Position numbers and translations under genes: made by a program
IMG/VR virus record: IMGVR_UViG_3300028048_000110
Span: 1 to 64,000 of that record
Direction: 5' to 3' (one strand)
Length of the DNA: 64,000 nt
Source of the DNA: a virus
Lineage: Duplodnaviria; Caudoviricetes
The notes under the pieces: model-generated
Databases searched by the model: none
Told to the model about the DNA's origin: nothing
Seen by the model: the letters and a program-made list of their open reading frames with translations, nothing else
Shown here: one piece after another, positions 1-64,000 of the stretch
Layout of the letters: each line of letters begins with the position of its first letter
Numbering within the stretch: the first letter of the stretch is position 1

Positions 1-1
1 T

Positions 2-187
2 GAGCCATACAAGCACTGCTTCTTTGTCAATGCAGCTTGGCTAGACAAAATGTATCTAGAAAACAAAGACAGGCAGATCAAGCTGTCAAACTCTGGAGAC
101 CCTGGAATGAAGTTTGACATAGATGAAGCGTTTAAAGCAAAGCAAGCATATGAGATTGACTTGTCTGAAGCTAAGCTTAAGAGATAA
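2..187 (+). CDS. Partial hypothetical protein (5' end outside window)
   Basis: Open frame from base 2: EPYKHCFFV...YEIDLSEAKLKR, TAA at 185-187. Confidence 0.6.
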   Translation, partial: EPYKHCFFVNAAWLDKMYLENKDRQIKLSNSGDPGMKFDIDEAFKAKQAYEIDLSEAKLKR

Positions 188-238
188 GCATACATGCATA
201 GCTTGCTATAAAGTTTTTGATATAGATAGTCTAGATTT

Positions 239-247
239 TGATACAAT
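239..247 (+). promoter_or_regulatory. Early-type extended -10 promoter TGATACAAT
   Basis: TGRTAVAAT-like copies upstream of TAG-free genes: 239, 828, 3434, 3783, 5407, 9296, 10942 (+) and 46324 (-). Confidence 0.7.
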
Positions 248-417
248 AGTGCTGCAGCAGACAGTAAAGAACATCTAGAAAAATGTTCTAGAATTTGATG
301 TCTAACTAGCTAAAGCACGGAACAAAAGACAAAAAAGACTATGAAAACATCAACATCTATAGGCAGACTTCTTGATGCAAGAGCCTAGAACATGTGAAAT
401 GAAAAAATGAACTTGAT

Positions 418-798
418 ATGTTTAACGAACTATTGACATGCAGTAGACTGCTGGACATGGTTGCTAGAAAGTTGGGGCATGATTGGCTGCTGTTGACGTC
501 TGAGACTTGGTCAGGCAAAGAGAAGTCATGCAATGCTGTCTTTGGGCACTACGACAACTACAGCACTGTTGCGCTTGAAGCTAATGGCATGCCGGTGCTG
601 CTCAAGAGTGTAGATGCTGAAGGCTGCCCTAGAAGCAATGATGACATGTACTACGAGCTAGTTGAGCTGATGTACAAGACTCTAGAGAGTGGTGGAAAGC
701 TGTCTGATGGCAAAAGTGAAGTGGATGCATCCATGGTCCCTGAGTTCATGATTGAGTACGCCTTGAATGGAATTGGCTGCCTAGAGAATAAAGAATAG
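418..798 (+). CDS. Hypothetical early protein with weak terminal-motif resemblance (SMVPEFMIEYAL)
   Basis: 126-aa ORF downstream of extended -10 at 239-247; ends in TAG with backup TAA at 811-813. Confidence 0.7.
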   Translation: MFNELLTCSRLLDMVARKLGHDWLLLTSETWSGKEKSCNAVFGHYDNYSTVALEANGMPVLLKSVDAEGCPRSNDDMYYELVELMYKTLESGGKLSDGKSEVDASMVPEFMIEYALNGIGCLENKE

Positions 799-862
799 AC
801 ATGCACAGTATAAGATATAGCAGCATGTGGTACAATAGTGCTGTTGTAGACAGAAAGAGAAA

Positions 863-2053
863 TTGAAGATGAAGACAATGCTAATTGCAAAATGCGAACA
901 TTGTGGTGCTATTGAGCAAGCAGCAGATTCATATGCTGGCAAGGCGCTGGAACATGAATGTAGACATGATGTTGTTGTATCTGTTCTAAAACCAAAAAAT
1001 CAAATTATGAAAGTAAAGCACATACTTACTGCAAGCATTGTTCTTTTGTTTGCTACTGCTAATGCACGTCTTGTAAGTGAAATTGACAAAGACATTGCAA
1101 AACTTCGCAATGAAGCAACAGCATTGCAGAAAAATCCTATTGTTGTATGGGGCTCAAAGCAAGAAAAACTGAGTCCTGAACAAAAGAAAGCAACATCTAG
1201 ATACAACATAAACTTAGCCCAAGCTAAAGAACGCAAGAACTACAAGTCTAAGATTGTCATAACATTGAATCCAGAATATGTTTGTTCTGTGCATAAGCTA
1301 GTTTATGAGAATGGACGAGCAGCATGTCCATCTGACTGCAAGTCTATATCTAGAATAGGGACGTCAAACTTCTGCAATCTAGGAAGCCAGTACGACTTGA
1401 GCTTCAGAACATGGAACTTACTCAAAGACAAGATGCCTGAAGGCGAAGCACAGGAGAAGCGGCTTAAAGAGATCGAGCAAGAGATAAGAGCTTTGCGCGA
1501 TGAGAAGCTAGAAGCTGAAGGCAAAAAGGTTAAGAAGCAGAGAGCTCAAAATGAAAATGCAGCAGAAGAGAAGAAAGAAGATGGCGCTAAGCCACAACCA
1601 AAAAGCTGCAAGATATATGACTTAGACGTAGTAGGCTTGAAGGTCTTTGGAAGAGATGTCAATGAGTTTGCTGCTGACATAGTCAAACTTGGAGGAAAGG
1701 TTCTTCCAACCAAGATCTCTAGAAATGACACGACATATATCAAGGCGGTAGTCTTGCCTAAGGGGAAAGAGTTTCTTGGAATTTTTGACGAGTTAGACAT
1801 CAATGTCAACTCTAAGAATGAGATATATGGGCTGAGGTTTCATGCTAGACAGAGAATTGCTAGCAAGCAAAATGACTTAGTGAAGCTCGAGGCTTGGTTG
1901 TGGCAAGTAGGTCTAGACAAGCAAAAAGGCTTTCGAAAGCACTTGTATGCAAATGCTCATGGCTACTGGACAGATGACATGTATGTAGGTGTTGGCATTT
2001 CTGTGTATGCATGGCTGTTTGTTGACTTTGTAAGAGAAGACATGGAGAAATGA
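863..2053 (+). CDS. Putative exported coiled-coil protein; alternative start at 1007 gives a signal peptide
   Basis: 396-aa ORF; MKVKHILTASIVLLFATANA at 1007 resembles a Sec signal; charged coiled-coil centre. Confidence 0.7.
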   Translation: MKMKTMLIAKCEHCGAIEQAADSYAGKALEHECRHDVVVSVLKPKNQIMKVKHILTASIVLLFATANARLVSEIDKDIAKLRNEATALQKNPIVVWGSKQEKLSPEQKKATSRYNINLAQAKERKNYKSKIVITLNPEYVCSVHKLVYENGRAACPSDCKSISRIGTSNFCNLGSQYDLSFRTWNLLKDKMPEGEAQEKRLKEIEQEIRALRDEKLEAEGKKVKKQRAQNENAAEEKKEDGAKPQPKSCKIYDLDVVGLKVFGRDVNEFAADIVKLGGKVLPTKISRNDTTYIKAVVLPKGKEFLGIFDELDINVNSKNEIYGLRFHARQRIASKQNDLVKLEAWLWQVGLDKQKGFRKHLYANAHGYWTDDMYVGVGISVYAWLFVDFVREDMEK

Positions 2054-2078
2054 GAGCTTAGACAAGAAAAGAATAGAC

Positions 2079-2675
2079 ATGAAAGCCGAAGAAAAGGAAA
2101 GGACACGAAATGACATGAAGCAAGTTGACATAGATCCAAAGTCAATAGACCTTGAAGAGGCATATTGCATGTGCAGCCATATGCGTGAGTACTTTCCTCC
2201 TGAGAATGAAGGAAAGCAGCTTACATACAAGTCTAGTGGCTTTCCTCTTGTCATTGACTTTGATGAGCTAGACAAGATAGAGCCTCCAGCTGGATATGCA
2301 CTGAACAAGGCAAGACGCAACATTGAGATCAGGATATCAACATTCAGTGGATACTGTCCTGGTGCAAAGCACTACTACTGCGACTTGAAGTTTGAAGGTC
2401 CTACACTCAGAGATGAGAAAGATGGATTCACATACTCTTTTGGCAAGCCAAGGGACACAGAAGTTGGGAAAATATTTGGGTTCCACAACGTAGAGCTGTA
2501 CAGGCGTCTTACAGAAAAGGACTTAGCAGACAAGAACATCGACTGGGACTACTATGACGTTGGATACATGACTCACAGGTGGAACAATGTGAAGAATGCC
2601 ATTGCATGCGCAAAGAAAGTCATAAAGCTGCGATTCAAGAACTATGGCAAGATAACAATTATCAACAATGCATGA
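2079..2675 (+). CDS. Hypothetical protein
   Basis: 198-aa ORF with AG-rich leader and ATGA overlap with the next gene. Confidence 0.8.
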   Translation: MKAEEKERTRNDMKQVDIDPKSIDLEEAYCMCSHMREYFPPENEGKQLTYKSSGFPLVIDFDELDKIEPPAGYALNKARRNIEIRISTFSGYCPGAKHYYCDLKFEGPTLRDEKDGFTYSFGKPRDTEVGKIFGFHNVELYRRLTEKDLADKNIDWDYYDVGYMTHRWNNVKNAIACAKKVIKLRFKNYGKITIINNA

Positions 2676-2941
2676 AAGAGAATTCTATGGAAAACAAGTC
2701 TAAAGTGAGCCCTTTGACAGTTGATGGCCATTGGTTTGTGCATTTCAGAGCAGGAATAGATGCTGATAGTCCAAAGATTGAAGGAAGCAAAGTTGTAGAG
2801 ATTACAGGCACATTTGACAGTGATGAGTTTCTAACATTGTTGTCTAACAAAGTGTTTGACTCATTATCAAAAGACGCAAAGAATTTGATTTCTAAAAATA
2901 ACTTAGCATTAATAATCAGGTCTTTAAGCAAGCTAGATTGA
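2672..2941 (+). CDS. Hypothetical protein
   Basis: In frame with track ORF 2579-2941; ATG at 2672 overlaps the previous stop. Confidence 0.6.
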   Translation: MKENSMENKSKVSPLTVDGHWFVHFRAGIDADSPKIEGSKVVEITGTFDSDEFLTLLSNKVFDSLSKDAKNLISKNNLALIIRSLSKLD

Positions 2942-3026
2942 AAAGCTAATGGGAAAAGAGCATGAGACATATCTGAAGCTCAAGCAGAAGTATGAAGCTG
3001 GAGAAGATGACTGAAGAGACACTGCT

Positions 3027-3371
3027 ATGGTTGGCCTTGAAGATCTAGACAGTCTTAGCTTTTCAACAGTCAAGAGACTTCTAGAGAGAATATGCAAGTC
3101 CTTAGGCTTCAGACTCTTTCATTGTCCAATTTCATTTGCACCAGTTTACATTTGTTGGCACTTAGATGCTGGTGATGTTCGCAATGCTGTCTTCCTTGAA
3201 GGGCATAATCGAGATGACTTCCGGACAGCTAAAGATCTTCTTAGAGGAATTCTTGCAGTTAAAGCCTTCAAGCTCAGGTCTTTAGATACAGGTGAAGAGA
3301 AGATAATTCCAAATCCATTTTGCGGCTTGGATATCTCAGCCTTGAAGATCAAGCTTGATCTTCTAGCCTAA
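3027..3371 (+). CDS. Array protein (C-term NPFCGLDISALKIKLDLLA)
   Basis: 114 aa; terminal motif; N-helix VKRLLERICKSLGFRL. Confidence 0.85.
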   Translation: MVGLEDLDSLSFSTVKRLLERICKSLGFRLFHCPISFAPVYICWHLDAGDVRNAVFLEGHNRDDFRTAKDLLRGILAVKAFKLRSLDTGEEKIIPNPFCGLDISALKIKLDLLA

Positions 3372-3448
3372 GATTTTCTCTAGTAGACAGCCTTAGCATT
3401 TCCTAAGATCTTAGTTTCAAAAAGCCTAAGATTTGATATGATGTTAGC

Positions 3449-3754
3449 ATGAGATATGGATTGCGTAGAGAAGTTGAGAGGATGATGAAGCTCTTAGGTA
3501 AAAGTCCTTGGCGTCTTGTGCTTACTAAGAATCTTTCAGATTGTAAATTCAGATATAGGCTTGTTGACTGCTCTCAATTTGCTAGAACCATAGTTGTTGA
3601 AGGAATTGGAGCAAACAAGAAGGAAGCCCTGGAGAATCTTCTAGAGACATGGAGAGGTGAACAAACAGAGCTAGAGTGCCCAGCGAGATCTAGAGAAGAG
3701 CTGGAGATAAAGCTGGCGCTTCTAGAAATAGATGAGAAGAAAAAGAAGAAGTAG
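3449..3754 (+). CDS. Array protein (RSREELEIKLALL)
   Basis: 101 aa; promoter at 3434-3442; TAG stop with backup TGA at 3764-3766. Confidence 0.85.
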   Translation: MRYGLRREVERMMKLLGKSPWRLVLTKNLSDCKFRYRLVDCSQFARTIVVEGIGANKKEALENLLETWRGEQTELECPARSREELEIKLALLEIDEKKKKK

Positions 3755-3797
3755 TTGGATTTCTGAACTGAAGCCTAAGACTTGGTAAAATATTGCT

Positions 3798-4256
3798 ATG
3801 GAAGAAGACAAGTCATTTGCAGTGCCAACCTACAAGAAAGTCCAGATCTTCAAGTGGCTAGTGAAGAAGCACAACTGCACAGTTGGCTTTGAGCATGACT
3901 TCTTCTGGAAAGACCGCAAGAAAAAGACGAAGACTTGGCTTGCTACACCAAAGCTGTCTAGGAATGGAAAAGACTTTGTGCTCTGTGTAGTTAGCAAAGA
4001 GTTTCCAACTGCAGTCCTGTCTGTCAACCTTCCTAGCAAGCATGCAACTTTGTCTTATGCAGATGTGCTTGATGCTCTGCTAGACAAGATCAAGAAAGCT
4101 GGAAGTGACTGCTGGCTAGGATTTGGTAGTTGGCCTTACACAAGAGCAGAAGTCTTCTTGCCTAAAGACACCACCTTAGAAGAGCTGTGCATTGAGTTTG
4201 ACTTAGCGTGGAGAGATTCATTCAAGCATCTTCTCACCAGAAAGCCTAAGAACTGA
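3798..4256 (+). CDS. Array protein (TTLEELCIEFDLA); paralogue of 13708-14202
   Basis: 152 aa; promoter at 3783-3791. Confidence 0.85.
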   Translation: MEEDKSFAVPTYKKVQIFKWLVKKHNCTVGFEHDFFWKDRKKKTKTWLATPKLSRNGKDFVLCVVSKEFPTAVLSVNLPSKHATLSYADVLDALLDKIKKAGSDCWLGFGSWPYTRAEVFLPKDTTLEELCIEFDLAWRDSFKHLLTRKPKN

Positions 4257-4264
4257 GAAGAAGG

Positions 4265-4636
4265 ATGAAATACAAAAAAGAGAACAAGCTCACTAAGGCT
4301 AGAGTCTTGAGAAAGTTTGTTGAGACACTTGACTTGAAGCTGGAGAAGGTGTCTTCTATTGCATCAACAGGTGGTAGTGTAAAATACTGGAGGCTAGTTC
4401 GAGATCGTAGCAGTGAGATTTGTCCACTCTATACGCCGAACTTCTTCAAGATCTATACATTTGGTTCACGAACAGTCATTTTAGACTTTCTCTTGAATGA
4501 CATTCCATGGTGGTACGAGAAATGGCCAGAGGGAAAAGTTGAATTTGTAAATCCACTATTTGGCTGCAAGACTTTAGAAGAAGCAATGATGAAGCTTGAC
4601 TTGCTAGATTCAAAAAAGCCTAAGAAAGGAAAATGA
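4265..4636 (+). CDS. Array protein (NPLFGCKTLEEAMMKLDLL)
   Basis: 123 aa; full motif. Confidence 0.9.
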   Translation: MKYKKENKLTKARVLRKFVETLDLKLEKVSSIASTGGSVKYWRLVRDRSSEICPLYTPNFFKIYTFGSRTVILDFLLNDIPWWYEKWPEGKVEFVNPLFGCKTLEEAMMKLDLLDSKKPKKGK

Positions 4637-4645
4637 GGCAAAGAG

Positions 4646-5386
4646 ATGAGCATCCAACCATCTTTAGATCTGCTAGATAAAATCTTCTTGAGAGCTAGAG
4701 AGAATGCAGTTAGAGCTGTTGGTGAAGACGTTCTAGCTGGCGCTGAAGTCTTCTTGAACTGGGTTGGTGGTAGATGGTGGGTTGAGTTGACTCTAAGCCA
4801 TTGCATTGCCGAGAAGTTCAACATATGGCTTTCACACGCAGAAAAAGCGCGTGATGTCTACTGTGAATTATGCCATGAGTTTGCTCGCTGGTGCCCGCCA
4901 ATTGACCGTGGCATGATGCCTTCTCAGCTGAATGGCCAAAGCAAATACTATCAACAGTTTCCAGAGTCTGTTGTCTGGCTCGGCCCGCTTGTCTCATTTG
5001 AAGACACTAGTAGAACACGAGCCGCCAGGGAGATCTTCAAGAAGCCTAAGGCAGTTGAGCTGCTTCTCTTAGGCTTCACCAACACTCAGCTCCAGGTGGT
5101 TGACAGTGCTGTCCACATAGAAGCAATGGCTGCAGCACATGCTAAGAACACGAAGATCACCGGCAAGCTGGAAGCTCTGCAGAAGAGAATGGCAGCAAGC
5201 ATGAAAGCAGGAGATCTCAGCAAGACTGAAGCTGCAAGTCTCGCAGCTAGCATGATATCAATGATGGACGAGAAAGAGAAAACTAGCAAGGAAGCAGATG
5301 ATGCTGGAAGAACTTTAGTTCCAGTGCTTCCTTTCTCAGCAGAGTCTCTTGAAGAGCTAGAGATGAAGTTTGATCTATTTTCCTAA
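4646..5386 (+). CDS. Array protein, long coiled-coil member (ESLEELEMKFDLFS)
   Basis: 246 aa; motif at extreme C-terminus. Confidence 0.85.
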   Translation: MSIQPSLDLLDKIFLRARENAVRAVGEDVLAGAEVFLNWVGGRWWVELTLSHCIAEKFNIWLSHAEKARDVYCELCHEFARWCPPIDRGMMPSQLNGQSKYYQQFPESVVWLGPLVSFEDTSRTRAAREIFKKPKAVELLLLGFTNTQLQVVDSAVHIEAMAAAHAKNTKITGKLEALQKRMAASMKAGDLSKTEAASLAASMISMMDEKEKTSKEADDAGRTLVPVLPFSAESLEELEMKFDLFS

Positions 5387-5413
5387 GACCTAAAAGCCTA
5401 AGATTTTGGTAGA

Positions 5414-5815
5414 ATGATGTCATGCAGAAAGAGAGAAGAGAAGGCAAAGAAAGAAGAAGACATGGCCGCTGTTGGAAAGAGCTTGAGAACCAGCACGATG
5501 CTAGACCCTATTTCACCTGAAGTTCTTGAGAGCAGCTTGCTCCTAGACCGTGCATTGAAGCAGCTAAGCCTTTTTCGTGAGTGGTGGCATGGGATCTGGC
5601 TTATCGTTGACAATTCTAAGCATCCATACAAGAGGCTAAGAGACTTCACTGATGAAGGTGCTCAGACAATCAACAGCTTAAGTGACTTTCTTGAGACTGA
5701 GTGCTTTGAACAACACAGCTTTGGCCAAAAGCAAGACTACAATATTGTCATGAACCCTTTCCACAGCATGTCTAAAGAAGAGCTAGCAGTCAAGCTTGAT
5801 CTTCTAGAAGCCTAA
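5414..5815 (+). CDS. Array protein (NPFHSMSKEELAVKLDLL)
   Basis: 133 aa; promoter at 5407-5415. Confidence 0.85.
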   Translation: MMSCRKREEKAKKEEDMAAVGKSLRTSTMLDPISPEVLESSLLLDRALKQLSLFREWWHGIWLIVDNSKHPYKRLRDFTDEGAQTINSLSDFLETECFEQHSFGQKQDYNIVMNPFHSMSKEELAVKLDLLEA

Positions 5816-5818
5816 GAA

Positions 5819-6154
5819 ATGATGATGAAGAAGAACAGCAAGCTAGACAAGATGAAGCTCCTCAAGAAAGCTCTAAAGCACCTTGGCCTTAAGCTGAGGT
5901 GGTGGGGAGCTGCAGGCTTTCGAGATGGAAAAGCCGGATTTCTGGCAGTTGATGACCACAACAATCTCTACATGTGGTACAAAGAGAGCTACTATGTTGA
6001 CGGCAACTACAAGATCTCTAAGCTAGAGGACTTCCTCTCAGCAAGATACTTTGAGCACTACAACGTAGTTAGGCACAACATAGAGAATCCTTTCTTTGGG
6101 CTGGCGCCTGAAGAGCTAGCAATAAAGCTTGACTTGCTGGAGGACGACCAGTGA
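5819..6154 (+). CDS. Array protein (NPFFGLAPEELAIKLDLL)
   Basis: 111 aa; N-helix LLKKALKHLGLKL. Confidence 0.9.
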   Translation: MMMKKNSKLDKMKLLKKALKHLGLKLRWWGAAGFRDGKAGFLAVDDHNNLYMWYKESYYVDGNYKISKLEDFLSARYFEHYNVVRHNIENPFFGLAPEELAIKLDLLEDDQ

Positions 6155-6594
6155 AAGACCCACATTTTGGAGAGACTAAGCCAATTGAAGTCCAAGACAG
6201 AGAAGAGGCATGCATAAGAAGAGTGTGCAAGCACTTCAATTGGACATGCGATGTTGCACCAAGTCCACTAGCTAGCAACTATGAAGCAATCAAGCTAAGA
6301 CCGAGAGAGTACATTGCTCTTGGCGATGAAAACACATCACTTAGGTGCCTTAGCCCTTCTAGAGGAGAAGCACACTCAACTTGGCTAGTGTTTGATGACT
6401 TTCTTGAGTGGCTTGATGTTGTTGAGTGGTTCAGCAGCAATGACTGGTTCAATTATTTCGGCGGTAAGCATTTTGGTGATGGCAAGTACTCTCCTTGGAC
6501 AGTCAGCAATCCATTCTTTGGAAGAGGGTTGAAGACAGTTGAAGAAGTTGAGATGTTTCTAGACTTGGTGGAGAGGCCACATAATGAGTCTTGA
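6151..6594 (+). CDS. Array protein (NPFFGRGLKTVEEVEMFLDLV)
   Basis: 147 aa; GTGA overlap with previous gene. Confidence 0.85.
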   Translation: MKDPHFGETKPIEVQDREEACIRRVCKHFNWTCDVAPSPLASNYEAIKLRPREYIALGDENTSLRCLSPSRGEAHSTWLVFDDFLEWLDVVEWFSSNDWFNYFGGKHFGDGKYSPWTVSNPFFGRGLKTVEEVEMFLDLVERPHNES

Positions 6595-7069
6595 GAGAAG
6601 AAAGACAGAGAAGTCTAGAGAGTGCACATGCAGAGACATGGCGAAAGTCTATGACATGATGTTCAACAACTGCCTAGCCGTGATACTAGAGATAGAGGCA
6701 GTTTACCCACAGACTAAGCAAGTAGACTTCGCTCTACTGTACTATGGCCCAAAGAAAGATGATGTTGGAAAAGAGGTGTGGATTGAGACTAGTGGCATGC
6801 ACATGGCGCTGCTACATACCACAGTAGACATGGATGTCTTGATGGCAGAGCTAGGCACATCTCTTCCACTGCAGCCAGCAAGTCTGCATGCTGTCCCTAA
6901 GGATGGCGCAGAGAAGACTAAGGCTGCTATTGGAGAAGCAGTTGCAAAGACCATAGAAGCGTGGGCACCACTGCCAACACGCATAGTTGGTGAGTTTGGC
7001 GATGACTTGCTAGTTAGTGCAAGCTCACTTGAAGAGCTGATGGTGATGAGCGACTTGCAGAGCAGTTGA
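6584..7069 (+). CDS. Array protein (ASSLEELMVMSDL); paralogue of 8481-8957
   Basis: 161 aa; shares PKDGAE..KA.IGEA with the 8481 ORF. Confidence 0.85.
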   Translation: MSLERRKTEKSRECTCRDMAKVYDMMFNNCLAVILEIEAVYPQTKQVDFALLYYGPKKDDVGKEVWIETSGMHMALLHTTVDMDVLMAELGTSLPLQPASLHAVPKDGAEKTKAAIGEAVAKTIEAWAPLPTRIVGEFGDDLLVSASSLEELMVMSDLQSS

Positions 7070-7135
7070 CTGCATAAGGCATGTTTAGATTCGCACGGCA
7101 CGTATTACAATAACACTAACTAGTAGAGGCACGCC

Positions 7136-7648
7136 ATGGCAAAGAAGAGCAAGAAGAATGCAACTAGAAGCACAAGTGCATTTCCATTTGCATCAATGCC
7201 AACAAGAGAGACTGCTGGAAAGACCCTCAAGATTCTTGCTAGAAAGCTTGGCAGAAAAGCATTTGCACTGCACTACTGTGCATCAAGCACACCGTCATTC
7301 ACGCTGTGCATTGCACGAGATGAGCACTATGCTGCTGAGCATGTGGTTCCATTGACATTTTCAAGTGGAAGTAGCTTTGAGCAAGGGAGAGAAGTCCGCA
7401 TGATGGATCTTGACATCATCTATCTCCATAGCCCTATCAAGTTCAAAGAGAGTGCTTTTTTGTCACTCGATGAATTTGCCTACTGGATGAGAAGAGACAT
7501 AGCAGACATTGAGCTGCGCGTGTGGGATGCCATAGTAAATGAGCTTTCACTAGATGCTGCGCATGGCCGCCCAACTAGAGTCTGGCAAGGGATGAAGTGG
7601 GTTGAAGTTGACCCTTGGGAGCTTGCAGTTGAAGCAGACTTGACTTGA
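7136..7648 (+). CDS. Array protein (DPWELAVEADLT)
   Basis: 170 aa; short form of the motif. Confidence 0.8.
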   Translation: MAKKSKKNATRSTSAFPFASMPTRETAGKTLKILARKLGRKAFALHYCASSTPSFTLCIARDEHYAAEHVVPLTFSSGSSFEQGREVRMMDLDIIYLHSPIKFKESAFLSLDEFAYWMRRDIADIELRVWDAIVNELSLDAAHGRPTRVWQGMKWVEVDPWELAVEADLT

Positions 7649-8055
7649 TGGATACCGTGTGCATGATTGAGAAGATGCTATATGCACTTGCTAGACTGCT
7701 TGGCAAGAAGACTAGAGATGATGAGGCTTTCTGCAGAAAGTGGGCAGGCATTGAGTCAAGAGACTATGTCTTTAGTGCCAGGCGTGAATGCATATGGGAG
7801 AAGCCATGGAAAGTTGAGTTCTATGACTTGCATCGTTGGAATGGAGACCGCTGCCATTGGAATAGCCATGACGTGGAAAGTGGAGATGGAATGTGCTTGA
7901 AAGAGGCATGGAAAGACATGGCACGAAGAATTGTTGAGCATGAGAGAGCTAGTTCAAGAGAAGAGGCATTGGTGAAAGCTGAGCTAGAAGCGCATAGAGA
8001 GCTGCCAAGAGGGTGGGGTAGAGAAGAAGCTGATGCTCACTGGCTAGTGGGTTGA
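7645..8055 (+). CDS. Hypothetical protein with weak motif (SSREEALVKAEL)
   Basis: 136 aa, Trp-rich, in operon. Confidence 0.7.
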   Translation: MMDTVCMIEKMLYALARLLGKKTRDDEAFCRKWAGIESRDYVFSARRECIWEKPWKVEFYDLHRWNGDRCHWNSHDVESGDGMCLKEAWKDMARRIVEHERASSREEALVKAELEAHRELPRGWGREEADAHWLVG

Positions 8056-8068
8056 GGAGGCTGAGAAG

Positions 8069-8488
8069 ATGGATGCAAAGAGCAAGAAGCTGTTAAAGAA
8101 GGTGCTACGAGCTGTTGGGCTAGTTCTTGACAAAAGCTGCAAGAAGTACTCAGCAAAGAGCTGGGACCCTAATGGAGAACTTCTGACAGTGAAGTCCTTG
8201 AAGTGCATTCGTGCAGAAGATGTTGAGAGCAAGAAGATGGCTGCAGCAGTGCACTTCATTGACAAAGACAGTGGAGACCTCTCTTGGAAGTTCTTTGCTG
8301 GAGCCTGGTATTTTGAAGATGAAGCCGAGATCATTGAGAAGCTTGGAGAGGCTAGAGAGTTCATGTGGCTAGATGATAGCAAGCTAGCAAACATCTCAAT
8401 TGCTGAAGATGTTTTGCGCTGGAATAACCCTCTCTTTGGGTGCAAGAGCCTTGAAGAGATGGCAATAAGGAGCGACTTAGATGCTTGA
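8069..8488 (+). CDS. Array protein (NPLFGCKSLEEMAIRSDL)
   Basis: 139 aa; full motif. Confidence 0.9.
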   Translation: MDAKSKKLLKKVLRAVGLVLDKSCKKYSAKSWDPNGELLTVKSLKCIRAEDVESKKMAAAVHFIDKDSGDLSWKFFAGAWYFEDEAEIIEKLGEAREFMWLDDSKLANISIAEDVLRWNNPLFGCKSLEEMAIRSDLDA

Positions 8489-8957
8489 CCGGTGCCTAAT
8501 GAAGAAGATCTATGACGCACTCTTTGGCAGGTTTGGTGCAGTAGAAGTCATGGTGCTAGACAGCTCTCCATGCACGAGCGAGCTTGAGTTCATTGTCATT
8601 CTCTACAACAGCAGTCGTGACTACAGTGAGTTTGGAAAGGATGTGTGGATTGGGCCTAGCAGGACATTGATGGCACAGCTTAGAGTAAAGATGCATGAAG
8701 ATGCCTTCAAAAGAGACCTTGGCCTCTTTTGCTCTGTGGAGCCAGCACACTGGTGGCAGCCAACATGTTGGTGGCACATCCTTCCAAGAGATGGCGCAGA
8801 TGAAGTCAAAGCTAGCATTGGAGAAGCAATAGTTGCTGCAGTCAAGCAGTGGGAGCCAAAGACAACATGGATCGCCAGTGGCAATGGCAAGGAACTGATA
8901 GCTATGGCAAGCTCACTTGAAGAGCTTCTAGTGCAAAGTGACTTGCGCAGTAGGTGA
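8481..8957 (+). CDS. Array protein (ASSLEELLVQSDL); paralogue of 6584-7069
   Basis: 158 aa. Confidence 0.85.
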   Translation: MLDRCLMKKIYDALFGRFGAVEVMVLDSSPCTSELEFIVILYNSSRDYSEFGKDVWIGPSRTLMAQLRVKMHEDAFKRDLGLFCSVEPAHWWQPTCWWHILPRDGADEVKASIGEAIVAAVKQWEPKTTWIASGNGKELIAMASSLEELLVQSDLRSR

Positions 8958-8970
8958 GAAAGGCAGAAAG

Positions 8971-9258
8971 ATGGACAAACTAGATGGAGAGAAGATAGAG
9001 CAGATGCTGAACTATCTTAAGTGGAAAACTGGCAAAGAGCTCTCACTCAAGGAGATCTTTGCGCTAGTCTACTTGGCAGACAGATACCATCTTAGAAAGT
9101 ATGGAATGACACTGATTAGAGGGCACTCTATTCCAGGTCCTGAAGGATACATGGCAGTTGATTCTTCTCTCCCTCCAATCAATCTTGATGTTGCTCACAG
9201 CTTGGGTCTGCACCCAGAAGACACAGAGAGGTTTCTCATCGAGCTAGACTTAGCATAA
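8971..9258 (+). CDS. Array protein with Panacea/SocA (DUF4065)-like N-terminal segment (DTERFLIELDLA)
   Basis: LVYLADRYHLRKYG resembles the DUF4065 KLLYFADRxHLxKYG motif; ATG at 8971 within track ORF 8938-9258. Confidence 0.6.
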   Translation: MDKLDGEKIEQMLNYLKWKTGKELSLKEIFALVYLADRYHLRKYGMTLIRGHSIPGPEGYMAVDSSLPPINLDVAHSLGLHPEDTERFLIELDLA

Positions 9259-9311
9259 GCTGCACATGCTTGTCGGTTTATCTAGTAGATAGGTGTGATA
9301 CTATAAAATCA

Positions 9312-9371
9312 TGGGCAAAGCACTGCTCAATAGCTGAGATGAAGATGCTACTTGATCTTAGAGGAGTGTGA
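9312..9371 (+). pseudogene. Orphan motif-only fragment (WAKHCSIAEMKMLLDLRGV*)
   Basis: Motif in frame with TGA at 9369-9371; no in-frame ATG upstream of the motif; a promoter at 9296-9304 overlies the frame. Confidence 0.55.
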
Positions 9372-9377
9372 AACCAC

Positions 9378-9782
9378 ATGGATGAGAAGATGAAAGACAA
9401 GATCATGGCTTGGCTTTTAGAGAGAAGTCATCTAGAGCCAAAGCTTTGGCTAAAGCCTAACTCTATGGACAGTCATTACTATGGGTTGACAACCGAATGG
9501 AAAGATGGCGGCAGATGGAAGACTGTTGAGGTCCAATTTTGGTCTACTGAGCCAAGAGGACACAACATATCTGTATTTGTCTTAGATGCTGATGGTGAGC
9601 AGGCGCTTAGCATATCTCTGCATGAAGGCTTAGATCTATTGATGACATCTGTGCAAAAGTCAAAAAGTCCAATATACTTAGCATATTTGGATGGCTCTGA
9701 AGTGAGCACAGTGTTCATTGACAACAAAGACAGCTATGAGAAGTTGGCAATTGAGTGTGATCTTCAAAGAGGAGAGAAGTAA
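9378..9782 (+). CDS. Array protein (DSYEKLAIECDL)
   Basis: 134 aa. Confidence 0.85.
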   Translation: MDEKMKDKIMAWLLERSHLEPKLWLKPNSMDSHYYGLTTEWKDGGRWKTVEVQFWSTEPRGHNISVFVLDADGEQALSISLHEGLDLLMTSVQKSKSPIYLAYLDGSEVSTVFIDNKDSYEKLAIECDLQRGEK

Positions 9783-9785
9783 TCT

Positions 9786-10145
9786 ATGGACAAAGCATGG
9801 CAGTTGTGCGTAGTTGATAGAGATGCTGTCGACTTAAGTAAAGCTCCAGAATTTGAGAAGATGCTTATGTCTGTGCAAGCGAAGTCACCATTTCCAAATG
9901 GCACGCCGGTGTTTGTTGTCACTTCAGAGCTTAAGTCATTCAAAAACTTAGCACAAGTGTATCAGACATTGACGTCTATTAGAAGATATGCTGTTATGAA
10001 TGGAATCTTGTTTTCATATGTGTGGATGCCAAAAGAGATGCACTATGGATGGATCATGCATGATCTATTAAGGCCAATTCTCACAGAAAGAGATGCGGTT
10101 GAGATGGAAGCAAAGTTTGGACTCAACTTAGAGGAGTTTGCATGA
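9786..10145 (+). CDS. Hypothetical protein with weak motif (DAVEMEAKFGL)
   Basis: 119 aa, in operon. Confidence 0.75.
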   Translation: MDKAWQLCVVDRDAVDLSKAPEFEKMLMSVQAKSPFPNGTPVFVVTSELKSFKNLAQVYQTLTSIRRYAVMNGILFSYVWMPKEMHYGWIMHDLLRPILTERDAVEMEAKFGLNLEEFA

Positions 10146-10564
10146 CATCTCTTGGCAAGAAGAGGCTATTGCACAGATGGATGGTAAGTCTTGGCATATA
10201 CTATGCAAAGATGCTCGAAACTAGAGAAGATGGCTTCTATGTGTTTGACTTGCTAGACAACAGCAAGACAAGCCATGCTGGATTCGGCTATGGCCCCACG
10301 CAGGACATTGCCATAGCATTCCACATAGAGAGCAGTGAGAAGCAAGCATGGAGCGCACAGCCTATGTCTATGCTTGACAATAGAGCACTAGCAGTCATGT
10401 CAACTTGCTTAGACAGGCAAGCATCATGGCAGACTATGTATGGGCCTATGTTTTTCTCTAGTGGTTTGCACACTCGAACAGCAATTGACCTAGCAGACTT
10501 CTCATGGGAGAAGTTGGCTGTCGACTTAGACTTAGCCGGTGAGATGGCAGTATGGACTGTGTAG
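10142..10564 (+). CDS. Array protein (FSWEKLAVDLDL); paralogue of 14189-14587
   Basis: 140 aa; shares DLLD..TS.AGF and FFSS.G with the 14189 ORF. Confidence 0.85.
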   Translation: MTSLGKKRLLHRWMVSLGIYYAKMLETREDGFYVFDLLDNSKTSHAGFGYGPTQDIAIAFHIESSEKQAWSAQPMSMLDNRALAVMSTCLDRQASWQTMYGPMFFSSGLHTRTAIDLADFSWEKLAVDLDLAGEMAVWTV

Positions 10565-10917
10565 ATCTAGAAGACTTGTGCAGTAGAGCTTTGAAGAAAC
10601 TTGGCTTAGAGCTTGTGCCAACAAAGAACAAAGATGGCACTGTTGCCTATTGGCAAATTGGCATCAAAAGACGTGGTCTCTTCCACCGCAACAGTTTTGT
10701 AGACTACAGCTGCGGTGGCAGCATGCTGTATGGCGCAATTGCTGCATCAATTGAAGAAGTTGCAAACATGCTGTTCAACTTGTATGACAAAGAGCTCAAT
10801 GCTCTGTACTGGAAGACATTCCATTGGATTGACAATGATGGAAACAGCAAGACTGCTGCAAACATATTTGCTGGAAAGAGCTTGTATGAAGCAGAGATAA
10901 TGCTAGACTTGGCATGA
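10552..10917 (+). CDS. Array protein (NIFAGKSLYEAEIMLDLA); paralogue of 14992-15351
   Basis: 121 aa. Confidence 0.85.
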   Translation: MDCVDLEDLCSRALKKLGLELVPTKNKDGTVAYWQIGIKRRGLFHRNSFVDYSCGGSMLYGAIAASIEEVANMLFNLYDKELNALYWKTFHWIDNDGNSKTAANIFAGKSLYEAEIMLDLA

Positions 10918-10959
10918 GGTGTTTATTCCAATGCACAGCAGTGATACAATGTTAATGTA

Positions 10960-11358
10960 ATGGACACTATAGATGAGACAAAAGGCAAGACATATCTCTT
11001 AGTTGGCTTGCATGGCTTCTTTGTCAGTGAGACTGATGAGATTGGCATTGACAAGCCAAATGACTTGGCATACATTGCACAGTCATTGAAGAGGATCTAC
11101 ACAGATGCAAGACCATTTGGGTTCATGCGCTTCTACAAGAGCAAAGATGGCAGCAAGCACTTCATTGACAAGGGGTGGATCTACATTGATGGCAAGCTCA
11201 AGACTAGAGAAGAGGTCCTTGTCCAGAATGATGTTGATGGAGAGCACAGCATCCTTGCATCAAACATGAAGACTAACAACATGGATGCTGTTGTCTTCTT
11301 CAGCAATGGCAAAGTGTATCCATTTGACTTAGAGAAAGACACTATGCTAGAGATGTAG
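10960..11358 (+). CDS. Hypothetical protein without the motif
   Basis: 132 aa; own promoter at 10942-10950; ends TAG-TGA. Confidence 0.8.
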   Translation: MDTIDETKGKTYLLVGLHGFFVSETDEIGIDKPNDLAYIAQSLKRIYTDARPFGFMRFYKSKDGSKHFIDKGWIYIDGKLKTREEVLVQNDVDGEHSILASNMKTNNMDAVVFFSNGKVYPFDLEKDTMLEM

Positions 11359-11660
11359 TGAGGAGCTTGTGCATGAAAAGAAGAATGGTGTTTGCAACAC
11401 ATGAGCCCGGTTCTGGCTTTGGTCCATTTGCTTATTCTGGTATCTTTCCAGATGACTTCTCTCTAGAGCTTGACCCTGAGACATGCACAATAACAGCCCT
11501 TGTCCACAAGTTCTTGACTTTGAAGGGAGGAGCATCAGAGCAGTTTCCATACCTTGTTGACCGAAGTGGAAAGAGAGTTGGCATCTACAACGAGTTGAAA
11601 GCAAAGAGCATTGCTGAGCTAGAGCTGCAGCTTGACCTGCGCAATCTTGTCTGGGAGTGA
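11358..11660 (+). CDS. Array protein (KSIAELELQLDL)
   Basis: 100 aa (ATG alternative at 11373). Confidence 0.8.
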   Translation: MRSLCMKRRMVFATHEPGSGFGPFAYSGIFPDDFSLELDPETCTITALVHKFLTLKGGASEQFPYLVDRSGKRVGIYNELKAKSIAELELQLDLRNLVWE

Positions 11661-11693
11661 AAAGAAGAAAGAAGAGAGCAAGGAGAAGCAAAG

Positions 11694-11756
11694 ATGAGTC
11701 CATTGTCAATAGCATTGATTGCTGTGGTTCTTTGGTTTTGGATATGTGATGACTAA
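11694..11756 (+). CDS. 20-aa hydrophobic micropeptide MSPLSIALIAVVLWFWICDD
   Basis: Long purine-rich leader with AGGAG; single TM-like segment; fills the intergenic gap. Confidence 0.5.
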   Translation: MSPLSIALIAVVLWFWICDD

Positions 11757-11780
11757 GATTCAGCACTAGCTACACAGCAG

Positions 11781-12206
11781 ATGGTGATGAAAACTAATAG
11801 CAAGATCAAAAAATGCAGTGGAAGCCTTATGCTAGATATTCTAGAGTGGTTTGGCTTTCGCTTGAAGCTTGCTTCTTATTCAAAGAGATGGCAGCTAGTT
11901 TGGAAGAGCAATGGCTATACTGTGTTCTTTGTCAGGAACTATGATGTCCCACCATTCAGAAGATATGAGAGTTGCTTCAGCTTAGAGACGAAGCCTAAGA
12001 AGTTGCTTAGCAACTGCTTTGCCAAGTTCTTAGGTGATGTTGAGATGTTTGAGCTTGAAACTGGTGATGAGACTGAGACAGACATCACATCCCTTGTTGG
12101 CCGGCTCAAGAATCCTCTCTTCGGATGCAAGAGCCTAGAAGAGATGAGAGTGAAGATTGACTTGCTAGGTGAGAACAAGGAGAAGGGAAGTCATGATGAC
12201 AGGTGA
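11781..12206 (+). CDS. Array protein (NPLFGCKSLEEMRVKIDLL)
   Basis: 141 aa; full motif. Confidence 0.9.
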   Translation: MVMKTNSKIKKCSGSLMLDILEWFGFRLKLASYSKRWQLVWKSNGYTVFFVRNYDVPPFRRYESCFSLETKPKKLLSNCFAKFLGDVEMFELETGDETETDITSLVGRLKNPLFGCKSLEEMRVKIDLLGENKEKGSHDDR

Positions 12207-12498
12207 CAAGCTTCTTCATGCTGGCATTGAGCGGCTTCTTGCACCTCTAGGGGTGGGACTCACATGGGCTGATGACACTTGGTGGCTCTGCAGCAAGCAA
12301 GACTCTAGCAAGCTTGCCAGTATGGAGTCAGTAGATGGGATAAGCATTGTAGGCTACAACAAGCTTGATGCACTACTTGATGAACTTTGCTCTGAGATTT
12401 CTGAGATCCTAGTAGATGACCACTCCGTGTTGAATCCATATCTTGGCTGCAAAAGTCTAGAAGAGATGCGAATAAGATGTGACTTGCTAGGTGCTTGA
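12193..12498 (+). CDS. Array protein (NPYLGCKSLEEMRIRCDLL)
   Basis: ATG at 12193 within track ORF 12169-12498. Confidence 0.9.
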   Translation: MMTGDKLLHAGIERLLAPLGVGLTWADDTWWLCSKQDSSKLASMESVDGISIVGYNKLDALLDELCSEISEILVDDHSVLNPYLGCKSLEEMRIRCDLLGA

Positions 12499-12510
12499 AA
12501 GGACTGCAAG

Positions 12511-12912
12511 ATGGACTGCACAGCTTGGACAGACAATCTAGGAAGCAAAGAAGCAGAGAGACTGCTCAAGAAGATAGGGCAGACTCTAGACTTTGAGTTG
12601 AAGCATGGTGAAGAATACTGGTTGTGGTATGAGACTACTAGATTGGTAGATGGTACGCATTTTGAGACTTCGGAAGCTGTGCGTTTTCCAAAAAGTTGTG
12701 GTGGACTTTGTGACTCTGCTTTTCTGAAGCCTAGTGGACTGCTGCAAGCTGTCTTGCAGACCCGCATCTTCAGAGTCACTGTGCATAGAGATTGCAAAAG
12801 ATGGCAAGAGAGCCACTTTGTCTTGAATCCTGTCTTCAATGTCAAGAGCCTAGAAGAGCTAGAGATCACCTTAGACTTGCTTGGAGAGAGGACTGCAAAG
12901 AATGGATGCTGA
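12511..12912 (+). CDS. Array protein (NPVFNVKSLEELEITLDLL)
   Basis: 133 aa. Confidence 0.9.
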   Translation: MDCTAWTDNLGSKEAERLLKKIGQTLDFELKHGEEYWLWYETTRLVDGTHFETSEAVRFPKSCGGLCDSAFLKPSGLLQAVLQTRIFRVTVHRDCKRWQESHFVLNPVFNVKSLEELEITLDLLGERTAKNGC

Positions 12913-13300
12913 AGACGCAAAGAAGAAGAGCAAGAACATGAGCAAGAAGAGTTTTGCTGTGGTTAGTTGGCAGCAAATCAAGAGAGCTTTGAAGCTGCTG
13001 TTTGCAAGAAAACTAGGAGCAGAGATACTTGAGATGCGGTTTATAGTCTCCTCATGGCCACCTAAATTTCCGAGCTTGATGGTGGTGTACGAAGATGAGG
13101 CTTGCAAAGAGAGCTGCTGCTCTCTACGGTGGACAGAAGACAAGACGTCTGTGCAAGTTGAGTCATGGCAGGATCTTGCTAGCACTCTAGAAGCTGGTGC
13201 TAGAGAAGGAAAGAGCTTTAGCGTAGGTCGAAAGACCGTGTTTGGTCCTGGAGACAGCATTGATAGCGCTTTAGTTGAAGCAGACTTGCTGTGTGGATGA
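12881..13300 (+). CDS. Array protein (DSIDSALVEADLL)
   Basis: 139 aa (likely start 12902). Confidence 0.8.
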   Translation: MERGLQRMDAEDAKKKSKNMSKKSFAVVSWQQIKRALKLLFARKLGAEILEMRFIVSSWPPKFPSLMVVYEDEACKESCCSLRWTEDKTSVQVESWQDLASTLEAGAREGKSFSVGRKTVFGPGDSIDSALVEADLLCG

Positions 13301-13316
13301 CAGAGAGGGAAGACAA

Positions 13317-13703
13317 ATGAATGACTTAGAGATGCTAGGAAGAAAAGTTGCTGGATCTGAGCCGCAAGCAAGGCAGTTAGTGCAAAGAGCTTTAGCAGTC
13401 TTAGGCTTTCGAGTTACCCATGATTCTTGGGGAATGTACATAGAGACAGTGGATGGAAAGCACGATGTCTTCTTTGCAGGTATGCCTGCCTTTTCATCAT
13501 CTTGGAGCAGTATTCTTGGGAAGCTAGTTGCTATAAGAGAGATTGGAGTAGAGACAACAAAAGAAGAATGGCCTTCAGACATAGAAGAAGACCGTGGAAG
13601 TGCAGACAGCAGCTTTAAGTGGACTAGCAATCCTTTCTTTGGGTGCAAGAGCTTTGAAGAGATCAGTGTGAAGCTTGACCTTATAGAAGAGAAGAGCATT
13701 TGA
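13317..13703 (+). CDS. Array protein (NPFFGCKSFEEISVKLDLI)
   Basis: ATG at 13317 within track ORF 13275-13703. Confidence 0.9.
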   Translation: MNDLEMLGRKVAGSEPQARQLVQRALAVLGFRVTHDSWGMYIETVDGKHDVFFAGMPAFSSSWSSILGKLVAIREIGVETTKEEWPSDIEEDRGSADSSFKWTSNPFFGCKSFEEISVKLDLIEEKSI

Positions 13704-13707
13704 GAAA

Positions 13708-14202
13708 ATGAACAGACTGACAAAGTACAGCATTCCAATCAAAAAGAAAGCAGCAATGCTTGACTGCATTCCAATCAAAAAGAAAGCGGCAATGCTTGAT
13801 TGGCTCTTTGGCCACAAGAAGATCATTGCCATAGTAGACACATCTGACTGCACGATGATGTTGTTCTGCCATGGCCAGTATCTTTGGAATGGCCAGGGAG
13901 AAACAATAAAGCTTCCAAATGCGATTTCACAACTAGAATGCTATTTTAGATGTGAAGGACTTATTAAGTACTACTATGTAGATTGCATAGTCAACGCAGT
14001 TGAATACAAAGCTAAGTGGCTAGATGCACTTCTTGAGCTGTCATTAAATGGATATCGAGTGATGCATGGATATGAAGTGCTTTTGCCAGCTAATGTCCAG
14101 ATGGAGAAGCTGCTCATAGACTTTGACCTTGCTCACCAAGATCACATCCCTTCAGGGTGTGATAGAGTTCACTTAGAAGGAGCAAGCAATGACAATGCAT
14201 GA
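13708..14202 (+). CDS. Array protein (VQMEKLLIDFDLA)
   Basis: 164 aa; contains a 36-nt tandem duplication. Confidence 0.85.
   Translation: MNRLTKYSIPIKKKAAMLDCIPIKKKAAMLDWLFGHKKIIAIVDTSDCTMMLFCHGQYLWNGQGETIKLPNAISQLECYFRCEGLIKYYYVDCIVNAVEYKAKWLDALLELSLNGYRVMHGYEVLLPANVQMEKLLIDFDLAHQDHIPSGCDRVHLEGASNDNA
13731..13802 (+). repeat. 36-nt tandem duplication (IPIKKKAAMLDC/W x2)
   Basis: cattccaatcaaaaagaaagc(a/g)gcaatgcttga(c/t)tg repeated head-to-tail with 2 mismatches. Confidence 0.95.
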
Positions 14203-14587
14203 AAAGACAAAGATATTAGTCAAGTGGATGAACAAGATAGGGGTGTTCTATGCTACACTGGACTTCATTGCTGAAGATGACTACTATACTATTGATCTTC
14301 TAGACAGCACTCGCACAAGCTATGCTGGATTCTGCTACTCTGGAAAGGGCACTCTAGTCGCATTCAAGATGCCATTCAGTGAGAAAGTTGCATCTTGGTT
14401 TCCGGATGTCACCATCAAGCAAGCAGCTAGAGAGATTGTGCAGACTCTTGATGACCAATCTAAGTGGTGCTTCGGTGATGGCGACATCTTCTTCTCATCA
14501 TCAGGTCCTGGAAGACTTTGGATAGACTTGCACAACTTCAGCTGGGAGCAAGTTGCTATTAACTTAGATCTATATAGAAGAGAATGA
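14189..14587 (+). CDS. Array protein (FSWEQVAINLDL)
   Basis: 132 aa; paralogue of 10142. Confidence 0.85.
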   Translation: MTMHEKTKILVKWMNKIGVFYATLDFIAEDDYYTIDLLDSTRTSYAGFCYSGKGTLVAFKMPFSEKVASWFPDVTIKQAAREIVQTLDDQSKWCFGDGDIFFSSSGPGRLWIDLHNFSWEQVAINLDLYRRE

Positions 14588-14588
14588 C

Positions 14589-15017
14589 ATGGTAAAAGTA
14601 AAGTTGAAGAGACCAAAGATGGAGCTTCTGTCTAGAGCACTAGACAAGATGAAGCTATGCCTTTCAGAAGTACGAGGTGATCTATATAGTGAAGATAAGA
14701 TTGACAGTCGTTGGCTATATCTAGTCCCAAAATGCTATGAACTAGAGGTCTCTTTGTGCAAGAAGATATGCTCTTTCAATGGAAAAAGGATTCTCAAAGA
14801 CTATTTCGTCCACGAGTGCTGTGGTTATTGCGGTGTCTTTCGAGGGACATCTGAGCAAGATGTCTTAGACAAGTTGTCAAGCATTGAAAAGCTGTTCTTT
14901 GAAGATCCAAGTGATCCAGATGCAACATGCACATTCAAGTCAATTGCATACCACAAGTCGCCAGAACAGCTAAAGATTGAGTTAGACTTAGATGGAGAAG
15001 ACAATGGACAGAGATGA
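14589..15017 (+). CDS. Array protein (KSPEQLKIELDL)
   Basis: 142 aa. Confidence 0.85.
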   Translation: MVKVKLKRPKMELLSRALDKMKLCLSEVRGDLYSEDKIDSRWLYLVPKCYELEVSLCKKICSFNGKRILKDYFVHECCGYCGVFRGTSEQDVLDKLSSIEKLFFEDPSDPDATCTFKSIAYHKSPEQLKIELDLDGEDNGQR

Positions 15018-15351
15018 GATGGAGACTGTCTGCACTAGAGCTCTTGCAAAGCTTGGCTTCAGGTTGATGCATGACACCGTTGGCAGCAGCTCTAGAGTCT
15101 ACCGCATCTTCTTTGACGACAACTCTGGCTTATTATATACCGTGTCATGCTTAGGGATGAACTTGGATTTCAAGAAGGAGTTTGCATCAATTGAAGACCT
15201 AGCATCATCAATGTTTGCAAGTCTAGATGGACAGCATGCACCATTGAGGACATTTGCGTACATGGTGTTTGGAGGTGACAGCTTTGTGGCAAATGACTGG
15301 TCATCAAAGACCATAGATGAAGCAGGAGTGCTGCTAGATATAGATAGTTAA
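14992..15351 (+). CDS. Array protein (KTIDEAGVLLDI)
   Basis: 119 aa; paralogue of 10552. Confidence 0.85.
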   Translation: MEKTMDRDEMETVCTRALAKLGFRLMHDTVGSSSRVYRIFFDDNSGLLYTVSCLGMNLDFKKEFASIEDLASSMFASLDGQHAPLRTFAYMVFGGDSFVANDWSSKTIDEAGVLLDIDS

Positions 15352-15367
15352 GTTTGGAAGTACGAAT

Positions 15368-15553
15368 ATGCAAGACTTTGCTTGGAACACATCACTGTTG
15401 GCAGAAGACAATAGTGAGAATGGTTGGCTAGAGCTGGCAAAAGCTTTGATGGAAAGTGCATCAATGGAAGAGTTCAACATCCGTAGAGACTTGCTCTCAC
15501 TAGATAGCATTGAGCAGAATGATGAAGATCCACAAGAGATGCCTTCTACTTGA
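15368..15553 (+). CDS. Minimal array protein (ASMEEFNIRRDLL)
   Basis: 61 aa. Confidence 0.65.
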   Translation: MQDFAWNTSLLAEDNSENGWLELAKALMESASMEEFNIRRDLLSLDSIEQNDEDPQEMPST

Positions 15554-15588
15554 GTTTAGTTCTTGAGACCATGGTGTACTATTGATAT

Positions 15589-16629
15589 ATGAAGTATGTA
15601 CAACCTAAGAGCTATGACTCTATAGATGCTTACAGCAGTGCAGACTATGTAGCTAAGCATGGATTCTTAGGGTGTGGATTTGATGGTGGCTATAGTGTTG
15701 CAGAAGCATTTATGGCAAAAGCGGCTGCATACAGCTGTCCACAGCTTGAGATTGATCTTGCTGTCAAAGGGATTGACATAGACAACATTTCAATTGAGAC
15801 ACTCTATGCTACACGCAGCTTAGACCATTGGTCTGTCAATGACATGTTTGAGAGAATCTTTGCGAAGTGTGTCTTCATGGGTTGGTTCTTCAATGGCTTC
15901 TTGAATGCATGTGCTGAGACAAAGTTCTTAGACAACTGGCTGTTGTCAGAGATTTTCATGTCAAATGTGCATGCCGGCAGCATTAGAGGGATGTGGGGCA
16001 TCATCTGCCACCATGAAAATGGGACAAAAGAGCCATATAGAAGTAGATTTAGAGCATTCATCAAGTCTTTAGACGACAGAGGGCTAGACTGGACAAAGAA
16101 GTATCTTGATCCTGACAATTTCTTTGGAAAAAAGAGAGGTGTATTGGCTATGAGCAGGCTTGAAGAAAAACAGATGCTTGATGCTGCTCTACAGAAATGC
16201 TGGAAGCTTGCAGCAAAGAAGATTCTTGATAAGGTCTGTGGACGTAAAATTGAGTCTATGTGTGTTGGATATGGATTAGATGTTGGATATGGACTAGGTT
16301 TTTACAATTCCGCAGTCATTGGAGATGCTGAGAACATATTCATATGCAATGTTGCATTCAGTTTTGGAGAAGCAAGGCGCATTATGATAGAGCCATCTAG
16401 ACACAATATGTCTAAACTGCACGCAATGGTTGATGTTGATGAGCTTGATGAGAATGAGTCAAAGTCAGTCATGCGAGCACTGTTCTATTCTAGCCGTCCA
16501 ATTGAACTCGTGAAGAACAGGTATGGAGCAACTGGAAAGTCAATTGCACCAAGCTCAATTCTAGATGCACTAGAGACAGTTGGCTTGTGTGCAGAAGAGC
16601 TGCTAGTGCAAAGTGACTTAAATAGATAG
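15589..16629 (+). CDS. Large array protein with C-terminal LCAEELLVQSDL and an internal motif-like YSCPQLEIDL
   Basis: 346 aa; ends in TAG, next TGA at 16675-16677. Confidence 0.85.
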   Translation: MKYVQPKSYDSIDAYSSADYVAKHGFLGCGFDGGYSVAEAFMAKAAAYSCPQLEIDLAVKGIDIDNISIETLYATRSLDHWSVNDMFERIFAKCVFMGWFFNGFLNACAETKFLDNWLLSEIFMSNVHAGSIRGMWGIICHHENGTKEPYRSRFRAFIKSLDDRGLDWTKKYLDPDNFFGKKRGVLAMSRLEEKQMLDAALQKCWKLAAKKILDKVCGRKIESMCVGYGLDVGYGLGFYNSAVIGDAENIFICNVAFSFGEARRIMIEPSRHNMSKLHAMVDVDELDENESKSVMRALFYSSRPIELVKNRYGATGKSIAPSSILDALETVGLCAEELLVQSDLNR

Positions 16630-16640
16630 AAGGAACAGCC

Positions 16641-17090
16641 ATGGTATACAAGTCAGAACTACTAGAGAACAACATGAAGAAAGACTTCAATGCTCGTATG
16701 GAGTTGTATCTCAACAGCAAGTCTATCCATGAGTATCTCGTTGAAAGAGACTTGAAAGGGCTCAACAAGTACAACTTCAAGCTATCTGATGAGTTTTTGT
16801 GGTGGTACATCTTGAAAGAAGAGTTTGGGATGTTTGTGCTAGGTGCATCACTAGCAGTAGTCTTAGGCATAGCTATTCCAGTGCTTCTCTACATCTGTGG
16901 ACTGTGGTGGGTATGGTCAATTGCTGTCGCTATAGTACTAGAGGCAATCGTGTCACTTTTCATTGTAGTTACGCTGAAGACAGTCAGCTGTCTCAGTGAA
17001 AAGCGTGTAGACTCACCAATAGACGGCAGCAGAGACTACTTTGCGCGTGTTGATGCCCAAATGTCATCAAAGCAGATGCCAAATGAGTAG
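16641..17090 (+). CDS. Membrane protein with N-terminal copy of the motif (KSIHEYLVERDL) and 2 TM helices
   Basis: 149 aa; two hydrophobic stretches. Confidence 0.8.
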   Translation: MVYKSELLENNMKKDFNARMELYLNSKSIHEYLVERDLKGLNKYNFKLSDEFLWWYILKEEFGMFVLGASLAVVLGIAIPVLLYICGLWWVWSIAVAIVLEAIVSLFIVVTLKTVSCLSEKRVDSPIDGSRDYFARVDAQMSSKQMPNE

Positions 17091-17592
17091 ACTAGTTGAA
17101 AGGCTTTTGAAGAAGCATGGTCTAGATGGAATCAGAATAGTCTTTTTTCTTGATCCATTCTCTAGCAGTAAGATAAAGTTGATGGCTGTGAAAGACAAAG
17201 ACAAAGCTACTATGTGGCAGACGAGATTTGACATACGGTGTGGAGCTGAGACAGATGAGATGCTGTGCAGCATATGGGAAGACTTAGTTGGCTCATGCTT
17301 AGACAGAATGGCTGTTTACCGCATAATTGACTTCACTCAAAAGATGTGGAAAGATCCACATTTTGCCAATGCAAGAGATGCCATTCTTGACATTGTAGAG
17401 AACAGGCTTCTAGAAGAATCTGCTGCTGGAAGAGCTATCAGTCTAGTTGATCAATTTGGAGACAATGTGCTGTTTGACCGTGCTGTATATGAGTTCATTG
17501 CTCCATTCAGCACAAGAGAGAGCTTGTCAATAGGCTTAGACTTAGAGGAGAGAGCAGATGTGGCCATTCAAGAGAGACAATGCCATAGTTGA
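17083..17592 (+). CDS. Array protein (STRESLSIGLDL)
   Basis: ATG at 17083 within track ORF 17041-17592. Confidence 0.8.
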   Translation: MSRLVERLLKKHGLDGIRIVFFLDPFSSSKIKLMAVKDKDKATMWQTRFDIRCGAETDEMLCSIWEDLVGSCLDRMAVYRIIDFTQKMWKDPHFANARDAILDIVENRLLEESAAGRAISLVDQFGDNVLFDRAVYEFIAPFSTRESLSIGLDLEERADVAIQERQCHS

Positions 17593-17953
17593 CAGCCGTC
17601 TTGTTGAGATGGCAAAGGTGTATGTTGACAGCAGAACACTTGAAGAGTTCTTTGTTGCTGTTGACTTGAAGATGCTGAAGCCGGTGTCGTGGTGGAAGTG
17701 GACTAACCCTTTTGTTGTTTTCCATGTGCTGAAGAGGAAGAAGGTGGGAAAGCTAGTCCAATTTGCATTTCCAACTATTGTATGTGGCATTGGCATTGCT
17801 AACATCATACTTAAAAGTCCTTTTGCCATTCTACTACTAGTCCAATGTGCAATGCTAGTCATGCAGTTTTGGATTGGCAGCAAAGAGATGGACGCTAGGC
17901 GAGCTATAAGCTATGTTGAGATAGAGAGGCTGAAAGAAAGACTAGGCATATGA
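17558..17953 (+). CDS. Membrane protein with N-terminal motif (RTLEEFFVAVDL) and 2 TM helices; paralogue of 16641
   Basis: 131 aa. Confidence 0.8.
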   Translation: MWPFKRDNAIVDSRLVEMAKVYVDSRTLEEFFVAVDLKMLKPVSWWKWTNPFVVFHVLKRKKVGKLVQFAFPTIVCGIGIANIILKSPFAILLLVQCAMLVMQFWIGSKEMDARRAISYVEIERLKERLGI

Positions 17954-17966
17954 CTGCATGAACTAC

Positions 17967-19283
17967 TCACACCTTAAAAGGTGTGATCTTCGTGGATCTA
18001 TGTCTCTCATAGCTCTTTGAGAATTTCTTCTCATAAGCTTCCAGAAACTCCTCACGCTTAAATTCCCTGCGTCCCACAGGTACTGAGAGTCTTTTTTCAA
18101 GAATCATCTCAACTAGCTAGACCATGTTCTTTGCAGCATGGATGTCTCTGTCTTCTTTGACTCCACATGTGCATTTGAATGTCCTTTGGGATGTCTTCAT
18201 ACTATGCGTCTTTCCACATTCCATACATATCTTTGTTGTAGGGATCATTTTGTCAAGGATAATGACATTGTCAAATGCAGTCATTAGCTTTGACTTGACT
18301 CTACCTAGTATAGAATGCTAGACTTTCTTTCCATGCCTAGTCTTGTGCCATCTAGCTAGTTGCTCATCTTGAATGATGACATTGTCATAAGGCTTGAGCT
18401 AAGCAAGGATTTTGTTGGCCAAGTCATTCTTTATGTTTGTCATCTTCTAGTACTATTGCCGTAGTAGTCTCTTTGTTCTTTCTCGATTGCTAGAGCCTTT
18501 CTTCTAGCGCTGCAGTTTCTACTGCAGTCTCTTCATATGCTCAGTTTCTCCAATCAAGACAGTCTGCTTTTCTCCATTGCTGTAAGTCAATGTTGTCTAG
18601 CAGCCAAAGTCTATGGCAATGTTCTTTCCATTGAAAGGTATCTTTGGAAGGTCTTCTTTGAAAGTGAATGTTGATATTGCAATGTAGTACCCTCTAGGAG
18701 TGTTCAGCAACTTAGCAGATGCAAGCTCAATTCTATTGTCATCTATGAACTGCTTTGCTCCAGAGACCATAACAGTTCCTGAGACTCCTTGGATCTTCAT
18801 CTTCTTCTTTGTGATGAACTTGTATGTGTTTCCATACTAACACAAGTTCAATGACTTGAGCTCATCAACAAACTTCAGCTCTCCATACTTCTGCTTCTTG
18901 CCTTTAACCAATGATATGATTGTCTTGAGGTTTGACTTCATCTCATCAACAACACCTTGCGCCATTTGTGATCCAATATATTGAAGCTGTCTTTGCTCAA
19001 TTGCTCCATTCTTTGTCTTCACATTCACTATGTCATGCTTGTGTGGACGAGTGCATTCAAATATGCTTTTGTTGTTATCTCTTGCCCATGCAATCCTGTC
19101 ATTCTTCAACCACTTTCCCTCAACAAACATCATCTTGAGCTATTCTTTTTGTCTTGTTGAGAGCTTTGACTAGTCAATCTTCACTTTGAAGACACGACAA
19201 ACTTGCTTAGAGCGTTTTGCTCTAGTCTTCTGCATTGACTCTTTTATCTTGAGCCGTTTCTCATCTGTGCATGCTTGTCTCAT
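17967..19283 (-). CDS. tnpB: TnpB RNA-guided nuclease, 438 aa with 11 in-frame TAG=Gln
   Basis: Hand translation: RuvC IAIDFG, IIQDE, Zn finger CMECG/CTCG, DRDIHAAKN; ends KITPFKV-TGA. Confidence 0.9.
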
Positions 19284-19374
19284 GTCTTCTAATCTTATTT
19301 ACTCTAGTCACGTTAAGATCGTGCATAAAAAAATGAAAAATGTGAAAGAATTAACGTCAAGAGTAAATAGAGTT

Positions 19375-19785
19375 ATGCATAAGTATGACTCATACAATCA
19401 TGTAAAGTTCTCTATAAAATACCACATCATATTGTCAGTGAAGTACCATAGAAGAATCTTGAATCCAATCATAGATGACTTGAAGAAGTCATTTGATAGA
19501 GCAGCAATTGACTAGCCATGGAAGATTGCCATAGTAGAGACTGATGCTTAGAAAGACCATCATGTCCATCTACTAGTCAAAGCACGTCCATCAATTGCCC
19601 CAAACTAGATTGTAGCTAGACTTAAGCAGTTCTCTACTTATGACTAGTGGAATAAAAACCGTAGCTATATGATAAAATATTTTTGGAATGGCGAGCACCA
19701 TTTGTGGACAAGAGGGTATTTTTGTTCTACTATAGGTGAAGTGAGTGAATAGAAGATACGACAATACATTGAAAGACAAGGATGA
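19375..19785 (+). CDS. tnpA: IS200-family Y1 transposase, 136 aa with 5 in-frame TAG=Gln
   Basis: KYHII..KY, HUH motif DHHVHLL, LWTRGYFCSTIG, catalytic YIERQG-TGA. Confidence 0.92.
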
Positions 19786-19862
19786 CTTCTGCAATTCATA
19801 TTACACCCTAAAGGATGTGATGTTTCTTGTAGAAGAAAATCTAAAGCTATAGAATTGAGTAT

Positions 19863-21317
19863 ATGGAGACGCAGCAGATGAAGTTGAGCTATGAGCAAGA
19901 AGGGTTCTTAGAGCTTGCTGAGAAAGGCAAGAACATCTTCTTGTCAGGCAATGCTGGAACTGGCAAGAGCACAGTCATCAAAGAGTTCATCAAGAAGACT
20001 GACAAGAATGTTGTTGTTGTTGCTCCAACTGGTGTTGCTGCTGTGAACATTGGTGGCCAGACAATCCACTCTTTCTTCTTGCTTCCACCAAGCTTGATGA
20101 CTCCTGACACAGTCAAAGACATACCATGGCGGAGAGTCAGAGACAAGATATCAAGAGTAGATGTCATTGTCATTGATGAGATATCAATGGTACGGAGTGA
20201 CATGCTTTGGGCAATTGACAGACGATGCAAAGAGTGCGCAAGAGGAGTCAACAAGAGCATCCCTTTTGGTGGCAAGCAAGTAGTTGCTTGTGGAGACTTC
20301 TTCCAGCTCCCTCCAGTTGTTGTAGACAAAGTAGAAGAAGACTGGCTTGAAGACAACTTTGGTGGAGAGTATGCATTTGAGACACAGATCTGGAAAGATG
20401 CCAACTTTGAGACCATTGTCTTGCGAGAGCCATTTAGGCAGAAAGGTGACAAGAAGTTCTTGGCACTCTTAGACAAAGTCAGAGCTGGAGACTTGGCTGC
20501 TGTTGTTGATGGTGCAACTAGAGATGTGCTTGGGACAATCAATGCTGAGTGTCCACAAGACAAAGTGATGGAGAAGTTCCCAATAAGGCTGTGCACAACA
20601 AACAAAGAAGCACAGATGGTGAACAATGAAGCAAGAGCAAAGATTGCTGCTCCACCAATCTACTTCAAAGCTGTTGTCAAAGGCAAGTTCAATGCGCCTG
20701 ACTACCCTACTGAAGCTGAGCTTGTGCTGAAAGCTGGATGCCGTGTGATGGTCCTCTGCAACAAGCATGACCCTAGCGGAGGGTTCTTCTATGTGAATGG
20801 CGACTGTGGAGAAGTCATAGACATAGTAGAGAACTATGACTTGTCAAAAGTCAAAGTCAAGTTTGACAACGGAAACACTTGTTGGGTAGGGTGCAAAGAG
20901 TGGAAGAACATGAAGTATGTCCTTGAGACTGACCATCTCAGTGGACGGAAGATAGTGAGGCAAGAAGAGATTGGCTCATTTGTCCAAATGCCACTTAGGC
21001 TAGCCTACGCAACCACAATACACAAGTCTCAAGGGATGACACTTGAGTCAGTTGACCTACGTCTTGGCAATGGATGCTTTGCCCATGGCCAGCTCTACAC
21101 AGCATTGTCTCGAGCAAGAAGCCTGTCTGGCCTACGTCTTGAACGGCCAATTGACCCTGAAGACTTGATACTTGATGACAGAGTTGTTGCATTCTACAAG
21201 AGCCTAGAGAAGAAGCCACTTGACTTCTTAGATAGTCAATGTGAAAGTGTAGAAGTGCCTCTAGAGCACCTCGAGAAAGTGAAAGAGTACATAGCTCAGT
21301 TGTCTGGGCAGACTTAA
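19863..21317 (+). CDS. PIF1/Dda-like SF1B DNA helicase
   Basis: GNAGTGKS, DEISM, GDFFQLPPV, AYATTIHKSQGMTL, GQLYTALSRAR; no internal TAG. Confidence 0.92.
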   Translation: METQQMKLSYEQEGFLELAEKGKNIFLSGNAGTGKSTVIKEFIKKTDKNVVVVAPTGVAAVNIGGQTIHSFFLLPPSLMTPDTVKDIPWRRVRDKISRVDVIVIDEISMVRSDMLWAIDRRCKECARGVNKSIPFGGKQVVACGDFFQLPPVVVDKVEEDWLEDNFGGEYAFETQIWKDANFETIVLREPFRQKGDKKFLALLDKVRAGDLAAVVDGATRDVLGTINAECPQDKVMEKFPIRLCTTNKEAQMVNNEARAKIAAPPIYFKAVVKGKFNAPDYPTEAELVLKAGCRVMVLCNKHDPSGGFFYVNGDCGEVIDIVENYDLSKVKVKFDNGNTCWVGCKEWKNMKYVLETDHLSGRKIVRQEEIGSFVQMPLRLAYATTIHKSQGMTLESVDLRLGNGCFAHGQLYTALSRARSLSGLRLERPIDPEDLILDDRVVAFYKSLEKKPLDFLDSQCESVEVPLEHLEKVKEYIAQLSGQT

Positions 21318-21334
21318 GTAGAAAGAAGAGACAT

Positions 21335-21859
21335 ATGGATGGCATATTGACACCTGAAGATGAAGAGAGCTTGAAGAGAGTTCGTTGGACAGTCATTGAC
21401 TTAGTTGTCACTAAGGCAGCAACTGACTATGGTGAGCTGCCAAAAGCAGCATCGTCTATATCTGCAAATGCATACGCAATTGCAGCTGGAATCGCAGACA
21501 TGGACTCTAGCACAGTCCATAGTCAAGACACTGTAATTGAGCCACATGCCATATTGTTGAAACGGCTATTGAAGCCTATGTACCACTTCAAGGTCAATGA
21601 GCTCAGCAGACTAGACCCGTGGGACAGGAATCTTCCATATCCATCAGCAGACAAATTGATATTTGTTGACTTGACAGACAAGACTCTATGGGCAGCTGTA
21701 GACAAACCAAAGCCACTAGATGACTTCTATAGAGACCTTGTTGATGCTGAGCTGCACAAAGACAAGTTCATTGGCTTCACTGTAGACACAAATCCAAGCA
21801 CTAGTCTAGTTCCGCTGCTTGAGTTGAAGATGTCACTTGTTGATTGGTGGTGCAAGTGA
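21335..21859 (+). CDS. Hypothetical protein with motif-like end (NPSTSLVPLLELKMSL)
   Basis: 174 aa. Confidence 0.75.
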   Translation: MDGILTPEDEESLKRVRWTVIDLVVTKAATDYGELPKAASSISANAYAIAAGIADMDSSTVHSQDTVIEPHAILLKRLLKPMYHFKVNELSRLDPWDRNLPYPSADKLIFVDLTDKTLWAAVDKPKPLDDFYRDLVDAELHKDKFIGFTVDTNPSTSLVPLLELKMSLVDWWCK

Positions 21860-22251
21860 AGTATGGGCGGATAGAGCTAGCTGAGTCAACAGCTTTCAGC
21901 CACAGTGGCAGAGACTGCCCTCTGAAAGTCCTTTGGCAGTCTCTCTACAAATCGCATTCATATGAAGAGTTCTGCATGCTGTGCGACATCAACCAAGAGC
22001 CAAATGCTCCAATGACTCTTGGAGCAATTCAAGGGTTCATCTACGAGTACTCATGCGGAGGAGCTAGAACCGCAACTTCTCGTATTCGACTGAGAGAATA
22101 TCGTGATAGGTTGATCTTAGAGAGGTTTAGAAGAGGAGAGGTCAGTTGCTTTGACAGCATACAGCATATGCTTGAACCAGAAGAAATAGAGTCTGGAAGA
22201 AAAGCGTATGACAAATGGTGGAAAGAGCTGAAAGAGAAGACAAGAATATGA
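21844..22251 (+). CDS. Hypothetical protein with internal motif-like SHSYEEFCMLCDI
   Basis: 135 aa. Confidence 0.75.
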   Translation: MVVQVKYGRIELAESTAFSHSGRDCPLKVLWQSLYKSHSYEEFCMLCDINQEPNAPMTLGAIQGFIYEYSCGGARTATSRIRLREYRDRLILERFRRGEVSCFDSIQHMLEPEEIESGRKAYDKWWKELKEKTRI

Positions 22252-22592
22252 AGACAGGTATTGAAAAGAGAATTGAGACTATGGACAAAGACAACAGCAA
22301 GAAGACAAAGGTGCACATCTGTGCGCACTATGAATATGAGTATGATGACCTTGGAAAGTACAGTTGGTGCCATTCAAAGAAGATGCACTGCCGAGAGTGC
22401 CCATTTGAGAGTGTATATGCACAGGTTGTCTGCCCTGGATATGAGAAAGGAGAGTATCGAGGAGAATGGGAGATAAGAGATTGGGAGAAGAAAGAGGCAG
22501 AAGACTTTCTGCACAAGCTTGCCGCAGAGCAGAAAGACATAGAAGAAGCTGAAAGAGCACTGTATGAGCAATTGAAGAAGAAGTATGGATGA
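22248..22592 (+). CDS. Cys/His-rich hypothetical protein
   Basis: ATG at 22248 overlaps previous stop; CxH, CxxC. Confidence 0.75.
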   Translation: MKTGIEKRIETMDKDNSKKTKVHICAHYEYEYDDLGKYSWCHSKKMHCRECPFESVYAQVVCPGYEKGEYRGEWEIRDWEKKEAEDFLHKLAAEQKDIEEAERALYEQLKKKYG

Positions 22593-22622
22593 TGCTTTGG
22601 CATCTCTACAGCACCTAATGCA

Positions 22623-22654
22623 AGAGACTCTAACTGAAGAGTCTCTTTCTTTTT
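22623..22654 (+). terminator. Intrinsic terminator closing the early block
   Basis: agagactc-taactgaa-gagtctct hairpin followed by ttctttttg. Confidence 0.8.
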
Positions 22655-22663
22655 GCACTATCG

Positions 22664-22672
22664 AAGTAAATA
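22664..22672 (+). promoter_or_regulatory. Late-type promoter AAGTAAATA (T4 TATAAATA-like)
   Basis: RRGTAAATA recurs upstream of TAG-containing genes: + strand 19361, 22664, 24856, 28049, 38732, 47699, 50360; - strand 19296, 32492, 38188, 57304, 61150, 62478. Confidence 0.7.
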
Positions 22673-22716
22673 AGTCATGTACGTACGAAACAAACTTTGC
22701 AAAGGATATCAATTCT

Positions 22717-24303
22717 ATGGCACAAAGAGACATTCAAGACGTTGCCAACTACATGAAGTAGATTGACGAGTCTATAGCTGCAGAAGAAGAGGCACGCATT
22801 GAAGCATGCAAGGAGTGTGAAGAGCAGCAAGCACTCGAAGATGAAGAGCTTGAAGATGAAGTCATTGACAAGAAGTCACTTGGCTTCATTGATGACACAG
22901 ACATGCAAGATGAGTCAGATGCATTCTACTCTGAAGATGAAGAGAAAGACTCTCTTGAAGAAGATGTGTCTGACTGCTTGCAGCAAGAAGCTGCTGAAGT
23001 TGAGCAGCAAGGATCAATTGAAGTAGAAGTCTACAATGAAGATGGCTTTGGAGAGCACTTTGCCCAAGAAGTCAACAAGAACATCCAAGGAGTGAAGGCT
23101 GTCGTCAAGAAGACACTTCCAAATGGCGATCTACTAGTGAAGATGTCAGGGACAAAGGATGACCTTGAGAATGCATTTGCATTCTATGTTGGCAAAGAAG
23201 ACTACTCAATGCTCTCTAGAGAAGACAAAGAAGACTTCGCGTCGCGTCTCGTGTTTGATGATGGAGACACGCTCGCAGAAGCAGACTACAGAGAAGCAGT
23301 TGCCCATTGCCTTGACCCAATCGGTGTCCATGCTTCTACAGCAAATCTTGCTGACTAGGACACATGCGCATTGTCAGTGATAAAAGAAGAGAAAGCTAAG
23401 CGTTTTGCAAAGAAGGCATTGAAGTGCCTGCAAGAGAATGACTTCTCATCACTCTCAGATGAAGAGCTTGACAAGCTTGACAAGCTGAAAGACAACATTG
23501 AAGATGGAAAGCCACTTGGAAAAGAAGACAACAAAGTGTGGCAGATAATGCTCAAAGACATGGGCTACACTCAAGAAGAGTGGGATGCTCTGCCTCCAGA
23601 GAAGCGTGAGAAGATTTGGGACTTCCACAACTAGCCAGCAATAAGCCGGACTGGGTTTGCAGATGCTGTCCATGTTGGCACTGACCCAAAGACTGGCAAG
23701 AAGTTCAAGTACCGCAACTAGTATGAGATTGACAATCCAGAGACTGGTGCTAAAGATGTGACAATGTTCAATGCCAACTATGACATGGAGCACTCACCAA
23801 ACCAGCATCCTTCTGCAGCAAAGCGTCAAGCACAGAAAGATGCAGCTGGAATTGAGCAAGCTGGCAAAGAGAAGGCTGCTAGAGATGCAATGCAGAAAGC
23901 TAGAGGGAAAGACACTTGGGATGTGCAAGACTTTGCATAGATGCTAGTTGGACTTGACAACAAGCAGCGCAAAGACTTGATGAATGAGTTGATTGATGCT
24001 GTTGACAAAGACCATGCTGATGACCCTCGTAAAGCAGGTGAAGAGACATTGTTCATAAAGAAGCTGTTTGGCAAGAAGCTCACACTTAGAGACTTTGCAA
24101 AAGCTTGGGGAAAGAGCGCACCAGGTGTGATGAAGTTTGCTGATGAGACAATTGACATTTGGAGAAAGACTCTCAAAGACATGAACATCAACTCAACAAG
24201 CTAGTTCAGAAACATGCCTCAAGCTAAGTTTGACTAGTTCTTGAAGCTGTTGAAGATCCGCATGGAAGGGCGTAGAAGTGGGTCAATTGTTGCAGGACGT
24301 TGA
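22717..24303 (+). CDS. Acidic 528-aa late protein, possible head/internal protein (TAG=Gln)
   Basis: Track ORFs 22903, 23371, 23758 and 23941 are one frame separated only by TAG; TGA at 24301. Confidence 0.8.
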
Positions 24304-24318
24304 TCTAGAAGGAGAGCT

Positions 24319-24786
24319 ATGACACTAGACTTGGCAAAGTTCATATCAAACTCAATAAAGACTCAAGCTAAGATACAGCATCTTGACATCTCAACAAAGA
24401 CTGTCAAGACACTGCCTGGGTCAATAGAGTCAATAATCACAAAAGAGTATGGTGACAACTACTTGCTAGATGCTGACTACATCTCATTCTTTTGGGGAGC
24501 AATTGGCAAAGATGAAGTCAAGAAGCTGTTCAATGTTGTTGACAAAGCTCTTGGCAAGTCTGCAAACAAGTTGACTGACACTGACTTCAAGAAGATCCCT
24601 ATCAATGCTTCTAGCAGCACAGACTCAAACGCTGGCAAAGAAGATGCTGAAGACTTAGATGCTTCAACAGAAGACTCTGAGACCATTGAGCAGAATGCTA
24701 GTGCTGAAGATGAAGCACTGGATGAAGAAGACACTTCTAGTCAAGTGGAGACTAGCTACTTCTTCTTGAAGATAACATTGAAGTGA
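24319..24786 (+). CDS. Hypothetical protein with acidic tail
   Basis: 155 aa; GGAG RBS. Confidence 0.8.
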   Translation: MTLDLAKFISNSIKTQAKIQHLDISTKTVKTLPGSIESIITKEYGDNYLLDADYISFFWGAIGKDEVKKLFNVVDKALGKSANKLTDTDFKKIPINASSSTDSNAGKEDAEDLDASTEDSETIEQNASAEDEALDEEDTSSQVETSYFFLKITLK

Positions 24787-24813
24787 CAAGCGGCACACAG
24801 TGCTGCACAGAAG

Positions 24814-24840
24814 ATCCAGTAGGCGTCTACTGGATTTTTC
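24814..24840 (+). terminator. Intrinsic terminator
   Basis: atccagtag-gcgt-ctactggat hairpin + T-run. Confidence 0.8.
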
Positions 24841-24897
24841 TATGCCTACTGTGTGAGGTAAATAAAGATAGTGTTTACAAAGACAGGTTTATAGAAG

Positions 24898-25821
24898 ATG
24901 ACATACATATTTGATGATGAAGCCTCACTTGGCCAAGCGGTAGACAGCGTAAAGCCATTCTGCAAGTTGACTAAGTAGATGGACATCCCTACTGAGAAGT
25001 AGATTGTTGGTGACTATGCTGACTTCAGCAGATACCCTGGGCTTGCGGGAAAGAAGTGGAGCAGACTATGTGGATTCACGTTCAAGAGCAAAAATGGCCA
25101 ATACTTCTAGTTTGTGTTTGTGCCTAAGTTGAAGGGCACACTCTCTAGAAACTAGAAAGCTCTGTCTGGCTGGTACTGTTGGACATTGATGCCACAAAAA
25201 GAAGACAGCAAGAAGGTCACTTCTATTGCTGAGATGAAGTCAAGATTTGGCTTTGACATAAACAAGTTTGTCCACTCTGACTTGTTTGACAAGTACATCC
25301 CCATCTTCAAGGCAAATGTCAACTATGCATTGAACCACTAGGTGAAAGACTTGTTGATGAGTCCACCTGAGTCATTTGATGACTATGAAGAGCTAGTAAG
25401 GCACATCAACGCAGTAGCAGACTCTATCAAGAAGATTGATGATGTGAAGCAAGTTGTTGCACCTTCTAATGCGCAGCCTGATGATGCTCCTGACTATGCA
25501 AAAGGGTCAACTCCAAAGGTAGGCCATGCAAAGATTGCCTACAATGCTGACAAGACATATGACTTGCCAAACATGCCAAAAGCATCACGTGAAGAAGAGC
25601 AGCGTAGACAAGCCGTCTAGAAGATTGCACAGAAGATGAATGCTGCTAGCCAAAAAGCAGATACATCTACTAGTGAAGAGCCAACACCTAATGCCAGCAA
25701 AGATAACCACATAAAGTATGACCCTTCTCTTAAGCACAAGTTTGGTGGTGGAAGGACAAAGAAGTCAGACAGTGAGATATTTGACAAATATGATGACTAT
25801 GACAATGATGACTTTAGATGA
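24898..25821 (+). CDS. Hypothetical late protein, 307 aa (TAG=Gln)
   Basis: Continuous frame from ATG 24898 through track ORFs 25342 and 25636 with only TAG interruptions. Confidence 0.75.
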
Positions 25822-27626
25822 CAATGAAGAACTCTAAGACATATGAATCTATTCTTGATGAGCCTAAAGCAACTTTGGACCCTAGTGTATGGCAAGAGCC
25901 ATCAGGAAGCGGCAAGCCAATTTTGACAGATGAAGCTGCATCAAAACTGCACAAAGCCATAGAGTGGGCTTAGGAGCAGTACCACTTCAACAACCTCAGT
26001 GTCTTCTTGCTAGGGTCTATCTGCTCAAACTCTTACTCAGAAGACTCAGACATAGACATTGACTTCTGTGCTCCTGGAGTAACAACTGATGACAATGATG
26101 AAGATGTTGTGAAGGAGTTTGGCTGGGCATTCAAGAAGAACTTCATAGAGAACTACATGGAGAAGAATCCAGAAGATGCTAAGATTGGAACCCACCCACT
26201 CGAAGTGTACTTCAGCCCTAATCCATTCTAGTGCTTTATGAGTGTAGGATGCTACAATGTCTTAGAAGAGAAGTGGGAAGTTGGGCCTGAACTCAAGAAA
26301 GAAGGGTTTGACCCAGTGTCTGAATACTATGGTGATGCAATGAAGCAAGTAGACAAGATACTGAAAGACATAAGGTCAAAGATATTTGAAGTCTATGAAC
26401 TTGCATTTGTCATAAAGAAGTCATCAGACTAGCCATTTAGAGACAAGACATTTGAGACACTGTCTAGCAAGCTTGAAGACATCTCTAAGTTGTACACGAC
26501 AATGAAGAGAGTCCGTTCAAACTTCTAGAAGCCATGCAAGAGCAAAGAAGAAGCGCTGAAGCGCCGCCAAGACAAGAAGCAACACGTTGTTGATGCAGCA
26601 TTCAAGTTCTTGGACAAATTTGGCTATGTGTCAATAATGAAAGACATGATCTAGCTGCATGATGACAAAAAGGCTGGTGCAAAACTGTCAATCAACTACA
26701 TAGTTAGCAGCATCTTAGCATCTGTGAAAGAGAACATGTCACTCAAGCACCTTCAAGACTCCGAAGACCAAGAGTTCATCAAGAAGCTAGAAGAAGCTGA
26801 CTAGCTGCTCAATGAGAGCATTGGCAAGTCAGTTTCACTTGCTGCAGTCATATCATTGCTAGCTGTTCCTAGCATATTGCCAAGAGATGCTTTAGCCGCT
26901 GACTTAGAAAGCATTCCAAAGACTGAGATGCACGTGAATTCGGATGCTGTCAAGAAGATCATCAAAAAGAACACTGTAGCTCAGTCATACAATGGCTTGA
27001 ATGCAACAAACATCATCAATGTTGTTGCTCGCACTATATATGCTGAAGCGAGAAGTGAAGGGACTGAAGGTCTTGATGCAGTCGCTAGTGTGATCTGGAA
27101 CAGAGCCGGTGGAAAGCCTGAGAACTTTGTGCCGGTGATCTCAAAGAAGAGCTAGTTCTCTTCTTGGAGATCATATAGAGGTGGATGGACAGACAAAGAC
27201 TTCATATACAAGATACCTAGCTTCTAGATATTTAGGAAAGATAGCTAGAGAAAGATCTGGGACTATTGTGTCCATCTTGCAACATTGATGTACAATGGCA
27301 ACTTCAAGTCAACAATTGGCAATCGCAACATGATTGGCAACAAGAAGCTAGACAACAAAGATGCATGGGACTCTTGGGGAAAAGACTGTGATCTCAAGAT
27401 TGGAAACCATGTGTTTGGGTATGAAGCCTGCCACGATGGATTTGCAAAGAAAGGCAAAGCTAAGCAGACATCTTCTAAGCCAGTTGTTGTAGTTGTCCAA
27501 GGTGGAGACACTCTCTAGAAGATTGCCAAAGCCAACAAGACAACTATAGACAAGATTCTCAAGCTAAACAAAAGCATAAAAGACCCAAACAAGATAAAGA
27601 TTGGGCAGAAGATACAGATAGCATGA
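25818..27626 (+). CDS. Fusion: pol-beta-like nucleotidyltransferase + SleB/Hydrolase_2 cell-wall hydrolase + LysM, 602 aa, 10 TAG=Gln
   Basis: LLGSICSNSYSEDSDIDID (GS..DxD); ARTIYAEARSEG..AVASVIWNR and KKS-TAG(Q)-FSSW; C-terminal VQGGDTLQKIAK..IDKILKLN..IKDPNKIKIGQKI. Confidence 0.85.
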
Positions 27627-27814
27627 ACAAGCAGATTCCAGACTACATCAACTATGCTCTGAGAGACATGAAGAGTGCAGTCTAGCGTGACTCATACAAC
27701 TTGACAAGAGATGACCACGATGCAATACTGCACTAGATAGACATTCTTGAGCAGTTCATCAAAGAGAGATATGCAAGCCATGGAGACTAGCAGCTAGACA
27801 CTCAGCAGCAGTGA
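27623..27814 (+). CDS. Small hypothetical protein (TAG=Gln)
   Basis: ATGA overlap with previous stop; 3 internal TAG. Confidence 0.5.
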
Positions 27815-28049
27815 TGAAGACTTGACATACTGGGCATGGCTCTAGAAGCAAGAGACTTCGGTCTGGGACTTACTGAGTGGTGATCCACTTGCAGGAGTTG
27901 ATCCAGCAGATGTCCTTTGCAAGCCAAAGCCTAAGAAGCCAAGCATAATGCCATATGTCAGCATCACCGACTTGAACAACTCAGATGATGCTCCGTATGA
28001 GAACAAGCCAAAGCCGGCAGTTGAGGTTGGCTTGAACCTCAGCTTTTGA
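27780..28049 (+). CDS. Small hypothetical protein (TAG=Gln)
   Basis: Open frame with 2 TAG, TGA at 28047. Confidence 0.45.
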
Positions 28050-28095
28050 GGTAAATATCTAAATAGAAAGCAATACAGCAAAAGGAAAAGCGAAA

Positions 28096-28950
28096 ATGGC
28101 ATCATATACCTTTCTTGGAAATCCACCGCCAAATGTCCAAGAGTGGATAAAAAATCATTATGGACCAAAATTGAATGACCCACTCTGCTTCACGGCAGTT
28201 GACGCTGGGGCTACGATAGCATTCAACAAAGTCGGCAGTCCAGATGCAGCAAGCATCGTATATGCCACCGAGAGTTCTGGATAGAGGGCAGCATTGGATT
28301 GGCAGCCATATACATTCAACACAGAGGTTATACTTGCCAATGTCGGCGACAAGGTGTACTTCAGAGCCGCTGACGAGAATGACATTTCATTCTATAAGAC
28401 ATCTAGAGCATATTACAGATTTGCTACTACAGCTGGAAAGAAGATAGCTGCAAGTGGAAACATCTAGACCCTGATGAAGGCGGATGGTTCAAGGCTAGAC
28501 ATATCTGGGAAGACCAACTGCTACAGCCGCATGTTCTCCAACTGCTCATCCTTGACGACTGCTCCAGCTCTGCCAGCTACGACACTTGCTGGCTTATGCT
28601 ACGACAGCATGTTCTCCAACTGCTCATCCTTGACATCTGCTCCAGCTTTGCCGGCTACGACACTTGCCAACAGCTGCTACAACAGCATGTTCTACAACTG
28701 CTCATCCTTGACGACTGCTCCAGCTTTGCCGGCTACTACACTTGCTGACTATTGCTACGAAAGCATGTTCTTTAATTGTCCAAATATCATAGAAATTACA
28801 TTTGCCAACCTTACATGCAACTATGTTGTAAAACATGCTTTGCAGTGGGGTATTGGCATTGATTCTAATTACAATAAGTTTTTGGTGGTTGCATACTGCT
28901 CTGATGGCGTTGTTGTCATAAATGACGGCAGTGGAAGCTCAGGTTCTTGA
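28096..28950 (+). CDS. Surface/receptor-binding-type protein with 26-aa LPATTLA..CY..MF.NC.SL repeats (BspA/DUF285-like), 2 TAG=Gln
   Basis: Track ORFs 28096 and 28474 share a frame; ASGNI(Q)TLM precedes the repeats. Confidence 0.8.
28519..28779 (+). repeat. 78-nt coding tandem repeat x3.3
   Basis: Units start at 28519, 28597, 28675 and 28753. Confidence 0.95.
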
Positions 28951-28955
28951 TTGAC

Positions 28956-29678
28956 ATGAATATTGAGATTGACATAACTAGGGAATGCAACTTTGCTTGT
29001 CCATCATGCAACAGAATGTGCAACATCATGCCAAAAAATCCAGGATCAGTGATGGACATGAATGACATAGTGTAGATATTCAAGCAACTGAAGCAGCATG
29101 ATGTCTACAATGTAGCGATAATGGGTGGAGAGCCAACGCTCAATCCATATGTGTTTTCGATATGCGCTTATGCATGCAAGAACGCAAAACATGTAGAGAT
29201 AGTCTCAAATGGCAGCAATCCAAGCAAATTACATCTGCTAAAGTCTATTCCAAAGCTTCACTTCAAGTTCAATGATGGTAAAGTTGGCGCAAAAGAATCT
29301 AAGATAAAGAAGCATATCAACATATATGATGAGAGAAACTTCACAGTGAAAGACGACTACTCAGACTGCAAAATTTTGACAGAGTATGGAGTCAATGTAT
29401 ACAAGCACAATGGCATAGTATACTTTGCAAAATGTTCGTGTATATCTTATATTTCAAGGCTGCTTGGACTTGAAGACAAGTATGCAAAGACTGATCTTAA
29501 TGCTGCATTAAGCATAGAAAATGCTGACCTCTTCAAAGACATATGCCAGCATTGTGCACTGTATCACAAAGACTAGAAAAATTATCTTGCAGGAAAATTC
29601 AAAGACCACTCAATTGTCTCACCTGTATTCTAGAGTGGTTTTCAAACAATAAAAGATTGTTACTATGATTATAGATAA
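28956..29678 (+). CDS. Radical SAM protein, 240 aa (TAG=Gln)
   Basis: CNFACPSC (CxxxCxxC) and GGEPTLNP in one frame across a TAG. Confidence 0.85.
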
Positions 29679-29704
29679 TACTTTAATGCAAACTAAAGAA
29701 AACT

Positions 29705-30553
29705 ATGATTATTGCAAAAAACAGTGAATTTATGCAAAAGTTTTAGTCCAATCTAATTCAAGCAACTCGAAAAATAGACATTTAGGACATTATGGCAAAT
29801 TCCTACATGATTTGCGATGAAGAACACCACAGAGACAGAATACTACTAGAAAAGGCGTTGTTCAAGTTCCACAATATTCCATTTCCCAATATCTTCAAAG
29901 GAGAAACTGACAAGGGCGAATGCAAAAGTCCAACCATAAATTCTCACCTAAAACTTGCATAGTTTGCCAAATAGAACAAATTGCCGTTTTTCTTGCAATT
30001 TGAAGACGACGCCTATCCATGTGATGGCATAATAGAAAAACTAAAGGATATTTTTGAACACACACCGGTTGACGCAAATTGGATTCAACTTGGCTATACA
30101 GAAAAACGAATGAGGGCATTGGATTGTCCCTTGCAGCGAATAACTCAGGACAATGTTCCTGGAAATCATGCCACATTGGTGTTTGAAAGCGCATATGATG
30201 ACATAATCAAGCTATTGAAACAAGGATATCATTCTGATGGAATGGCATATCTTCTTAATGGTGGATATGTCGTGAAAAATCCATTGTTTATACAATATAA
30301 TTTTGATCCCACCGTATGGAAAAACAAATCCTATTGTACGAACTAGTTTTCTTCCGAGGACAAGTAGTATGTGGTTGAAAATTACACTCCAGTTGAGATA
30401 ATATTGAATGACGAATCCTCAAGAGAATTTATACCAGCAGATTAGATATCCAAATTTCGCAAATGGGAGAACAAGAAATTTTTGATTTCCTGGATAAAGC
30501 AAAAGTTGTCCAATAAGTAGAATGTACGGTCAATTTTTAATGCAAGCTTATAA
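29705..30553 (+). CDS. GT25-like glycosyltransferase, 282 aa (TAG=Gln)
   Basis: NSHLKLA..FFLQFEDDA motif; AT-richer composition. Confidence 0.6.
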
Positions 30554-30687
30554 GCATTAAATCTTTAAGTTTTCTTTACAGCATTTAAGGATACTATAAA
30601 TGACAATAGCTGTTCTTCAAGTGATGGTGGAAGTAATTGATATAAAAACAAATTATAAAGTGATAAAAAGACTACAAAGTTTGTTTT

Positions 30688-31368
30688 TCATACCAGTTTC
30701 CAACTACCTATTCTAAAATGATCTATGTAGTATTCTGGCCATGACTTGTGCATTAAGCTTTCGCCAAATTGCAATGTTCCTTGCTAGAACTTTTCCATGA
30801 TATGTTGTTTGATGCTTTTGAATTTGTTTACTAATTCCTCAGGATATTTGATTCTATGAACTTCGTTGCTGAACACCTGTCCTTTGGCATATTCTTGTCT
30901 GTATCCCAGCAATCTACCATAATCTACGCAACCAGATTTGAATCCCAAGAAAAAATAATCGCAATGTCTTTTGAAAAAATTCACCGTAAATCCATTTTCA
31001 TATGAGAGCAAGTGGTCGTCAAATGGCTTCACAGGGAATGTGTCCAAGTCAAGGTATATCCCACCATACTTGTTCAACAAATAGAACCTAAACGCATCGC
31101 TTATGGCAGTTATATAACCAACTTTACCAAGCAAATGTTCTTTTGCCCAAGGTCTAACGACCATATGCTTGTATAAATTGTAGTTTTCACTATGTACAAA
31201 AGACAAGCAATCCTTCAAGTCCTGGTTCTGTATGTTCTCCATGTTTGGCTCGTGGACAAGCATTATCTCGAAGTCAGGATTGACCTTCTTGAAGGTATCC
31301 ATGCAGAACTTCCCATAGTCAGGAATCTCGCTCCCCATCCAAATGAATATGAGTCTCTTTGGTATCAT
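30688..31368 (-). CDS. GT32/Gly_transf_sug DXD glycosyltransferase, 226 aa
   Basis: MIPKRLIFIW, SDAFRFYLLNKYGGIYLDLD; the C-terminal HFRIGSW motif lies beyond the TAG at 30784. Confidence 0.85.
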
Positions 31369-32249
31369 GCTCTCTCAAACCTTGATTTTCCATGATATGT
31401 TTTTGTCAGAACTTCTTGAAGCTGGTTATAGATATTTTGTTTTTTGCAGCCAACCTTTGAGTCGTTTATGCAGACTATCTTTGCCTTGCTGTTTATGACT
31501 ACACTCCCTATGTTGGCATTACTGGTTTTGACATAGCAAAGGTTCATTTTTCCCAGAACTGCTCTCTTACTCATCAATGTGTAGTCCGGAAACAAGTACT
31601 ATGTGAAATTCCATGGTTCTCGGAACTTGTTACATTTCTTGTGTATCTCGTCACCAGCCTTTTCATGCACCTCTTCGCAACAACTCTTTAGCATTGGCGA
31701 CATGGAGTGCTTTATGTAGAAGTAGTGTATGCCATCGTCGTTGTACCCCGTCAACCTTGCCGCAAGTCTATATGAGTTCTTGCACTGAAGTCTGAATGAC
31801 CTTCTTGCCTCGCCCCTATGCACCAATTCATATATCGGCAATCCATCTTCAGTAAAGAAGTCCCCAACAACCATGTCGTTCATTGGCATCATGTCGTCGT
31901 TGCTGTATATGAAGTGCTCTGCAAGTCCGGGTATCTTGCACAAGTACATCTCTATCGTGGTGCTGTTGAACGTCGGCAGCAAGTCCTCCGGGATTATGTC
32001 TTTGTGGAGGACGACATGCACCTTGCTTTGGTCAAGCCACTCCGGCACTTGCTCGATGTTCGACACGACCAGGTGGACTGTCCGAATGAACGGCATGTTC
32101 TTCTCGACGCCTCGGAACCAGTACTTGAATATGTCCCAGCTCCTGTATCTTTGCGGGGAAAGCTCGACCTTGTACTACGACACCGCCTGGCGCCAGACCG
32201 GGTCCCTGTCGTCTACATATGTCACAACAAGGTCAATTGGAAACTGCAT
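31365..32249 (-). CDS. Stealth-family sugar-phosphate transferase, 294 aa, 2 TAG=Gln
   Basis: CR1 IDLVVTYVD, CR2 RY...KYWFRGVEKNMPFIR..LPTFNSTTIE..IPGLAEHFIYSNDD; locally high GC. Confidence 0.88.
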
Positions 32250-32622
32250 CAAGCATTTTCTTTTTCTTCGACTTCCTGTTGTGGCAAATTCTATTCTTGC
32301 TCTGCCTTCAGCTTCGCCATCTGCTCCTCATGCATCTTCTTCATCTTCTTGATGTCGCTTTTCTCATAGTTTAGATGGACAATCTTCTGACCATTGTCGA
32401 TTAGCTCTTGTGTTATCTTCATTGCTGCATTCCTCTGATTTAGTCATTGATGCTATTATTGAACAATAACTTCAACTAGATATATTGTATGTATTTACTT
32501 TGACAAGCATATGCATGAAGCAAAGCGATTTGAAGAACAGCAGTGAAAAATGATGCGCTGCAGCTAAAATGGGATCGCTAAAGCAGTCCCATTTTCCTGT
32601 TTGGACTTGAACTAGACTTGCA

Positions 32623-33399
32623 TCAAAGCAAGATCTCACCTCTGAACTCTTCATTCAGCTTCTTCAGTGGTCCAATGAGTACCCCGAGTGGTGTATATCT
32701 GAACATCTTCTCGAGAGCATCTACATCCTTTGGAAAGCACTTTCCGCCATATCCAAGCTTGCCATCTGGTCCAGGCACTTGAGTGTGGACATCATTTATG
32801 TAGGTTGAGCCAAGCACTCCTTCACGCACTTTGCTGTAGTCAAGTCCTCTCTTCTGGCAGAGGTCATAGATGCAGTTGAAGTAAGTCACCTTCAAAGCAC
32901 CAAACACGTTGTGTGCATACTTCACCATCTCAGCTTCTTCAGAGCTCATGATGATGTGCTTCTTTCCAGGGAAGATCTTCTTGAGAAGCTCAACATGCTC
33001 AGGTGCTCCAGTGAACACCATTGGCTGCCACTTGAAGTCTTCAAGGTAAGTGCGCTCAGTCAAGAACTCTGGCATGTGGTAGACAACTTTGCCGGTCTTC
33101 TTTGACAGCATTGCTGATGTCCCAGGAAGTATTGTTGTGCGAATCCAGATTGGTACATTGTCTGGGCATTTTGCGACTAAGCTCTCAAGAAGCTGAGTGT
33201 TCTGTGTTCCATCTGCTTCTGTTGGCAGGTGGATCTAGATGAAGTAAGCATCACAGTTGCTTATGCCATCATTTATCCCTTTTGGCGGGTCACTAACTCG
33301 TGTCTCCACATCTAGGTTGCTCTGCTTGAGCCACTCATTCAAAGCTGTGCCAATGAAGCCACAGCCAATGATTCCGACTTTGATTTTGTTGACTGTCAT
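32623..33399 (-). CDS. UDP-glucose/GDP-mannose dehydrogenase family protein, 258 aa, 1 TAG=Gln
   Basis: GIIGCGFIG Rossmann motif, IRTTILPG, KYAHN, GYGGKCFPKD. Confidence 0.9.
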
Positions 33400-34151
33400 A
33401 AAATCTACTTGATGTGTTTTTGATTGAATAGAAAATTCTCTTCTGTAAACAATGAAATGTAGTGCTATGGCTTGAAGTCAATGATTGCCTTCATGTAGTT
33501 TTTGCTTTTTCCTGTCCTATTGTCAACAACTAGAAGATGTTTGCAGAAGCACGCTAGTATTGGAAGCACTGGTATTGCCATAGAGTCACAGTTGACAGCA
33601 ATTCTCTATATAGGAGCAATTCCAAGATTTTCAATGAAACCTGACTAATGGCTTAGTTTGAACAGTGAGTGGTAGCAAGAGATTGACATGTATGGGCAGT
33701 TGTTTACGCTACGGAGAACTTCATGGTCTCCAACTTCTTCTTTGCTGCTATCAAACATCTTTATCTTGAACTTTGCATTTGGCAGATTGTGGTAAGAGAA
33801 GTCACAAGTGTTCCAGACATATGGGATCTTGACAAATTGATTTTTATTGAAGTTGATGTGCAATGCATTCATCAATATTGGAATGAATTTCTCCCACACG
33901 CATCTTGTAGTCCAGTGGTGGACATTGTTCTTGTAGGCAATGTATTTGTCACTGTCATTCTCAATGATGACTTTCTAAAAGTGCAGTGCGTGTGGAAGAT
34001 ATGCTGGCTGCTAGAGAACTCTCTCAAATGGCATTCCAGCAATCTTGTTCTTTCTATACGTGGCAAAGTGCCACATCTAGCATTTGTCAGCATGCAGACT
34101 GCCAAGAAACTAGCTGTATCTATTGACTAGGTTGCTTAGAGAATCACTCAT
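33396..34151 (-). CDS. Hypothetical protein in glycan cluster, 251 aa (TAG=Gln)
   Basis: Continuous frame with only TAG interruptions; ATGA overlaps on both sides. Confidence 0.65.
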
Positions 34152-36598
34152 ATGTTGTCAAAACCTAACTTCTAAATGACGACATCATTTGTGTAGAAGT
34201 TCTAGCCATTCTTTGACAGTGCGTTTTTGTCACTTGACTCTGCATATGGGCATAGCTTAGACTTGTGTGGAACAGAAACAACGTCTATGCCAAGCATCAG
34301 CTCTTTCTTCTTTAAGAACACATCATCTGCCAAAATAGAGTCATTTATCATTGCTATGTCATCATTAGTTATGTTGAGTATGTTTGGAGGGTAAAGCACT
34401 CCTCCTACTCCAGTTGCAAACAAGTACTTTGATGGATTTTTCTCATTTGTATAGTCAAACTTCCAATATTTGTATTGGCATATTTTATTGCCACTATAAA
34501 CCATCAAGTGCGTTCTAAGCGCTGACACACAGTTTGGAAACTTTAGATAGCTTACATACAAAGACTAAATGGCATTGTCACTGTATTTGACATCATCATC
34601 TATTGTTATTATTGGTAGATCTCTATATTTCTACATGACAAAGAAGTACTTGTTGTGCGGCCTAAGCTTATTGTCTCCTTGTATTATTTCAACATCATAC
34701 TTTGACATAGTGCTCTTTTGAGATTGGCTTAGTCTTTTGATGTCACTTTTGTCTAGTGTTATGCATATCTTGAAGTCAATGCTTGTCTTTTGGTCAACAA
34801 GCTGCTTGCATGTGCGTTCTATAGTTGACAGCCTTGAGCCAAATGTTGTGAATGCTACTATGCACTAGTATGACTTGTTTTTTGCCCAACTTCCAGCATT
34901 CAGATGGTCAACATATGCTTTGAAGTCTATCTTCTTGTACTTGGCTCTCTTTGACATGATGTCATCATAGAATGATGACCCTGTGTCATAGATTCTGTTG
35001 CCATAATGGTTTTCTCCAATGCGCCGTGAGTCAAAGTACTTTATGCCTAGCTTGTTTATCAAGCTGACATTGAAGAACTGTATAAATGGGACAAATCTTG
35101 GGACGTACGGCATCTTCCTAAAGTCAATTGGCCTAGTCTAGATGTCTGCTGCTGTCACTGTATTGTCATCAATGAAGTCAATGTCTTTGTGCAGCACCGT
35201 GTCTGAGTCAAACAATACCATGTACTTTGTCTTGCAGATGTTCAGCAGATATTGGATTGAGTAGCAGTGCTTGGCAGATGCATGGTTGTTGTGAGACCTC
35301 GTGTTGAAGAAAGACACAATCATCTTGTTGAAGTCAATGAATCTACCATGGGTGTTGTCTATAACCTCAATTCTTGACTTGTCAATGCTAGAGTCTAGCT
35401 AGAATGGAATCTTGTCACTGTTGTCAAACACTGTTATCTTGTACTCAAATGCCTTTATGTTCTTCACTATGCTCTTTATGCAGTTGTTGGTGAGGTCATT
35501 TGTGTTGAAGTTGCAGATTGCAATTGTCACATATGATGAGTCTAGATATTTTTTCTATGCGTGGTCTGACAGCCATGAGAAGAATTGGTCATTGTCATCT
35601 AGAATGTTGGGGTTCTTGTCTAGAACGCCATATTGAAAGTTGTTTTTCCAACAAGCATAGTTGAAGCTCAATTGGTCTCTATGGCTTCCATTGACAACAC
35701 ATGACAGCCAGTCTTCACACACTTTTCTGCACGCTTCATCATTATGGCGCCTCAGTAAGATATTTGTCTCAGCTAGCCCATTCTTTTTTGGGTACTTGTT
35801 TGCCAACAGCATCTTGACGTGCTTGTCTACAATACTCTTGCTGTCTTTGTGTATGTCAAGCACTTTGATGGCTTCATCATATATGCAGCATCTGTTTGGG
35901 TGCTTTCTAACATACAGTGGTGTCTTATCTAAGTCATACTTCTATATGAAGAGATTCAAATCACTCTTTATCTAGATATTGCCATCAACCCAGATTGAGA
36001 TGTCATACTCTTTCAAGTATCTATGAGGGCAGATCTTTATGCATCTTTGTTTTTTAACATTTGATAGATGGTCTAGTTCTTGTGGAAGCTTTATTATTTT
36101 CCAAATGCAGGACTCTTTATATAAGTCTGGCTTGTCTGTAAAGCAGACATAGTCAATGCCGTCACTTTTGACTAATGGCTGCTTTAGTGAGTCATATCTA
36201 CCTGTTATGCATGTATAGCAGACAATCTTCTACTTATATGACTGCACAGTGTCTTGCTCTTCTTTTCTAGTGTAGTCTCCACAGTGCACTTTAGCATCAT
36301 TAAGACTGTTTTTTAGCACCACTTTGTTGCCTTCTCTAATACTAGCCACATCTTTGACATCTATTGCCTTTTCAACTTTTGGAGCATCCTTCTCATCTTT
36401 TACTACATATATCTAGTCTTTATGGCCAAGTGCTGATGCAAACCCTCTTACATAGTCTATTAGCACTTTCTATTTCTCATCTAAGTTTTTGTCAATGATC
36501 ACTATATTGACATCTTTATTGTCTTGCTTAAACTAAGACAGCATAAGATCTTTTATACTGTCATCAATTTTCTATACTATTATATTCATTGTTGCCAT
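34148..36598 (-). CDS. Multidomain glycosyltransferase, 816 aa: DUF616-like + GT-A (VLFDSD) + GT-A (ITIDDD), many TAG=Gln
   Basis: Track ORFs 35555, 35138, 34865 and 34202 share one frame; CYTCITG.YD.LKQP, SIWVDGN, RDQLSFNYA, LRPHNKY. Confidence 0.82.
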
Positions 36599-36601
36599 AG
36601 G

Positions 36602-37279
36602 TCATCTGCTGTGCTGATGTATCTTAAATGTAGAATTACTATTTATCTTGAAGTCTTTGTTCAAGCATCCTGGCAAGAAATGCATCTTCCAACATGCATA
36701 GTTGAATGAAAGCTAGTCACGGTGAGAGTACTTCAGCAGCTCACTTGCCCAAAGGTTGTCAAGCAGTTGGCACTTCACATCGTTGTGCTTACGTAGCAAG
36801 ACACAGCTCTCAACCATCCCAATGTTCTTTGGATAGCCTTCTCTTCTATATGCATCAATCTGCCTATTGATGCACTACTTTGTGTCTTTATGCAAGCGAA
36901 TGCATGCTTTTGCCTCTTCATATATGCACTTTCGGCACGGATGCGCTCTTACATACAATGGGCACTTGTCTAAGTCGTACTGATTGACAAAATCTATCAA
37001 GTCTCTCTATATTTCAAGATTTCCATCTACCCAAATTGAGATGTCATACTCTTTCAAGTACCTATGTGGGCATATCTTTATGACACGCTGCTTTTTCACA
37101 TTGCTGAGATGTTTGAGCTCTTCAGGAATTGGCCTAAGCTTCCATGCTCCACCTTTCAACTTCATGTTGTCCGTGAAGCAGATGTAGTCAATGCCTTTAC
37201 TGACAACTTTTGGCTACTTCAAAGAGTCATAGCCTCCTGTCACACATGTATAGCAAACTATAGACTTACTATTCTACAT
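36602..37279 (-). CDS. DUF616-like glycosyltransferase, 225 aa; codon 2 is TAG
   Basis: CYTCVTGGYDSLK(Q)P, SIWVDGN, HRD(Q)LSFNYACWK; paralogue of the first domain of the adjacent gene. Confidence 0.85.
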
Positions 37280-37294
37280 GTGTATATTTTACAT

Positions 37295-37969
37295 ATGGAG
37301 AAGACATTTGACACCGCATTTGACACAGCAAGCTCAGGCTAGCCATACATGGTCTACCCAAAAGTGTTCTCAGACAACCGTGGGTCATTTTCAGAAGTGC
37401 TTGTGGAAGAAGACATAGACAATATAAGGCAGATAAACAGAAGTGAGTCGTGCCAATGGACAATACGAGGCTGCCATGCACAGCGAGCGCCTCACTGCTA
37501 GTCAAAGCTTGTTGAAGCTTTGACTATTCCAATATATGACATCATAACAGATGCACGTCCAGACTCAAAGACATTTGGCTTGACTGAAGCATACTATCTA
37601 GATCCAAGCAAGTAGAACAAGCTGTTTGTCCCACATGGGTTCTTGCATGCATTTGCTGTGCCAGAGTTCAAAGAAAGTGCTAGTCAACAAGCAATGTTCA
37701 TGTACTACTGCGATGACATCTACAGCAAAGCTGATGAAGTAGGAGTCAACCCTATGAGCATCTTTCCAAGACTTCTAGAGACATGGGAGAAGAATGTCAA
37801 TGAGAACAGCATTCTATGGGACTTAGTCTAGATGCTTAAGACTCCAGACAAGCTAGTGCTGTCTAAGAAAGACACTGAAGCACGAAGCTACTAGTCATTC
37901 ATGGAAGAAGTCTCAAAAGAGTACTAGAACAGCAAAAGCCTTTGGTACTGCAAAAGCATCAAGACCTAA
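37295..37969 (+). CDS. rmlC: dTDP-4-dehydrorhamnose 3,5-epimerase (RmlC-like), TAG=Gln
   Basis: PKVFSDNRGSFSE, QINRS, IRGCHAQ..PHC(Q)SKLV, DARPDSKTFG, LFVPHGFLHAF. Confidence 0.85.
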
Positions 37970-38180
37970 GCAACTGTCCATTTGACTTGTATAGATAGCT
38001 CTTGCCATTGCTGCAAACTATTGCAATGACTGTGTCTTTTCCTGCTCCACTGACTTGTGCATTGACAACGTCAGCTTTCATGTTGAATCTTCTAAGAAGC
38101 TGCTTGTTGTAGTTGTACAAGTCAACTTTCTTTCCAGAGAAAGTTGCATAGTAGCAGTTGTATTTGTCCATGTTGTTCAT
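37959..38180 (-). CDS. Small hypothetical protein
   Basis: 73 aa, AGGTAAATA at 38188-38196, TGA stop. Confidence 0.7.
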   Translation of the reverse strand: MNNMDKYNCYYATFSGKKVDLYNYNKQLLRRFNMKADVVNAQVSGAGKDTVIAIVCSNGKSYLYKSNGQLLRS

Positions 38181-38207
38181 CGATTGATATTTACCTCAAT
38201 ATCATCG

Positions 38208-38753
38208 TCATGACTGTAGATGGCCAGTGCTATCAAGATTCCAGTCTTGCCATCTGCCAACATATGTTCTATACTCGTGTGACACATCTTTGCACACAAC
38301 AACATCAAATGAGCTGTCTTCTTTTACAAGTATGCTTATGCTGGCGAACTTGTCAGTCTTCATTGCCAAGCACTCATACATATAGCATCTTGCCATTGTC
38401 ACAAATGCATCAACTATGACTTCTTGGCCTTGAGTAGGTAGATTTCTGCAGAACTGAGTGTCTAGAATAGTGTCACTCAATGCATGCCACCCTTTCTCAA
38501 GCATGAATACGCTCTTTCTCTTGTTGTCTTTGCACTCAACGTATGACTTGTCAATGTGCATCTCTCTAGACATTGCATCTATGAAGTCTCTAATGCTAGC
38601 TTCTTCTTCTTCAGTGAAGCAGTCTTCTAAGAACTCAACATCAAACTTCACGCCTAGAAGCACATATTCTAGATCTATAGAGCTTTTTGTGTATGCCATT
38701 GTCAATAATGTACACTCTGACGTAGAGCTAGAGGTAAATAAGGTTTGAAACAC
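38208..38753 (-). CDS. Hypothetical protein (probable start 38698)
   Basis: 181-aa ORF, TGA stop. Confidence 0.65.
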   Translation of the reverse strand: MFQTLFTSSSTSECTLLTMAYTKSSIDLEYVLLGVKFDVEFLEDCFTEEEEASIRDFIDAMSREMHIDKSYVECKDNKRKSVFMLEKGWHALSDTILDTQFCRNLPTQGQEVIVDAFVTMARCYMYECLAMKTDKFASISILVKEDSSFDVVVCKDVSHEYRTYVGRWQDWNLDSTGHLQS

Positions 38754-38780
38754 ATAGACTGAAGAACTTGAAAGGCAACA

Positions 38781-40124
38781 ATGTCAACATACACTGATTT
38801 GCATACCCGTAGAAGAGAGACTTTGACTATTCTACGTCAACCTGGATCTCCTGATGATGGAATAACGCCATAGCGTGTTATTTTTGCCAATCCTGAAAAC
38901 ATATATGAAGGCACATTCAAGGGCAAAATTGAAGCTAGTGGAGTAGATTTGTCAAATGCTACTTTGACAGACGTCACGATAGCTGGTGGAACAATTCAAG
39001 ATGCAAAGATATACTCTGAAGGCAGAGTCATGTCAATAGCTGAGTTGACATCTAATGTGTCAGAGCTAAGTGGCAAAGTTGATAGTGCTTTCTAGAAGAT
39101 AGACAGCATGTCTAGCACGGTAGATGATGAATTGTTAAGCTTAAGTGTAGACATTGAGCAGAATGTAGATGGCAAGTTGTCTAGTCTAAGTCTAGACTTT
39201 GCAGAATTAGCAAATGCGTTATCGACAGACATCAACATTAGATTAAGTGATGAGACTTCTGCTAGAGTCTAGCAAGACGCACTTCTTGACTAGAAGATAT
39301 CTAGTGCAGCTGGCGCATTGTCAGATGTGCAAGACTAGATATCATCTATTGAGTTGTCAATTGGCACGATGTCTAAGAGCATAAGTGCATAGGCAGTTGG
39401 CATGATGCACTACCATGGTGCACTGCTTAATGGCTATGGCACACATGAAAGCATAGTATAGTTCTTGATAGCAAACTTCAATAGATATGACTATGCATTC
39501 TATTGTGGCGACTAGTATAAGATAACTGCTGATGTTGAGTTTACAGGTCCACAACAGAAGAGCTTGTATGCAGATGACTACATCTTGTTCAATAGAGACA
39601 TAGTGCTTTCAGCGGCTGGATTTGACAGCATTGACATAATAAGAGACGCTTAGGCTGAAGGAGAGCACATCAAGTCTTTAGTTGACAAGATCAGTTCAGA
39701 CCTTAGCACACTTAGTGGTGAAGTAGGCTCAACATATGAGTCTTTGACTGCTGGCATTGACAATTTAAGTGCTAATGTTAAAAGCTTGAGCAGTGGAATT
39801 GCTACTATATCAGGCATTCTAAGTACTGGCATTGATGGCTTAAGCGGCAGCATTGGCACCTTGAGCTCAACTGTAAGTGGTCTGTCAGGTGAAGTAAAAG
39901 ACATATCAAGCATACTAAGCAGCAGCATTGGCAGCTTAAGCTCTAGTCTATCTAGCTACAACACAACGTTAAGTGGCATTGACAGAGAAGTAGATGGCTA
40001 TGGTGACATAAAGTCAGACAACCTGATTGTCACAGATGTCATAACTAAAGCGGGTGCACACGCACATGACCGATACTATATGTCATTCCTTAGTGGGACA
40101 GTTGTGATGAGGCCAATTGCTTAA
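38781..40124 (+). CDS. Ser/Leu-rich coiled-coil fibre-like virion protein, 447 aa (TAG=Gln)
   Basis: One frame from ATG 38781 to TAA 40122; LS heptad runs; late promoter at 38732. Confidence 0.75.
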
Positions 40125-40147
40125 CAAGAATTTGAAAGAGAGAAGAC

Positions 40148-41686
40148 ATGAGTGACTACATATACACAAAGAACATCTTGACTGGAGATGGCTCTATGTC
40201 AGCCATACAGCCAAATGACGTTGTCATGCTGAATGGAAGCAATGTTTGGCTGAACATCGACGATGACATCAGTGGCTTGAACCCTATTCCATCATTTGAC
40301 ATAGCAAGAGGGATATCTAGTACAACTAAGCTCTCAATTGAGAATGCTTAGGCATAGATTGACAATGTGCAGTTGAGCGTATTGAGTGCATTGTCAGAGA
40401 TATCAAGTGCAGCTGCTGACTATGCATTCACTGATGGTGAGATTTTGTCAGTGCTGACATCACTGAAGCAAGTCAATGGAAAAACTGTTGTTGAAGCTAG
40501 ACCACTTACATCAGCTGATGTCAATGGACTGCCAGATGTTGTTGATAGCAAAGTTGACGTATTGAAGCAGTATGTCATTAATGGATACCTTCCTCTTTCT
40601 GGTGGAGTTGTTGTCGGAGACCTAAGCATTGGCAGAGACTATGCATTGAGTGTTGAAGACGGCGGTAGACTTGCTGTTGGCAACTAGACACTTTGCTCTC
40701 TTCTTAGTGCCGAAATTTCATTAAGCACTAGCATAGCTGTAGAGAAGCTCTCAATAGACTTGAGCAATGACTTTGGCTTTGGCTATGACGCAGAGTCAAA
40801 CACAATATCTGCGCATGTTGCTGGAAGAACACATTAGTTCTCAGCCAATCGATTCACCGAAGCTAGAATGCTTGAAAGCGCACGAGTTGAAACAATTGAT
40901 GGAAAGCCATGGTTGATATTAGAGTTTAAAGTTGATTCACCAGATCTATACAACAAAGTGTCTGTTGACTTAGCATAGATTGCTCCAATGCACTATGGTG
41001 CAAATGGCATTGATGTGCAGTATGACAGTGATAGAGGCAAATATTGCATATCAGCTGACAGCACCATCTGCCATCTGTCAGACATAGAAGCTCTAGATGT
41101 CGGCAATTCAATTGCGCCTGGCCAAATCCTCTCTTCTCTCAAGCAAGAGAATGGACTAGTGTCATATGGAACAGCACCAATACTCTCAAGCTATGTTGAA
41201 GGTCTTTCAGACTATGTTGAGCAAGCATTGAGCAACATAAGTGTTCCATTGTCAACAGTGTATGGCGAATGGCATGTCAATCCACCTGCAGCTAAAGATG
41301 GCAGTCAACTATGTGTAGAGCTAAGCACTACATACGAGAGTGGAACTGAAAAGCTTTGGGCTAGACTAACCACAAATAGCGAAGCTGCAACAGACTTCAA
41401 AGAGCTGTATGATCCATACTGCTATGTTGGATTTGATGAAAATGAAGCCATATACAAGACAGCAGTCTCACGCAAGCAAGACTGCTTCATCATTGGCCAC
41501 AACATCAACTAGCCAATATAGCCAAAGATTGAATTTGGAATGCTAAGTGCTCTTGACAATCCAATATTTGATGACACCACATTAAACATTGATGCATCGC
41601 TAGAGACAACTATAAGTGCTGTGGCCACAATAAGAGATGTGCTGAAGCAGCTTAGGTCAAACATTGAGCATTTGAAAACAATTTAA
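40148..41686 (+). CDS. Fibre/baseplate-like virion protein, 512 aa (TAG=Gln)
   Basis: Track ORFs 40148, 40367 and 40988 share a frame; YLPLSGG fibre-type motif. Confidence 0.75.
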
Positions 41687-41695
41687 TGAAAGTAG

Positions 41696-44392
41696 ATGAC
41701 AAACATGAGCAAAGACTATTCAAAATACACAGACTATCAGCTTAGTATTGGAGCATTAAATAGAAATAGCATGATTCTTTCTGCTGGCATAATAAGCAGT
41801 CTTGTCAATGACTGCTATGTCGTGTCTAGCTTTAATGAGCTTCCTGCACCTAGTGGATGTGTTCCAGGCGATGTCGCTATTGTCAGTAGTATTGTCGGTG
41901 GCAATGAGAACATTATAGAACGAAAAGTGTTCTATTGTGCAAATAGTGCTTGGCAGCCACTTAGTGGACACGCAAAGTCTGGCAACATCTACTTTGACAG
42001 CAACTTGAGCATTGCTGGAGATTGGCTAAGTGTTGATGGCATTCTAAGTAGCAATACTATCTAGTCTAAGGGAAAGTCATTAGACTGGCTGGTGTCAAGC
42101 TTGCCAACATTCATTGATAAGAACACTAGCAAAATCACAATCAGCTCTGACCCTACTGCGGTTGACTTGTCAATCCACAAGATGACATATGACTAGTTTG
42201 AAGACAGAGTGCTTGATGAGAATCACCCAATATCAAGCAATGAGCTGTTCATCATAGAAGATGACTGCATTGACTGCTATGGCCAAGAGATAAAGAATGT
42301 CCTTTCATCTACTGAGCCAATGAATGCTGCTACAGTTGGACAAGTTGGTGCTGCTAAAGTAGAGCTATGTGCTTATGCTGATGAGATCTCTGCTCAAGCA
42401 AGTGCAGCTATAGATGAGCTTCAGACAGACGTGTCTAACATTAGTAGTGCCGTGGATGAAAAGGCTGACGAGACGACTACAGTCAAGCTGTCGCTAGCGG
42501 AAGAATATTTCCCAATAAACTACATGGATGCAGGCACTCCAGTTTCAATTTCTGGACCAGATGACGTGCATGTTGTTGATCTTGGACCGAAATTATATGC
42601 GCTCTACACTGTCTCTGGAGACATCGAGATTGCAAAGTTCAACCGGTTAAGTCTGGCCTACAATTCATCGCTCCTGAGCAATAACAATCTCGTGTTCAAT
42701 TATGCCGCACCCATTGCTAGCAAACGCCCAGTGCTGTCATATGTTGGAGGCACGGTCGTCCGCTTTGGAGAGTTCGCTGCCACTATCTCTTCTCTCTCAT
42801 CCAACATCAATAGCAAGCTCGACAAGAGCAGCGAAGACTGGACTGTCAGCTACACAGAGAACGGACTACACATAGCCGACACCGCCGGGGTGTACTACAT
42901 AGATATAGCTCCAGGCATGGTAAAGACAAACTACCCGAATGTTCACAATGTTTACTGGCCGATAACAAGGGGAACCCTCGCGCGCCTTGAGGACATTGCG
43001 GGAAACTTTAGTTCGTCGACGGCCTATGCAAAAGACGCGCTCGTCGAACGTTTTGGCTTACTCTACCATTGTGTCAACCCGAATGGGCATACTGGCGCAT
43101 GGGTGGATGCAGACTTCGGCGCGGCGACCGTGGAGGACATTCTCGCGGCGCTCCGCGCGGGCAAGGCGGACAAGCCTGCGACCTTCACGGCAGGCAATCT
43201 CGCTACGCTGAATGCCAATGGCAACCCGACGGACAGTGGGCTGTCTAGGGATACTGTTGAGAGTCTTTTCTTCGCGCAGCACTACCCCGAGGGCAAAGTC
43301 AAGAGTGCAGCAGAGTTCACAGTGGGAATCAAGTATGACGCCCCTGATACGGTCAACCGCACGATTATGGTCAAGCCGTTCTGCGACATAGATGGTACGG
43401 CAGAGAACGACAACTCGTCTCTTGTCGGGCGTGTGGTGATTCCGCCGTTCGTGGATGCAGACGGCAACGGGTACATCTCCGACGACGGCACGAGGTTCAA
43501 AGTCGTGGGGGTGAGTGGTGGTTATGCAAACAGCGACAACTTTAATCTAACCGCCATCTTCGCGCCAAATACGGTGACAAACATCGGGAACAGTGCGTTC
43601 TTCGCCTGTGCCTCGCTGACCTCCGTCTCGCTCCCAGCCACCACGGGAATAGGGAATCAGGCGTTCAGATACTGCAGCTCGCTAACCTCTGTCTCTCTCC
43701 CCGCTGCCACGACCATCGGGAGCGACGCGTTCTTCGCCTGTGCCTCGCTGACCTCCGTCTCGCTCCCAGTCGTGACGACCATCGGGGCTTCCATGTTCAG
43801 CGACTGCTACGAACTGTCCTTAGTTGACTTCGGCAACACACCACGCTCATCTGTACCGTCACTCGACGCATTTACGTTCAACGCTGTCCCGACGACCTGC
43901 AAGATAATTGTGCCTGACGAGCAGTATGACACATGGATTGCCGCTGATGGATGGAGTGACCTCGTGATAGCTGGATACAAGTTCCTGAAGTATAGTGAGT
44001 GGGAATATGCTCATAGATATGAAGTTCCTAAGCTCTCAGTTGACAACACTCCAGCAAATGTCAACATAGTCCACATCTCACAAAAAGACTATGAGCAGCT
44101 AGTCTTCGATGGTGATGCTTTGAGCAACACCTTGTATGTTGTATCTGGTGACTATATCAATGCATATGGCCAATAGATAAAGAATATTGCTCCAGGCAAT
44201 GATCTGTCTGATGCAGTCAATGTAGAGTAGTTGAATGCAATTGGCAACAAAACTCAATGCTTGAATGCAATATCATCAAACAATGTATTGTCAAACTTCT
44301 ATAGCACTATTGCAGCATCAGGAGTAAATGCTGTAACTATAGAGACAATGTGCTCAGCATTGTTTGAACTAGTAAAGACGTTAGGATACTGA
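41696..44392 (+). CDS. Tail fibre/receptor-binding protein with BspA-type LRR_5 repeats, 898 aa (TAG=Gln in flanks)
   Basis: Track ORFs 41696 and 42209 share a frame; AFxxCxSLTSVSLP repeats; DAVNVE(Q)L YadA-stalk-like motif. Confidence 0.82.
43595..43830 (+). repeat. 66-nt coding repeat (22-aa LRR) x3.5
   Basis: Units at 43595, 43661, 43727 and 43793; units 1 and 3 share 42+ identical nt. Confidence 0.9.
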
Positions 44393-44406
44393 CTAGATCA
44401 CTAGCA

Positions 44407-46317
44407 TTAAAGGTCTTGAAGCGAGCACTCAACTGTGTTCGCTTCAATGATCTTCATGAAGTCATCTTCAGAGATGATCTTAATGCCAAGCTCTTTTGCT
44501 TTGCGGTTCTTAGATGAGTTGCTGCTTATGTCATTGTTGACTAAGTAAGTCAATCCTTTAGACACACCTACCTTTGACTCATATCCATGCTCTAGTGCAT
44601 ATTCTAAGAACTTGCTTCTTGAGCCAAACTTCAGGCCACCTGTCACACATATTGACCCTTTTATGCTGTTCTTAGCCTTGGCTATGCTAGATGAGCTAGG
44701 GCTCCAATGCCAACGAGTGTCACTTACTACCATATTGACGTGTCTAAGTGCTTCAGGAAGATCCTCGATGAACTTGTCAAGCGTTATAGCTCCAATCCCA
44801 CTAGGCAGAGACTTGTATGCTTCATCTTTGAAAGATGTAGACTCAACAAGACTGTATCCATAGTGGTCAACAATCTTTCCAACAGATGTCTCAGACAAGC
44901 CTACAAAATTCATTGCCCCTAGGAGCTTCTCTTTGCTCTGTGAAAACACCTTTGCATACAGCTCATCATACAGCTTGACTTGAGACTTGTAGTCTTTGTT
45001 TGGCATGAACTCTAGCAACTTTTCAAATGAGGTGATGCCAAAGTTCTTGAGAGTTGCATTAGATGCTGACTTCACGCCAAGCTTCTTGATGAAGTTGACT
45101 AGACGATGGACAACCTGGTCAGGGCAGTTCTTGTTCTTGCACCGCATGTTGATGCCATCTCTCACAAGTGGGGCACCACAGCAAGAGCACTCAGTTGGAG
45201 GGTCAATCTTCTTGCAGTTTGGACCATTCTCAATGACATGCTCAATGTGTGGTATCACGTCTCCTGAGCGCTTAAGCACTATCTTGCTTCCATACATCAA
45301 TCCAAGCTGCTCAATTATGTCAAGATTGTGCAGAGACACACGGCTGATTGTAGCACCACCAAGCTCAACTGGGTCAACAATCCCTACACCAACAAAGTTG
45401 CCATCCTTTGAAGGGCCTTCCCACACGACATCAACAAGCTTTGTCTCAGCAACCTGTTGGTTTATCTTGAAGGCTTTGCATGCATCTGGACGGTACTTGT
45501 CTTCATTTCTGTATTCAGGAGAGCAGATGACAAGTCCATCAGTCTCATAGTCAAACTCTTGTGATGCCCAATCAAACAGCAGTTTTGGAATGTCTTTAAC
45601 TGAGACAAGGTCAACTTCTAGATGCCAAGCTGGAGACATTCCTTTTATGCAGTCAAGTATTTGAAACTGCTGGTTCTTTGTGTACTCCTGTCCAAGAATA
45701 GTGTAAGGGACAAAAGAGACAAACTTGACTTCATCTTCTGTCCAGTCTTTACGGTTCATTATTCCAGCGCATGCATTGCGAGCATTTGCAAACTTGCCAT
45801 CTTCAATCTCATTGAGCTTCTCAAAGTCTGCCTTCAATATGACAAGCTCACCACGTATCTCCATGCTCTCATCAATAAGAGCATTTGTCTGCTCATCATG
45901 AAGCTCATGTGGCAAGCCATTCACAAACATCGCTTTGTCAGTGATGTTCTCTCCAAATGACCCATCTCCACGTGTAGTTGCTGCAACTAGCTTTCCATTC
46001 TTGTAAGAAGCACGGCAAGAGATGCCATCAACTTTAGCACTTGCATTCAATGACTTGCCAAGAGACTTGACAAACTTGATGACTTCTTCAGGCTCTTCTC
46101 GCTTGAGCTTGTCAAGCGAGCCCATGATGTATGGATGCTTGACTTTGCCTTTGCCTTCATGCAGAGAGTCTCTAAATGAAGCATACTCTTCTTTTGAGAC
46201 ATTCTTTTCAAGCTCCTCACATAAGTCATCAAATGCTTGGTCACTCATAGTTGGGTGGCCATCACGATATGCTTTGTTTGCGTCTAGAATCTGCTTCTTC
46301 AATTTGTCTATTTCCAT
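44407..46317 (-). CDS. ligA: NAD-dependent DNA ligase
   Basis: KVDG motif I, RGDG, EIRGE, NARNACAG, DGLV, Zn finger, C-terminal BRCT; no internal TAG; extended -10 at 46324-46332. Confidence 0.95.
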   Translation of the reverse strand: MEIDKLKKQILDANKAYRDGHPTMSDQAFDDLCEELEKNVSKEEYASFRDSLHEGKGKVKHPYIMGSLDKLKREEPEEVIKFVKSLGKSLNASAKVDGISCRASYKNGKLVAATTRGDGSFGENITDKAMFVNGLPHELHDEQTNALIDESMEIRGELVILKADFEKLNEIEDGKFANARNACAGIMNRKDWTEDEVKFVSFVPYTILGQEYTKNQQFQILDCIKGMSPAWHLEVDLVSVKDIPKLLFDWASQEFDYETDGLVICSPEYRNEDKYRPDACKAFKINQQVAETKLVDVVWEGPSKDGNFVGVGIVDPVELGGATISRVSLHNLDIIEQLGLMYGSKIVLKRSGDVIPHIEHVIENGPNCKKIDPPTECSCCGAPLVRDGINMRCKNKNCPDQVVHRLVNFIKKLGVKSASNATLKNFGITSFEKLLEFMPNKDYKSQVKLYDELYAKVFSQSKEKLLGAMNFVGLSETSVGKIVDHYGYSLVESTSFKDEAYKSLPSGIGAITLDKFIEDLPEALRHVNMVVSDTRWHWSPSSSSIAKAKNSIKGSICVTGGLKFGSRSKFLEYALEHGYESKVGVSKGLTYLVNNDISSNSSKNRKAKELGIKIISEDDFMKIIEANTVECSLQDL

Positions 46318-46370
46318 ATGTCTATTATATCAAATTGATGCAAATTCTTAAATAGTCTCTCATAGAGTTG

Positions 46371-46841
46371 TCAGCTCTTCAACTTCTATATGTCTAGTGT
46401 GCACTTCTGCCAATCTATTCCAGCTAAGTCAAGTCGCATCAGAAGTTCATCAATGCTACGAGGGATATTGTGGTTCTCCCATCGTGGGTAGAACTATAGA
46501 CTGCCATCTTTAGTTATTTGATAGCCATCTCCACCTTTCATTGACATCAAGTACCTTCTTTCGCCAAAAGTCCCTTCAAGAATTTTCTTGCAGAGCTCTT
46601 CAACTGTGCCTTCATGTAGATTAGATGCAATCTGCCGCATACTTGACACATAGGCAACTCTGCCTTCTTTGAAGACATCTACTACGCTGTCATACCATCT
46701 AGTCCTCACATAGACATCTACAGTTGCAAGAACATTGTCTGCCTTTACCTCCATGGTAAGGCCTACTAGCTTTGCATATGCACTAAGAAGCTTTGCATAT
46801 TTGCCAATTGTGAAGTTCATTGGAGCTGTCTTTGCACGCAT
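46371..46841 (-). CDS. Distal member of the tagged family, 156 aa; motif SIDELLMRLDL lies after a TAG
   Basis: Read-through of TAG at 46494 gives QFYPRWENHNIPRSIDELLMRLDLAG...KLKS-TGA. Confidence 0.8.
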
Positions 46842-47035
46842 TAGTCGATCTCAAACTCTATCACGATCTTGCCATCTTCGCCGCGTACTACAGCGTCATG
46901 CCAATGCCCTTCATGAGACACTATGTGCAGAAACCCTTCCATATCTTTCACTGAGCATGGCATGTCAATTGAGATGCGCTTCTTCTAGTCTGACTTCTCA
47001 ACATTGTGTCTTTTGCTTGACTTCACCATATTCAT
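46841..47035 (-). CDS. Small hypothetical protein, 64 aa, 1 TAG
   Basis: Overlapping start/stop with both neighbours. Confidence 0.65.
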
Positions 47036-47682
47036 CAAGTTGTCTGTATGCTTGTCCCATCTTTCAAGTCTTCAAAGCAAGAAGGAGCAATCTCATAAAG
47101 CTTGTCAAGAATGAGATTTGCTGCTTTACGAATCTCCCATTGTGCTCTTGGAGAGAGGCGGAGCTTCAAGAAGTTTCGCCAAGCTCTGAAGTCTGCAGTG
47201 ACTACGATCTCAGTAGTGCATGCATTTGGAAGCACAAACCTAGCGTCTTCAGGCTTGAGTCCATATGACAAGAGAAGTGAGTAGGCATCCCAAGCGTGCT
47301 GCATTGCTTTGTCAAAGACATCTTTAGCAAGAAGAAGCTTTTGGTTAGTAGTACTGCTGTCAACAAGCACATCTGGCACTACATAACTTGGCTCATCTTC
47401 TTTGACATAACGTTGGCTTCTTTGAGAATATGAGAAGCCAATGCGGTGCCTAACAAGCTCATGCGTCAAGACACGGCTCACATCTTCTAGTCTAAATGTG
47501 GCAGTTGCATGCTCTACGCAGCTTTCATGGCCAGACTTGATGATAGCCTTTATCATCTTGCGAGATGCCTCTAAGTCTTTCTCTTTTGAGTCATAGCATG
47601 TACGAGCAGCATTTGCTATTACAAGCTCTGGATTAGGAGTGTGTGCAACAAATTCTATGTTCATATAAGATATGGTACACAT
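47035..47682 (-). CDS. thyX: Flavin-dependent thymidylate synthase
   Basis: GHESCVEH, LVRHRIGFSYSQRSQRY (RHRx7SxR), EDARFVLP, LRLSPRAQWEIR. Confidence 0.95.
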   Translation of the reverse strand: MCTISYMNIEFVAHTPNPELVIANAARTCYDSKEKDLEASRKMIKAIIKSGHESCVEHATATFRLEDVSRVLTHELVRHRIGFSYSQRSQRYVKEDEPSYVVPDVLVDSSTTNQKLLLAKDVFDKAMQHAWDAYSLLLSYGLKPEDARFVLPNACTTEIVVTADFRAWRNFLKLRLSPRAQWEIRKAANLILDKLYEIAPSCFEDLKDGTSIQTT

Positions 47683-47715
47683 CTAGCTTTAGCATGTGAA
47701 GTAAATAGTAATGCA

Positions 47716-48669
47716 ATGCAAGCAAATGAATCATCTCTAGACAAGAAGTCAGTTTGGTACTTTGGAAACAACAAAGCCAGGAACTTGAAGCTTGTTTCGC
47801 CAAAGTGGTATGCACCATTCTTCATGACGACAGACTACAAGTATGCAGAAGAATATGCTGACTATGGCGTGTACACAATCACACTAAAGAATGAGGCAAA
47901 GTCTAAGATTCTTGACTTCAACAAAGACTCAGATGTGAAGAAGCTCACGTGGCCAAAAGAGCTCATAGATGACATAAGGACAGGCAAGAGTGACTTGAAT
48001 GGAATTGCATATGACATGTACATTCTTGCTGGCTATGGGCACTCACAAGAAGTGTTTGACAAGTCTTGGCACTTGTCTGATGCGGCATATGACTTTGATG
48101 TGCGGTCTGAGAACATATTTGACATTGTCCCAAAGCATGCAAGTTGGGCAAGTGAGAAAGACCACAGATTTGTCCTCTAGATGTGGAAAGACATTCATGA
48201 TGCTGGATTTGATGGTTTCACTCATCTTGAGTTTGGAAAGAGGATTCTTGCACTGTTTGACTTCAAGTGCATGGACAAGATAAGCATCAAGCCAATTGAT
48301 ACTAAGTTGAATGAGTCTAACGATGATGAAAAAGATATGGGTGAAGTGAGCGATGGGTACCACACATTCAATGAGTTGTACTACTATAGAATGCTGTATA
48401 ATGCTGCATTCTTCAATGAGCTTGCTAAAAACACTGACATCAAAGTGATGAAGTCAAAGAGACATAGTGATGGCAAACCATGTTTTGATGATGCTGACAT
48501 GTTCATTGTACAAGCTGAATTACCAACTGGACAAGTGTCAAACCACTATAGCATGGAAGATTGGGATAAGTTCAAAGTTGATGAAGTTGAAGTTGCTGAT
48601 GAATGGGATGGACACACGCCGCAACAAGCAGCAGAGCGTATAGAAAAATTCATTTTGGAGTATCAATAA
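47716..48669 (+). CDS. Two-domain late protein: ART-PolyVal-like N domain + SDGYHTF..WDGH domain, 1 TAG
   Basis: Track ORFs 47641 and 48181 share a frame; FFMTTDYKYAEEYA..VY.I.L..GFDG pattern; late promoter at 47699. Confidence 0.65.
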
Positions 48670-48670
48670 G

Positions 48671-50347
48671 ATGAAAGTTGACAAGTACATTCAATACTGG
48701 GCCCACATGCTCGATGAAGCATTTGACAAAAGTGGCATGCTAGCTGAAGGAAAACAAGAGTACTTGAAGAAACACTCAAGCGAGAAAGACGTGAAGAGCG
48801 CAGTTGACAAGCATCTTGATGAAGAAGAAGGCATAGTAGACAATGATGTGTATTTGTCAAACATGGCAAAGTCATTTGCTGACAAAGCATGGTTCTTGAA
48901 GTACATTCCAAAAGACATCACAACTATTGTAGACTTTGGAGGTGGAACAGGAGACTTTGCAAAGTTTTGTAGAGCAAAAAGACCAGACTTGACATATGCT
49001 GTAGTTGACAACAATGCTAGTTTCTTTGACCAAGCAAAGTCAAATGGATTCATAGTAGCATCAAGTCTGTAGAACTTGACCGCAAACAAGGCAATTGACT
49101 TCAGCAAGTCACTTCTAGTCCTCTCGTCAGTCATCCATGAGATATACTCTTATGCAGATGCAAGTGCATTTTGGAAAGACATAGCAAAGTGCGGGTTTAA
49201 AGCTGTTGCCATACGTGACATGAGCTATGATGAGACAGCAATGCGCAGTGCTCCAATAGATGCCATCTGCTGGGTATACTAGAACATCTTCATGTCAGAT
49301 GTTGTGGCATACAAAGGAGTGCCATTTAGAGACATAACAGAGAGCTTTGAAGACTAGTGGGGAGCAATATGCGACCCTGCATCAAAGAAAGTGAATGGAA
49401 AGAACTTGTTCCACTTCTTGATAAAGTACCGCTATCAAGAGAACTGGGCAAGAGAAGTCCAAGAGAACTACTTGCCTGTGTCAAAGGAGAAGCTTGCATC
49501 AATCCTCACATCTATGGGGTACTCATTCACCCACAAAGAGTCAAGCAAGCTAGAGTTCTATGGAAAGTGTTGGAAGAAAGACTTCAAGCTGGGCGTGCCA
49601 GACAACAATGGCTATAGAAAGCAGTTCTATGATTGGCTATTGACACTTGACACGCACATAAAGTGGTTTCTTGAGAAGAAAGCATAGAAGATGGACAGTC
49701 TTGATGAGAACAAGCAAGCTTATTTGAGCAAATATGCAGATGAAGAAGACATCAATGCAGTTGTTGAGATGTTTTGGCACATACGCAGTAGGCTAAGTGC
49801 TCCATAGAATGACATTGATTGGTGGATAAAGAAGCCATTTGCTGACTTGAAGAGGTTTGTGCAGACATATGACACCTCAAACAAGAAGCAGCGTCGAGAC
49901 ACAAACTACAAGAAGCAAGCTTTTGACAATGATGCAAAGTTGCTTGGCACCAGAGATGGATATGAGATCTGGTATGTGCCAACTTATGAAGCTATGAAGA
50001 TTCTTGGACGCTTCTACAAAGGACGGTCTGCTAAGTGGTGCGTTGCTTCAGATGACCCTGAGTTTTGGTTTGACAACCATGATGAAGATGAGTTTGTTGT
50101 GCTAGTGAGAGAGCATCCAAAGAACAATGAGTTCGACAAAGTCGCTCTGCAGATGACTGGTCATGGCAGATACTTCAACTAGAAGCAGATCATACCTTGG
50201 GACTTAGAGAACAATGACAACACATTCACTGCTAGATACTACATGACTGGTCTAGACTTAGCAGAGGTTGAAGCCTTGATCTACTATGCTTGGCAGCTGT
50301 TCAAAGACAATGGTGAGCAAAGAGAGCAGTACTATGATGTTGATTGA
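48671..50347 (+). CDS. Class I SAM-dependent methyltransferase fused to a C-terminal WCVAS domain, 558 aa (TAG=Gln)
   Basis: VDFGGGTG, VVDNN, LSSVIHE; track ORFs 48671, 49076, 49391 and 49847 share a frame. Confidence 0.8.
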
Positions 50348-50402
50348 TGCTAAGCATTGAAGTAAATACGATAAAAGAAAGCAAATACAGAAAGACAACA
50401 CT

Positions 50403-50726
50403 ATGACAGCATACGATTTTGCAAAGTTGTTGACATCTGGTGCAGCAAGTTCGCCTGATGCAGAAATTGAAGTAGTTGACACTACATACGAACAATTCTG
50501 GGATGCAGATGTCTCACACGTCGATCACATAATGAGAAAAGTTGTGCTAGCATCTCATCTTGACTATGGCAGTTATAGCAATTGGATTAACACCGCTAGA
50601 AAGCTCAAAGACTGGTTTATTGAAAACAATGTTGAACAAAGCTACAAAATAGTGTTCTAGAACCATGACTCTGAGACTTTCAATGACATTAAAGCTATCA
50701 AGACAAACTTTATGCGACTTGCTTAA
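50403..50726 (+). CDS. Hypothetical protein, 1 TAG
   Basis: Late promoter at 50360; TAA at 50724. Confidence 0.7.
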
Positions 50727-50756
50727 TAGTGACTAACTTACAACAAGGAAACTGAT

Positions 50757-51173
50757 ATGAATAAGAGATACACAAAGAAGCAGATCACAGAGGCAATCGC
50801 TTACTGGGAAAAGTAGCTTGCAGAAGGCAACTACAAGAGAGTAGATGAAGGTATATCATATGACAGTGCAGCTAGAGAAGCACAAGCAATTAGAGATGAC
50901 ATTGATGACAATGTGAACACTCCAAAAGAGTTATTTGCCTGGGCAGCAAGTGATACACTTTATGTGACAGATCCACATGGAAATGAATTATATGATTGGT
51001 GTAAGACAAATATAGAGAAAGTTAAAAGCTATGTTCAAGAGATTGAGTGGGAACATGGAGACATTGGCAGTGGTGCATTAGCATATGAAGACTACTTCAA
51101 TGCATTGATTAAAGCTGTTGAAAACAAAGATATAAATGCTGCGAGTGAGTGGCTAGATTCACCAATGCCATGA
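50757..51173 (+). CDS. Hypothetical late protein (MNKRYTKKQITEAIAYWEK(Q)L), 1 TAG
   Basis: AAGGA RBS; in frame with track ORF 50913. Confidence 0.75.
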
Positions 51174-51210
51174 TTTTTTGTTAAAGGCAATGACTTTAAA
51201 CTTAACTGTT

Positions 51211-51317
51211 AAAGCCACCTATAAAGGTGGCTTTTACATTCTAAGCAAGCAAGAAAGATGCTCAGTCTTTAGCTGAGCATAGAGTTCACAAAAATGGCTA
51301 GCTTGTTCAGCTAGCCA
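51211..51317. terminator. Three consecutive hairpins between convergent genes (bidirectional terminator region)
   Basis: aaagccacc/ggtggcttt 51211-51234; atgctcag/ctgagcat 51258-51280; tggctagc/gctagcca 51295-51317. Confidence 0.75.
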
Positions 51318-51349
51318 CATTGAAGAAAGACCTTGTTTGTCTTTCTGTT

Positions 51350-51829
51350 TTATTTCACCTCAATCTTGAGGACATCATCTTTCTTTACTTCAATTGCCTT
51401 AGCTGGAAGGTCAATCCTGAGCATTCCATCTTCAGCCTTTGCAGTGATGTTCTTGATGTCAACTGTGTCAGACAGCGGAATTGAGAAGCTAAAGCTTTGG
51501 TAAGAGATGCTTGAAAAGTCCATCTCTTCATCCTTCACTTTGTTCTCTTTTCCACATGTGACTGTCAAGAGGTTGTTCTTGACTTCCACATCTACTTCAT
51601 CACGCTTGAATGGAGTGTATGGAACTTCAAGGCCCCAACCAACTACAGTGCCATCTTCATTTTTCTTTGTTGTGAGATTGTGTGGACGAGAGATAATCCT
51701 CTTTAGACCACGATTCTCGAACTTGTTAGACCCATCAGAGAGAAGTGGATAGTTGAAAATTGCATCCATGTTTCTCCACATACGGTCCATTTGCTCAAAT
51801 ATTGAGCTTATGTTTTGGTTTGAGTGCAT
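51350..51829 (-). CDS. Small heat-shock protein (Hsp20/alpha-crystallin)
   Basis: VDVEVKNNLLTV, FSFSIPL, ITAKAEDGMLRIDLP. Confidence 0.9.
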   Translation of the reverse strand: MHSNQNISSIFEQMDRMWRNMDAIFNYPLLSDGSNKFENRGLKRIISRPHNLTTKKNEDGTVVGWGLEVPYTPFKRDEVDVEVKNNLLTVTCGKENKVKDEEMDFSSISYQSFSFSIPLSDTVDIKNITAKAEDGMLRIDLPAKAIEVKKDDVLKIEVK

Positions 51830-52010
51830 GATTTGCCTCTACTTTCTATGTTTTTTGACTGTTGTTTGCTCAATCAGTCATTTGTTTGCTTGTAGTCTCC
51901 ATGCTGGATGCCTTCCTAGCATTTCCTCTACAGAATATATATACCTCTAGCCGTCATGCACTGAATTTATATTTGCACAACGGCTAGACAGTCAAGATAT
52001 TGCTTGATGC

Positions 52011-53075
52011 TTATATTCCAAGCTCTTTCAGCAAGTCATTTGAGTCAATGTCATCTGAATCATTGGCAGTAGAAGCATCTGGAACATCCAGACCCTCATT
52101 GTCCGGATCAGATGCAAGAGCATTCTCCTTGCTCTCACTAGGCTTGCCACCAATCAAGTCATCAATGTCACTGTCATCTATGTCATTGCTTTCTGATGGA
52201 ATGTCATTTGTTGGAATGCTTGTCTTGCTTGCTGTTGGCTTGTCATCAACATCTGTCTTGTACACTGGAATGTCATCGTCTTCAGGGATGTCATTGTTTG
52301 ATATTGCACAGAACTTGTTGTAGAACTCATCTACTTCTTCATCATCAGGTGACGTGAAGTATGTCTCGTCAAATGGAAAGCCGTCAACACTTTGGCTGTT
52401 TATGGCTGGAATCTCATATGGCTCTGTTGAGAACTTTATCTTATCAATGACAGTCTTCTTGTACTGCTTTCCATTCTTGCCTTCTTCAATAGTCTGTGCG
52501 ACATGCAGCAAGCAGTCTACTGCCTTTCCACCATTGAATATAGGCACCTCTCTGCACTTTGCATCAGCAATGTTGCGGAACTTTGTGTACATCTCCTTGT
52601 CATTGAATATGATGACTTTGAACTTGCCATTGTTCTTCTCATAGTTAGGGTCATTTCTGACATATACTGGGACAATAGCCTCATATGATGTGCCACACAG
52701 TCCAGCCTTCTGTCTAGCAGCAATGTCAGTCTTTCCAGACTCACGGTATATTGACCACTGCTGGCCAACAAAATTGCAGATCTTGCATGAGGATGCCTTT
52801 GGCCCTTCAGTCTCTATCCAAGGTGTGCTCTTTGTGCAGACAACTTTCTCTAGATGCTTTTTGCCTGTCTTAGGGTCTGTCACCCAAGCCTTGTGTATGT
52901 ACCTTATGATGTTTGGGTCGTCACGACCAACTTTTGATCCAATGCCGAGAAGTCGAACACGGTAGTATGTACGGTCATCCTTGCAAGGCTGCAAGAACAT
53001 CTCGAGATTCGTGTTCTTCTTAGGAGCACCGAGTGTCTTTGAATGCTTTGGAAACGATGATATGAATGTGCACAT
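52011..53075 (-). CDS. T4 gp32-like single-stranded DNA-binding protein
   Basis: YRVRLL, C..SCKIC Zn site, VYVRNDP.YEKNNGK, long acidic tail. Confidence 0.8.
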   Translation of the reverse strand: MCTFISSFPKHSKTLGAPKKNTNLEMFLQPCKDDRTYYRVRLLGIGSKVGRDDPNIIRYIHKAWVTDPKTGKKHLEKVVCTKSTPWIETEGPKASSCKICNFVGQQWSIYRESGKTDIAARQKAGLCGTSYEAIVPVYVRNDPNYEKNNGKFKVIIFNDKEMYTKFRNIADAKCREVPIFNGGKAVDCLLHVAQTIEEGKNGKQYKKTVIDKIKFSTEPYEIPAINSQSVDGFPFDETYFTSPDDEEVDEFYNKFCAISNNDIPEDDDIPVYKTDVDDKPTASKTSIPTNDIPSESNDIDDSDIDDLIGGKPSESKENALASDPDNEGLDVPDASTANDSDDIDSNDLLKELGI

Positions 53076-53149
53076 GCGTTTCTTTCCTTTGTTTTAGTTT
53101 TTGTTTGTGTATAGAACTTGACTCAAATAGTTGAGACAAGCAAATAAAA

Positions 53150-53872
53150 TCATATGCTCTTAGACTATTTTCGAAGACGCCAAATCAACTTGTCAGTGAA
53201 GTCAATAGGGTTTATGTATGTGTTCTTCTCTTGAAGAAATGCCTTGTTCACTTCTGAGTGGTATATGTCAAAGTGCTCATCTAGAAGACTTAGCTCTTGT
53301 CTAGAGAAGTAGTCAAGCCTAGAGACAATCTTCTTGAAGTTTGGTATTGCTGCAAAGAAGTACATTGATATCTCACCTGTCACAATGCTTTTTCCAATCT
53401 GCTTCTTCTCAATGAGCATCCGTAGAAAGTCTTTAGTTGTGAAATACCCTTCATCAATGCATCTATGCGCAATGTTCTTTGCCGACTTGATGAACCACTT
53501 GTATATGCTCTTGCGCAAGTTGAACTTCTTTAGATGCACTATGTACTTGTCAAGCATCTTAGTTGATGCCAAGCATGTGTCTAGCGTTGACTCAGTCATT
53601 CCACACCGCACACAGTACTTTATGTACGGCTCATAGTTGAAGTTGTTAGACTTTGCAGCATTGGCAAATGCGTCAAACAGATCTTTGTGCTTAGAATACA
53701 GAGCTTTTCCAGAGACAAGCTTCAATGGAAATGTCTTGCTCTTGTATGGATTTTGGAGACTTCTATAGTACTTGAAGACTTTTGCAACATACTCACCATC
53801 AAAATATAGAGCATCGTTTTGTTGACTGCTTTCTTCTTTTAGTGTATGACCCGAATCTAATTGACTGTGCAT
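53150..53872 (-). CDS. Hypothetical protein, possible gp59-like helicase loader
   Basis: Lies between gp41 and gp32; YFDGEYVAKVF loosely resembles gp59 YIDGKSVYKL; TAG at 53165 then TGA at 53150. Confidence 0.4.
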
Positions 53873-54476
53873 ATGGCTTGTCTTTTATAGTCTTCTATAT
53901 TTTACGCACAAACAGCCCTTTGAACACACTTGGACAAAGTCTAAACAAGAACTTGAAGAAGTCTAGAATTGTCATGTTGTAGTCATCCAATATCTACTGC
54001 ATGAACTAGATGTCATTGAGCATGTCTACTATTGCTGACCGTTTCACTTGCTCATTTGTCTACTAAGCTGCTAAGCCAGGCTTGTGCTTTACAATGTGGT
54101 CATACAGCTACCAATCATCAAAAGTGTCAATGTCTATCTCATTTGTATAGAAGAACTTTGAGAATGATGCTCTTGACTTGTTTTCAGCAAATGGGACATC
54201 TACATATGGTGCTTGACTTGTGCTTGACTATGCCTACTAGTTGTCAATTTGGCCATCTTGACTTGTGTCTTCTTTCTTCTTTTCTCTGCAAAATGGCTTT
54301 TTTGCAATGTTTACTACTTTAGTGACTGCTTCTTTAAGCGAGATCTTCTTTAGAGTCTTCTTTGTCTTCTTCAAAGTCTTCTTTGCTGTAGACTTCAGTT
54401 TCTTGCTTGTGCTCTATTTATGCTGTGTTTTTTGTCTAGATAGCACAGTCTTATTTCTAGTCTTCTTCTATTTCAT
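53799..54476 (-). CDS. Lys-rich basic protein, 225 aa (TAG=Gln, first at codon 3)
   Basis: Hand translation MK(Q)KKTRNK..KKTLKKTKKTLKKISLK..; not in the track because of TAGs. Confidence 0.7.
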
Positions 54477-54506
54477 CTGTATCTATATACTACACAAGCC
54501 TAGAAG

Positions 54507-55946
54507 TCAAAGTGAACTAATGTTGCTTTGTATCTGCTGCAAGTCTTCTTGCATTCCACTTATGCTGTTGAATGCGTCTCGCATGTTGTCATCTGCAACG
54601 TCTTCTTGCTCTATGTCTGGATTGTTTGTTATGTCCTCTAGAACTAAGTTGTGCGTGTTGACTGTGAACTGCAAGACTTTGCCAACTTGACCACCAAGAC
54701 GGTTCTTCAATATCCTTGACCTGATGATTCCATTCTCTCTGTCTTCTTGCATCTGGAACAATGCCATCAAGAAGTCTGCTGTGAAGGCAATTCCACGAGA
54801 CTGTGATATGTTCTCCATTCCAACATTCTCATTGTTCATGCCTTCAGTGTTTGTCTGTATAGCACTTATCACTGGAGCCTTGAACTCATAGCTTATTGCA
54901 CGCAGCTTCTCTGACACATCAAGACCATCTAAGAACATGTTGTCATTCTGCTTGCTTGATGACTTGACTAGATTGAGGTAGTCAACAATGATAGCATCAA
55001 ACTTGTGCCCATTTGACTTCAAGCTCTCAAGATATGCACGGATGTCATTGCATGTGACAGACTTTGGAGGGTACTCTTTGATGTACAAGTTTGCTGTGGG
55101 GTGCTCTTTATAGAACTTCTTGATGTTCTCAACTGCACGGTCTTCACAGTCATTCAGATGGTTGATGTCTTCTTTTGATATGTGAGCGTCAAACCGCTGT
55201 GCATAGACATCTTCAGACATCTCAAGAGATATGACAACAACACTTAGGCCCTGCTTCAAGAAGTTCACTGCAAGATTTGACAAGAACAATGACTTTCCAA
55301 GACCAGCCTGTGCCATGACTAAGTACAGCGAACGGCCATCTTTCAAGAATCCACCGTGTGTGTATGTGTCAAGGCTTGGCCACAATGTGCTCAATTTGGC
55401 ATCAGGGTTCTTTATGTACTCCCAGTGCAGCTTCATTGCATCTTCATTGAAGTAGTTGAGTCCTAAGTCAGTGTCATTGAACGTTATCTTCTGCACTCTG
55501 TCAAAGTTCTCAAGGCACTTTGCAACAACTTTCTCATAGCCATCTTCACTACTGTTCAAGAGTCCAGCATTGTCATACAATGCATTGTAGAAGGCGTTTC
55601 TACGTATGAACTCTTTCAAGTTGCTGCTGATGACTTCTTCAGGCAAGTTCAAGTCAAATGCATTTATCTCTCCAAGCAGTTCATTGACACTTGACATCTC
55701 TATGCTCTCTTGGGGGTACTTCAATGCATAAGACTTTGCCATTGCAGCTAAAGTCTTTGTGCTAGGCGCTTGTCCATACTTCTCATAGAACCTCACTTGC
55801 AAGTCAGCAAGCACTGCCAAGTTAGGTGTCTTGAAGAACCTCTTGTCAAATGTCCCAACTAAGATGTTCATCCACTTCTTGTCAAGAGAAGCTTTCTTGA
55901 ACAACATCTTCTCTATGTCATCTCTACTGAAATCTAGTTCCATCAC
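54507..55946 (-). CDS. DnaB-like replicative helicase (T4 gp41-like)
   Basis: AQAGLGKS, SLEMSE, IVDYLNL, SAIQTN, ILKNRLG. Confidence 0.93.
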   Translation of the reverse strand: MMELDFSRDDIEKMLFKKASLDKKWMNILVGTFDKRFFKTPNLAVLADLQVRFYEKYGQAPSTKTLAAMAKSYALKYPQESIEMSSVNELLGEINAFDLNLPEEVISSNLKEFIRRNAFYNALYDNAGLLNSSEDGYEKVVAKCLENFDRVQKITFNDTDLGLNYFNEDAMKLHWEYIKNPDAKLSTLWPSLDTYTHGGFLKDGRSLYLVMAQAGLGKSLFLSNLAVNFLKQGLSVVVISLEMSEDVYAQRFDAHISKEDINHLNDCEDRAVENIKKFYKEHPTANLYIKEYPPKSVTCNDIRAYLESLKSNGHKFDAIIVDYLNLVKSSSKQNDNMFLDGLDVSEKLRAISYEFKAPVISAIQTNTEGMNNENVGMENISQSRGIAFTADFLMALFQMQEDRENGIIRSRILKNRLGGQVGKVLQFTVNTHNLVLEDITNNPDIEQEDVADDNMRDAFNSISGMQEDLQQIQSNISSL

Positions 55947-55975
55947 ATATACTTATACTCATATAGCAAAATCGA

Positions 55976-57407
55976 GTGAACTAGTCACACCCTAAATGGT
56001 GTGATCTTCAAGTGTTCTTCCTTGCATCTAGTGCAATCACTTGATTTTCTTGCTTCACAGTCGGCAGTTCCACATGCACAACTTGCATCATGCATGCCAG
56101 CGCTTCCAACTCCACAAGCGTTGATTCCCGACGTCCCATCGGTACTTTTCATAATGTCTCTCAAAGCAAAGTTCCTTATGTTGATTGCAGCATTCAAGTC
56201 TCTGTCAATCTTCATTCCACATTCTGGACACGCATATACTCGGGCATCTAATGGCATCTTCTGCTTATGCCCACAGCAATGACAGATCTGAGTAGAAGCT
56301 TCAAACCTTCCAATTTTCTTGAAGATCTTTCCTTCTCTCATTGCTTTGTAGCTTAGCATAGATGTGAACATGCTCCACCCCAAGTCTGAGATCTTTCTGC
56401 CCAAAGCTTTTTCATTCCTTGCAGACTCAAGTCTTCAATGCAGAAGTAGTCAAATTGGCTATCTTTGACTAGTCTTGTTGAAGTCTTGTGCAAGAAGTCT
56501 TTTCTTTGGTCAGCAATCTTTTGGTGTATCTTTGCTACTTTGATTCTTTGCTTCTCTTTGTTCTTGCTTCCTTTTGTCTTTTTGCTTAACTTCCTTTGCT
56601 CTTGTGCTAGCTTGTCTAGCATCTTCTTGAAATACTGTGGACTGTCAATGCTGTCTCCATTTGAGAATGTCATGAACGTCTTCAGTCCGAAGTCAATTCC
56701 CAACGAGTTCTCATAAAAGATCTTAGCATCGTCAATCATCTTCTTTAGCTCATCCTTTACATGGACAATGAATGACACATAGTATTGTCCAGAAGAATTC
56801 TTTGAGACTGTTGCAGTCCCTATCTTCCCTTTCTTGACTCGTCTTGAGATCTTTACTTTAATTCCATTCTTCCTTGAGAACTTTGGTATCTTGATCTTTG
56901 AGTCTTTGAAGTCAATCTGGAAATGTTGAGGGATCTCAAATGAGTCTTTGTCATACTTCTTTGACTTAAACTTTGGAAAGTTTGCTCTTCCAGCAAAGAA
57001 GTTGTTGAACGCTCTGTCAAGATGGCCAACTGCACATATAAGACTTTGGCTATTCACTTCATAAAGCCAAGGATTTGCTTCTTTAAGCTTCACGGTCTCT
57101 CCAGAACAATTCAATCCAATTGAGTTTAGGTACTTCTATTGGGATGCATACCTTTCTTGATTGAGATGAAGAGCCCAATTGTACATGAAGTGTGTACAAC
57201 CGAAGTGTTTAGCAAGAAGAACCTTCTGCTCATCTGTTGGATATATCCGGAATCTATATGTCTCAATCATTTGGTAATAGAGATATTGTACGTTTTACAG
57301 CTCTATTTACTCAAGACAAATCATAAACTTCACATGTATTTCATAGAAAATTCTAGGCAATTCATATCACACCCTAAAAGATGTGATGTTTCTTGCCTAA
57401 GTGCCAT
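55976..57407 (-). mobile_element. Non-autonomous IS200/IS605 (IS1341-like, tnpB only) element
   Basis: Both end hairpins are near-identical to those of element 17958-19840; no tnpA. Confidence 0.85.
55985..57270 (-). pseudogene. tnpB: TnpB with 1 TAG=Gln and a frameshift near 56400
   Basis: MIETYRFRIYPTDEQ HTH, GIDFGLK, CIEDL; frame changes at GMKKLW/GRKISDLGW; ASTQICHCCG, CPECG, DRDLNAAINI, KITPFRV. Confidence 0.85.
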
Positions 57408-57459
57408 CTAAGCTTCTAGTGCTTAGTCGACGCAACTGCCTCTTGACTGTGCACAGATG

Positions 57460-58068
57460 TCAATTCCAAGACCCATATCCATTGTTCTTGTATGGATTGT
57501 ATGCATCCTTGTTAGGCTCTCTTAGAGAGCTAGGTGCTTGTCGATTGCTAATAGGTGAGAACTTTGCCTGGTTGACAGCTGTCCCTTTTGCTGCCATCTG
57601 CTTGCTGACTTCATCTAGCTGGCAAGTTAGGTTTGCATTGTCAAATGTCAATTCAGATATCTTCACTAGATAGCTGTCAACTTCTGACCTAAGTGCTTTG
57701 TTCTCACGTCTTAGTGACTCAACGCTGCTAGACTCCGCACTAGCATCATCTAACTGCTTCTTCAAGCTGCTGTTCTCTACTGTCAAGTCATGGATTTGGT
57801 CTGCTGCAGTCTTCAATTCAGCGAGCTTCTCAGCATACTCAGCAACTTTAGACTCTAAGATTTCTTTCTCTTTTGAGAGAGCAGTAACTGACTTTTCAAG
57901 CGCATCATACTTCTCAAGCTTCTCTTTTGCTTCAGCAGTCATAGTGCCATTTCCAACAAGAGACTTGTCTTCAAAAGCCTCTTGCTCTCTAGGTACTTCT
58001 TGATTACTGCCATCAAGCAAGCTGTTTGGCTTAACTTTCTTTCCCATGTCTTTGTTTCCTTTATGCAA
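57460..58068 (-). CDS. Coiled-coil hypothetical protein (probable start 58047)
   Basis: 202-aa heptad-rich ORF. Confidence 0.75.
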   Translation of the reverse strand: MHKGNKDMGKKVKPNSLLDGSNQEVPREQEAFEDKSLVGNGTMTAEAKEKLEKYDALEKSVTALSKEKEILESKVAEYAEKLAELKTAADQIHDLTVENSSLKKQLDDASAESSSVESLRRENKALRSEVDSYLVKISELTFDNANLTCQLDEVSKQMAAKGTAVNQAKFSPISNRQAPSSLREPNKDAYNPYKNNGYGSWN

Positions 58069-58071
58069 AGT

Positions 58072-59211
58072 TTATTCTTCGGCAATCTCTTCTTCTATCT
58101 TGTCAAGTTCTTGAGAAGTAGCATTTGAGTACTCCATGACTGTCTTGCTCTTCTCATTGAACTTTTCAATGAATGTTGTCCAAATGTCATCATTCTTGAC
58201 AAGGTCTTTGTAGGTGATCTTCTTGTCAGAGTAAGATGGACAGACATATCCACCGCGGACTTCTTGCAAGAAGCCAAACTTGACAGCATCACTTATCAAG
58301 CCATCATACTTTGAGATGCCTGTTGTGAAGTCAAGATAGACTTGTGCGGTGAACATTGGCTTGCAGATTCTGTTCTTCACTGTGAAGAACTTCAACTTAT
58401 TGCCTTTGTAGAAGCCAACTTCATCATCATTTGACTCAAAGCCTGTCAAGAACTCTGTGTCTGTTGACTTGACAAACACTTTTTCGCACTGCAGTATCAC
58501 ATGTGAAGCAAACTCAATCCCTTTGCCACCAGCAATATTCTGGATCTTTGATGCAAACATTGCTCCTGGATCTTGATATGAGTGGTTGATTACAAGCAAT
58601 GTTGCGTTGCTCTGCACAACGCGCATCATAAGGCCACGCATCATGTTGTTCTTCAACTTTGCCCCGAGACCCATATCCATTGCTGTCTTGTCTTTGTTGA
58701 CTGCATCATTGACAAGCTTGTCAGCAGCAAGAGCACCATAAGAGTCAAGAACGCAAAGCGCTCTGATGTTGTCATTGTTTTCAGGGTCATCGAGATACTC
58801 TTGACGTGCTTTCACTAGCTCATCATACACCTGAAGCATCTTGACTGAGCACTGCTCAATCGAAGCAACAGGGATATGGTTTATCTTTGTCAAGTCAACA
58901 CCTTGCTTCTTGAAGAAGTCAACTAAAGTTCCACCTTCAGAGTCAAATATGTAGACAACATCTACTTGGTCATTCTTCAATGCATTGACAACTGTGTTTG
59001 CTGCAATCAATGACTTGCCAGACTGTGAAAGTCCAAACAGTGTGCTGATTCTTCCAACTGGAAACCCTTTGTGGATGTCTCCAGTAAGGACACGATTGAT
59101 TGCATATGACCCTGAGTCAAAATACTCAGTCACTTTTGCAAATGTAGACTAATCTATAGTCTCTGCTTTTGTCTATTTACGGATTGACTTCACTACGTCA
59201 TTCAACTTCAT
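58072..59211 (-). CDS. uvsX: RecA-like recombinase (UvsX), 379 aa; 2 N-terminal TAG=Gln
   Basis: DSGSYAINR, GLSQSGKS, LDSYGAL, INHSY, GGKG; ATG 59211 with AGGA RBS, MKLNDVVKSIRK(Q)TKAETID(Q)STF. Confidence 0.92.
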
Positions 59212-59247
59212 ATTGTTCCTCTTTTATCTTAAACTTTCACTGTTAAA

Positions 59248-59826
59248 TCATACATCTGTAGACACGTTCTACTTGTTTGAAATGCTTCTTTTCTTTATTC
59301 TATACAAGTAGTTCTTCACTACAATGTAGAACATTGCTAGCCTAAGTGTCTTTATTCTAGTAGCCATAGTGTAGCCTTTGTTCTAGACAGCATAGTCAAC
59401 ATCTTGTGTTATCCAAGGGCACTGCTTGCTCTCTATGACTCTTTTCCACACTTTGTTGAACTTAGACTTGTCTGCAGTCTTCCTTTTGTAGAAATAGTAG
59501 ATGCGGTTCACAATCTTGTCTAAGTCAACCGAGCTCATTTTAAACCCTATATGCTGCCTTAGTATCATGAAGTATTGGTAGAGAGGGTGGTCTTCATCAA
59601 GCAGGCGGTTCACCATTATGTCAGTGTTCTTGTCAATCAAGTAAGGCTCAAACAAGCTTCTTATGCGGCACGCTACCCACCTTGTCAAGTTCTGTGACTT
59701 GAAGTCAAGTGTGTATTCAATATACTAGTTGCTGTCTGTCAAGACAGCAAAATCAACAGCACCACTCTTGATAGATGGCTTCAATGCAAATAAGTGCTTT
59801 ATGTGTGTCTTGTTCTTTACCGCCAC
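59248..59826 (-). CDS. Hypothetical protein (TAG=Gln)
   Basis: Track ORF 59383-59688 extends both ways through TAGs; GTG start uncertain. Confidence 0.55.
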
Positions 59827-59858
59827 ATCTATAAAATACAAAAACTTATGAACAATTG

Positions 59859-61142
59859 TTAATAGTTGTAAACACTTATGCAACTATTGATATAAGTCTT
59901 GCTGAAAACCGCATTTGAAGGCCACAGCGGAAATCGATATTTCAATTTCGATTTTTTGATTATGCCTGCTAGACCCTTCCAAGACATGTAGCGTAGCTCT
60001 AGTTCTTCCTTCCATTGGTTTCCTAGAACCTCTGCATATCTTTGCTACTTTATGCTGTAGCTTGGGTAGATCCAGCCTTTTTGAAATTTATGATAGCTTC
60101 TTCGAGCTATTTCGATTGATGCAGCAACTGGATCAGGACACTATCCTGATCCGTAAACAAAATTCCCAATAATGCTGCTGTAAGCAGCATTGACTTCAAT
60201 CATTTCGACTCCATAGACATTGCAAAGAGTCTACAAATGCATCTTTACAAATGAATATCTGAATTGGCTTCTACAAAGTCTATTGAGGTCTTTATTCCAA
60301 AACTTAGTCGACTTCTTGAAGTTCAAGTCTTCAACTGCAATCTTGCTGACTTTCCAAGTCTTGCATAGTCTCAAAATTCTATGGTTGATCTCATACAACT
60401 CAAAATGCACTTTATTCTTTGACTGCTCTTGAAGCTTAGTGATGTCAATGCATTCTTTGAATATGACTTTGAACTTGTCTTTCTAGTTGAACTCTAAGAT
60501 GCTGATTCCAAAGTAGTTAGGGTTCAAGTCAATGCCAAGGACTCTATTTGCAAACAAATTCTTGAATTGTTTCTCTTTCTCAACAACTGATTCATCATAT
60601 GTCAAGTATATCTTGTCTTTCTTCAATCTAATTGTAACAGGAATCTTTTTCTCAGACGTCAACACTTGAAGCTTCTATAGAATTGATTTCCTTTTGTCAC
60701 AAAGCTTTTCAGCAATAACTAAGTCATGATGCTCTTTTCTACTTCTCTTCCAGACAAACTTTCTATTTTCAACATCAATCTAAAAGAACCTATTTCCCTA
60801 TGACGGCGACTCTCCTTCTGACCAAACTCCAATGCTTCTTGACTCTTTCAATTCTTCTTTTGAAATCAATCCTCTTTGATATTTCAAGAACTTCCCAAAA
60901 TGGACTTTCTTGCCTTTGTTCAAAGTGTAAAGCCCATTTGCCTTTCTCATTGCTGAGTTTCGAAGATGAGAGTTTGCATTTGAAAACGTTGATGACAAAA
61001 TGCGATAGATTTCACCAGCAGTCTTTCCATCTTGGAATCTATTGAATGCAAAACGATACATTGCAGAGCAAATACGAGAGTCTTCAGCAATTGCTTGTTG
61101 GATCTTTTCATTTGTCTTGACTTTGAATGATATCGTTTTCAT
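59859..61142 (-). CDS. Zn-finger-less TnpB-like (IS200/IS605 accessory, Cas12f-size) RuvC protein, 427 aa, 7 TAG=Gln
   Basis: VLGIDLNP (D), IAVEDL (E), VNAAYSSIIG, PDPVAASIEIARR (D); no CxxC. Confidence 0.8.
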
Positions 61143-61284
61143 CTAATCTTATTTACTCATTCGCTTTGCAAATCTTTTGTTTTAAACAAAACTATTTATT
61201 CACATAAGCATACACTATAATCAAAACACATTAGTTGATTACAATTGTTTACATTTGATTATGAAAATGATATAATCTACGCGG

Positions 61285-62469
61285 TCAATCTCTTTCCCAA
61301 CTTACATTGTTTGGGAACTCATATTGTGATCCAGCATCAATCTTCCAATATAGCTTATCAACATATGGCGCAAGAGTGCAGGCCCAGTCAACAACATCAT
61401 AGTAGTCTCCACTAGTCTATAGAGGCTAGATGTATCCACTTGACTCGCATGTAGACAGTGGCCATCCTGCTGCAGCAGCATCTGGCAGATATGGGTCAAG
61501 AATGACTTTTGGAATACTGCTAGAATATGCTTCACTTGATATGTATCCGCTTAAGCTTCCATGCTCATGTGGCCCAAAGTCGCCATTGTCTACGCTCTAT
61601 ATGTACTGCTGTATGTCGTGCTTCTATGGGACAACATAGAATCCAAAGTCAATCTTGTTTATTATTGGAATGTCATCATACACATCTGCACTAGTGTTTG
61701 GGTTGTCAACATATGTAGATATGTCAGCTGTCACCCAGGTTGTCAAGACTGCAGATACAGACTAGTCTGGATGGTCTATCTAGAACTAGTCTATCTCATT
61801 TGGCTTCAACTCTACTATCTCAGCTGACACAAATGATGATGTCACAGATGACAGCACCTTCTAAGGGACAAGCTTTGCTTGACGTGTCCCTCCAAACAAG
61901 AATGTCTTGAACGTGAAGTTGAATGTAGATGTTGTGATGTCATCCTAGGTGCCATCGAACTCATCTGGATGGTCTTCACTGACAGAGTCAGACATTATCA
62001 CCTAGTTGTTCAACTTTATCCCTTCATACTTTGGGTGCTAGCAGGACACATATATGTCACTGTTGAAGAACACCATGAAGTTTGATGCTATCTTGTCAAT
62101 GTCAGAAGGGTACTTTGCGATGACAGACACATCATATGCAATGTCTATTGGGACAGGAGTCAATAACTAGTACCGTCTGTCAGAGGAGCTTATCTCATAC
62201 TTCACCTCATTGTGGAGGTTGTTCAGTCTGTCACCATTACGAGAATAGCCAGTGCGGTTGATGACTATCATTGGCAACTTTATGTTTCCACGCTTCTCAG
62301 GGTTCTCAAGGCTCTTGAGTATTCGAGAACGTTGGCCAAGGACGCAAGGCACTTTAAGCTGTGTTGTCTAGCCTTTAGCATTTGTGCGGCCAATTCTAAT
62401 GTTGCTGAATATGCGCTTGAAAAGCAAAGACGCAATTGCCAACTCATCGTTGTAGCTCTAGAATTCCAT
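61285..62469 (-). CDS. T4 gp15-like tail completion/sheath stabiliser, 394 aa, 14 TAG=Gln
   Basis: F..IFSNIRIGR..LKVPCVLG, LPMIVINRTGYSR, PVPIDIAYDVSVIAK, DKIASNFMVFFN, FTFK. Confidence 0.8.
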
Positions 62470-62493
62470 ATATAGAGTATTTACTCTAAATGG

Positions 62494-62958
62494 TCATCCG
62501 CCATTCAACTGCTTCTCTGTTATGACGTGGAATTCATAGCCTTTTGACTTAGCTAGTGCTTTAGCAGCTTCCCACTTGCTTTGGTTCGTCATCCACGTCA
62601 TCTGTGCTTTAGCATCACTACGTGCTCTGCCTTTTGGTGGGTGTGTTTCAGACTCAGGCTTTATCTCTACCCATATTGTCTTGTGGACAGGGCCAACTTT
62701 GACAACAATAGAGAAGTCAATGAAGTATCTACGTACTCGGCCACGGGCTCGGTCAAAGTACTTTATTGCTGTGCCTTCATATCCCCAAGACACAACATTT
62801 GGATTACGGTCAACATAGAGCATGAACTTCAGCTCAAGAGCACTTTTATACTCTGGCCGGTCTTTTCCAACATATTTCTCAGGATGTTGTGGAAGAAAAA
62901 GACCACACGCAGCATTTGAGTACTTTCCACGGTTGTTCTTGTCAGCAATATGGACCAT
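62494..62958 (-). CDS. T4 gp4-like head completion nuclease (TnsA-N fold)
   Basis: [50 protein letters not shown]. Confidence 0.88.
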
Positions 62959-62966
62959 GTATATAA

Positions 62967-63998
62967 TTACATTGGAGGCATTGAGAACAGACTGCTGGCG
63001 TTGACTGCTGCTGTGCACTTCTTCACTTTCTTCTCATCTTGCCATTTTCCACGGCTAGCCATCCACAACTTCATCTGCAGTGAGTCATACACCATAGTGT
63101 CAAGCACTTTAGGGCTAGCAAACGTCTTGATGTTGCCTGTTGCTAGCACACGTTCATTGATGTCTTTCTCTCTAGTCTTGCCATCAAACCAGACAAAGAA
63201 CTTAGATGCTTTGCCAGTCTCTATCATCTTCTTTGTTGCTGCTAGCCCAGGAGTGTCATTGTCAAATGCGACAACAACTTCATGATGAGGCCATCTCTCT
63301 TTTATGAGCTTTAGTTGGTAATCAGTGAGCGACTTTGTCCCTGTTGCTATGCCATTCTTGACAAACAGACTGTCATAAACTCCTTCGAATGCAAATATCT
63401 TGTTGTAGCTTGGATCAACATTGTCAAGGCCATACAGCAGCTTCTTCTTGCCTTTTGGGAACATGTACTTCATCTGCTTCAGCTTCAAGAAGTCATTCAA
63501 TTGGTAGTATGCATCTACCCCGTTTACGCGCCATGGTATAAGGATGTACTCTTCTAAGCCATCTTTTGACACGGCTGAGTACAATGGCTCTTTCAAGAAT
63601 GGAGCATCAAGAACTCTTCTACTTTGCAAGTACTCTTTTGCTTTTTCAGTCAATGGCTTCTTCATTGATGTGTCAAGAGCAGGCTTCAAGTTGAACACGC
63701 TTGGCTCATCACTTGGACTAGGCATCCATGTAGTTGATGAAAGCGAGCCATCAAACCCCGACTTCAAGAACAAGTTGACATACTCTCTATGTATAGCTTC
63801 ATAGTCTGGCCCTGACAGAATCTTCAATAGCTTTATTCCAGACAGACTTGCTCCACAGTTGAAGCAGTAGTATGAGCAGTCTTTGTTCAAGTATATCCAT
63901 CCACGCTTCTTTGTTGCAGACTTCTTTGAGTCACCACAGATGAAGCATCTGCAGTTTATCTTGTCTCCAACCCTGACATTTGGCTGTGGAAGATACTG
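62967..63998 (-). CDS. T4 gp61-like DNA primase, partial (start beyond window)
   Basis: [20 protein letters not shown] Zn finger, [22 protein letters not shown] Toprim. Confidence 0.92.
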
Positions 63999-64000
63999 CA

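Follow-up and report, generated by a model that had tools for sequence, protein, structure and literature searches.

A tandem array of 34 small-protein genes sharing a helix motif in a huge rumen phage

What keeps one short helix in a long run of adjacent phage genes whose products look largely dissimilar along the rest of their length? The locus lies in a window of 64,000 nucleotides (the whole stretch of DNA analysed, positions 1 to 64,000 of IMG/VR record IMGVR_UViG_3300028048_000110). The source is a huge rumen phage that decodes TAG as an amino acid; it is a myovirus of very large size and has two sheath paralogues. Its 91-kb contig probably represents part of a phage like those of the 207–447-kb sister contigs. 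A sequence-only reading of this DNA had proposed that the helix is a docking tag carried by otherwise dissimilar proteins.

RESULTS

The array consists of 34 consecutive ORFs, all on the plus strand between positions 3027 and 17953 (Table 1). The proteins are 61–346 aa in length, with 31 of the 34 falling within 95–170 aa. The genes are tightly packed or overlapping, the spacing to the next start codon ranging from overlap up to more than 100 nt, and by abutting and overlapping in this way they resemble a polycistronic block. The sequence-only reading had reported more than 30 consecutive ORFs with a common helix motif over about 15 kb; the count of 34 agrees with this, and the array position and the six tails that it quoted were exact.

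Table 1. Coordinates and features of the array genes and of a family-like gene elsewhere in the window
Gene	Length (aa)	Coordinates	Strand	Asp codon or motif position	Features
1	114	3027..3371	+	3357	Core NPxFG family; body-only HMM E=2.8e-11
2	101	3449..3754	+	3716	Tail only, Asp to Ala; tail HMM 13.6 bits; TAG stop
3	152	3798..4256	+	4200	Tail 16 aa from end; similar to gene 26 around tail; L002 orthologue 89% identical
4	123	4265..4636	+	4598	Core family; body HMM E=2.2e-10
5	246	4646..5386	+	5372	Body unlinked, tail terminal; L002 orthologue 66%
6	133	5414..5815	+	5798	Core family; body HMM E=7e-4; paralogue of gene 7 (HHalign probability 100)
7	111	5819..6154	+	6131	Core family; body HMM E=8.8e-13
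8	147	6151..6594	+	6562	Core family; body HMM E=6e-6; orthologue dispersed in 432-kb contig (L003 context)
9	161	6584..7069	+	7052	Subfamily C; 36% identity to gene 13 over 151 aa
10	170	7136..7648	+	7637	Body unlinked, tail terminal
11	135	7648..8055	+	7981	Tail-like helix ~23 aa from end, Asp to Glu; tail HMM 7.8 bits
12	139	8069..8488	+		Core family; body HMM E=4e-9; AlphaFold2 model
13	158	8481..8957	+		Subfamily C; AlphaFold2 model
14	95	8971..9258	+	9247	Body unlinked, tail terminal
15	134	9378..9782	+	9759	Body unlinked, tail; orthologue in L006
16	119	9786..10145	+	10119	Weakest tail, Asp to Gly; no detection by tail HMMs
17	140	10142..10564	+	10529	Subfamily D; 40% identity to gene 27 over 131 aa; TAG stop
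18	121	10552..10917	+	10906	Core family, paralogue of gene 29; body HMM E=3e-6
19	132	10960..11358	+	11230	Doubtful tail-like stretch 40 aa from end; low HMM scores
20	95	11373..11660	+	11634	Body unlinked, tail; tail HMM 7.0 bits
21	141	11781..12206	+	12159	Core family; body HMM E=1e-10
22	101	12193..12498	+	12481	Core family; body HMM E=4e-8
23	133	12511..12912	+	12874	Core family; body HMM E=1.6e-8
24	132	12902..13300	+	13283	Body unlinked, tail; L002 orthologue 75%
25	128	13317..13703	+	13677	Core family; body HMM E=1.5e-8
26	164	13708..14202	+	14125	Tail 23 aa from end
27	132	14189..14587	+	14567	Subfamily D; HHalign probability 100 with gene 17
28	142	14589..15017	+	14985	Core family (weaker); body HMM E=1.4e-6
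29	119	14992..15351	+	15337	Core family; body HMM E=1e-7
30	61	15368..15553	+	15488	Very acidic mini-protein, net charge -12; tail mid-chain
31	346	15589..16629	+	16615	Tail terminal; C-terminal ~90 aa like subfamily C (BLASTP to gene 9, E=0.002); TAG stop
32	149	16641..17090	+	16749	Membrane protein, hydropathy 2.82 over 19 residues; motif near N-terminus
33	179	17053..17592	+	17539	Body unlinked, tail 16 aa from end
34	131	17558..17953	+	17663	Membrane protein, hydropathy 2.21; motif at residues 28-37
Outside array		46371..46841	-		Family-like; tail 3' of in-frame TAG; with TAG=Q, tail HMM 15.1 bits on read-through segment, full-length HMM E=0.044

The motif consensus across the array is [S/T]-h-E-E-h-x-[I/V]-x-h-D-L. 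The strict regular expression matched 25 of the 34 proteins, against a mean of 0.21 (maximum 2) in 500 shuffles, and gave 2 matches in the 57,924 residues of the other ORFs of the genome. In the motif alignment (n = 34), Asp was present in 31 proteins, the next Leu in 32, the two Glu in 26 and 25, a hydrophobic residue at the I/V position in all 34, and an S/T/D helix N-cap in 31. A 13-residue tail HMM, trained on distant database relatives only, with the window sequences left out, scored at least 6 bits in 21 array ORFs versus 2 other ORFs when all six reading frames of the 91-kb genome were searched. Placed on a helical wheel, the positions of high information fell within one arc of 80–200 degrees, with the variable hydrophobic positions opposite. 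Conservation is carried by codon positions 1 and 2 while the Leu and Ile/Val codons vary, which places the motif in the peptide rather than in the DNA. The description of the motif as terminal is right for the 25 members in which it lies no more than 10 residues from the C-terminus, but not for the membrane proteins of genes 32 and 34, where it lies on the N-terminal side, or for the mid-chain copy in the 61-aa protein; NPxFG, said to precede it often, does so in 10 of the 34.

When the bodies were compared without the tail (body-only HMMs and all-against-all HHalign), they resolved into a family of 13, two pairs and 17 unlinked proteins. The 13 share one domain of ~110 aa (N-terminal helix, NPxFG turn and tail helix) and are all detected by a body-only HMM built from database relatives. 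For the remaining 21 bodies, neither body-only HMM nor HHalign comparisons gave a significant link to the core, and the N-helix HMM gave support for core members only. The tail is the only element common to most members, and the only link found by HMM and HHalign for the 21 non-core proteins.

The core family has no match in Pfam, PHROG or PDB and is previously undescribed, as the sequence-only reading had supposed of the motif. That reading had also named in advance a known domain spanning the whole protein as the finding that would speak against it: 13 members do lie in a full-length domain, but not in a known one. Outside the array, the core family comprises 285 clusters (50% identity, E ≤ 1e-3) in 1.84 billion proteins, and the matches are mostly full-length (95–150 aa), with N-helix, NPxFG and tail conserved. 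The domain is usually single-copy in other contigs; an unrelated IMG/VR phage contig has a lone member, which closes a replication/nucleotide block, and a search of representative genomes from 185,579 prokaryote species found none. The relative P0140 has the ~20-aa NPxFG–helix unit duplicated head to tail, and in the two-domain relatives P0194 and P0150 each domain has its own tail.

The sister contigs (207–447 kb), which come from rumen samples, have syntenic arrays of 40–45 ORFs with gene gain and loss. For the orthologues found in the arrays of the 207- and 447-kb contigs, conservation was 71% in the body and 79% in the tail. Bodies are thus conserved as well as tails, indicating that each gene is maintained.

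No in-frame TAG occurs in the 4,784 array codons, as had been claimed, although this is partly a consequence of ORF calling; the point that matters is that standard-code ORFs tile the entire 15 kb. In-frame TAG is likewise absent from the helicase, ligase and DnaB genes, while 5–19 occur in sheath, lysis and sugar-modification genes, and the genome encodes, at position 88,935, a tRNA whose anticodon is CTA. The contrast between a standard-code array and TAG-rich late genes upholds the earlier view of a host-code array. Since the array is fully readable in the standard code, its genes are probably early in infection, a timing judged from codon content only. The sigma70-type promoters earlier placed before these genes were not borne out: 24 sigma-70-like sites were found versus 29.6 expected, with no enrichment.

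AlphaFold2 models were obtained for gene 12 (pLDDT 75, pTM 0.67) and gene 13 (pLDDT 88, pTM 0.87). The order of elements is similar in both: a helix at residues 3/4–15, about 4–5 strands, helix, strand, helix, strand(s) and a terminal helix. The tail forms this terminal helix (residues 128–138 at pLDDT about 90 in gene 12, residues 146–156 in gene 13) and is among the most confident parts (pLDDT 84–95 in 10-residue blocks). HHalign between the two modelled subfamilies aligned the 14-residue tail alone (P=6e-5), the bodies being without similarity. A confident terminal helix in two sequence-unrelated, similarly ordered models is easier to reconcile with a helix integral to one diverged fold than with an added tag. 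A structure search with both models gave no structural neighbour; the best rows, at noise level and without sequence similarity, were Gp1.2 (Z 3.4, rmsd 4.1 over 66 residues) and dsRBD (Z 2.0–2.7).

DISCUSSION

Taking these results together, we give about an even chance to a lineage-specific expansion of one undescribed small-protein family, in which tandem amplification was followed by diversification and the helix was retained because of an interaction that the members share. The basic unit would be an alpha/beta domain of ~110–160 aa between N-terminal and C-terminal helices, which tandem duplication would have raised to 34 copies here and 40–45 ORFs in the sister genomes, while the middles would have diverged past sequence recognition, as expected of proteins that bind host targets for takeover or anti-defence and are caught in an arms race. 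That all 34 descend from one ancestor would rest on the element order of the two models, the similar sizes and the array position, since body and N-helix comparisons do not extend the core beyond its 13 members. The tag is a helix of 11–12 residues with an N-terminal cap (an S/T-x-x-E capping box), one face of which, hydrophobic but variable in identity, would pack on the protein's own core, while the opposite face would present the near-invariant two Glu, I/V, Asp and Leu. The invariant face may be kept for a common step, either the binding of one partner or the joining of member to member, and the helix probably has the same single task in every member. Synthesis of the proteins would fall in the standard-code phase, ahead of the point at which the amber-suppressor tRNA makes the TAG-rich late genes readable.

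A possible but clearly less probable account gives the helix a purely structural role, as folding nucleus of one small, fast-evolving domain, retained solely for the sake of the fold and without a common partner, in what would be an ordinary very large paralogue family. The tail has the top pLDDT in both models, which would fit a purely structural role equally well; the S/T cap and the Glu at N3 are explained by intrinsic helix capping with no need of a partner; capping box and buried hydrophobic pattern together account for several conserved positions; and in the wider family the tail is always part of a full-length domain that also has the N-helix and NPxFG. However, two membrane proteins carry the helix close to the N-terminus, a 61-aa protein that could not hold the whole domain has it too, the helix is duplicated head to tail in P0140, and its invariant residues lie on one face whereas the presumably buried face is variable. 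An invariant Asp near the helix C-terminus is, given helix dipoles, not favoured by helix stability alone, which also counts against a purely structural role.

We consider it rather unlikely that unrelated bodies gained a module of ~12–20 aa by recombination and are recruited by it to one hub (a host protease/unfoldase, RNA polymerase or a phage structure), as the sequence-only reading had proposed. That proposal was right in that the tail is the sole element common to most members, that 17 bodies stay singletons in body-only comparisons, and that the helix occurs at N-terminal, internal and C-terminal positions, in a mini-protein and in duplicated form (P0140, with P0194 and P0150 carrying a tail on each domain); the member at 46371–46841, moreover, has the tail only on TAG read-through. 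It is weakened by the 13 members in a full-length domain family and by the models, in which both subfamilies agree in element order and terminal helices and which favour an integral helix. Duplication is the normal origin of tandem arrays, 31 of the 34 sizes cluster within 95–170 aa, and the longer proteins examined show no fusion of the tail module to a known domain, although this last is weak evidence.

It is improbable that the helix is an address for capsid packaging or for co-ejection with DNA. A short terminal peptide common to diverse small proteins, in a myovirus as large as this one and equipped with two sheath paralogues, would suit such a role, as it does in T4 internal proteins and encapsulin cargo, where a short terminal peptide on different proteins serves as the address; very large myoviruses often package internal proteins. 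The array, however, shares the standard code with the replication genes, and it is the structural genes that are TAG-rich; two carriers are membrane proteins, and the known targeting peptides are dissimilar: in T4 the signal stands at the N-terminus of late proteins and is removed by the prohead protease, and encapsulin peptides are extended C-termini of Gly/Ser/Leu type, whereas the array motif is an acidic capped helix in standard-code genes. Conservation at the nucleotide level (a promoter, ribosome-binding element or RNA structure at gene ends), to which a synonymous bias in the motif (GAA then GAG for the Glu pair, GAC-TTG/TTA for Asp-Leu) might point, is already largely refuted, as the remaining motif codons have nearly random third positions, with Leu in all six codons, non-motif Glu-Glu pairs in the array likewise avoid GAG-GAR and Asp-Leu pairs follow the same pairing rule, the next start codon lies anywhere from an overlapping position to over 100 nt away, and promoter-like sites are not enriched.

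An expanded family with a shared interaction would have parallels elsewhere. Poxvirus ankyrin/PRANC (F-box-like) arrays are likewise clustered paralogues whose copy number turns over between relatives, and combine a variable target-binding body with a conserved element at the C-terminus that is believed to link them to a single host hub. Nevertheless, PRANC is an F-box-like domain of ~40–50 aa with Skp1-cullin as partner and recognisable ankyrin repeats as bodies, whereas the array element is a helix of 11–12 residues, its bodies are mostly unrecognisable and the host is bacterial; no array protein matched PRANC/F-box in Pfam at E ≤ 0.1. Host-takeover or pre-early modules (SPO1 gp37-60, the T5 pre-early region and Twort-like terminal-repeat genes) are comparable in comprising ~20–30 small, packed, same-strand genes of unassigned fold that lie apart from the structural genes and are presumed to act first on the host, a role that the array proteins may share. 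Such modules, however, are not one family and have no common terminal motif, and the timing of the array is deduced from the code partition. In being small and alpha/beta with a terminal helix packed on the sheet, the modelled proteins are also like the dsRBD-like alpha-beta3-alpha fold and, with no sequence similarity, T7 Gp1.2 (a dGTPase inhibitor), which the phage makes early to inhibit a host enzyme, though the structural scores for both are at noise level.

RESULTS

Thirty-four consecutive plus-strand ORFs of 61–346 aa lie between positions 3027 and 17953, abutting or overlapping with gaps of −38 to +120 nt (most below 20 nt), and form a 15–20-kb block that makes up about 16% of the contig. 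This packing suggests that the array is read from long polycistronic transcripts. Sigma-70-type promoters, which a sequence-only reading had placed ahead of the array genes, showed no enrichment (24 found versus 29.6 expected).

Motif-anchored alignment of the array proteins gave the pattern [S/T]-h-E-E-h-x-[I/V]-x-h-D-L, an element of only 11–13 residues that lies within 10 residues of the protein end in 25 of the 34 members. The Asp is present in 31 members, the Leu in 32 and the two Glu in 26 and 25, respectively; the I/V position is hydrophobic in all 34 and the N-cap residue is found in 31. The terminal motif that the earlier reading had noticed throughout the array was borne out, with 25 of 34 proteins matching the strict pattern versus 0.21 in shuffles, and only two matches in the 57,924 residues outside the array. 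An HMM built from distant relatives only, none of them from this genome, scored at least 6 bits in 21 array ORFs, compared with two ORFs in the other 76 kb read in six frames. The information content of the motif is periodic with codon position, and all six Leu codons are used. A codon bias exists at the first Glu (20 of 26 are GAA), the second Glu (21 of 25 are GAG) and the Asp (24 of 31 are GAC), and it is explained only partly by a general tendency to avoid GAGGA-like words and by the pairing of Asp and Leu codons; the residual synonymous bias (GAA-GAG, GAC-TTR) largely matches codon-pair habits elsewhere in the array. A motif acting at the DNA level was rejected in view of the codon-position periodicity and the codon-pair controls. 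Given the pattern and HMM statistics and this periodicity, the motif is real, highly non-random, restricted to the array and under selection as a protein sequence.

The array proteins were also said to have dissimilar bodies, which at the sequence level was true of about 60% of the array and untrue of the other 40%. BLASTP joined most array pairs only via the last 20–25 residues, and four pairs were full-length paralogues. Ten NPxFG members align end to end, from a basic N-terminal helix ending in Gly, through a Trp, to the tail, and their profile retrieved 115 proteins from a collection of 5.8 billion and 285 clusters (50% identity) from 1.84 billion representatives. Nearly all of these clusters are 95–150 aa long and matched end to end, and none carries a Pfam domain or a name. 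We define this NPxFG-LDL family by an N-terminal amphipathic helix ending in Gly, an NPxFG turn and a capped C-terminal helix. A body-only HMM from relatives outside the window matched 13 of the 34 array proteins (E from 7e-4 to 9e-13) and left the other 21 unmatched, membership of the family being restricted to this core subset; an HMM of the N-terminal helix likewise supported core members only. All-against-all HHalign with tails removed yielded one network of 11–13 core members, two separate pairs and 17 unlinked bodies. When subfamily C (genes 6584 and 8481) was compared with the core, only the 14-residue tail aligned (P=6e-5). In about 40% of the array, the tag is no more than the most conserved terminus of a domain spanning the whole protein.

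Variants among the database relatives include two-domain proteins with a tail on each domain. P0140 carries the NPxFG-helix unit as a head-to-tail duplicate. P0150 and P0194 are two-domain proteins, and the upstream domain of P0194 ends in its own tail-like helix, resembling that of window gene 3798. The profile search also picked up P0250, a 451-aa repeat protein, which was discarded as a low-complexity false positive.

Database searches returned no described family. Pfam gave scattered DUFs for the 34 array proteins, in one member each (best E=0.018), and a single match for 60 diverse relatives (E=0.0095); PHROGs gave no match for the array proteins. The best E value of the family profile against PDB sequences was 0.22. 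There was no tblastn match in INPHARED phages, no family copy or relative in the GTDB representative prokaryote genomes, and a family member on one contig only in IMG/VR. Longer fused forms were absent among the 420–2000-aa proteins searched, a search that the tool itself rates as weak evidence. No description of such an array was found in the literature searched.

AlphaFold2 modelled the core member 8069 with a pLDDT of 75 and a pTM of 0.67 (90-sequence alignment) and the subfamily C member 8481 with a pLDDT of 88 and a pTM of 0.87 (30 sequences). Both models have a similar element order, namely a helix from residue 3/4 to 15, about 4–5 strands, a helix-strand-helix-strand(s) section and an 11-residue end helix, which is among the most confident parts of each (pLDDT 84–95 per 10-residue block). 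This likeness concerns element order only. Foldseek against PDB and BFVD gave E values of at least 0.1 throughout for both models, and VIA-align against 48,161 chains placed neither above background: the best Z scores were 3.4 for the core model (T7 Gp1.2, rmsd 4.1, 66 residues) and 4.0 for that of subfamily C, and dsRBD rows reached Z 2.0–2.8 with both, all below the tool's stated background of Z 7–8. ESM Atlas rows for two proteins were sub-threshold or absent. The family probably has a new fold, and member 8481, modelled with confidence (pTM 0.87) and lacking any structural neighbour, is an attractive target for structure determination. Mean-field DCA of the contact between N-terminal helix and tail mostly reflected artefacts of gaps and conservation and was discarded.

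Sister arrays of 40–45 consecutive small plus-strand ORFs each are present in a 207-kb contig (L002) and a 447-kb contig (L006), and in the latter the motif HMM scores 29 of 45 ORFs. Orthologues of the window genes form syntenic blocks in both contigs, broken by genes unique to one genome. Orthologues are 79% identical across their tails and 71% across their bodies; the bodies are therefore individually maintained. Elsewhere, family members are dispersed among unrelated genes in a 432-kb contig, and a lone member follows a helicase-polymerase-kinase block in a 17.6-kb IMG/VR contig; the contigs of distant relatives (575–687 bp) have uninformative contexts. One 296-aa ORF of L002 holds the orthologues of both window genes 12511 and 12902, as a fusion or as a frame difference between genomes.

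The window covers the initial 64 kb of one 90,991-bp contig. Reading TAG as a sense codon raised the summed length of ORFs of at least 200 aa from 6,326 to 21,695 aa, a more than threefold rise, and the contig encodes a tRNA with anticodon CTA, labelled Pyl by ARAGORN and able to read TAG. Genes without TAG include those for a Dda-like helicase, NAD ligase and DnaB, and among the genes rich in TAG are those for two tail-sheath paralogues, a lysis enzyme and glycosyltransferases. DnaB is only about 29% identical to that of the nearest GenBank phages. Close homologues of the array proteins are found on 207–455-kb contigs, judged from sample names to be sheep and cattle rumen assemblies, and because of these homologues the 91-kb contig is most likely a fragment of a TAG-recoded myovirus of about 450 kb. 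The presence of sheath paralogues, GroEL and SbcCD with no terminase or capsid gene among the contig ORFs scanned, together with relatives on 432–455-kb contigs, also suggests a huge-phage fragment. Recoded phages reportedly keep early genes in the standard code; we infer early expression of the array genes solely from their absence of TAG, and the array cleanly marks the standard-code, presumably early, programme of code-switching phages.

Locations of features outside the array and of related loci
Feature	Location	Strand	Remark
135-aa ORF adjoining helicase	window 21844-22251	+	weak motif copy near N-terminus
Orthologue of this ORF in the 432-kb contig	L003:19686-20132		
Family-like gene in ligase block	window 46371-46841	-	N-terminal amphipathic helix and good tail
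SbcCD	genome 66846-69943		L010, same genome beyond window
GroEL	genome 69939-71630		L010
Tail-sheath paralogue	genome 81055-83508		L011, same genome beyond window
Tail-sheath paralogue	genome 84584-87337		L011
tRNA, anticodon CTA	genome 88935-89009		L011:8935-9009
296-aa ORF in the 207-kb contig	L002:5909-6799		

DISCUSSION

The array described here is real, striking and of an undescribed family. Part of its motif serves helix formation, because the S/T-x-x-E spacing is that of a classical helix capping box. Projected on a helical wheel, the other invariant residues (Glu, Glu, I/V, Asp and Leu) occupy a single arc of 80–200 degrees, opposite the remaining hydrophobic positions, whose identity varies. 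The variable hydrophobic face may pack on each protein's own core, and the invariant face may be preserved for a contact that all members make. Two membrane proteins also carry the helix, near their N-termini, as does a 61-aa acidic protein too small for the domain; these occurrences support a role beyond fold stability. The proposal that the motif is a docking tag is partly supported, docking being possible rather than proven; the helix may instead be structural. As to origin, the members arose in tandem and resemble one another in size and element order, which makes a single ancestor a likelier source than a tag acquired many times over. The two ideas are compatible: duplication may have built the array and a shared interaction may have preserved the helix. 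The array proteins may act on host defences.

It is conceivable, albeit rather unlikely, that the helix serves as a portable address tag, which would be the first in a phage, coupling dozens of different early payloads to a single hub or to each other, with a TAG-to-Gln switch in at least one gene (46371-46841). The payloads would include membrane proteins and a mini-protein, linked by one invariant acidic-hydrophobic face, and the hub could lie in the host or the phage, or the members could be joined to one another. Gene 46371-46841 has an in-frame TAG at codon 116, ahead of the tail, and as read from its sequence it would give a tail-less product in the standard code and a tailed product where TAG encodes Gln; the code change would then switch its tag on. 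If the helix is such a portable tag, huge phages would possess a combinatorial arsenal of adaptors, much like the F-box/PRANC arrays that eukaryotic viruses carry. Should the invariant face bind one partner, host takeover by rumen and gut megaphages would have a central node in that partner, and the variable bodies would amount to a naturally occurring binder library. Huge phages hold hundreds of genes with no assigned function, and the array reduces to one unit with a testable handle.

Helix 2 of Cro/C1-type helix-turn-helix proteins resembles the S-x-E-E-L-A pattern of the motif, but there a turn and recognition helix come after helix 2, whereas 25 of the 34 array proteins end at most 10 residues past the motif, and no HTH family occurs among the Pfam matches. 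Poxvirus PRANC/F-box adaptors have a C-terminal F-box-like domain, in contrast to the 11–13 residues conserved here, and neither a PRANC nor an F-box family is among the array's Pfam matches (E≤0.1). The T4-type capsid-targeting sequence is an N-terminal leader of about 10 aa on late, virion-packed proteins, whereas most array members carry the motif at the C-terminus, and the array genes lack TAG, as the replication genes do. The beta-clamp-binding peptide (Q-L-[S/D]-L-[F/L]) was rejected because Gln occupies the first position in only 4 of 34 members, Lys or Glu being commoner.

Two short DNA words recur in the array. The sequence CTAGTAGA occurs on the plus strand at window positions 3380, 7120 and 9282, so that three of the seven larger gaps between array genes contain it, and eight times in the whole window versus 2.3 expected (1 of 100 shuffles reaches 8); it may belong to a phage-specific promoter or terminator. 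The 9-mer AGCCTAAGA occurs 11 times versus 0.74 expected (window 3365-5817, plus strand, and also 11992 and 27928). A role in processing, initiation or recombination is conceivable; seven copies of the 9-mer lie at or just before the boundaries of the first six array genes, some of them across the stop codon.

Follow-up and report, generated by a model that had tools for sequence, protein, structure and literature searches.

The window analysed here, the first 64,000 nucleotides (positions 1 to 64,000) of the 91-kb record IMGVR_UViG_3300028048_000110, comes from a T4-like phage of the bovine gut (rumen), of whose genome the record represents about 50%. It carries a transposable element, E1, whose genes are interrupted by TAG codons, and the locus thus raises the question of whether such an element has been put to use by the phage, as the sequence-only reading proposed in calling it domesticated, or whether it is a selfish element living under an alternative genetic code. 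The present analysis points to the second answer: E1 is probably a selfish IS200/IS605 element that is, or was until recently, live, adapted to phages that read TAG as Gln and driven by a phage motif. The element and its two genes, which are oriented such that the top strand of E1 is the minus strand of the window, are as follows.

17958-19840, minus strand: E1, autonomous IS200/IS605 element of the IS605 type with divergent tnpA and tnpB, delimited through alignments to a second element (E2) and to the copies that other contigs carry
19375-19785, plus strand: tnpA, 136-aa Y1 transposase with 5 in-frame TAG codons (Pfam Y1_Tnp, 1e-24)
17967-19283, minus strand: tnpB, 438-aa protein (TnpB1) with 11 in-frame TAG codons (Pfam OrfB_IS605, 2.4e-9; Cas12f1-like_TNB, 1.6e-9)

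With TAG read as Gln (code 15), which is the reading of this phage, both genes are single intact ORFs with the expected domains, as had been proposed. It also holds that neither can be translated in the standard code, in which tnpB meets its first TAG at codon 38 and tnpA at codon 47, leaving both genes fragmented; ORFs of at least 100 aa cover 18% of E1 in the standard code vs 99% with TAG as Gln. Both genes therefore need TAG suppression, and the phage encodes a suppressor tRNA, upstream of which a sigma70 scan found no site.

88935-89009 (genome coordinates): tRNA-CUA (ARAGORN; Rfam tRNA, 31.8 bits), on the same record as E1

The use of TAG varies strongly along this genome. Reading TAG as Gln raises the ORF coverage of the late regions from 45-56% to 96-97%, and in gp15, the sheath genes and some further genes 26-70% of the Gln codons are TAG, with up to 19 TAG per virion gene. 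Some non-structural genes also contain TAG, while PIF1, DnaB, SMC and GroEL have none. E1 is surrounded by a 22-kb TAG-free block that looks like an early block, its flanks being 94-100% covered by ORFs in code 11, and the element is thus supported as a TAG-dependent island within a standard-code block. The TAG share of Gln codons is 37% in tnpB and 63% in tnpA, a load that is most simply explained by drift towards the late-gene codon usage of the phage and does not require an evolved switch.

The recoded proteins have the expected catalytic architecture, with one exception. Alignment of TnpA to the structures 2ec2, 2f4f and 2a6m (IS608 TnpA) identifies the HUH motif as H63-V64-H65 and the catalytic tyrosine as Y131. 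TnpB1 matches the TnpB structures 8iaz and 8exa and has both the zinc ribbon (PF07282, 1.6e-9; CxxC...CxC at 353-373) and the RuvC aspartates D225 and D380. The position of the canonical RuvC-II Glu is occupied by Q305 (IIQDEQL), the QDE being invariant family-wide, and E307, two residues further on, is invariant in 120 relatives. Because the canonical Glu is a Gln, the nuclease activity of TnpB1 is not to be assumed and cleavage is uncertain. Judged from its sequence, E1 is otherwise apparently a complete and functional IS200/IS605 element.

The two genes are preceded by a short motif, which was located as follows.

19361-19369, plus strand: GAGTAAATA upstream of tnpA, 5 nt before the ATG
19296-19304, minus strand: GAGTAAATA upstream of tnpB (late-type promoter motif), 12 nt before the ATG; kept in the related copies L004 and L005
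57304-57312, minus strand: GAGTAAATA upstream of tnpB2, the gene of E2; kept in the relatives L061-L064
19308-19359, unstranded: intergenic inverted repeat TCACGTTAA ... TTAACGTCA, whose arms adjoin the two promoter motifs of E1; kept in L004-L007

The presence of GAGTAAATA just upstream of both tnpA and tnpB, and its attribution to the phage, were already part of the sequence-only reading, and both are borne out. The window contains 5 copies against 0.45 expected, a number reached by none of 100 shuffles, and the sequence belongs to a wider phage motif, RGTAAATA (21 copies vs 2.8 expected), which is nearly always found sense-upstream of ORFs, among them two tail-sheath genes and one gp15-like gene. 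It is retained upstream of the IS genes in L004, L005, L007 and L061-L065, where it also precedes neighbouring phage genes. A sigma70 scan of the tnpA-tnpB spacer found no site. Late promoters of the T4 type consist of a -10 element only, TATAAATA-like in sequence. By this analogy, and from its association with virion genes, RGTAAATA is probably a T4-late-promoter-like -10 element.

It is unlikely, although worth weighing, that this assignment of the timing is wrong and that RGTAAATA is a general promoter or a translation or RNA-processing signal, in which case the IS proteins would be made whenever the suppressor tRNA is present, and the TAG codons would be neutral drift without any gating. 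The motif lies 0-12 nt from the ATG in 10 of the 21 cases, a spacing that is odd for a -10 element other than on leaderless mRNAs, and TAG is not confined to structural genes, a ResIII/DEAD helicase, for example, having 9. However, the remaining copies lie 33-44 nt upstream, and RGTAAATA is therefore not a ribosome-binding site. Its distribution likewise argues for late expression: it precedes the sheath and gp15 genes and is missing from the 22-kb TAG-free block except for two copies, both inside E1. The distribution of TAG points the same way, the genes without any TAG being those for replication and chaperones.

Whether E1 is a mobile element or a phage function depends on its ends, which comprise the following features.

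17958-17961, minus strand: TCAT, right-end cleavage tetranucleotide (TCAC in 13 of 14 relatives)
17967-17986, minus strand: right-end subterminal hairpin, TCACACC / GGTGTGA, of whose 8 pairs 7 show compensatory changes when 8 elements are compared
19800-19825, minus strand: left-end subterminal hairpin (19800-19821), covarying in L006 and L007, and guide tetranucleotide AAAC (19825-19822)
19841-19845, minus strand: target and predicted TAM, TTAG (TTTAG), just beyond the element and 19 nt from the foot of the left hairpin
18040-18100, minus strand: omegaRNA-like core, near-invariant as DNA, including a stem-loop at 18066-18080 (CCUG UGGGACG CAGG)
17938-17957, minus strand: DNA lying 3' of the right end, which by comparison with ISDra2 and IS608 TnpB is predicted to supply the guide segment of the omegaRNA

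Borders derived from 14 related insertions agree with the span of 17958-19840 first read from the sequence. The left border lies directly after TTAG (19844-19841, minus strand), and the right end reads ...AGTTCA and one further base, which puts the border at 17959 or 17958; a C follows AGTTCA in 13 of 14 independent insertions, and contigs of other runs keep the right end and diverge exactly at 17959. As in IS608, GAAG at 17988-17991 would be the pairing partner of the TCAT. The two hairpins, the right one of which contains the TGA terminator of tnpB, are in the same orientation on one strand, without terminal inverted repeats, and the flanks show no target duplication. In the IS200/IS605 family, a fixed tetra- or pentanucleotide 5' of the insertion pairs with a guide beside the left hairpin, as for TTAC and AAAG at 19 nt in IS608 (PMC3201880). 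In 10 insertions (E1, E2, L004, L005, L007, L062, L064, L071, L072 and L073), the corresponding TTAG is separated from the foot by 18-20 nt, and in L006 the target TTAA is accompanied by the guide AAAT, i.e., target and guide covary relative to the TTAG and AAAC found elsewhere.

The omegaRNA-like core is near-invariant even though the TnpB proteins are 27-69% identical, and it shows compensatory changes in 3 pairs; the conserved block with its covarying stems is common to two TnpB types. An Rfam scan of 17700-20000 with E up to 1 matched no family. In ISDra2 and IS608, the guide of TnpB is the DNA directly past the right end (PMC8612924).

The donor joint expected after excision of E1 is the left flank, ...CATATGACTGC or ...GCA, followed directly by CTAAAGCTAT. 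Empty sites had been suggested as a check on the element, and the junction pattern (right end taken as 17959) was found in none of the metagenome or viral contigs; nor did the contigs of four bovine-gut runs over E1 contain a joint spanning the element, although contigs cannot reveal rare excision. A syntenic empty-site relative, sought through the PIF1 helicase, yielded a single 24% match only.

The window also contains a sister element.

55976-57407, minus strand: E2, non-autonomous, tnpB-only relative with ends 91-95% identical to those of E1
55985-57270, minus strand: tnpB2, with a canonical IEDL RuvC-II motif and 1 TAG only (Pfam; tblastn against intact relatives)

Loss of a single nucleotide from a G run (56400-56402) splits tnpB2 into ORFs of 305 and 139 aa, while its intact relatives have 427-428 aa and are 88-90% identical (tblastn). 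A programmed frameshift shared with the many 305-aa TnpB2 relatives was considered and rejected, since these relatives extend beyond the shift point of E2. E2 is thus a decaying passenger, which the TnpA of E1 could mobilise in trans.

These features bear directly on the proposed domestication, i.e., that the phage uses TnpB (and TnpA), for example as an RNA-guided weapon against competitors or as a replication or recombination factor, the late promoters and the recoding being signs of integration. We consider this improbable. Strong purifying selection on tnpA and tnpB, the phage-type motif on both genes, and an insertion site shared by contigs of three studies would all fit such a role. On the other side, the transposon ends, the guide and cleavage tetranucleotides and the transposase are all intact; the family occupies many sites with different flanks (L074 and contigs from runs X3 and X4 add further ones), so that the guides differ; the predicted guide is merely the adjacent flank, as in selfish elements; and the sister copy E2 is frameshifted. 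With its ends, transposase and target signature preserved, its family spread over many sites and its sister element decaying, E1 behaves as a selfish element and not as an exaptation, and the term domesticated is not retained. The recurrence of the insertion site in two other studies (X2 and X3) speaks against a live element, in that E1 may be fixed and currently quiet.

It is very improbable that E1 is instead a dead relic, with the TAGs as real stops and tnpA and tnpB as pseudogenes of an old insertion. The fragmentation of both genes in the standard code is what this would predict, and E2 shows that decay does happen in the same phage genome. However, all 16 internal stops of tnpA and tnpB are TAG, with no TAA, no TGA and no frameshift, and the TAGs align with Gln (6 of the 11 in tnpB fall on Gln-majority columns, vs a background of 5%). 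Between recoded copies, tnpB has a dN/dS of 0.02-0.12 and tnpA one of 0.20, and the tRNA-CUA of the record and the TAG-rich virion genes of the phage also argue against a relic.

The distribution of relatives places E1 among phages. Copies 83-91% identical were found only in other TAG-recoded phage contigs (the two TAG=Q contigs L004 and L005), with different neighbours. Relatives at 62-69% (L006 and L007) use the standard code and reside on 230-290-kb phage-like contigs, whose phage nature is suggested by a gene content rich in ORFans and by a small number of shared genes; PHROGs gave almost no matches for the neighbours of L006, L007 and L065. In 185,579 bacterial species genomes, the best identity was at most 54% in a search with peptide patterns and one genome per species, by which copies can be missed. 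The relatives at 40-54% belong to Synergistota, Spirochaetota, Bacillota and Actinomycetota. The predicted restriction to phages, for which a search of host genomes had been proposed, thus agrees with what was found. A quick tree groups the recoded copies as a single clade (SH-aLRT 100) within a 35-row clade without any bacterial genome. A recent acquisition from a bacterial host chromosome, to which the abundance of IS200/IS605 in gut bacteria and the relatives there might point, is scarcely credible given that low bacterial identity, the match of the TAG share of E1 to the phage late genes, the nesting of the recoded copies among phage-like contigs, and 3 TAGs common to E1, L004 and L005, by which the recoding is older than their split.

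Among GenBank phage records, 129 match TnpB1 and 82 match TnpA, with best identities of 32% (Thermus phage phiLo) and 42% (Clostridium phage c-st), respectively; blastn of the locus against GenBank phages gave no match, and the exact left-end pattern gave none in IMG/VR. TnpB genes also occur in epsilon crAss-like phages (PMC11054128). These phages carry IS200/IS605 genes as the present one does, but none is reported to be recoded and to have late promoters, and a literature search combining TnpB, recoding and phage found no paper describing such an element.

E1 shares with IS608 and IS605 of Helicobacter pylori the combination of a Y1 HUH transposase and TnpB, subterminal imperfect hairpins on one strand, and the lack of inverted terminal repeats and of target duplication; the divergent gene order is that of IS605, and the tetranucleotide target 19 nt 5' of the left foot with a 4-nt guide adjoining the foot is that of IS608. 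The proteins are distant (about 35-40% identity for TnpA, below 30% for TnpB), and E1 differs in its TTAG target, in genes that are unreadable in the standard code, in its phage late-type promoter motifs, and in being carried by a lytic-type T4-like phage. TnpB1 resembles the TnpB-omegaRNA systems of ISDra2 and Geobacillus (Karvelis 2021, PMC8612924; PDB 8exa, 8h1j) in domain layout, zinc ribbon and the RuvC-I and RuvC-III aspartates, and here too the 3' end of tnpB extends into a conserved, apparently structured region that runs up to the right end. As in those systems, the TAM of E1 is expected to be the transposon target. Unlike their TnpB, TnpB1 has Q at the RuvC-II Glu (QDE) and DRDIH instead of DRDxN in RuvC-III. 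Loss of the canonical Glu family-wide with conservation of a nearby alternative Glu is also seen in the RuvC-II-rearranged TnpB clades, some branches of which are enriched in viruses (Altae-Tran 2023, PMC10691335); in a large clade of that study Glu is replaced by Gly and a loop Glu is used, whereas TnpB1 has Q-x-E on the same strand.

The closest parallel in gene control comes from Agate phages, in which a group I intron has a homing endonuclease with recoded stops, argued by the authors to delay the endonuclease until late infection (Borges et al., bioRxiv 10.1101/2021.08.26.457843). In both cases a selfish element in a stop-codon-recoded phage has a nuclease gene with recoded stops. In the Agate phages the recoded codon is TGA (=Trp), and the element is an intron whose endonuclease is protein-guided; in the phage of E1 the codon is TAG (=Gln), and the element is an entire transposon that encodes a transposase as well as TnpB and has its own late-type promoters.

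That E1 is a phage-restricted, late-gated selfish element is well supported, while its timing, excision and cleavage are predictions from motif, anatomy and analogy. The lineage would inhabit large gut and rumen phages, one sub-lineage having entered TAG=Gln phages, where the IS genes would have drifted to late-gene codon usage. The phage RGTAAATA motif would drive both tnpA and tnpB. Because of the TAG codons and these promoters, TnpA and TnpB would be made only where the infecting phage carries a suppressor, and most likely late in infection. TnpA would excise the top strand and insert it 3' of TTAG by 'peel and paste' of the IS608 type, as the anatomy of the ends suggests. By analogy with known systems, TnpB with the right-end omegaRNA may cut TTAG-adjacent empty sites, after which recombination would restore E1 or spread it among replicating or co-infecting genomes. 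The recoding would act as a barrier, a copy that reaches a standard-code bacterium being dead on arrival.

More tentatively, the genetic code may serve this element as both a containment barrier and a timer, with RNA-guided homing switched on late between co-infecting phages and mobilising E2-like partners; we regard this as possible rather than probable. If true, the lineage would be isolated in TAG=Gln phages and turned on late, by promoter and suppressor tRNA, amid single-stranded DNA intermediates and sister genomes.

The locus indicates that a complete transposon, and not only the structural and lysis genes of a phage, can come to depend on an alternative code, a dependence that makes a mobile DNA lineage non-functional in standard-code bacteria. 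Since standard gene callers break the recoded TnpA and TnpB into fragments of about 100 aa, recoded phages hide a pool of variants from surveys, including the QDE type of RuvC-II. The covariation of TTAG/AAAC with TTAA/AAAT provides a ready prediction of target and TAM, and E1 is a naturally occurring system in which to test the isolation of mobile elements by the code and the temporal control of single-strand transposition.

The IS200/IS605 element E1 (window 17958-19840) carries two divergent genes:
17967-19283, - strand: tnpB, a single 438-aa TnpB (TnpB1) with TAG read as Gln, containing 11 TAG codons and the OrfB_IS605 and TNB domains.
19375-19785, + strand: tnpA, a 136-aa Y1 transposase containing 5 TAG codons.

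All 16 internal stops of the two genes (16/16) are TAG. Alignment to solved IS200/IS605 transposases places the HUH motif of TnpA at H63-V64-H65 and the catalytic tyrosine at the C-terminal Y131, while TnpB1 has the RuvC-I aspartate D225, the zinc ribbon, and the RuvC-III aspartate D380. Gln replaces the canonical RuvC-II Glu in TnpB1 (IIQDEQL), and the Q305-D306-E307 triplet (window 18365-18373, - strand), as opposed to the canonical E-D-L, is invariant in 120 of 120 close relatives. Rearrangements of RuvC-II that affect whole families and come with an alternative Glu have been described and are thought to be active (PMC10691335). By sequence, E307, two residues further along the same strand, is the obvious candidate for a shifted catalytic Glu, and TnpB1 is possibly of this rearranged type.

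Six of the 11 TAGs of tnpB sit in alignment columns where most relatives (at no more than 69% identity) have Gln, the background Gln frequency being 5%. Three TAGs are common to E1 and the copies on contigs L004 and L005, and the remaining ones include TAGs private to a single copy; since some are shared and others private, TAGs were gained both before and after these copies split. Among the recoded copies, tnpB has a dN/dS of 0.02-0.12 and tnpA one of 0.20. The sequence-only reading had noted a TAG-recoded tnpA and tnpB, and the TAG=Gln reading frames, the domains, the Gln columns, and the dN/dS values bear this out: they indicate that TAG is a sense codon in both genes and that both are under selection. 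TAG supplies 37% of the Gln codons in tnpB and 63% in tnpA, inside the range of the phage genes for gp15 (70%) and the tail sheath (49% and 26%). The 90% cluster of this TnpB (P0002) holds many 65-105-aa "proteins", which are pieces between TAGs cut by standard-code gene callers.

The window covers the opening 64 kb of an IMG/VR virus record of 90,991 bp, from a phage contained in bovine-gut metagenomes of several studies. The record has genes for:
a gp15-like tail-sheath stabiliser, a RecA/UvsX-like protein, and a DnaB-like helicase.
a PIF1 helicase.
two tail-sheath proteins, an SMC/Rad50-like ATPase, and GroEL.
genome 88935-89009, beyond the window: one tRNA with anticodon CUA.

ORFs of at least 100 aa cover 45-56% of the late regions in the standard code and 96-97% once TAG is read as Gln; in the blocks 1-17950 and 19863-22600, the standard code alone gives 94-100%. 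PIF1, DnaB, SMC, GroEL, and one 636-aa ORF have no TAG. From 62 nt past the tRNA there are a AGTAAATA box and a 363-aa gene with 7 TAG (89071-90208; tRNA, box, and gene correspond to L009:13935-15208). A 50%-identical homologue of this gene lies on the recoded contig L005.

The motif GAGTAAATA has 5 copies in the window against 0.45 expected, and its degenerate form RGTAAATA has 13 in the window (2.2 expected) and 21 in the record (2.8 expected). Nearly all RGTAAATA copies lie sense-upstream of an ORF, at 0-12 or 33-44 nt from the ATG, and the genes behind them include both tail-sheath genes and gp15. RGTAAATA resembles the T4 late promoter, TATAAATA. From this likeness and from the genes it precedes, we infer that RGTAAATA is a late-type promoter. 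With the 0-12 nt spacing, late mRNAs would have no leader or almost none. In the standard-code block (first 22.6 kb), the only copies are the two inside E1, and a search of the tnpA-tnpB spacer for a sigma70-type site found none. On other contigs, including those of the standard-code relatives L007 and L065, the motif is retained ahead of the IS genes and also stands ahead of neighbouring phage genes, from which the IS family seems to be adapted to a group of phages with a common promoter signal. An inverted repeat, TCACGTTAA / TTAACGTCA (19308-19316 and 19351-19359), each arm of which adjoins one GAGTAAATA box, is kept in L004-L007 and missing from E2-type elements; its role may be that of an operator or upstream promoter element.

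The ends of E1 were found again by self-search at 55977-56009 and 57357-57395, with 91-95% identity, flanking a second element:
55976-57407, - strand: E2, a tnpB-only IS200/IS605 element.

A border alignment of E1, E2, and the elements on L004-L007, L061-L065, and L070-L074 shows that the left end begins directly past TTAG, mostly TTTAG, which lies 5' of the left hairpin, 18-20 nt from its foot (19 nt in E1). Next to this foot stands the tetranucleotide AAAC, and L006, the sole element with AAAT, has TTAA in its flank. The geometry is that of IS608, where TTAC lies 19 nt from the hairpin foot and is read by AAAG (PMC3201880); the fourth target position covaries with the guide (TTAG/AAAC and TTAA/AAAT here, TTAC/AAAG in IS608). 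At the right end, a hairpin precedes NN and AGTTCA; the next base is C in 13 of 14 insertions and T in E1. By this pattern the end of E1 is most likely 17958, so that the previously proposed coordinates hold to within one base. Both hairpins show compensatory changes, as does a stem-loop (18066-18080) in the last ~150 nt of tnpB, a block that is near-invariant across elements whose TnpB proteins share just 27-69% identity. The block has no match in Rfam, and its features are what an omegaRNA scaffold would be expected to show.

E1 occupies the identical site in contigs from two other studies (sets X2 and X3), and three other contigs of X3 and one of X4 share its right end up to 17959, the exact point of divergence. 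L074 carries a 90% copy in a different flank. A search of contigs and database sequences for an empty site found none. On L005, another Y1 transposase gene (139 aa, from 21315-21317 onwards) lies ~10 kb from the first, so this contig has more than one IS200/IS605 copy.

E2 lacks tnpA and bears the same GAGTAAATA box. Its TnpB (TnpB2; HTH, OrfB_IS605, and TNB, with canonical IEDL) shares 27-43% identity with TnpB1. Compared with intact relatives (88-90% identity), the gene has lost 1 nt from a G run (56400-56402) and is split by this loss; it has only 1 TAG, compared with 8 in the 88-90% relatives on other recoded contigs and none in a relative at 70% identity, on a contig of 406 kb. Because the ends of E1 and E2 are near-identical, the TnpA of E1 could plausibly move E2. 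In syntenic relatives, E2-type elements occupy other positions (L071, L073). L071 (IMG/VR 3300028048_002566, 8.3 kb) is a relative of the phage with 66-72% DNA identity in gp15/UvsX/DnaB; its element follows DnaB instead of lying between UvsX and DnaB, and the E2 site of the window is therefore unoccupied there. Many TnpB2 relatives (~61-65%) are called at exactly 305 aa, without TNB (P0155, P0173, P0178, P0183-P0187, P0194, P0236). They run past the E2 frameshift point, so their stop has another shared cause, which may be a recoded stop codon in frame.

Database relatives of TnpB1 number 638. Those at 83-91% identity that could be placed (L004, 81.7 kb; L005, 51.7 kb) are translatable only with TAG as Gln and share the divergent tnpA-tnpB layout, with different neighbours. 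The 62-69% relatives L006 and L007 use the standard code on contigs of 230-287 kb, with many small ORFs lacking a Pfam match and a few genes in common with the E1 phage. The best bacterial or archaeal match is 54% identical (one genome per species, 185,579 species), and the best in GenBank phages reaches 32% for TnpB and 42% for TnpA. A quick ML tree groups the recoded copies in a single clade (SH-aLRT 100), which lies within a 35-row clade (SH-aLRT 96) without any bacterial genome. More distant recoded TnpBs (40-48% identity; 5-9 in-frame TAG, other stops almost absent) occur at L056:3001-4191 (IMG/VR viral, 9 TAG), L024:1-1248 (Sphaerochaetaceae MAG contig), and L026:127-1344 (Bacillales UBA6331 contig); all three probably stem from recoded phages, though two were assigned to bacterial MAG bins.

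E1 had been taken for an element domesticated by the phage, with recoded transposase and nuclease under phage late promoters. Domestication does not describe it; E1 is best read as a selfish element of IS605 type that has become naturalised in phages with TAG=Gln. The kind of system is not new: phages with IS200/IS605 elements, late genes that are recoded, and the recoded intron endonuclease of Agate phages (bioRxiv 10.1101/2021.08.26.457843) are already known. The novelty lies in an autonomous element that is intact and has a late-type promoter on each of its two genes, and whose code and promoter would jointly restrict its expression to infected cells, probably in late infection.

Follow-up and report, generated by a model that had tools for sequence, protein, structure and literature searches.

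Reassignment of the stop codon TAG to glutamine (genetic code 15) is a kind of recoding known in detail from phages of the gut and rumen. A survey has covered 473 recoded phage genomes and put forward a temporal model for recoded phages (Borges et al., bioRxiv 10.1101/2021.08.26.457843). For crAss-like phages recoding has been confirmed by proteomics (PMC9523058), and in a study of recoded rumen and gut jumbo phages a gain in coding density of at least 10% served as the criterion for recoding (PMC13037316). Here we analysed a window of 64,000 nt, positions 1–64,000 of the IMG/VR record IMGVR_UViG_3300028048_000110. The full record is 90,991 bp (∼91 kb) long and represents ∼50% of the genome. 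Judged from its sequence, the DNA very probably belongs to an uncultured T4-like phage with code 15, the window being the first 64 kb of a piece of 91 kb, and this phage is a new member of the recoded group.

The earlier note on this DNA had claimed that dozens of gene fragments fuse into full-length genes when TAG is read as glutamine, and had proposed a gene re-call under code 15 as a check. We measured coding density from non-overlapping ORFs of at least 100 aa, i.e., ORF-based and not with Prodigal. On this measure the density of the window indeed rises, from 0.666 under code 11 to 0.873 with TAG as a sense codon, as compared with 0.696 and 0.674 in the controls where TGA or TAA is read as sense. 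Between 22.6 and 64 kb, where the genes are fragmented under code 11, the rise is from 0.563 to 0.899. Coverage by ORFs of 300 aa or more is 19% with code 11 and 52% when TAG is sense; either control gives 23%. The density gain is thus specific to TAG and larger than the 10% used for code-15 phages, and the fusion of the fragments is real. Genes with family support are broken by TAG alone, and both these and the genes with sense TAG terminate in TAA or TGA. For annotation this means that every code-11 gene call between 22.6 and 64 kb, like those of the record beyond the window, is wrong, so that all other findings on this record have to be interpreted with code 15.

A large subset of the genes use UAG as sense: the tail sheath genes (19 and 7 TAG), the genes for a gp15-like protein (14) and a SleB/LysM lysin (10), a fibre-like gene, sugar-modification genes including two DUF616 paralogues, and the TnpB gene (OrfB_IS605/Cas12f-like TNB; 17967..19283, minus strand), which has 11 in-frame TAG codons. 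Replication and recombination genes carry none or almost none. No TAG is present in the NAD-dependent DNA ligase (44407..46317, minus strand), which is readable with the standard code, the DnaB/gp41-like helicase (54507..55946, minus strand) or the Dda-like helicase (19863..21317, plus strand), and SbcC and the chaperonin have none either. Expressed as a share of all glutamine codons, TAG accounts for 37–70% in most of the TAG-rich late, structural and sugar genes, 24–29% in three of them and 0% in ligase, DnaB and Dda. By gene class, this is the feature seen in code-15 phages: TAG in structural and lysis genes, and replication genes that can be read with the standard code.

Two adjacent genes on the minus strand allow a comparison within the phage. 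The longer one (34148..36598) encodes an 816-aa multi-domain glycosyltransferase with a DUF616/TOD1_MUCI70 domain and two GT2-like regions (Pfam PF04765, 8e-13; PF00535, 4e-5), has 15 in-frame TAG codons and stops at TGA. The shorter one (36602..37279) encodes a 225-aa DUF616/TOD1_MUCI70 paralogue (PF04765, 4e-25) with five in-frame TAG codons, and also stops at TGA. PF04765, named TOD1_MUCI70, is the former DUF616. The products of the two genes share 57% identity across an alignment of 205 residues (E 4e-80). The earlier note had pointed to two sites in this pair as internal proof that TAG means glutamine, and all four codons are where it had placed them. At residue 189 of the 225-aa protein, in HRD_LSFNYACWK, TAG 36713–36715 (minus strand) corresponds to CAA 35672–35674 in the paralogue, and at residue 22, in LK_P, TAG 37214–37216 (minus strand) corresponds to CAG 36179–36181. 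These are, however, two of only six TAG-versus-sense pairs between the paralogues, the rest facing K, S, E and N (P ∼0.012 for 2/6 at a 3% Gln background). Taken alone, the paralogue comparison is therefore suggestive, modest evidence and not proof, and it is the homologues outside the phage that decide. For the 225-aa protein 334 database homologues were found at E ≤ 1e-5, and column counts rest on the best 120 of these. The HRDQLSFNY column facing TAG 36713–36715 is Q in 117/117 aligned homologues among the best 120, and this holds in NCBI and JGI proteins. At the LK_P column Q is the commonest residue (46/113, likewise among the best 120).

Conserved glutamines had also been noticed at TAG codons in SleB, RmlC and a DAVNVEQL motif, and these sites are real, with homologues that carry Q there. 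The RmlC-like dTDP-4-dehydrorhamnose 3,5-epimerase (37295..37969, plus strand; PF00908, 8e-29) has six TAG codons, of which the one at 37499–37501 falls on the conserved Q of the Q.KLV motif, Q in 5/5 PDB RmlC alignments. In the 602-aa SleB-type cell-wall hydrolase with LysM domains (25818..27626, plus strand; Pfam; 10 TAG), the codon at 27153–27155, the “QFS” position, faces Q in 33 and A in 10 of 43 homologues that are less than 60% identical. An 898-aa BspA-LRR/YadA-stalk fibre-like protein (41696..44392, plus strand; Pfam; 4 TAG) has TAG at 44228–44230 in the YadA-stalk motif DAVNVE_L, and Q is found there in both of its weak PDB matches, 8x8m and 3d9x. To these we add the gp15-like tail sheath stabiliser (61285..62469, minus strand; PF16724, 2e-20; 14 TAG). 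Its TAG 62002–62004 faces Q in 62/70 distant and 45/50 near homologues, and also in one table-11-verified, one NCBI and one JGI homologue. The Q of near homologues is circular evidence, as those in the large protein collection have in part been translated with TAG as Q already. For the non-circular column evidence we used NCBI, JGI, PDB and table-11-verified sequences only, and there the Q persists. Altogether, the strongly conserved columns that face TAG are Gln in five of five cases (DUF616, RmlC, gp15-like, SleB and the YadA-stalk motif), with a chance probability of ∼1e-7 at a 4% Gln background. A PDB search with the gp15-like protein gave no match, and in the PDB alignments of UvsW and LysM the TAG codons lie at variable columns, which are uninformative on the residue.

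Many TAG codons lie at such variable columns, where the homologues carry E, K, D, N or S. We also looked at codon pairs with related IMG/VR phages, counted on filtered genes. In a greedily called gene set, contaminated by shadow ORFs whose subject has TAA or TGA, Q and E had come out level at 20 each. In the filtered genes, TAG is conserved as TAG in 41 pairs. Among the 216 TAG-versus-sense pairs Q makes up 24%, compared to a 2.4% background (10-fold), followed by E with 2-fold. With the count restricted to relatives that apparently use the standard code, Q is found in 9/45 pairs (7.7-fold) and the ranking is unchanged. Compared with standard-code homologues, TAG-rich genes have a higher content of Q plus TAG and a lower content of E; in the gp15-like protein Q plus TAG is 5.1%, as compared with 2.8–3.3% Q in the homologues, and E is 4.3% as compared with 7.5–8.2%. 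This makes Glu the second-best fit for TAG. A depletion of CAA and CAG in TAG-rich relative to TAG-free genes was not seen (Spearman 0.03), but the set included shadow ORFs and this comparison says nothing on the residue.

The earlier note saw no suppressor tRNA in the window and suggested a search of the rest of the genome for a tRNA-CUA, GlnRS and RF2. There is indeed no tRNA in the 64 kb. The tRNA-CUA was found beyond it, at 88,935–89,009 of the record (31.8 bits against the Rfam tRNA model), while release factor (PF00472) and GlnRS (PF00749) gave no match in the ∼50%-complete 91 kb. The identity set of bacterial tRNA-Gln consists of G73, U1-A72, G2-C71, G3-C70, G10, U35, A37 and U38 (PMC9976931). 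The tRNA-CUA has G73, U1-A72, G2-C71, G10, U35 and A37, but C3-G70 in place of G3-C70 and A38 in place of U38, and its T arm is irregular. A BLAST comparison places its body nearest to phage tRNA-Trp rather than to tRNA-Gln. The D arm and anticodon arm are nearly identical to those of phage tRNA-Trp(CCA), and the anticodon differs only by C35 to U. In a pattern scan of IMG/VR tRNAs, 52 contigs share the anticodon arm; they differ in the acceptor stem and include no relative of the phage, and are thus uninformative on the identity of the tRNA. A precedent is the amber suppressor derived from Escherichia coli tRNA-Trp, which is charged with glutamine according to work cited in PMC9976931. The phage tRNA-CUA resembles it in having Trp-like arms while the proteins indicate Gln, and differs in having U1-A72, a feature of tRNA-Gln, where bacterial tRNA-Trp has A1-U72. 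We infer from these features that the tRNA-CUA may descend from a tRNA-Trp and be charged with Gln.

Fragmented code-11 genes such as those between 22.6 and 64 kb could also be the mark of damage to a phage with the standard code, in the form of pseudogenes, prophage decay, or errors of assembly or sequencing. With damage, TAA, TGA and frameshifts would be expected in these genes with comparable frequency, whereas here one stop codon of three breaks them and both frame and conservation persist on either side of each TAG. Moreover, the 41 TAG positions are kept in related phages from other samples, and a matching tRNA-CUA is encoded in the record. We regard damage as having next to no probability. 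A sense codon for another residue, most plausibly Glu and less so Lys, Trp or pyrrolysine, is very improbable as well. In its favour, E follows Q in enrichment among the partners of TAG and is scarcer in TAG-rich genes than in their homologues, and several TAG columns of the gp15-like protein are mostly E in homologues. The Trp-like body of the tRNA-CUA would suit Trp, and ARAGORN labels it “Pyl”, a label given to any CUA tRNA. None of the strongly conserved columns facing TAG is Glu, Lys or Trp, however. In BLOSUM62 log2-likelihoods Q (143) is ahead of E (118) by 25 bits, and W is worst (−291). The tRNA-CUA has U35, a determinant for GlnRS, where TrpRS has a major determinant in C35 (PMC9976931). 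The survey saw phages reassign just two codons, TGA to Trp and TAG to Gln (10.1101/2021.08.26.457843). Glutamine is thus the best-supported reading of TAG in this sequence, as coding density, conserved columns, codon pairs and the tRNA-CUA agree. The reading of TAG as Gln in the earlier note is upheld, and the conserved columns in outside, standard-code homologues settle the case.

For this to work, the host would load the tRNA-CUA with Gln, either by its GlnRS reading the Gln identity elements or by a non-discriminating GluRS plus amidotransferase reading U1-A72, and the charged tRNA would outcompete the host RF1 at UAG. A standard-code host could translate the early genes without modification, while the products of genes with TAG would appear only after the suppressor tRNA has built up, as in the temporal model of the survey (10.1101/2021.08.26.457843). 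A further proposal is that TAG has two meanings, being a stop and the real terminator of some early genes at first and Gln later, with short and read-through proteins as products. This extends the main explanation of TAG as Gln and is no true alternative to it. In line with it, the otherwise TAG-free ORFs 15589–16677, 16641–17099, 19638–19898 and 53150–53872 have a TAG 2–10 codons before TAA or TGA, 10/40 code-11 ORFs in 1–22.6 kb end in TAG, and this region is dense already under code 11 (0.854). The median distance from a terminal TAG to the next TAA or TGA, ∼8 codons compared to ∼17 in the control, is not a significant difference, the numbers being small and some of the ORFs possibly spurious. 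We consider the two meanings of TAG possible, though rather doubtful. An equally tentative picture is the composite one, in which host enzymes put Gln on a suppressor derived from tRNA-Trp by the change of CCA to CUA and the gain of U1-A72, and TAG is a stop early and Gln late. If true, one codon would serve as stop and as Gln at different times, giving short and extended forms of proteins.

The record contains the T4-like modules gp15-like, UvsW, UvsX, Dda and gp41-like helicase. The first four of these indicate that the lineage is T4-like and probably neither Lak nor crAss-like. Megablast of 20 kb against GenBank phages (50,697 records) gave no nucleotide match, tblastn of the gp15-like protein against GenBank phages found nothing, and a related-locus search with a single DUF616 protein as query found no relatives. 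The best match to a GenBank phage protein is DnaB/gp41 with 29.6% identity, in T4-like phages of Campylobacter. Relatives of the gp15-like protein were found on contigs of up to 322 kb, and public gene callers have already translated relatives of the phage with TAG as Q. The known recoded phages are joined by a T4-like lineage that is deeply divergent and has relatives with and without recoding, which makes it a usable case for how recoding arises. What is known of the recoding mechanism is unchanged by this phage.

The closest described systems differ from this phage in some respects. Compared with the code-15 gut phages of Borges et al., the present lineage has T4-like modules, and RF2 was not seen in its half-genome. 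In code-15 phages RF2 and aminoacyl-tRNA synthetases are optional and present in few clades; in the present 91 kb neither RF2 nor GlnRS was found. A tRNA-CUA is present in roughly 40–60% of code-15 genomes, and this phage has one. Unlike the recoded jumbo phages (PMC13037316), it is known from 91 kb, a length that does not by itself indicate jumbo size. It shares with these phages T4-like hallmark genes that are split by TAG under code 11, a tRNA-CUA and a large genome. With the gut phages of Borges et al. it has in common the concentration of TAG in structural and lysis genes next to early and replication genes that are readable with the standard code, the phage-borne tRNA-CUA without a phage GlnRS, the TAG-specific gain in density and the presence of standard-code relatives in the same clade.

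Family matches among the predicted proteins show a T4-like phage: they comprise a gp15-like tail sheath stabiliser (PF16724), two sheath-like proteins, a UvsW-like helicase (top PDB match 2oca), UvsX, DnaB/gp41-like and Dda-like helicases, an NAD ligase, SbcCD and a Cpn60 chaperonin. The parent IMG/VR virus record, of which the window covers bases 1-64,000, is linear, 90,991 bp long and ∼50% complete according to CheckV. A nucleotide search against 50,697 GenBank phage records gave no match for this phage, and the closest DnaB proteins in that set, those of Campylobacter T4-like phages, share no more than 29.6% identity with its own.

Coding density was measured as the share of the window covered by ORFs that do not overlap and are 100 aa or longer. 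This check, proposed in the earlier note, gave 0.666 under the standard code (code 11) and 0.873 with TAG as a sense codon; the controls gave 0.696 with TGA and 0.674 with TAA as sense. Between 22.6 and 64 kb the density rises from 0.563 to 0.899, and in the first 22.6 kb it is already 0.854 under code 11. Coverage of the window by ORFs of 300 aa or longer is 19% under code 11; it climbs to 52% when TAG codes for an amino acid and is 23% when either TGA or TAA does so. TAG trinucleotides are less common than TGA, yet it is TAG that gives the gain in long ORFs. In filtered alignments, 41 in-frame TAG positions are common to this phage and related IMG/VR phages, whose DnaB is 56–85% identical to its own, which rules out sequencing error and gene decay as the source of the in-frame TAGs.

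The sheath-like genes contain 19 and 7 in-frame TAGs, the gp15-like gene 14, the SleB/LysM gene 10, the UvsW-like helicase gene 9, and genes for an 816-aa glycosyltransferase and a 225-aa DUF616 protein 15 and 5. UvsX has two, SbcD one, and the ligase, DnaB, Dda, SbcC and chaperonin genes have none. TAG makes up 37–70% of all Gln codons in most TAG-rich genes and 24–29% in three others. As far as can be read from the sequence, this split between gene classes, together with the code-11-dense first 22.6 kb, matches the published proposal that late genes require a suppressor whereas early genes can be read with the standard code (10.1101/2021.08.26.457843). The TnpB gene (OrfB_IS605/Cas12f-like TNB; 17967-19283, minus strand) has 11 in-frame TAGs, and this mobile-element gene therefore depends on the code of the phage. 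In the otherwise TAG-free genes 15589-16677, 16641-17099, 19638-19898 and 53150-53872, a TAG is seen 2–10 codons ahead of the TAA or TGA end. Such a TAG may still terminate translation in early infection, the TAA or TGA that follows serving as a backup; the pattern did not differ significantly from the control.

The residue inserted at TAG was assessed from 216 pairs of TAG with a sense codon in alignments to related phages, after a filter had kept only genes on the correct strand. Q was found opposite TAG in 52 pairs (24%, background 2.4%, 10-fold), E in 28 (13%, background 6.3%, 2.1-fold), K in 25 (12%, background 9.6%, 1.2-fold) and W in one (0.5%, background 1.1%, 0.4-fold). The BLOSUM62 log2-likelihoods are 143 for Q, 118 for E, 64 for K and −291 for W. 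With the apparently standard-code relatives alone, Q is again the top residue (9 of 45, 7.7-fold). Glutamate is a weak rival reading of TAG, favored by the observation that TAG-rich genes are poorer in E than their standard-code homologues. The same genes are higher in Q and TAG combined, and both the surplus and the E deficit fit an origin of TAG at positions that tolerate substitution, in some cases from GAG, which explains them in part.

Glutamine is also the residue seen in homologues, which were searched with TAG translated as X to avoid bias. Among the best 120 of 334 DUF616 homologues, all 117 that align at TAG 36713-36715 have Q there, and at TAG 37214-37216 Q is the most frequent residue (46/113). 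Conserved Gln positions had previously been claimed in SleB, RmlC and the motif DAVNVE_L, and we recovered all three: TAG 27153-27155 is opposite Q in 33 of 43 SleB homologues, TAG 37499-37501 in all five PDB RmlC alignments, and TAG 44228-44230 in both PDB matches to the third protein, which are weak (E 0.018 and 0.16). At TAG 62002-62004 of the gp15-like gene, Q is the residue in 62 of 70 distant homologues and in 45 of 50 near ones. Conserved columns facing TAG thus have Q in five of five cases (chance ∼1e-7). A large protein collection already translates gp15 of a close relative (L076; ENA ERZ28653728 scaffold_4432) “with_TAG=Q”, so that counting Q in its near homologues can be circular. 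We therefore checked NCBI, JGI and one table-11-verified homologue, and all of those checked have Q at the conserved columns. The gp15 relative L077 (ENA ERZ28574288 scaffold_264), 55% identical, reads under table 11.

The earlier note regarded two adjacent DUF616 paralogues as internal proof that TAG is glutamine. The minus-strand codons are as described: HRD_LSFNYACWK has TAG at 36713-36715 and CAA at 35672-35674, and LK_P has TAG at 37214-37216 and CAG at 36179-36181. Code 11 splits the stretch (34148-37279) into ORFs of ∼40–120 aa, which TAG as sense merges into single ORFs of 816 aa (34148-36598, 15 TAG) and 225 aa (36602-37279, 5 TAG), both ending in TGA. Both proteins match PF04765 (TOD1_MUCI70, formerly DUF616), and the longer one also has GT2-like regions. 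Their alignment (205 residues, 57% identity) holds six TAG-versus-sense pairs, two with Gln and the rest with K, S, E and N. The pairs are thus suggestive of Gln (P ∼0.012 alone) but are not proof. In the 816-aa protein the DUF616 domain spans residues ∼100–330 and the GT2-like regions ∼357–472 and ∼588–686; its gene belongs to a sugar island that also contains genes resembling UDP-glucose dehydrogenase (32623-33399) and RmlC (37295-37969). A related contig (G004, IMGVR_UViG_3300033463_009319; loci L013/L014/L015) shows no gain with TAG as sense. Its 868-aa stop-free frame, with two DUF616 domains and CAA or CAG for the Q of HRDQLSFNY, is a standard-code counterpart of the paralogue pair.

No tRNA lies in the window, as noted before, and the suggested search of the remaining record detected a tRNA-CUA outside it at 88,935-89,009 on the plus strand (8935-9009 in the numbering of locus L003). 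It is the sole tRNA of the 91-kb record, and scores 31.8 bits against Rfam tRNA. The ARAGORN fold pairs U1 with A72, has G73 and an encoded CCA end, and shows an irregular T loop of 8 nt. From the set of bacterial Gln identity elements in PMC9976931, G73, U1-A72, G2-C71, G10, U35 and A37 are present and G3-C70 and U38 are missing. The only annotated BLAST matches in GenBank phages are 15 tRNA-Trp(CCA) genes (80% identity, E 6e-7); the D and anticodon arms are near-identical to these, with C35 to U as the only anticodon change. Among 318 tRNAs of IMG/VR loci, the closest non-suppressor is a phage tRNA-Trp. According to PMC9976931, a tRNA-Trp amber suppressor becomes charged with glutamine, and a Trp-like body is therefore compatible with Gln insertion. 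The tRNA-CUA may be a tRNA-Trp derivative charged with Gln, presumably by the host. Release factor and GlnRS domains were not found in the 91 kb of this ∼50% complete record, a result that is uninformative when only half a genome is covered. The related contig L017 (G001, IMGVR_UViG_3300031998_000045; 86.7 kb) has a tmRNA gene (9551-9912) adjoining six tRNA genes and no tRNA-CUA, and has at least two in-frame stop positions in common with this phage, e.g., SbcD GDFFH*RNALT.

Taken together, every testable feature of TAG-to-Gln recoding was found in this record, and the glutamine reading of the earlier note is well supported. A survey of 473 recoded phage genomes saw only TAG-to-Gln and TGA-to-Trp, with suppressor tRNAs in ∼40% of the TAG-recoded genomes (10.1101/2021.08.26.457843). 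Metaproteomic data confirm TAG-to-Gln in crAss-like phages (PMC9523058), and jumbo phages of the rumen and gut that carry T4-like hallmark genes have been described as using it too (PMC13037316). The finding is therefore ordinary in kind; what is new is one more, divergent phage in an already known class. Its clade includes recoded (L008, L011, L012, L020, L076) and apparently standard-code (L013, L077) members, and clades of recoded phages in the literature are mixed in the same way.
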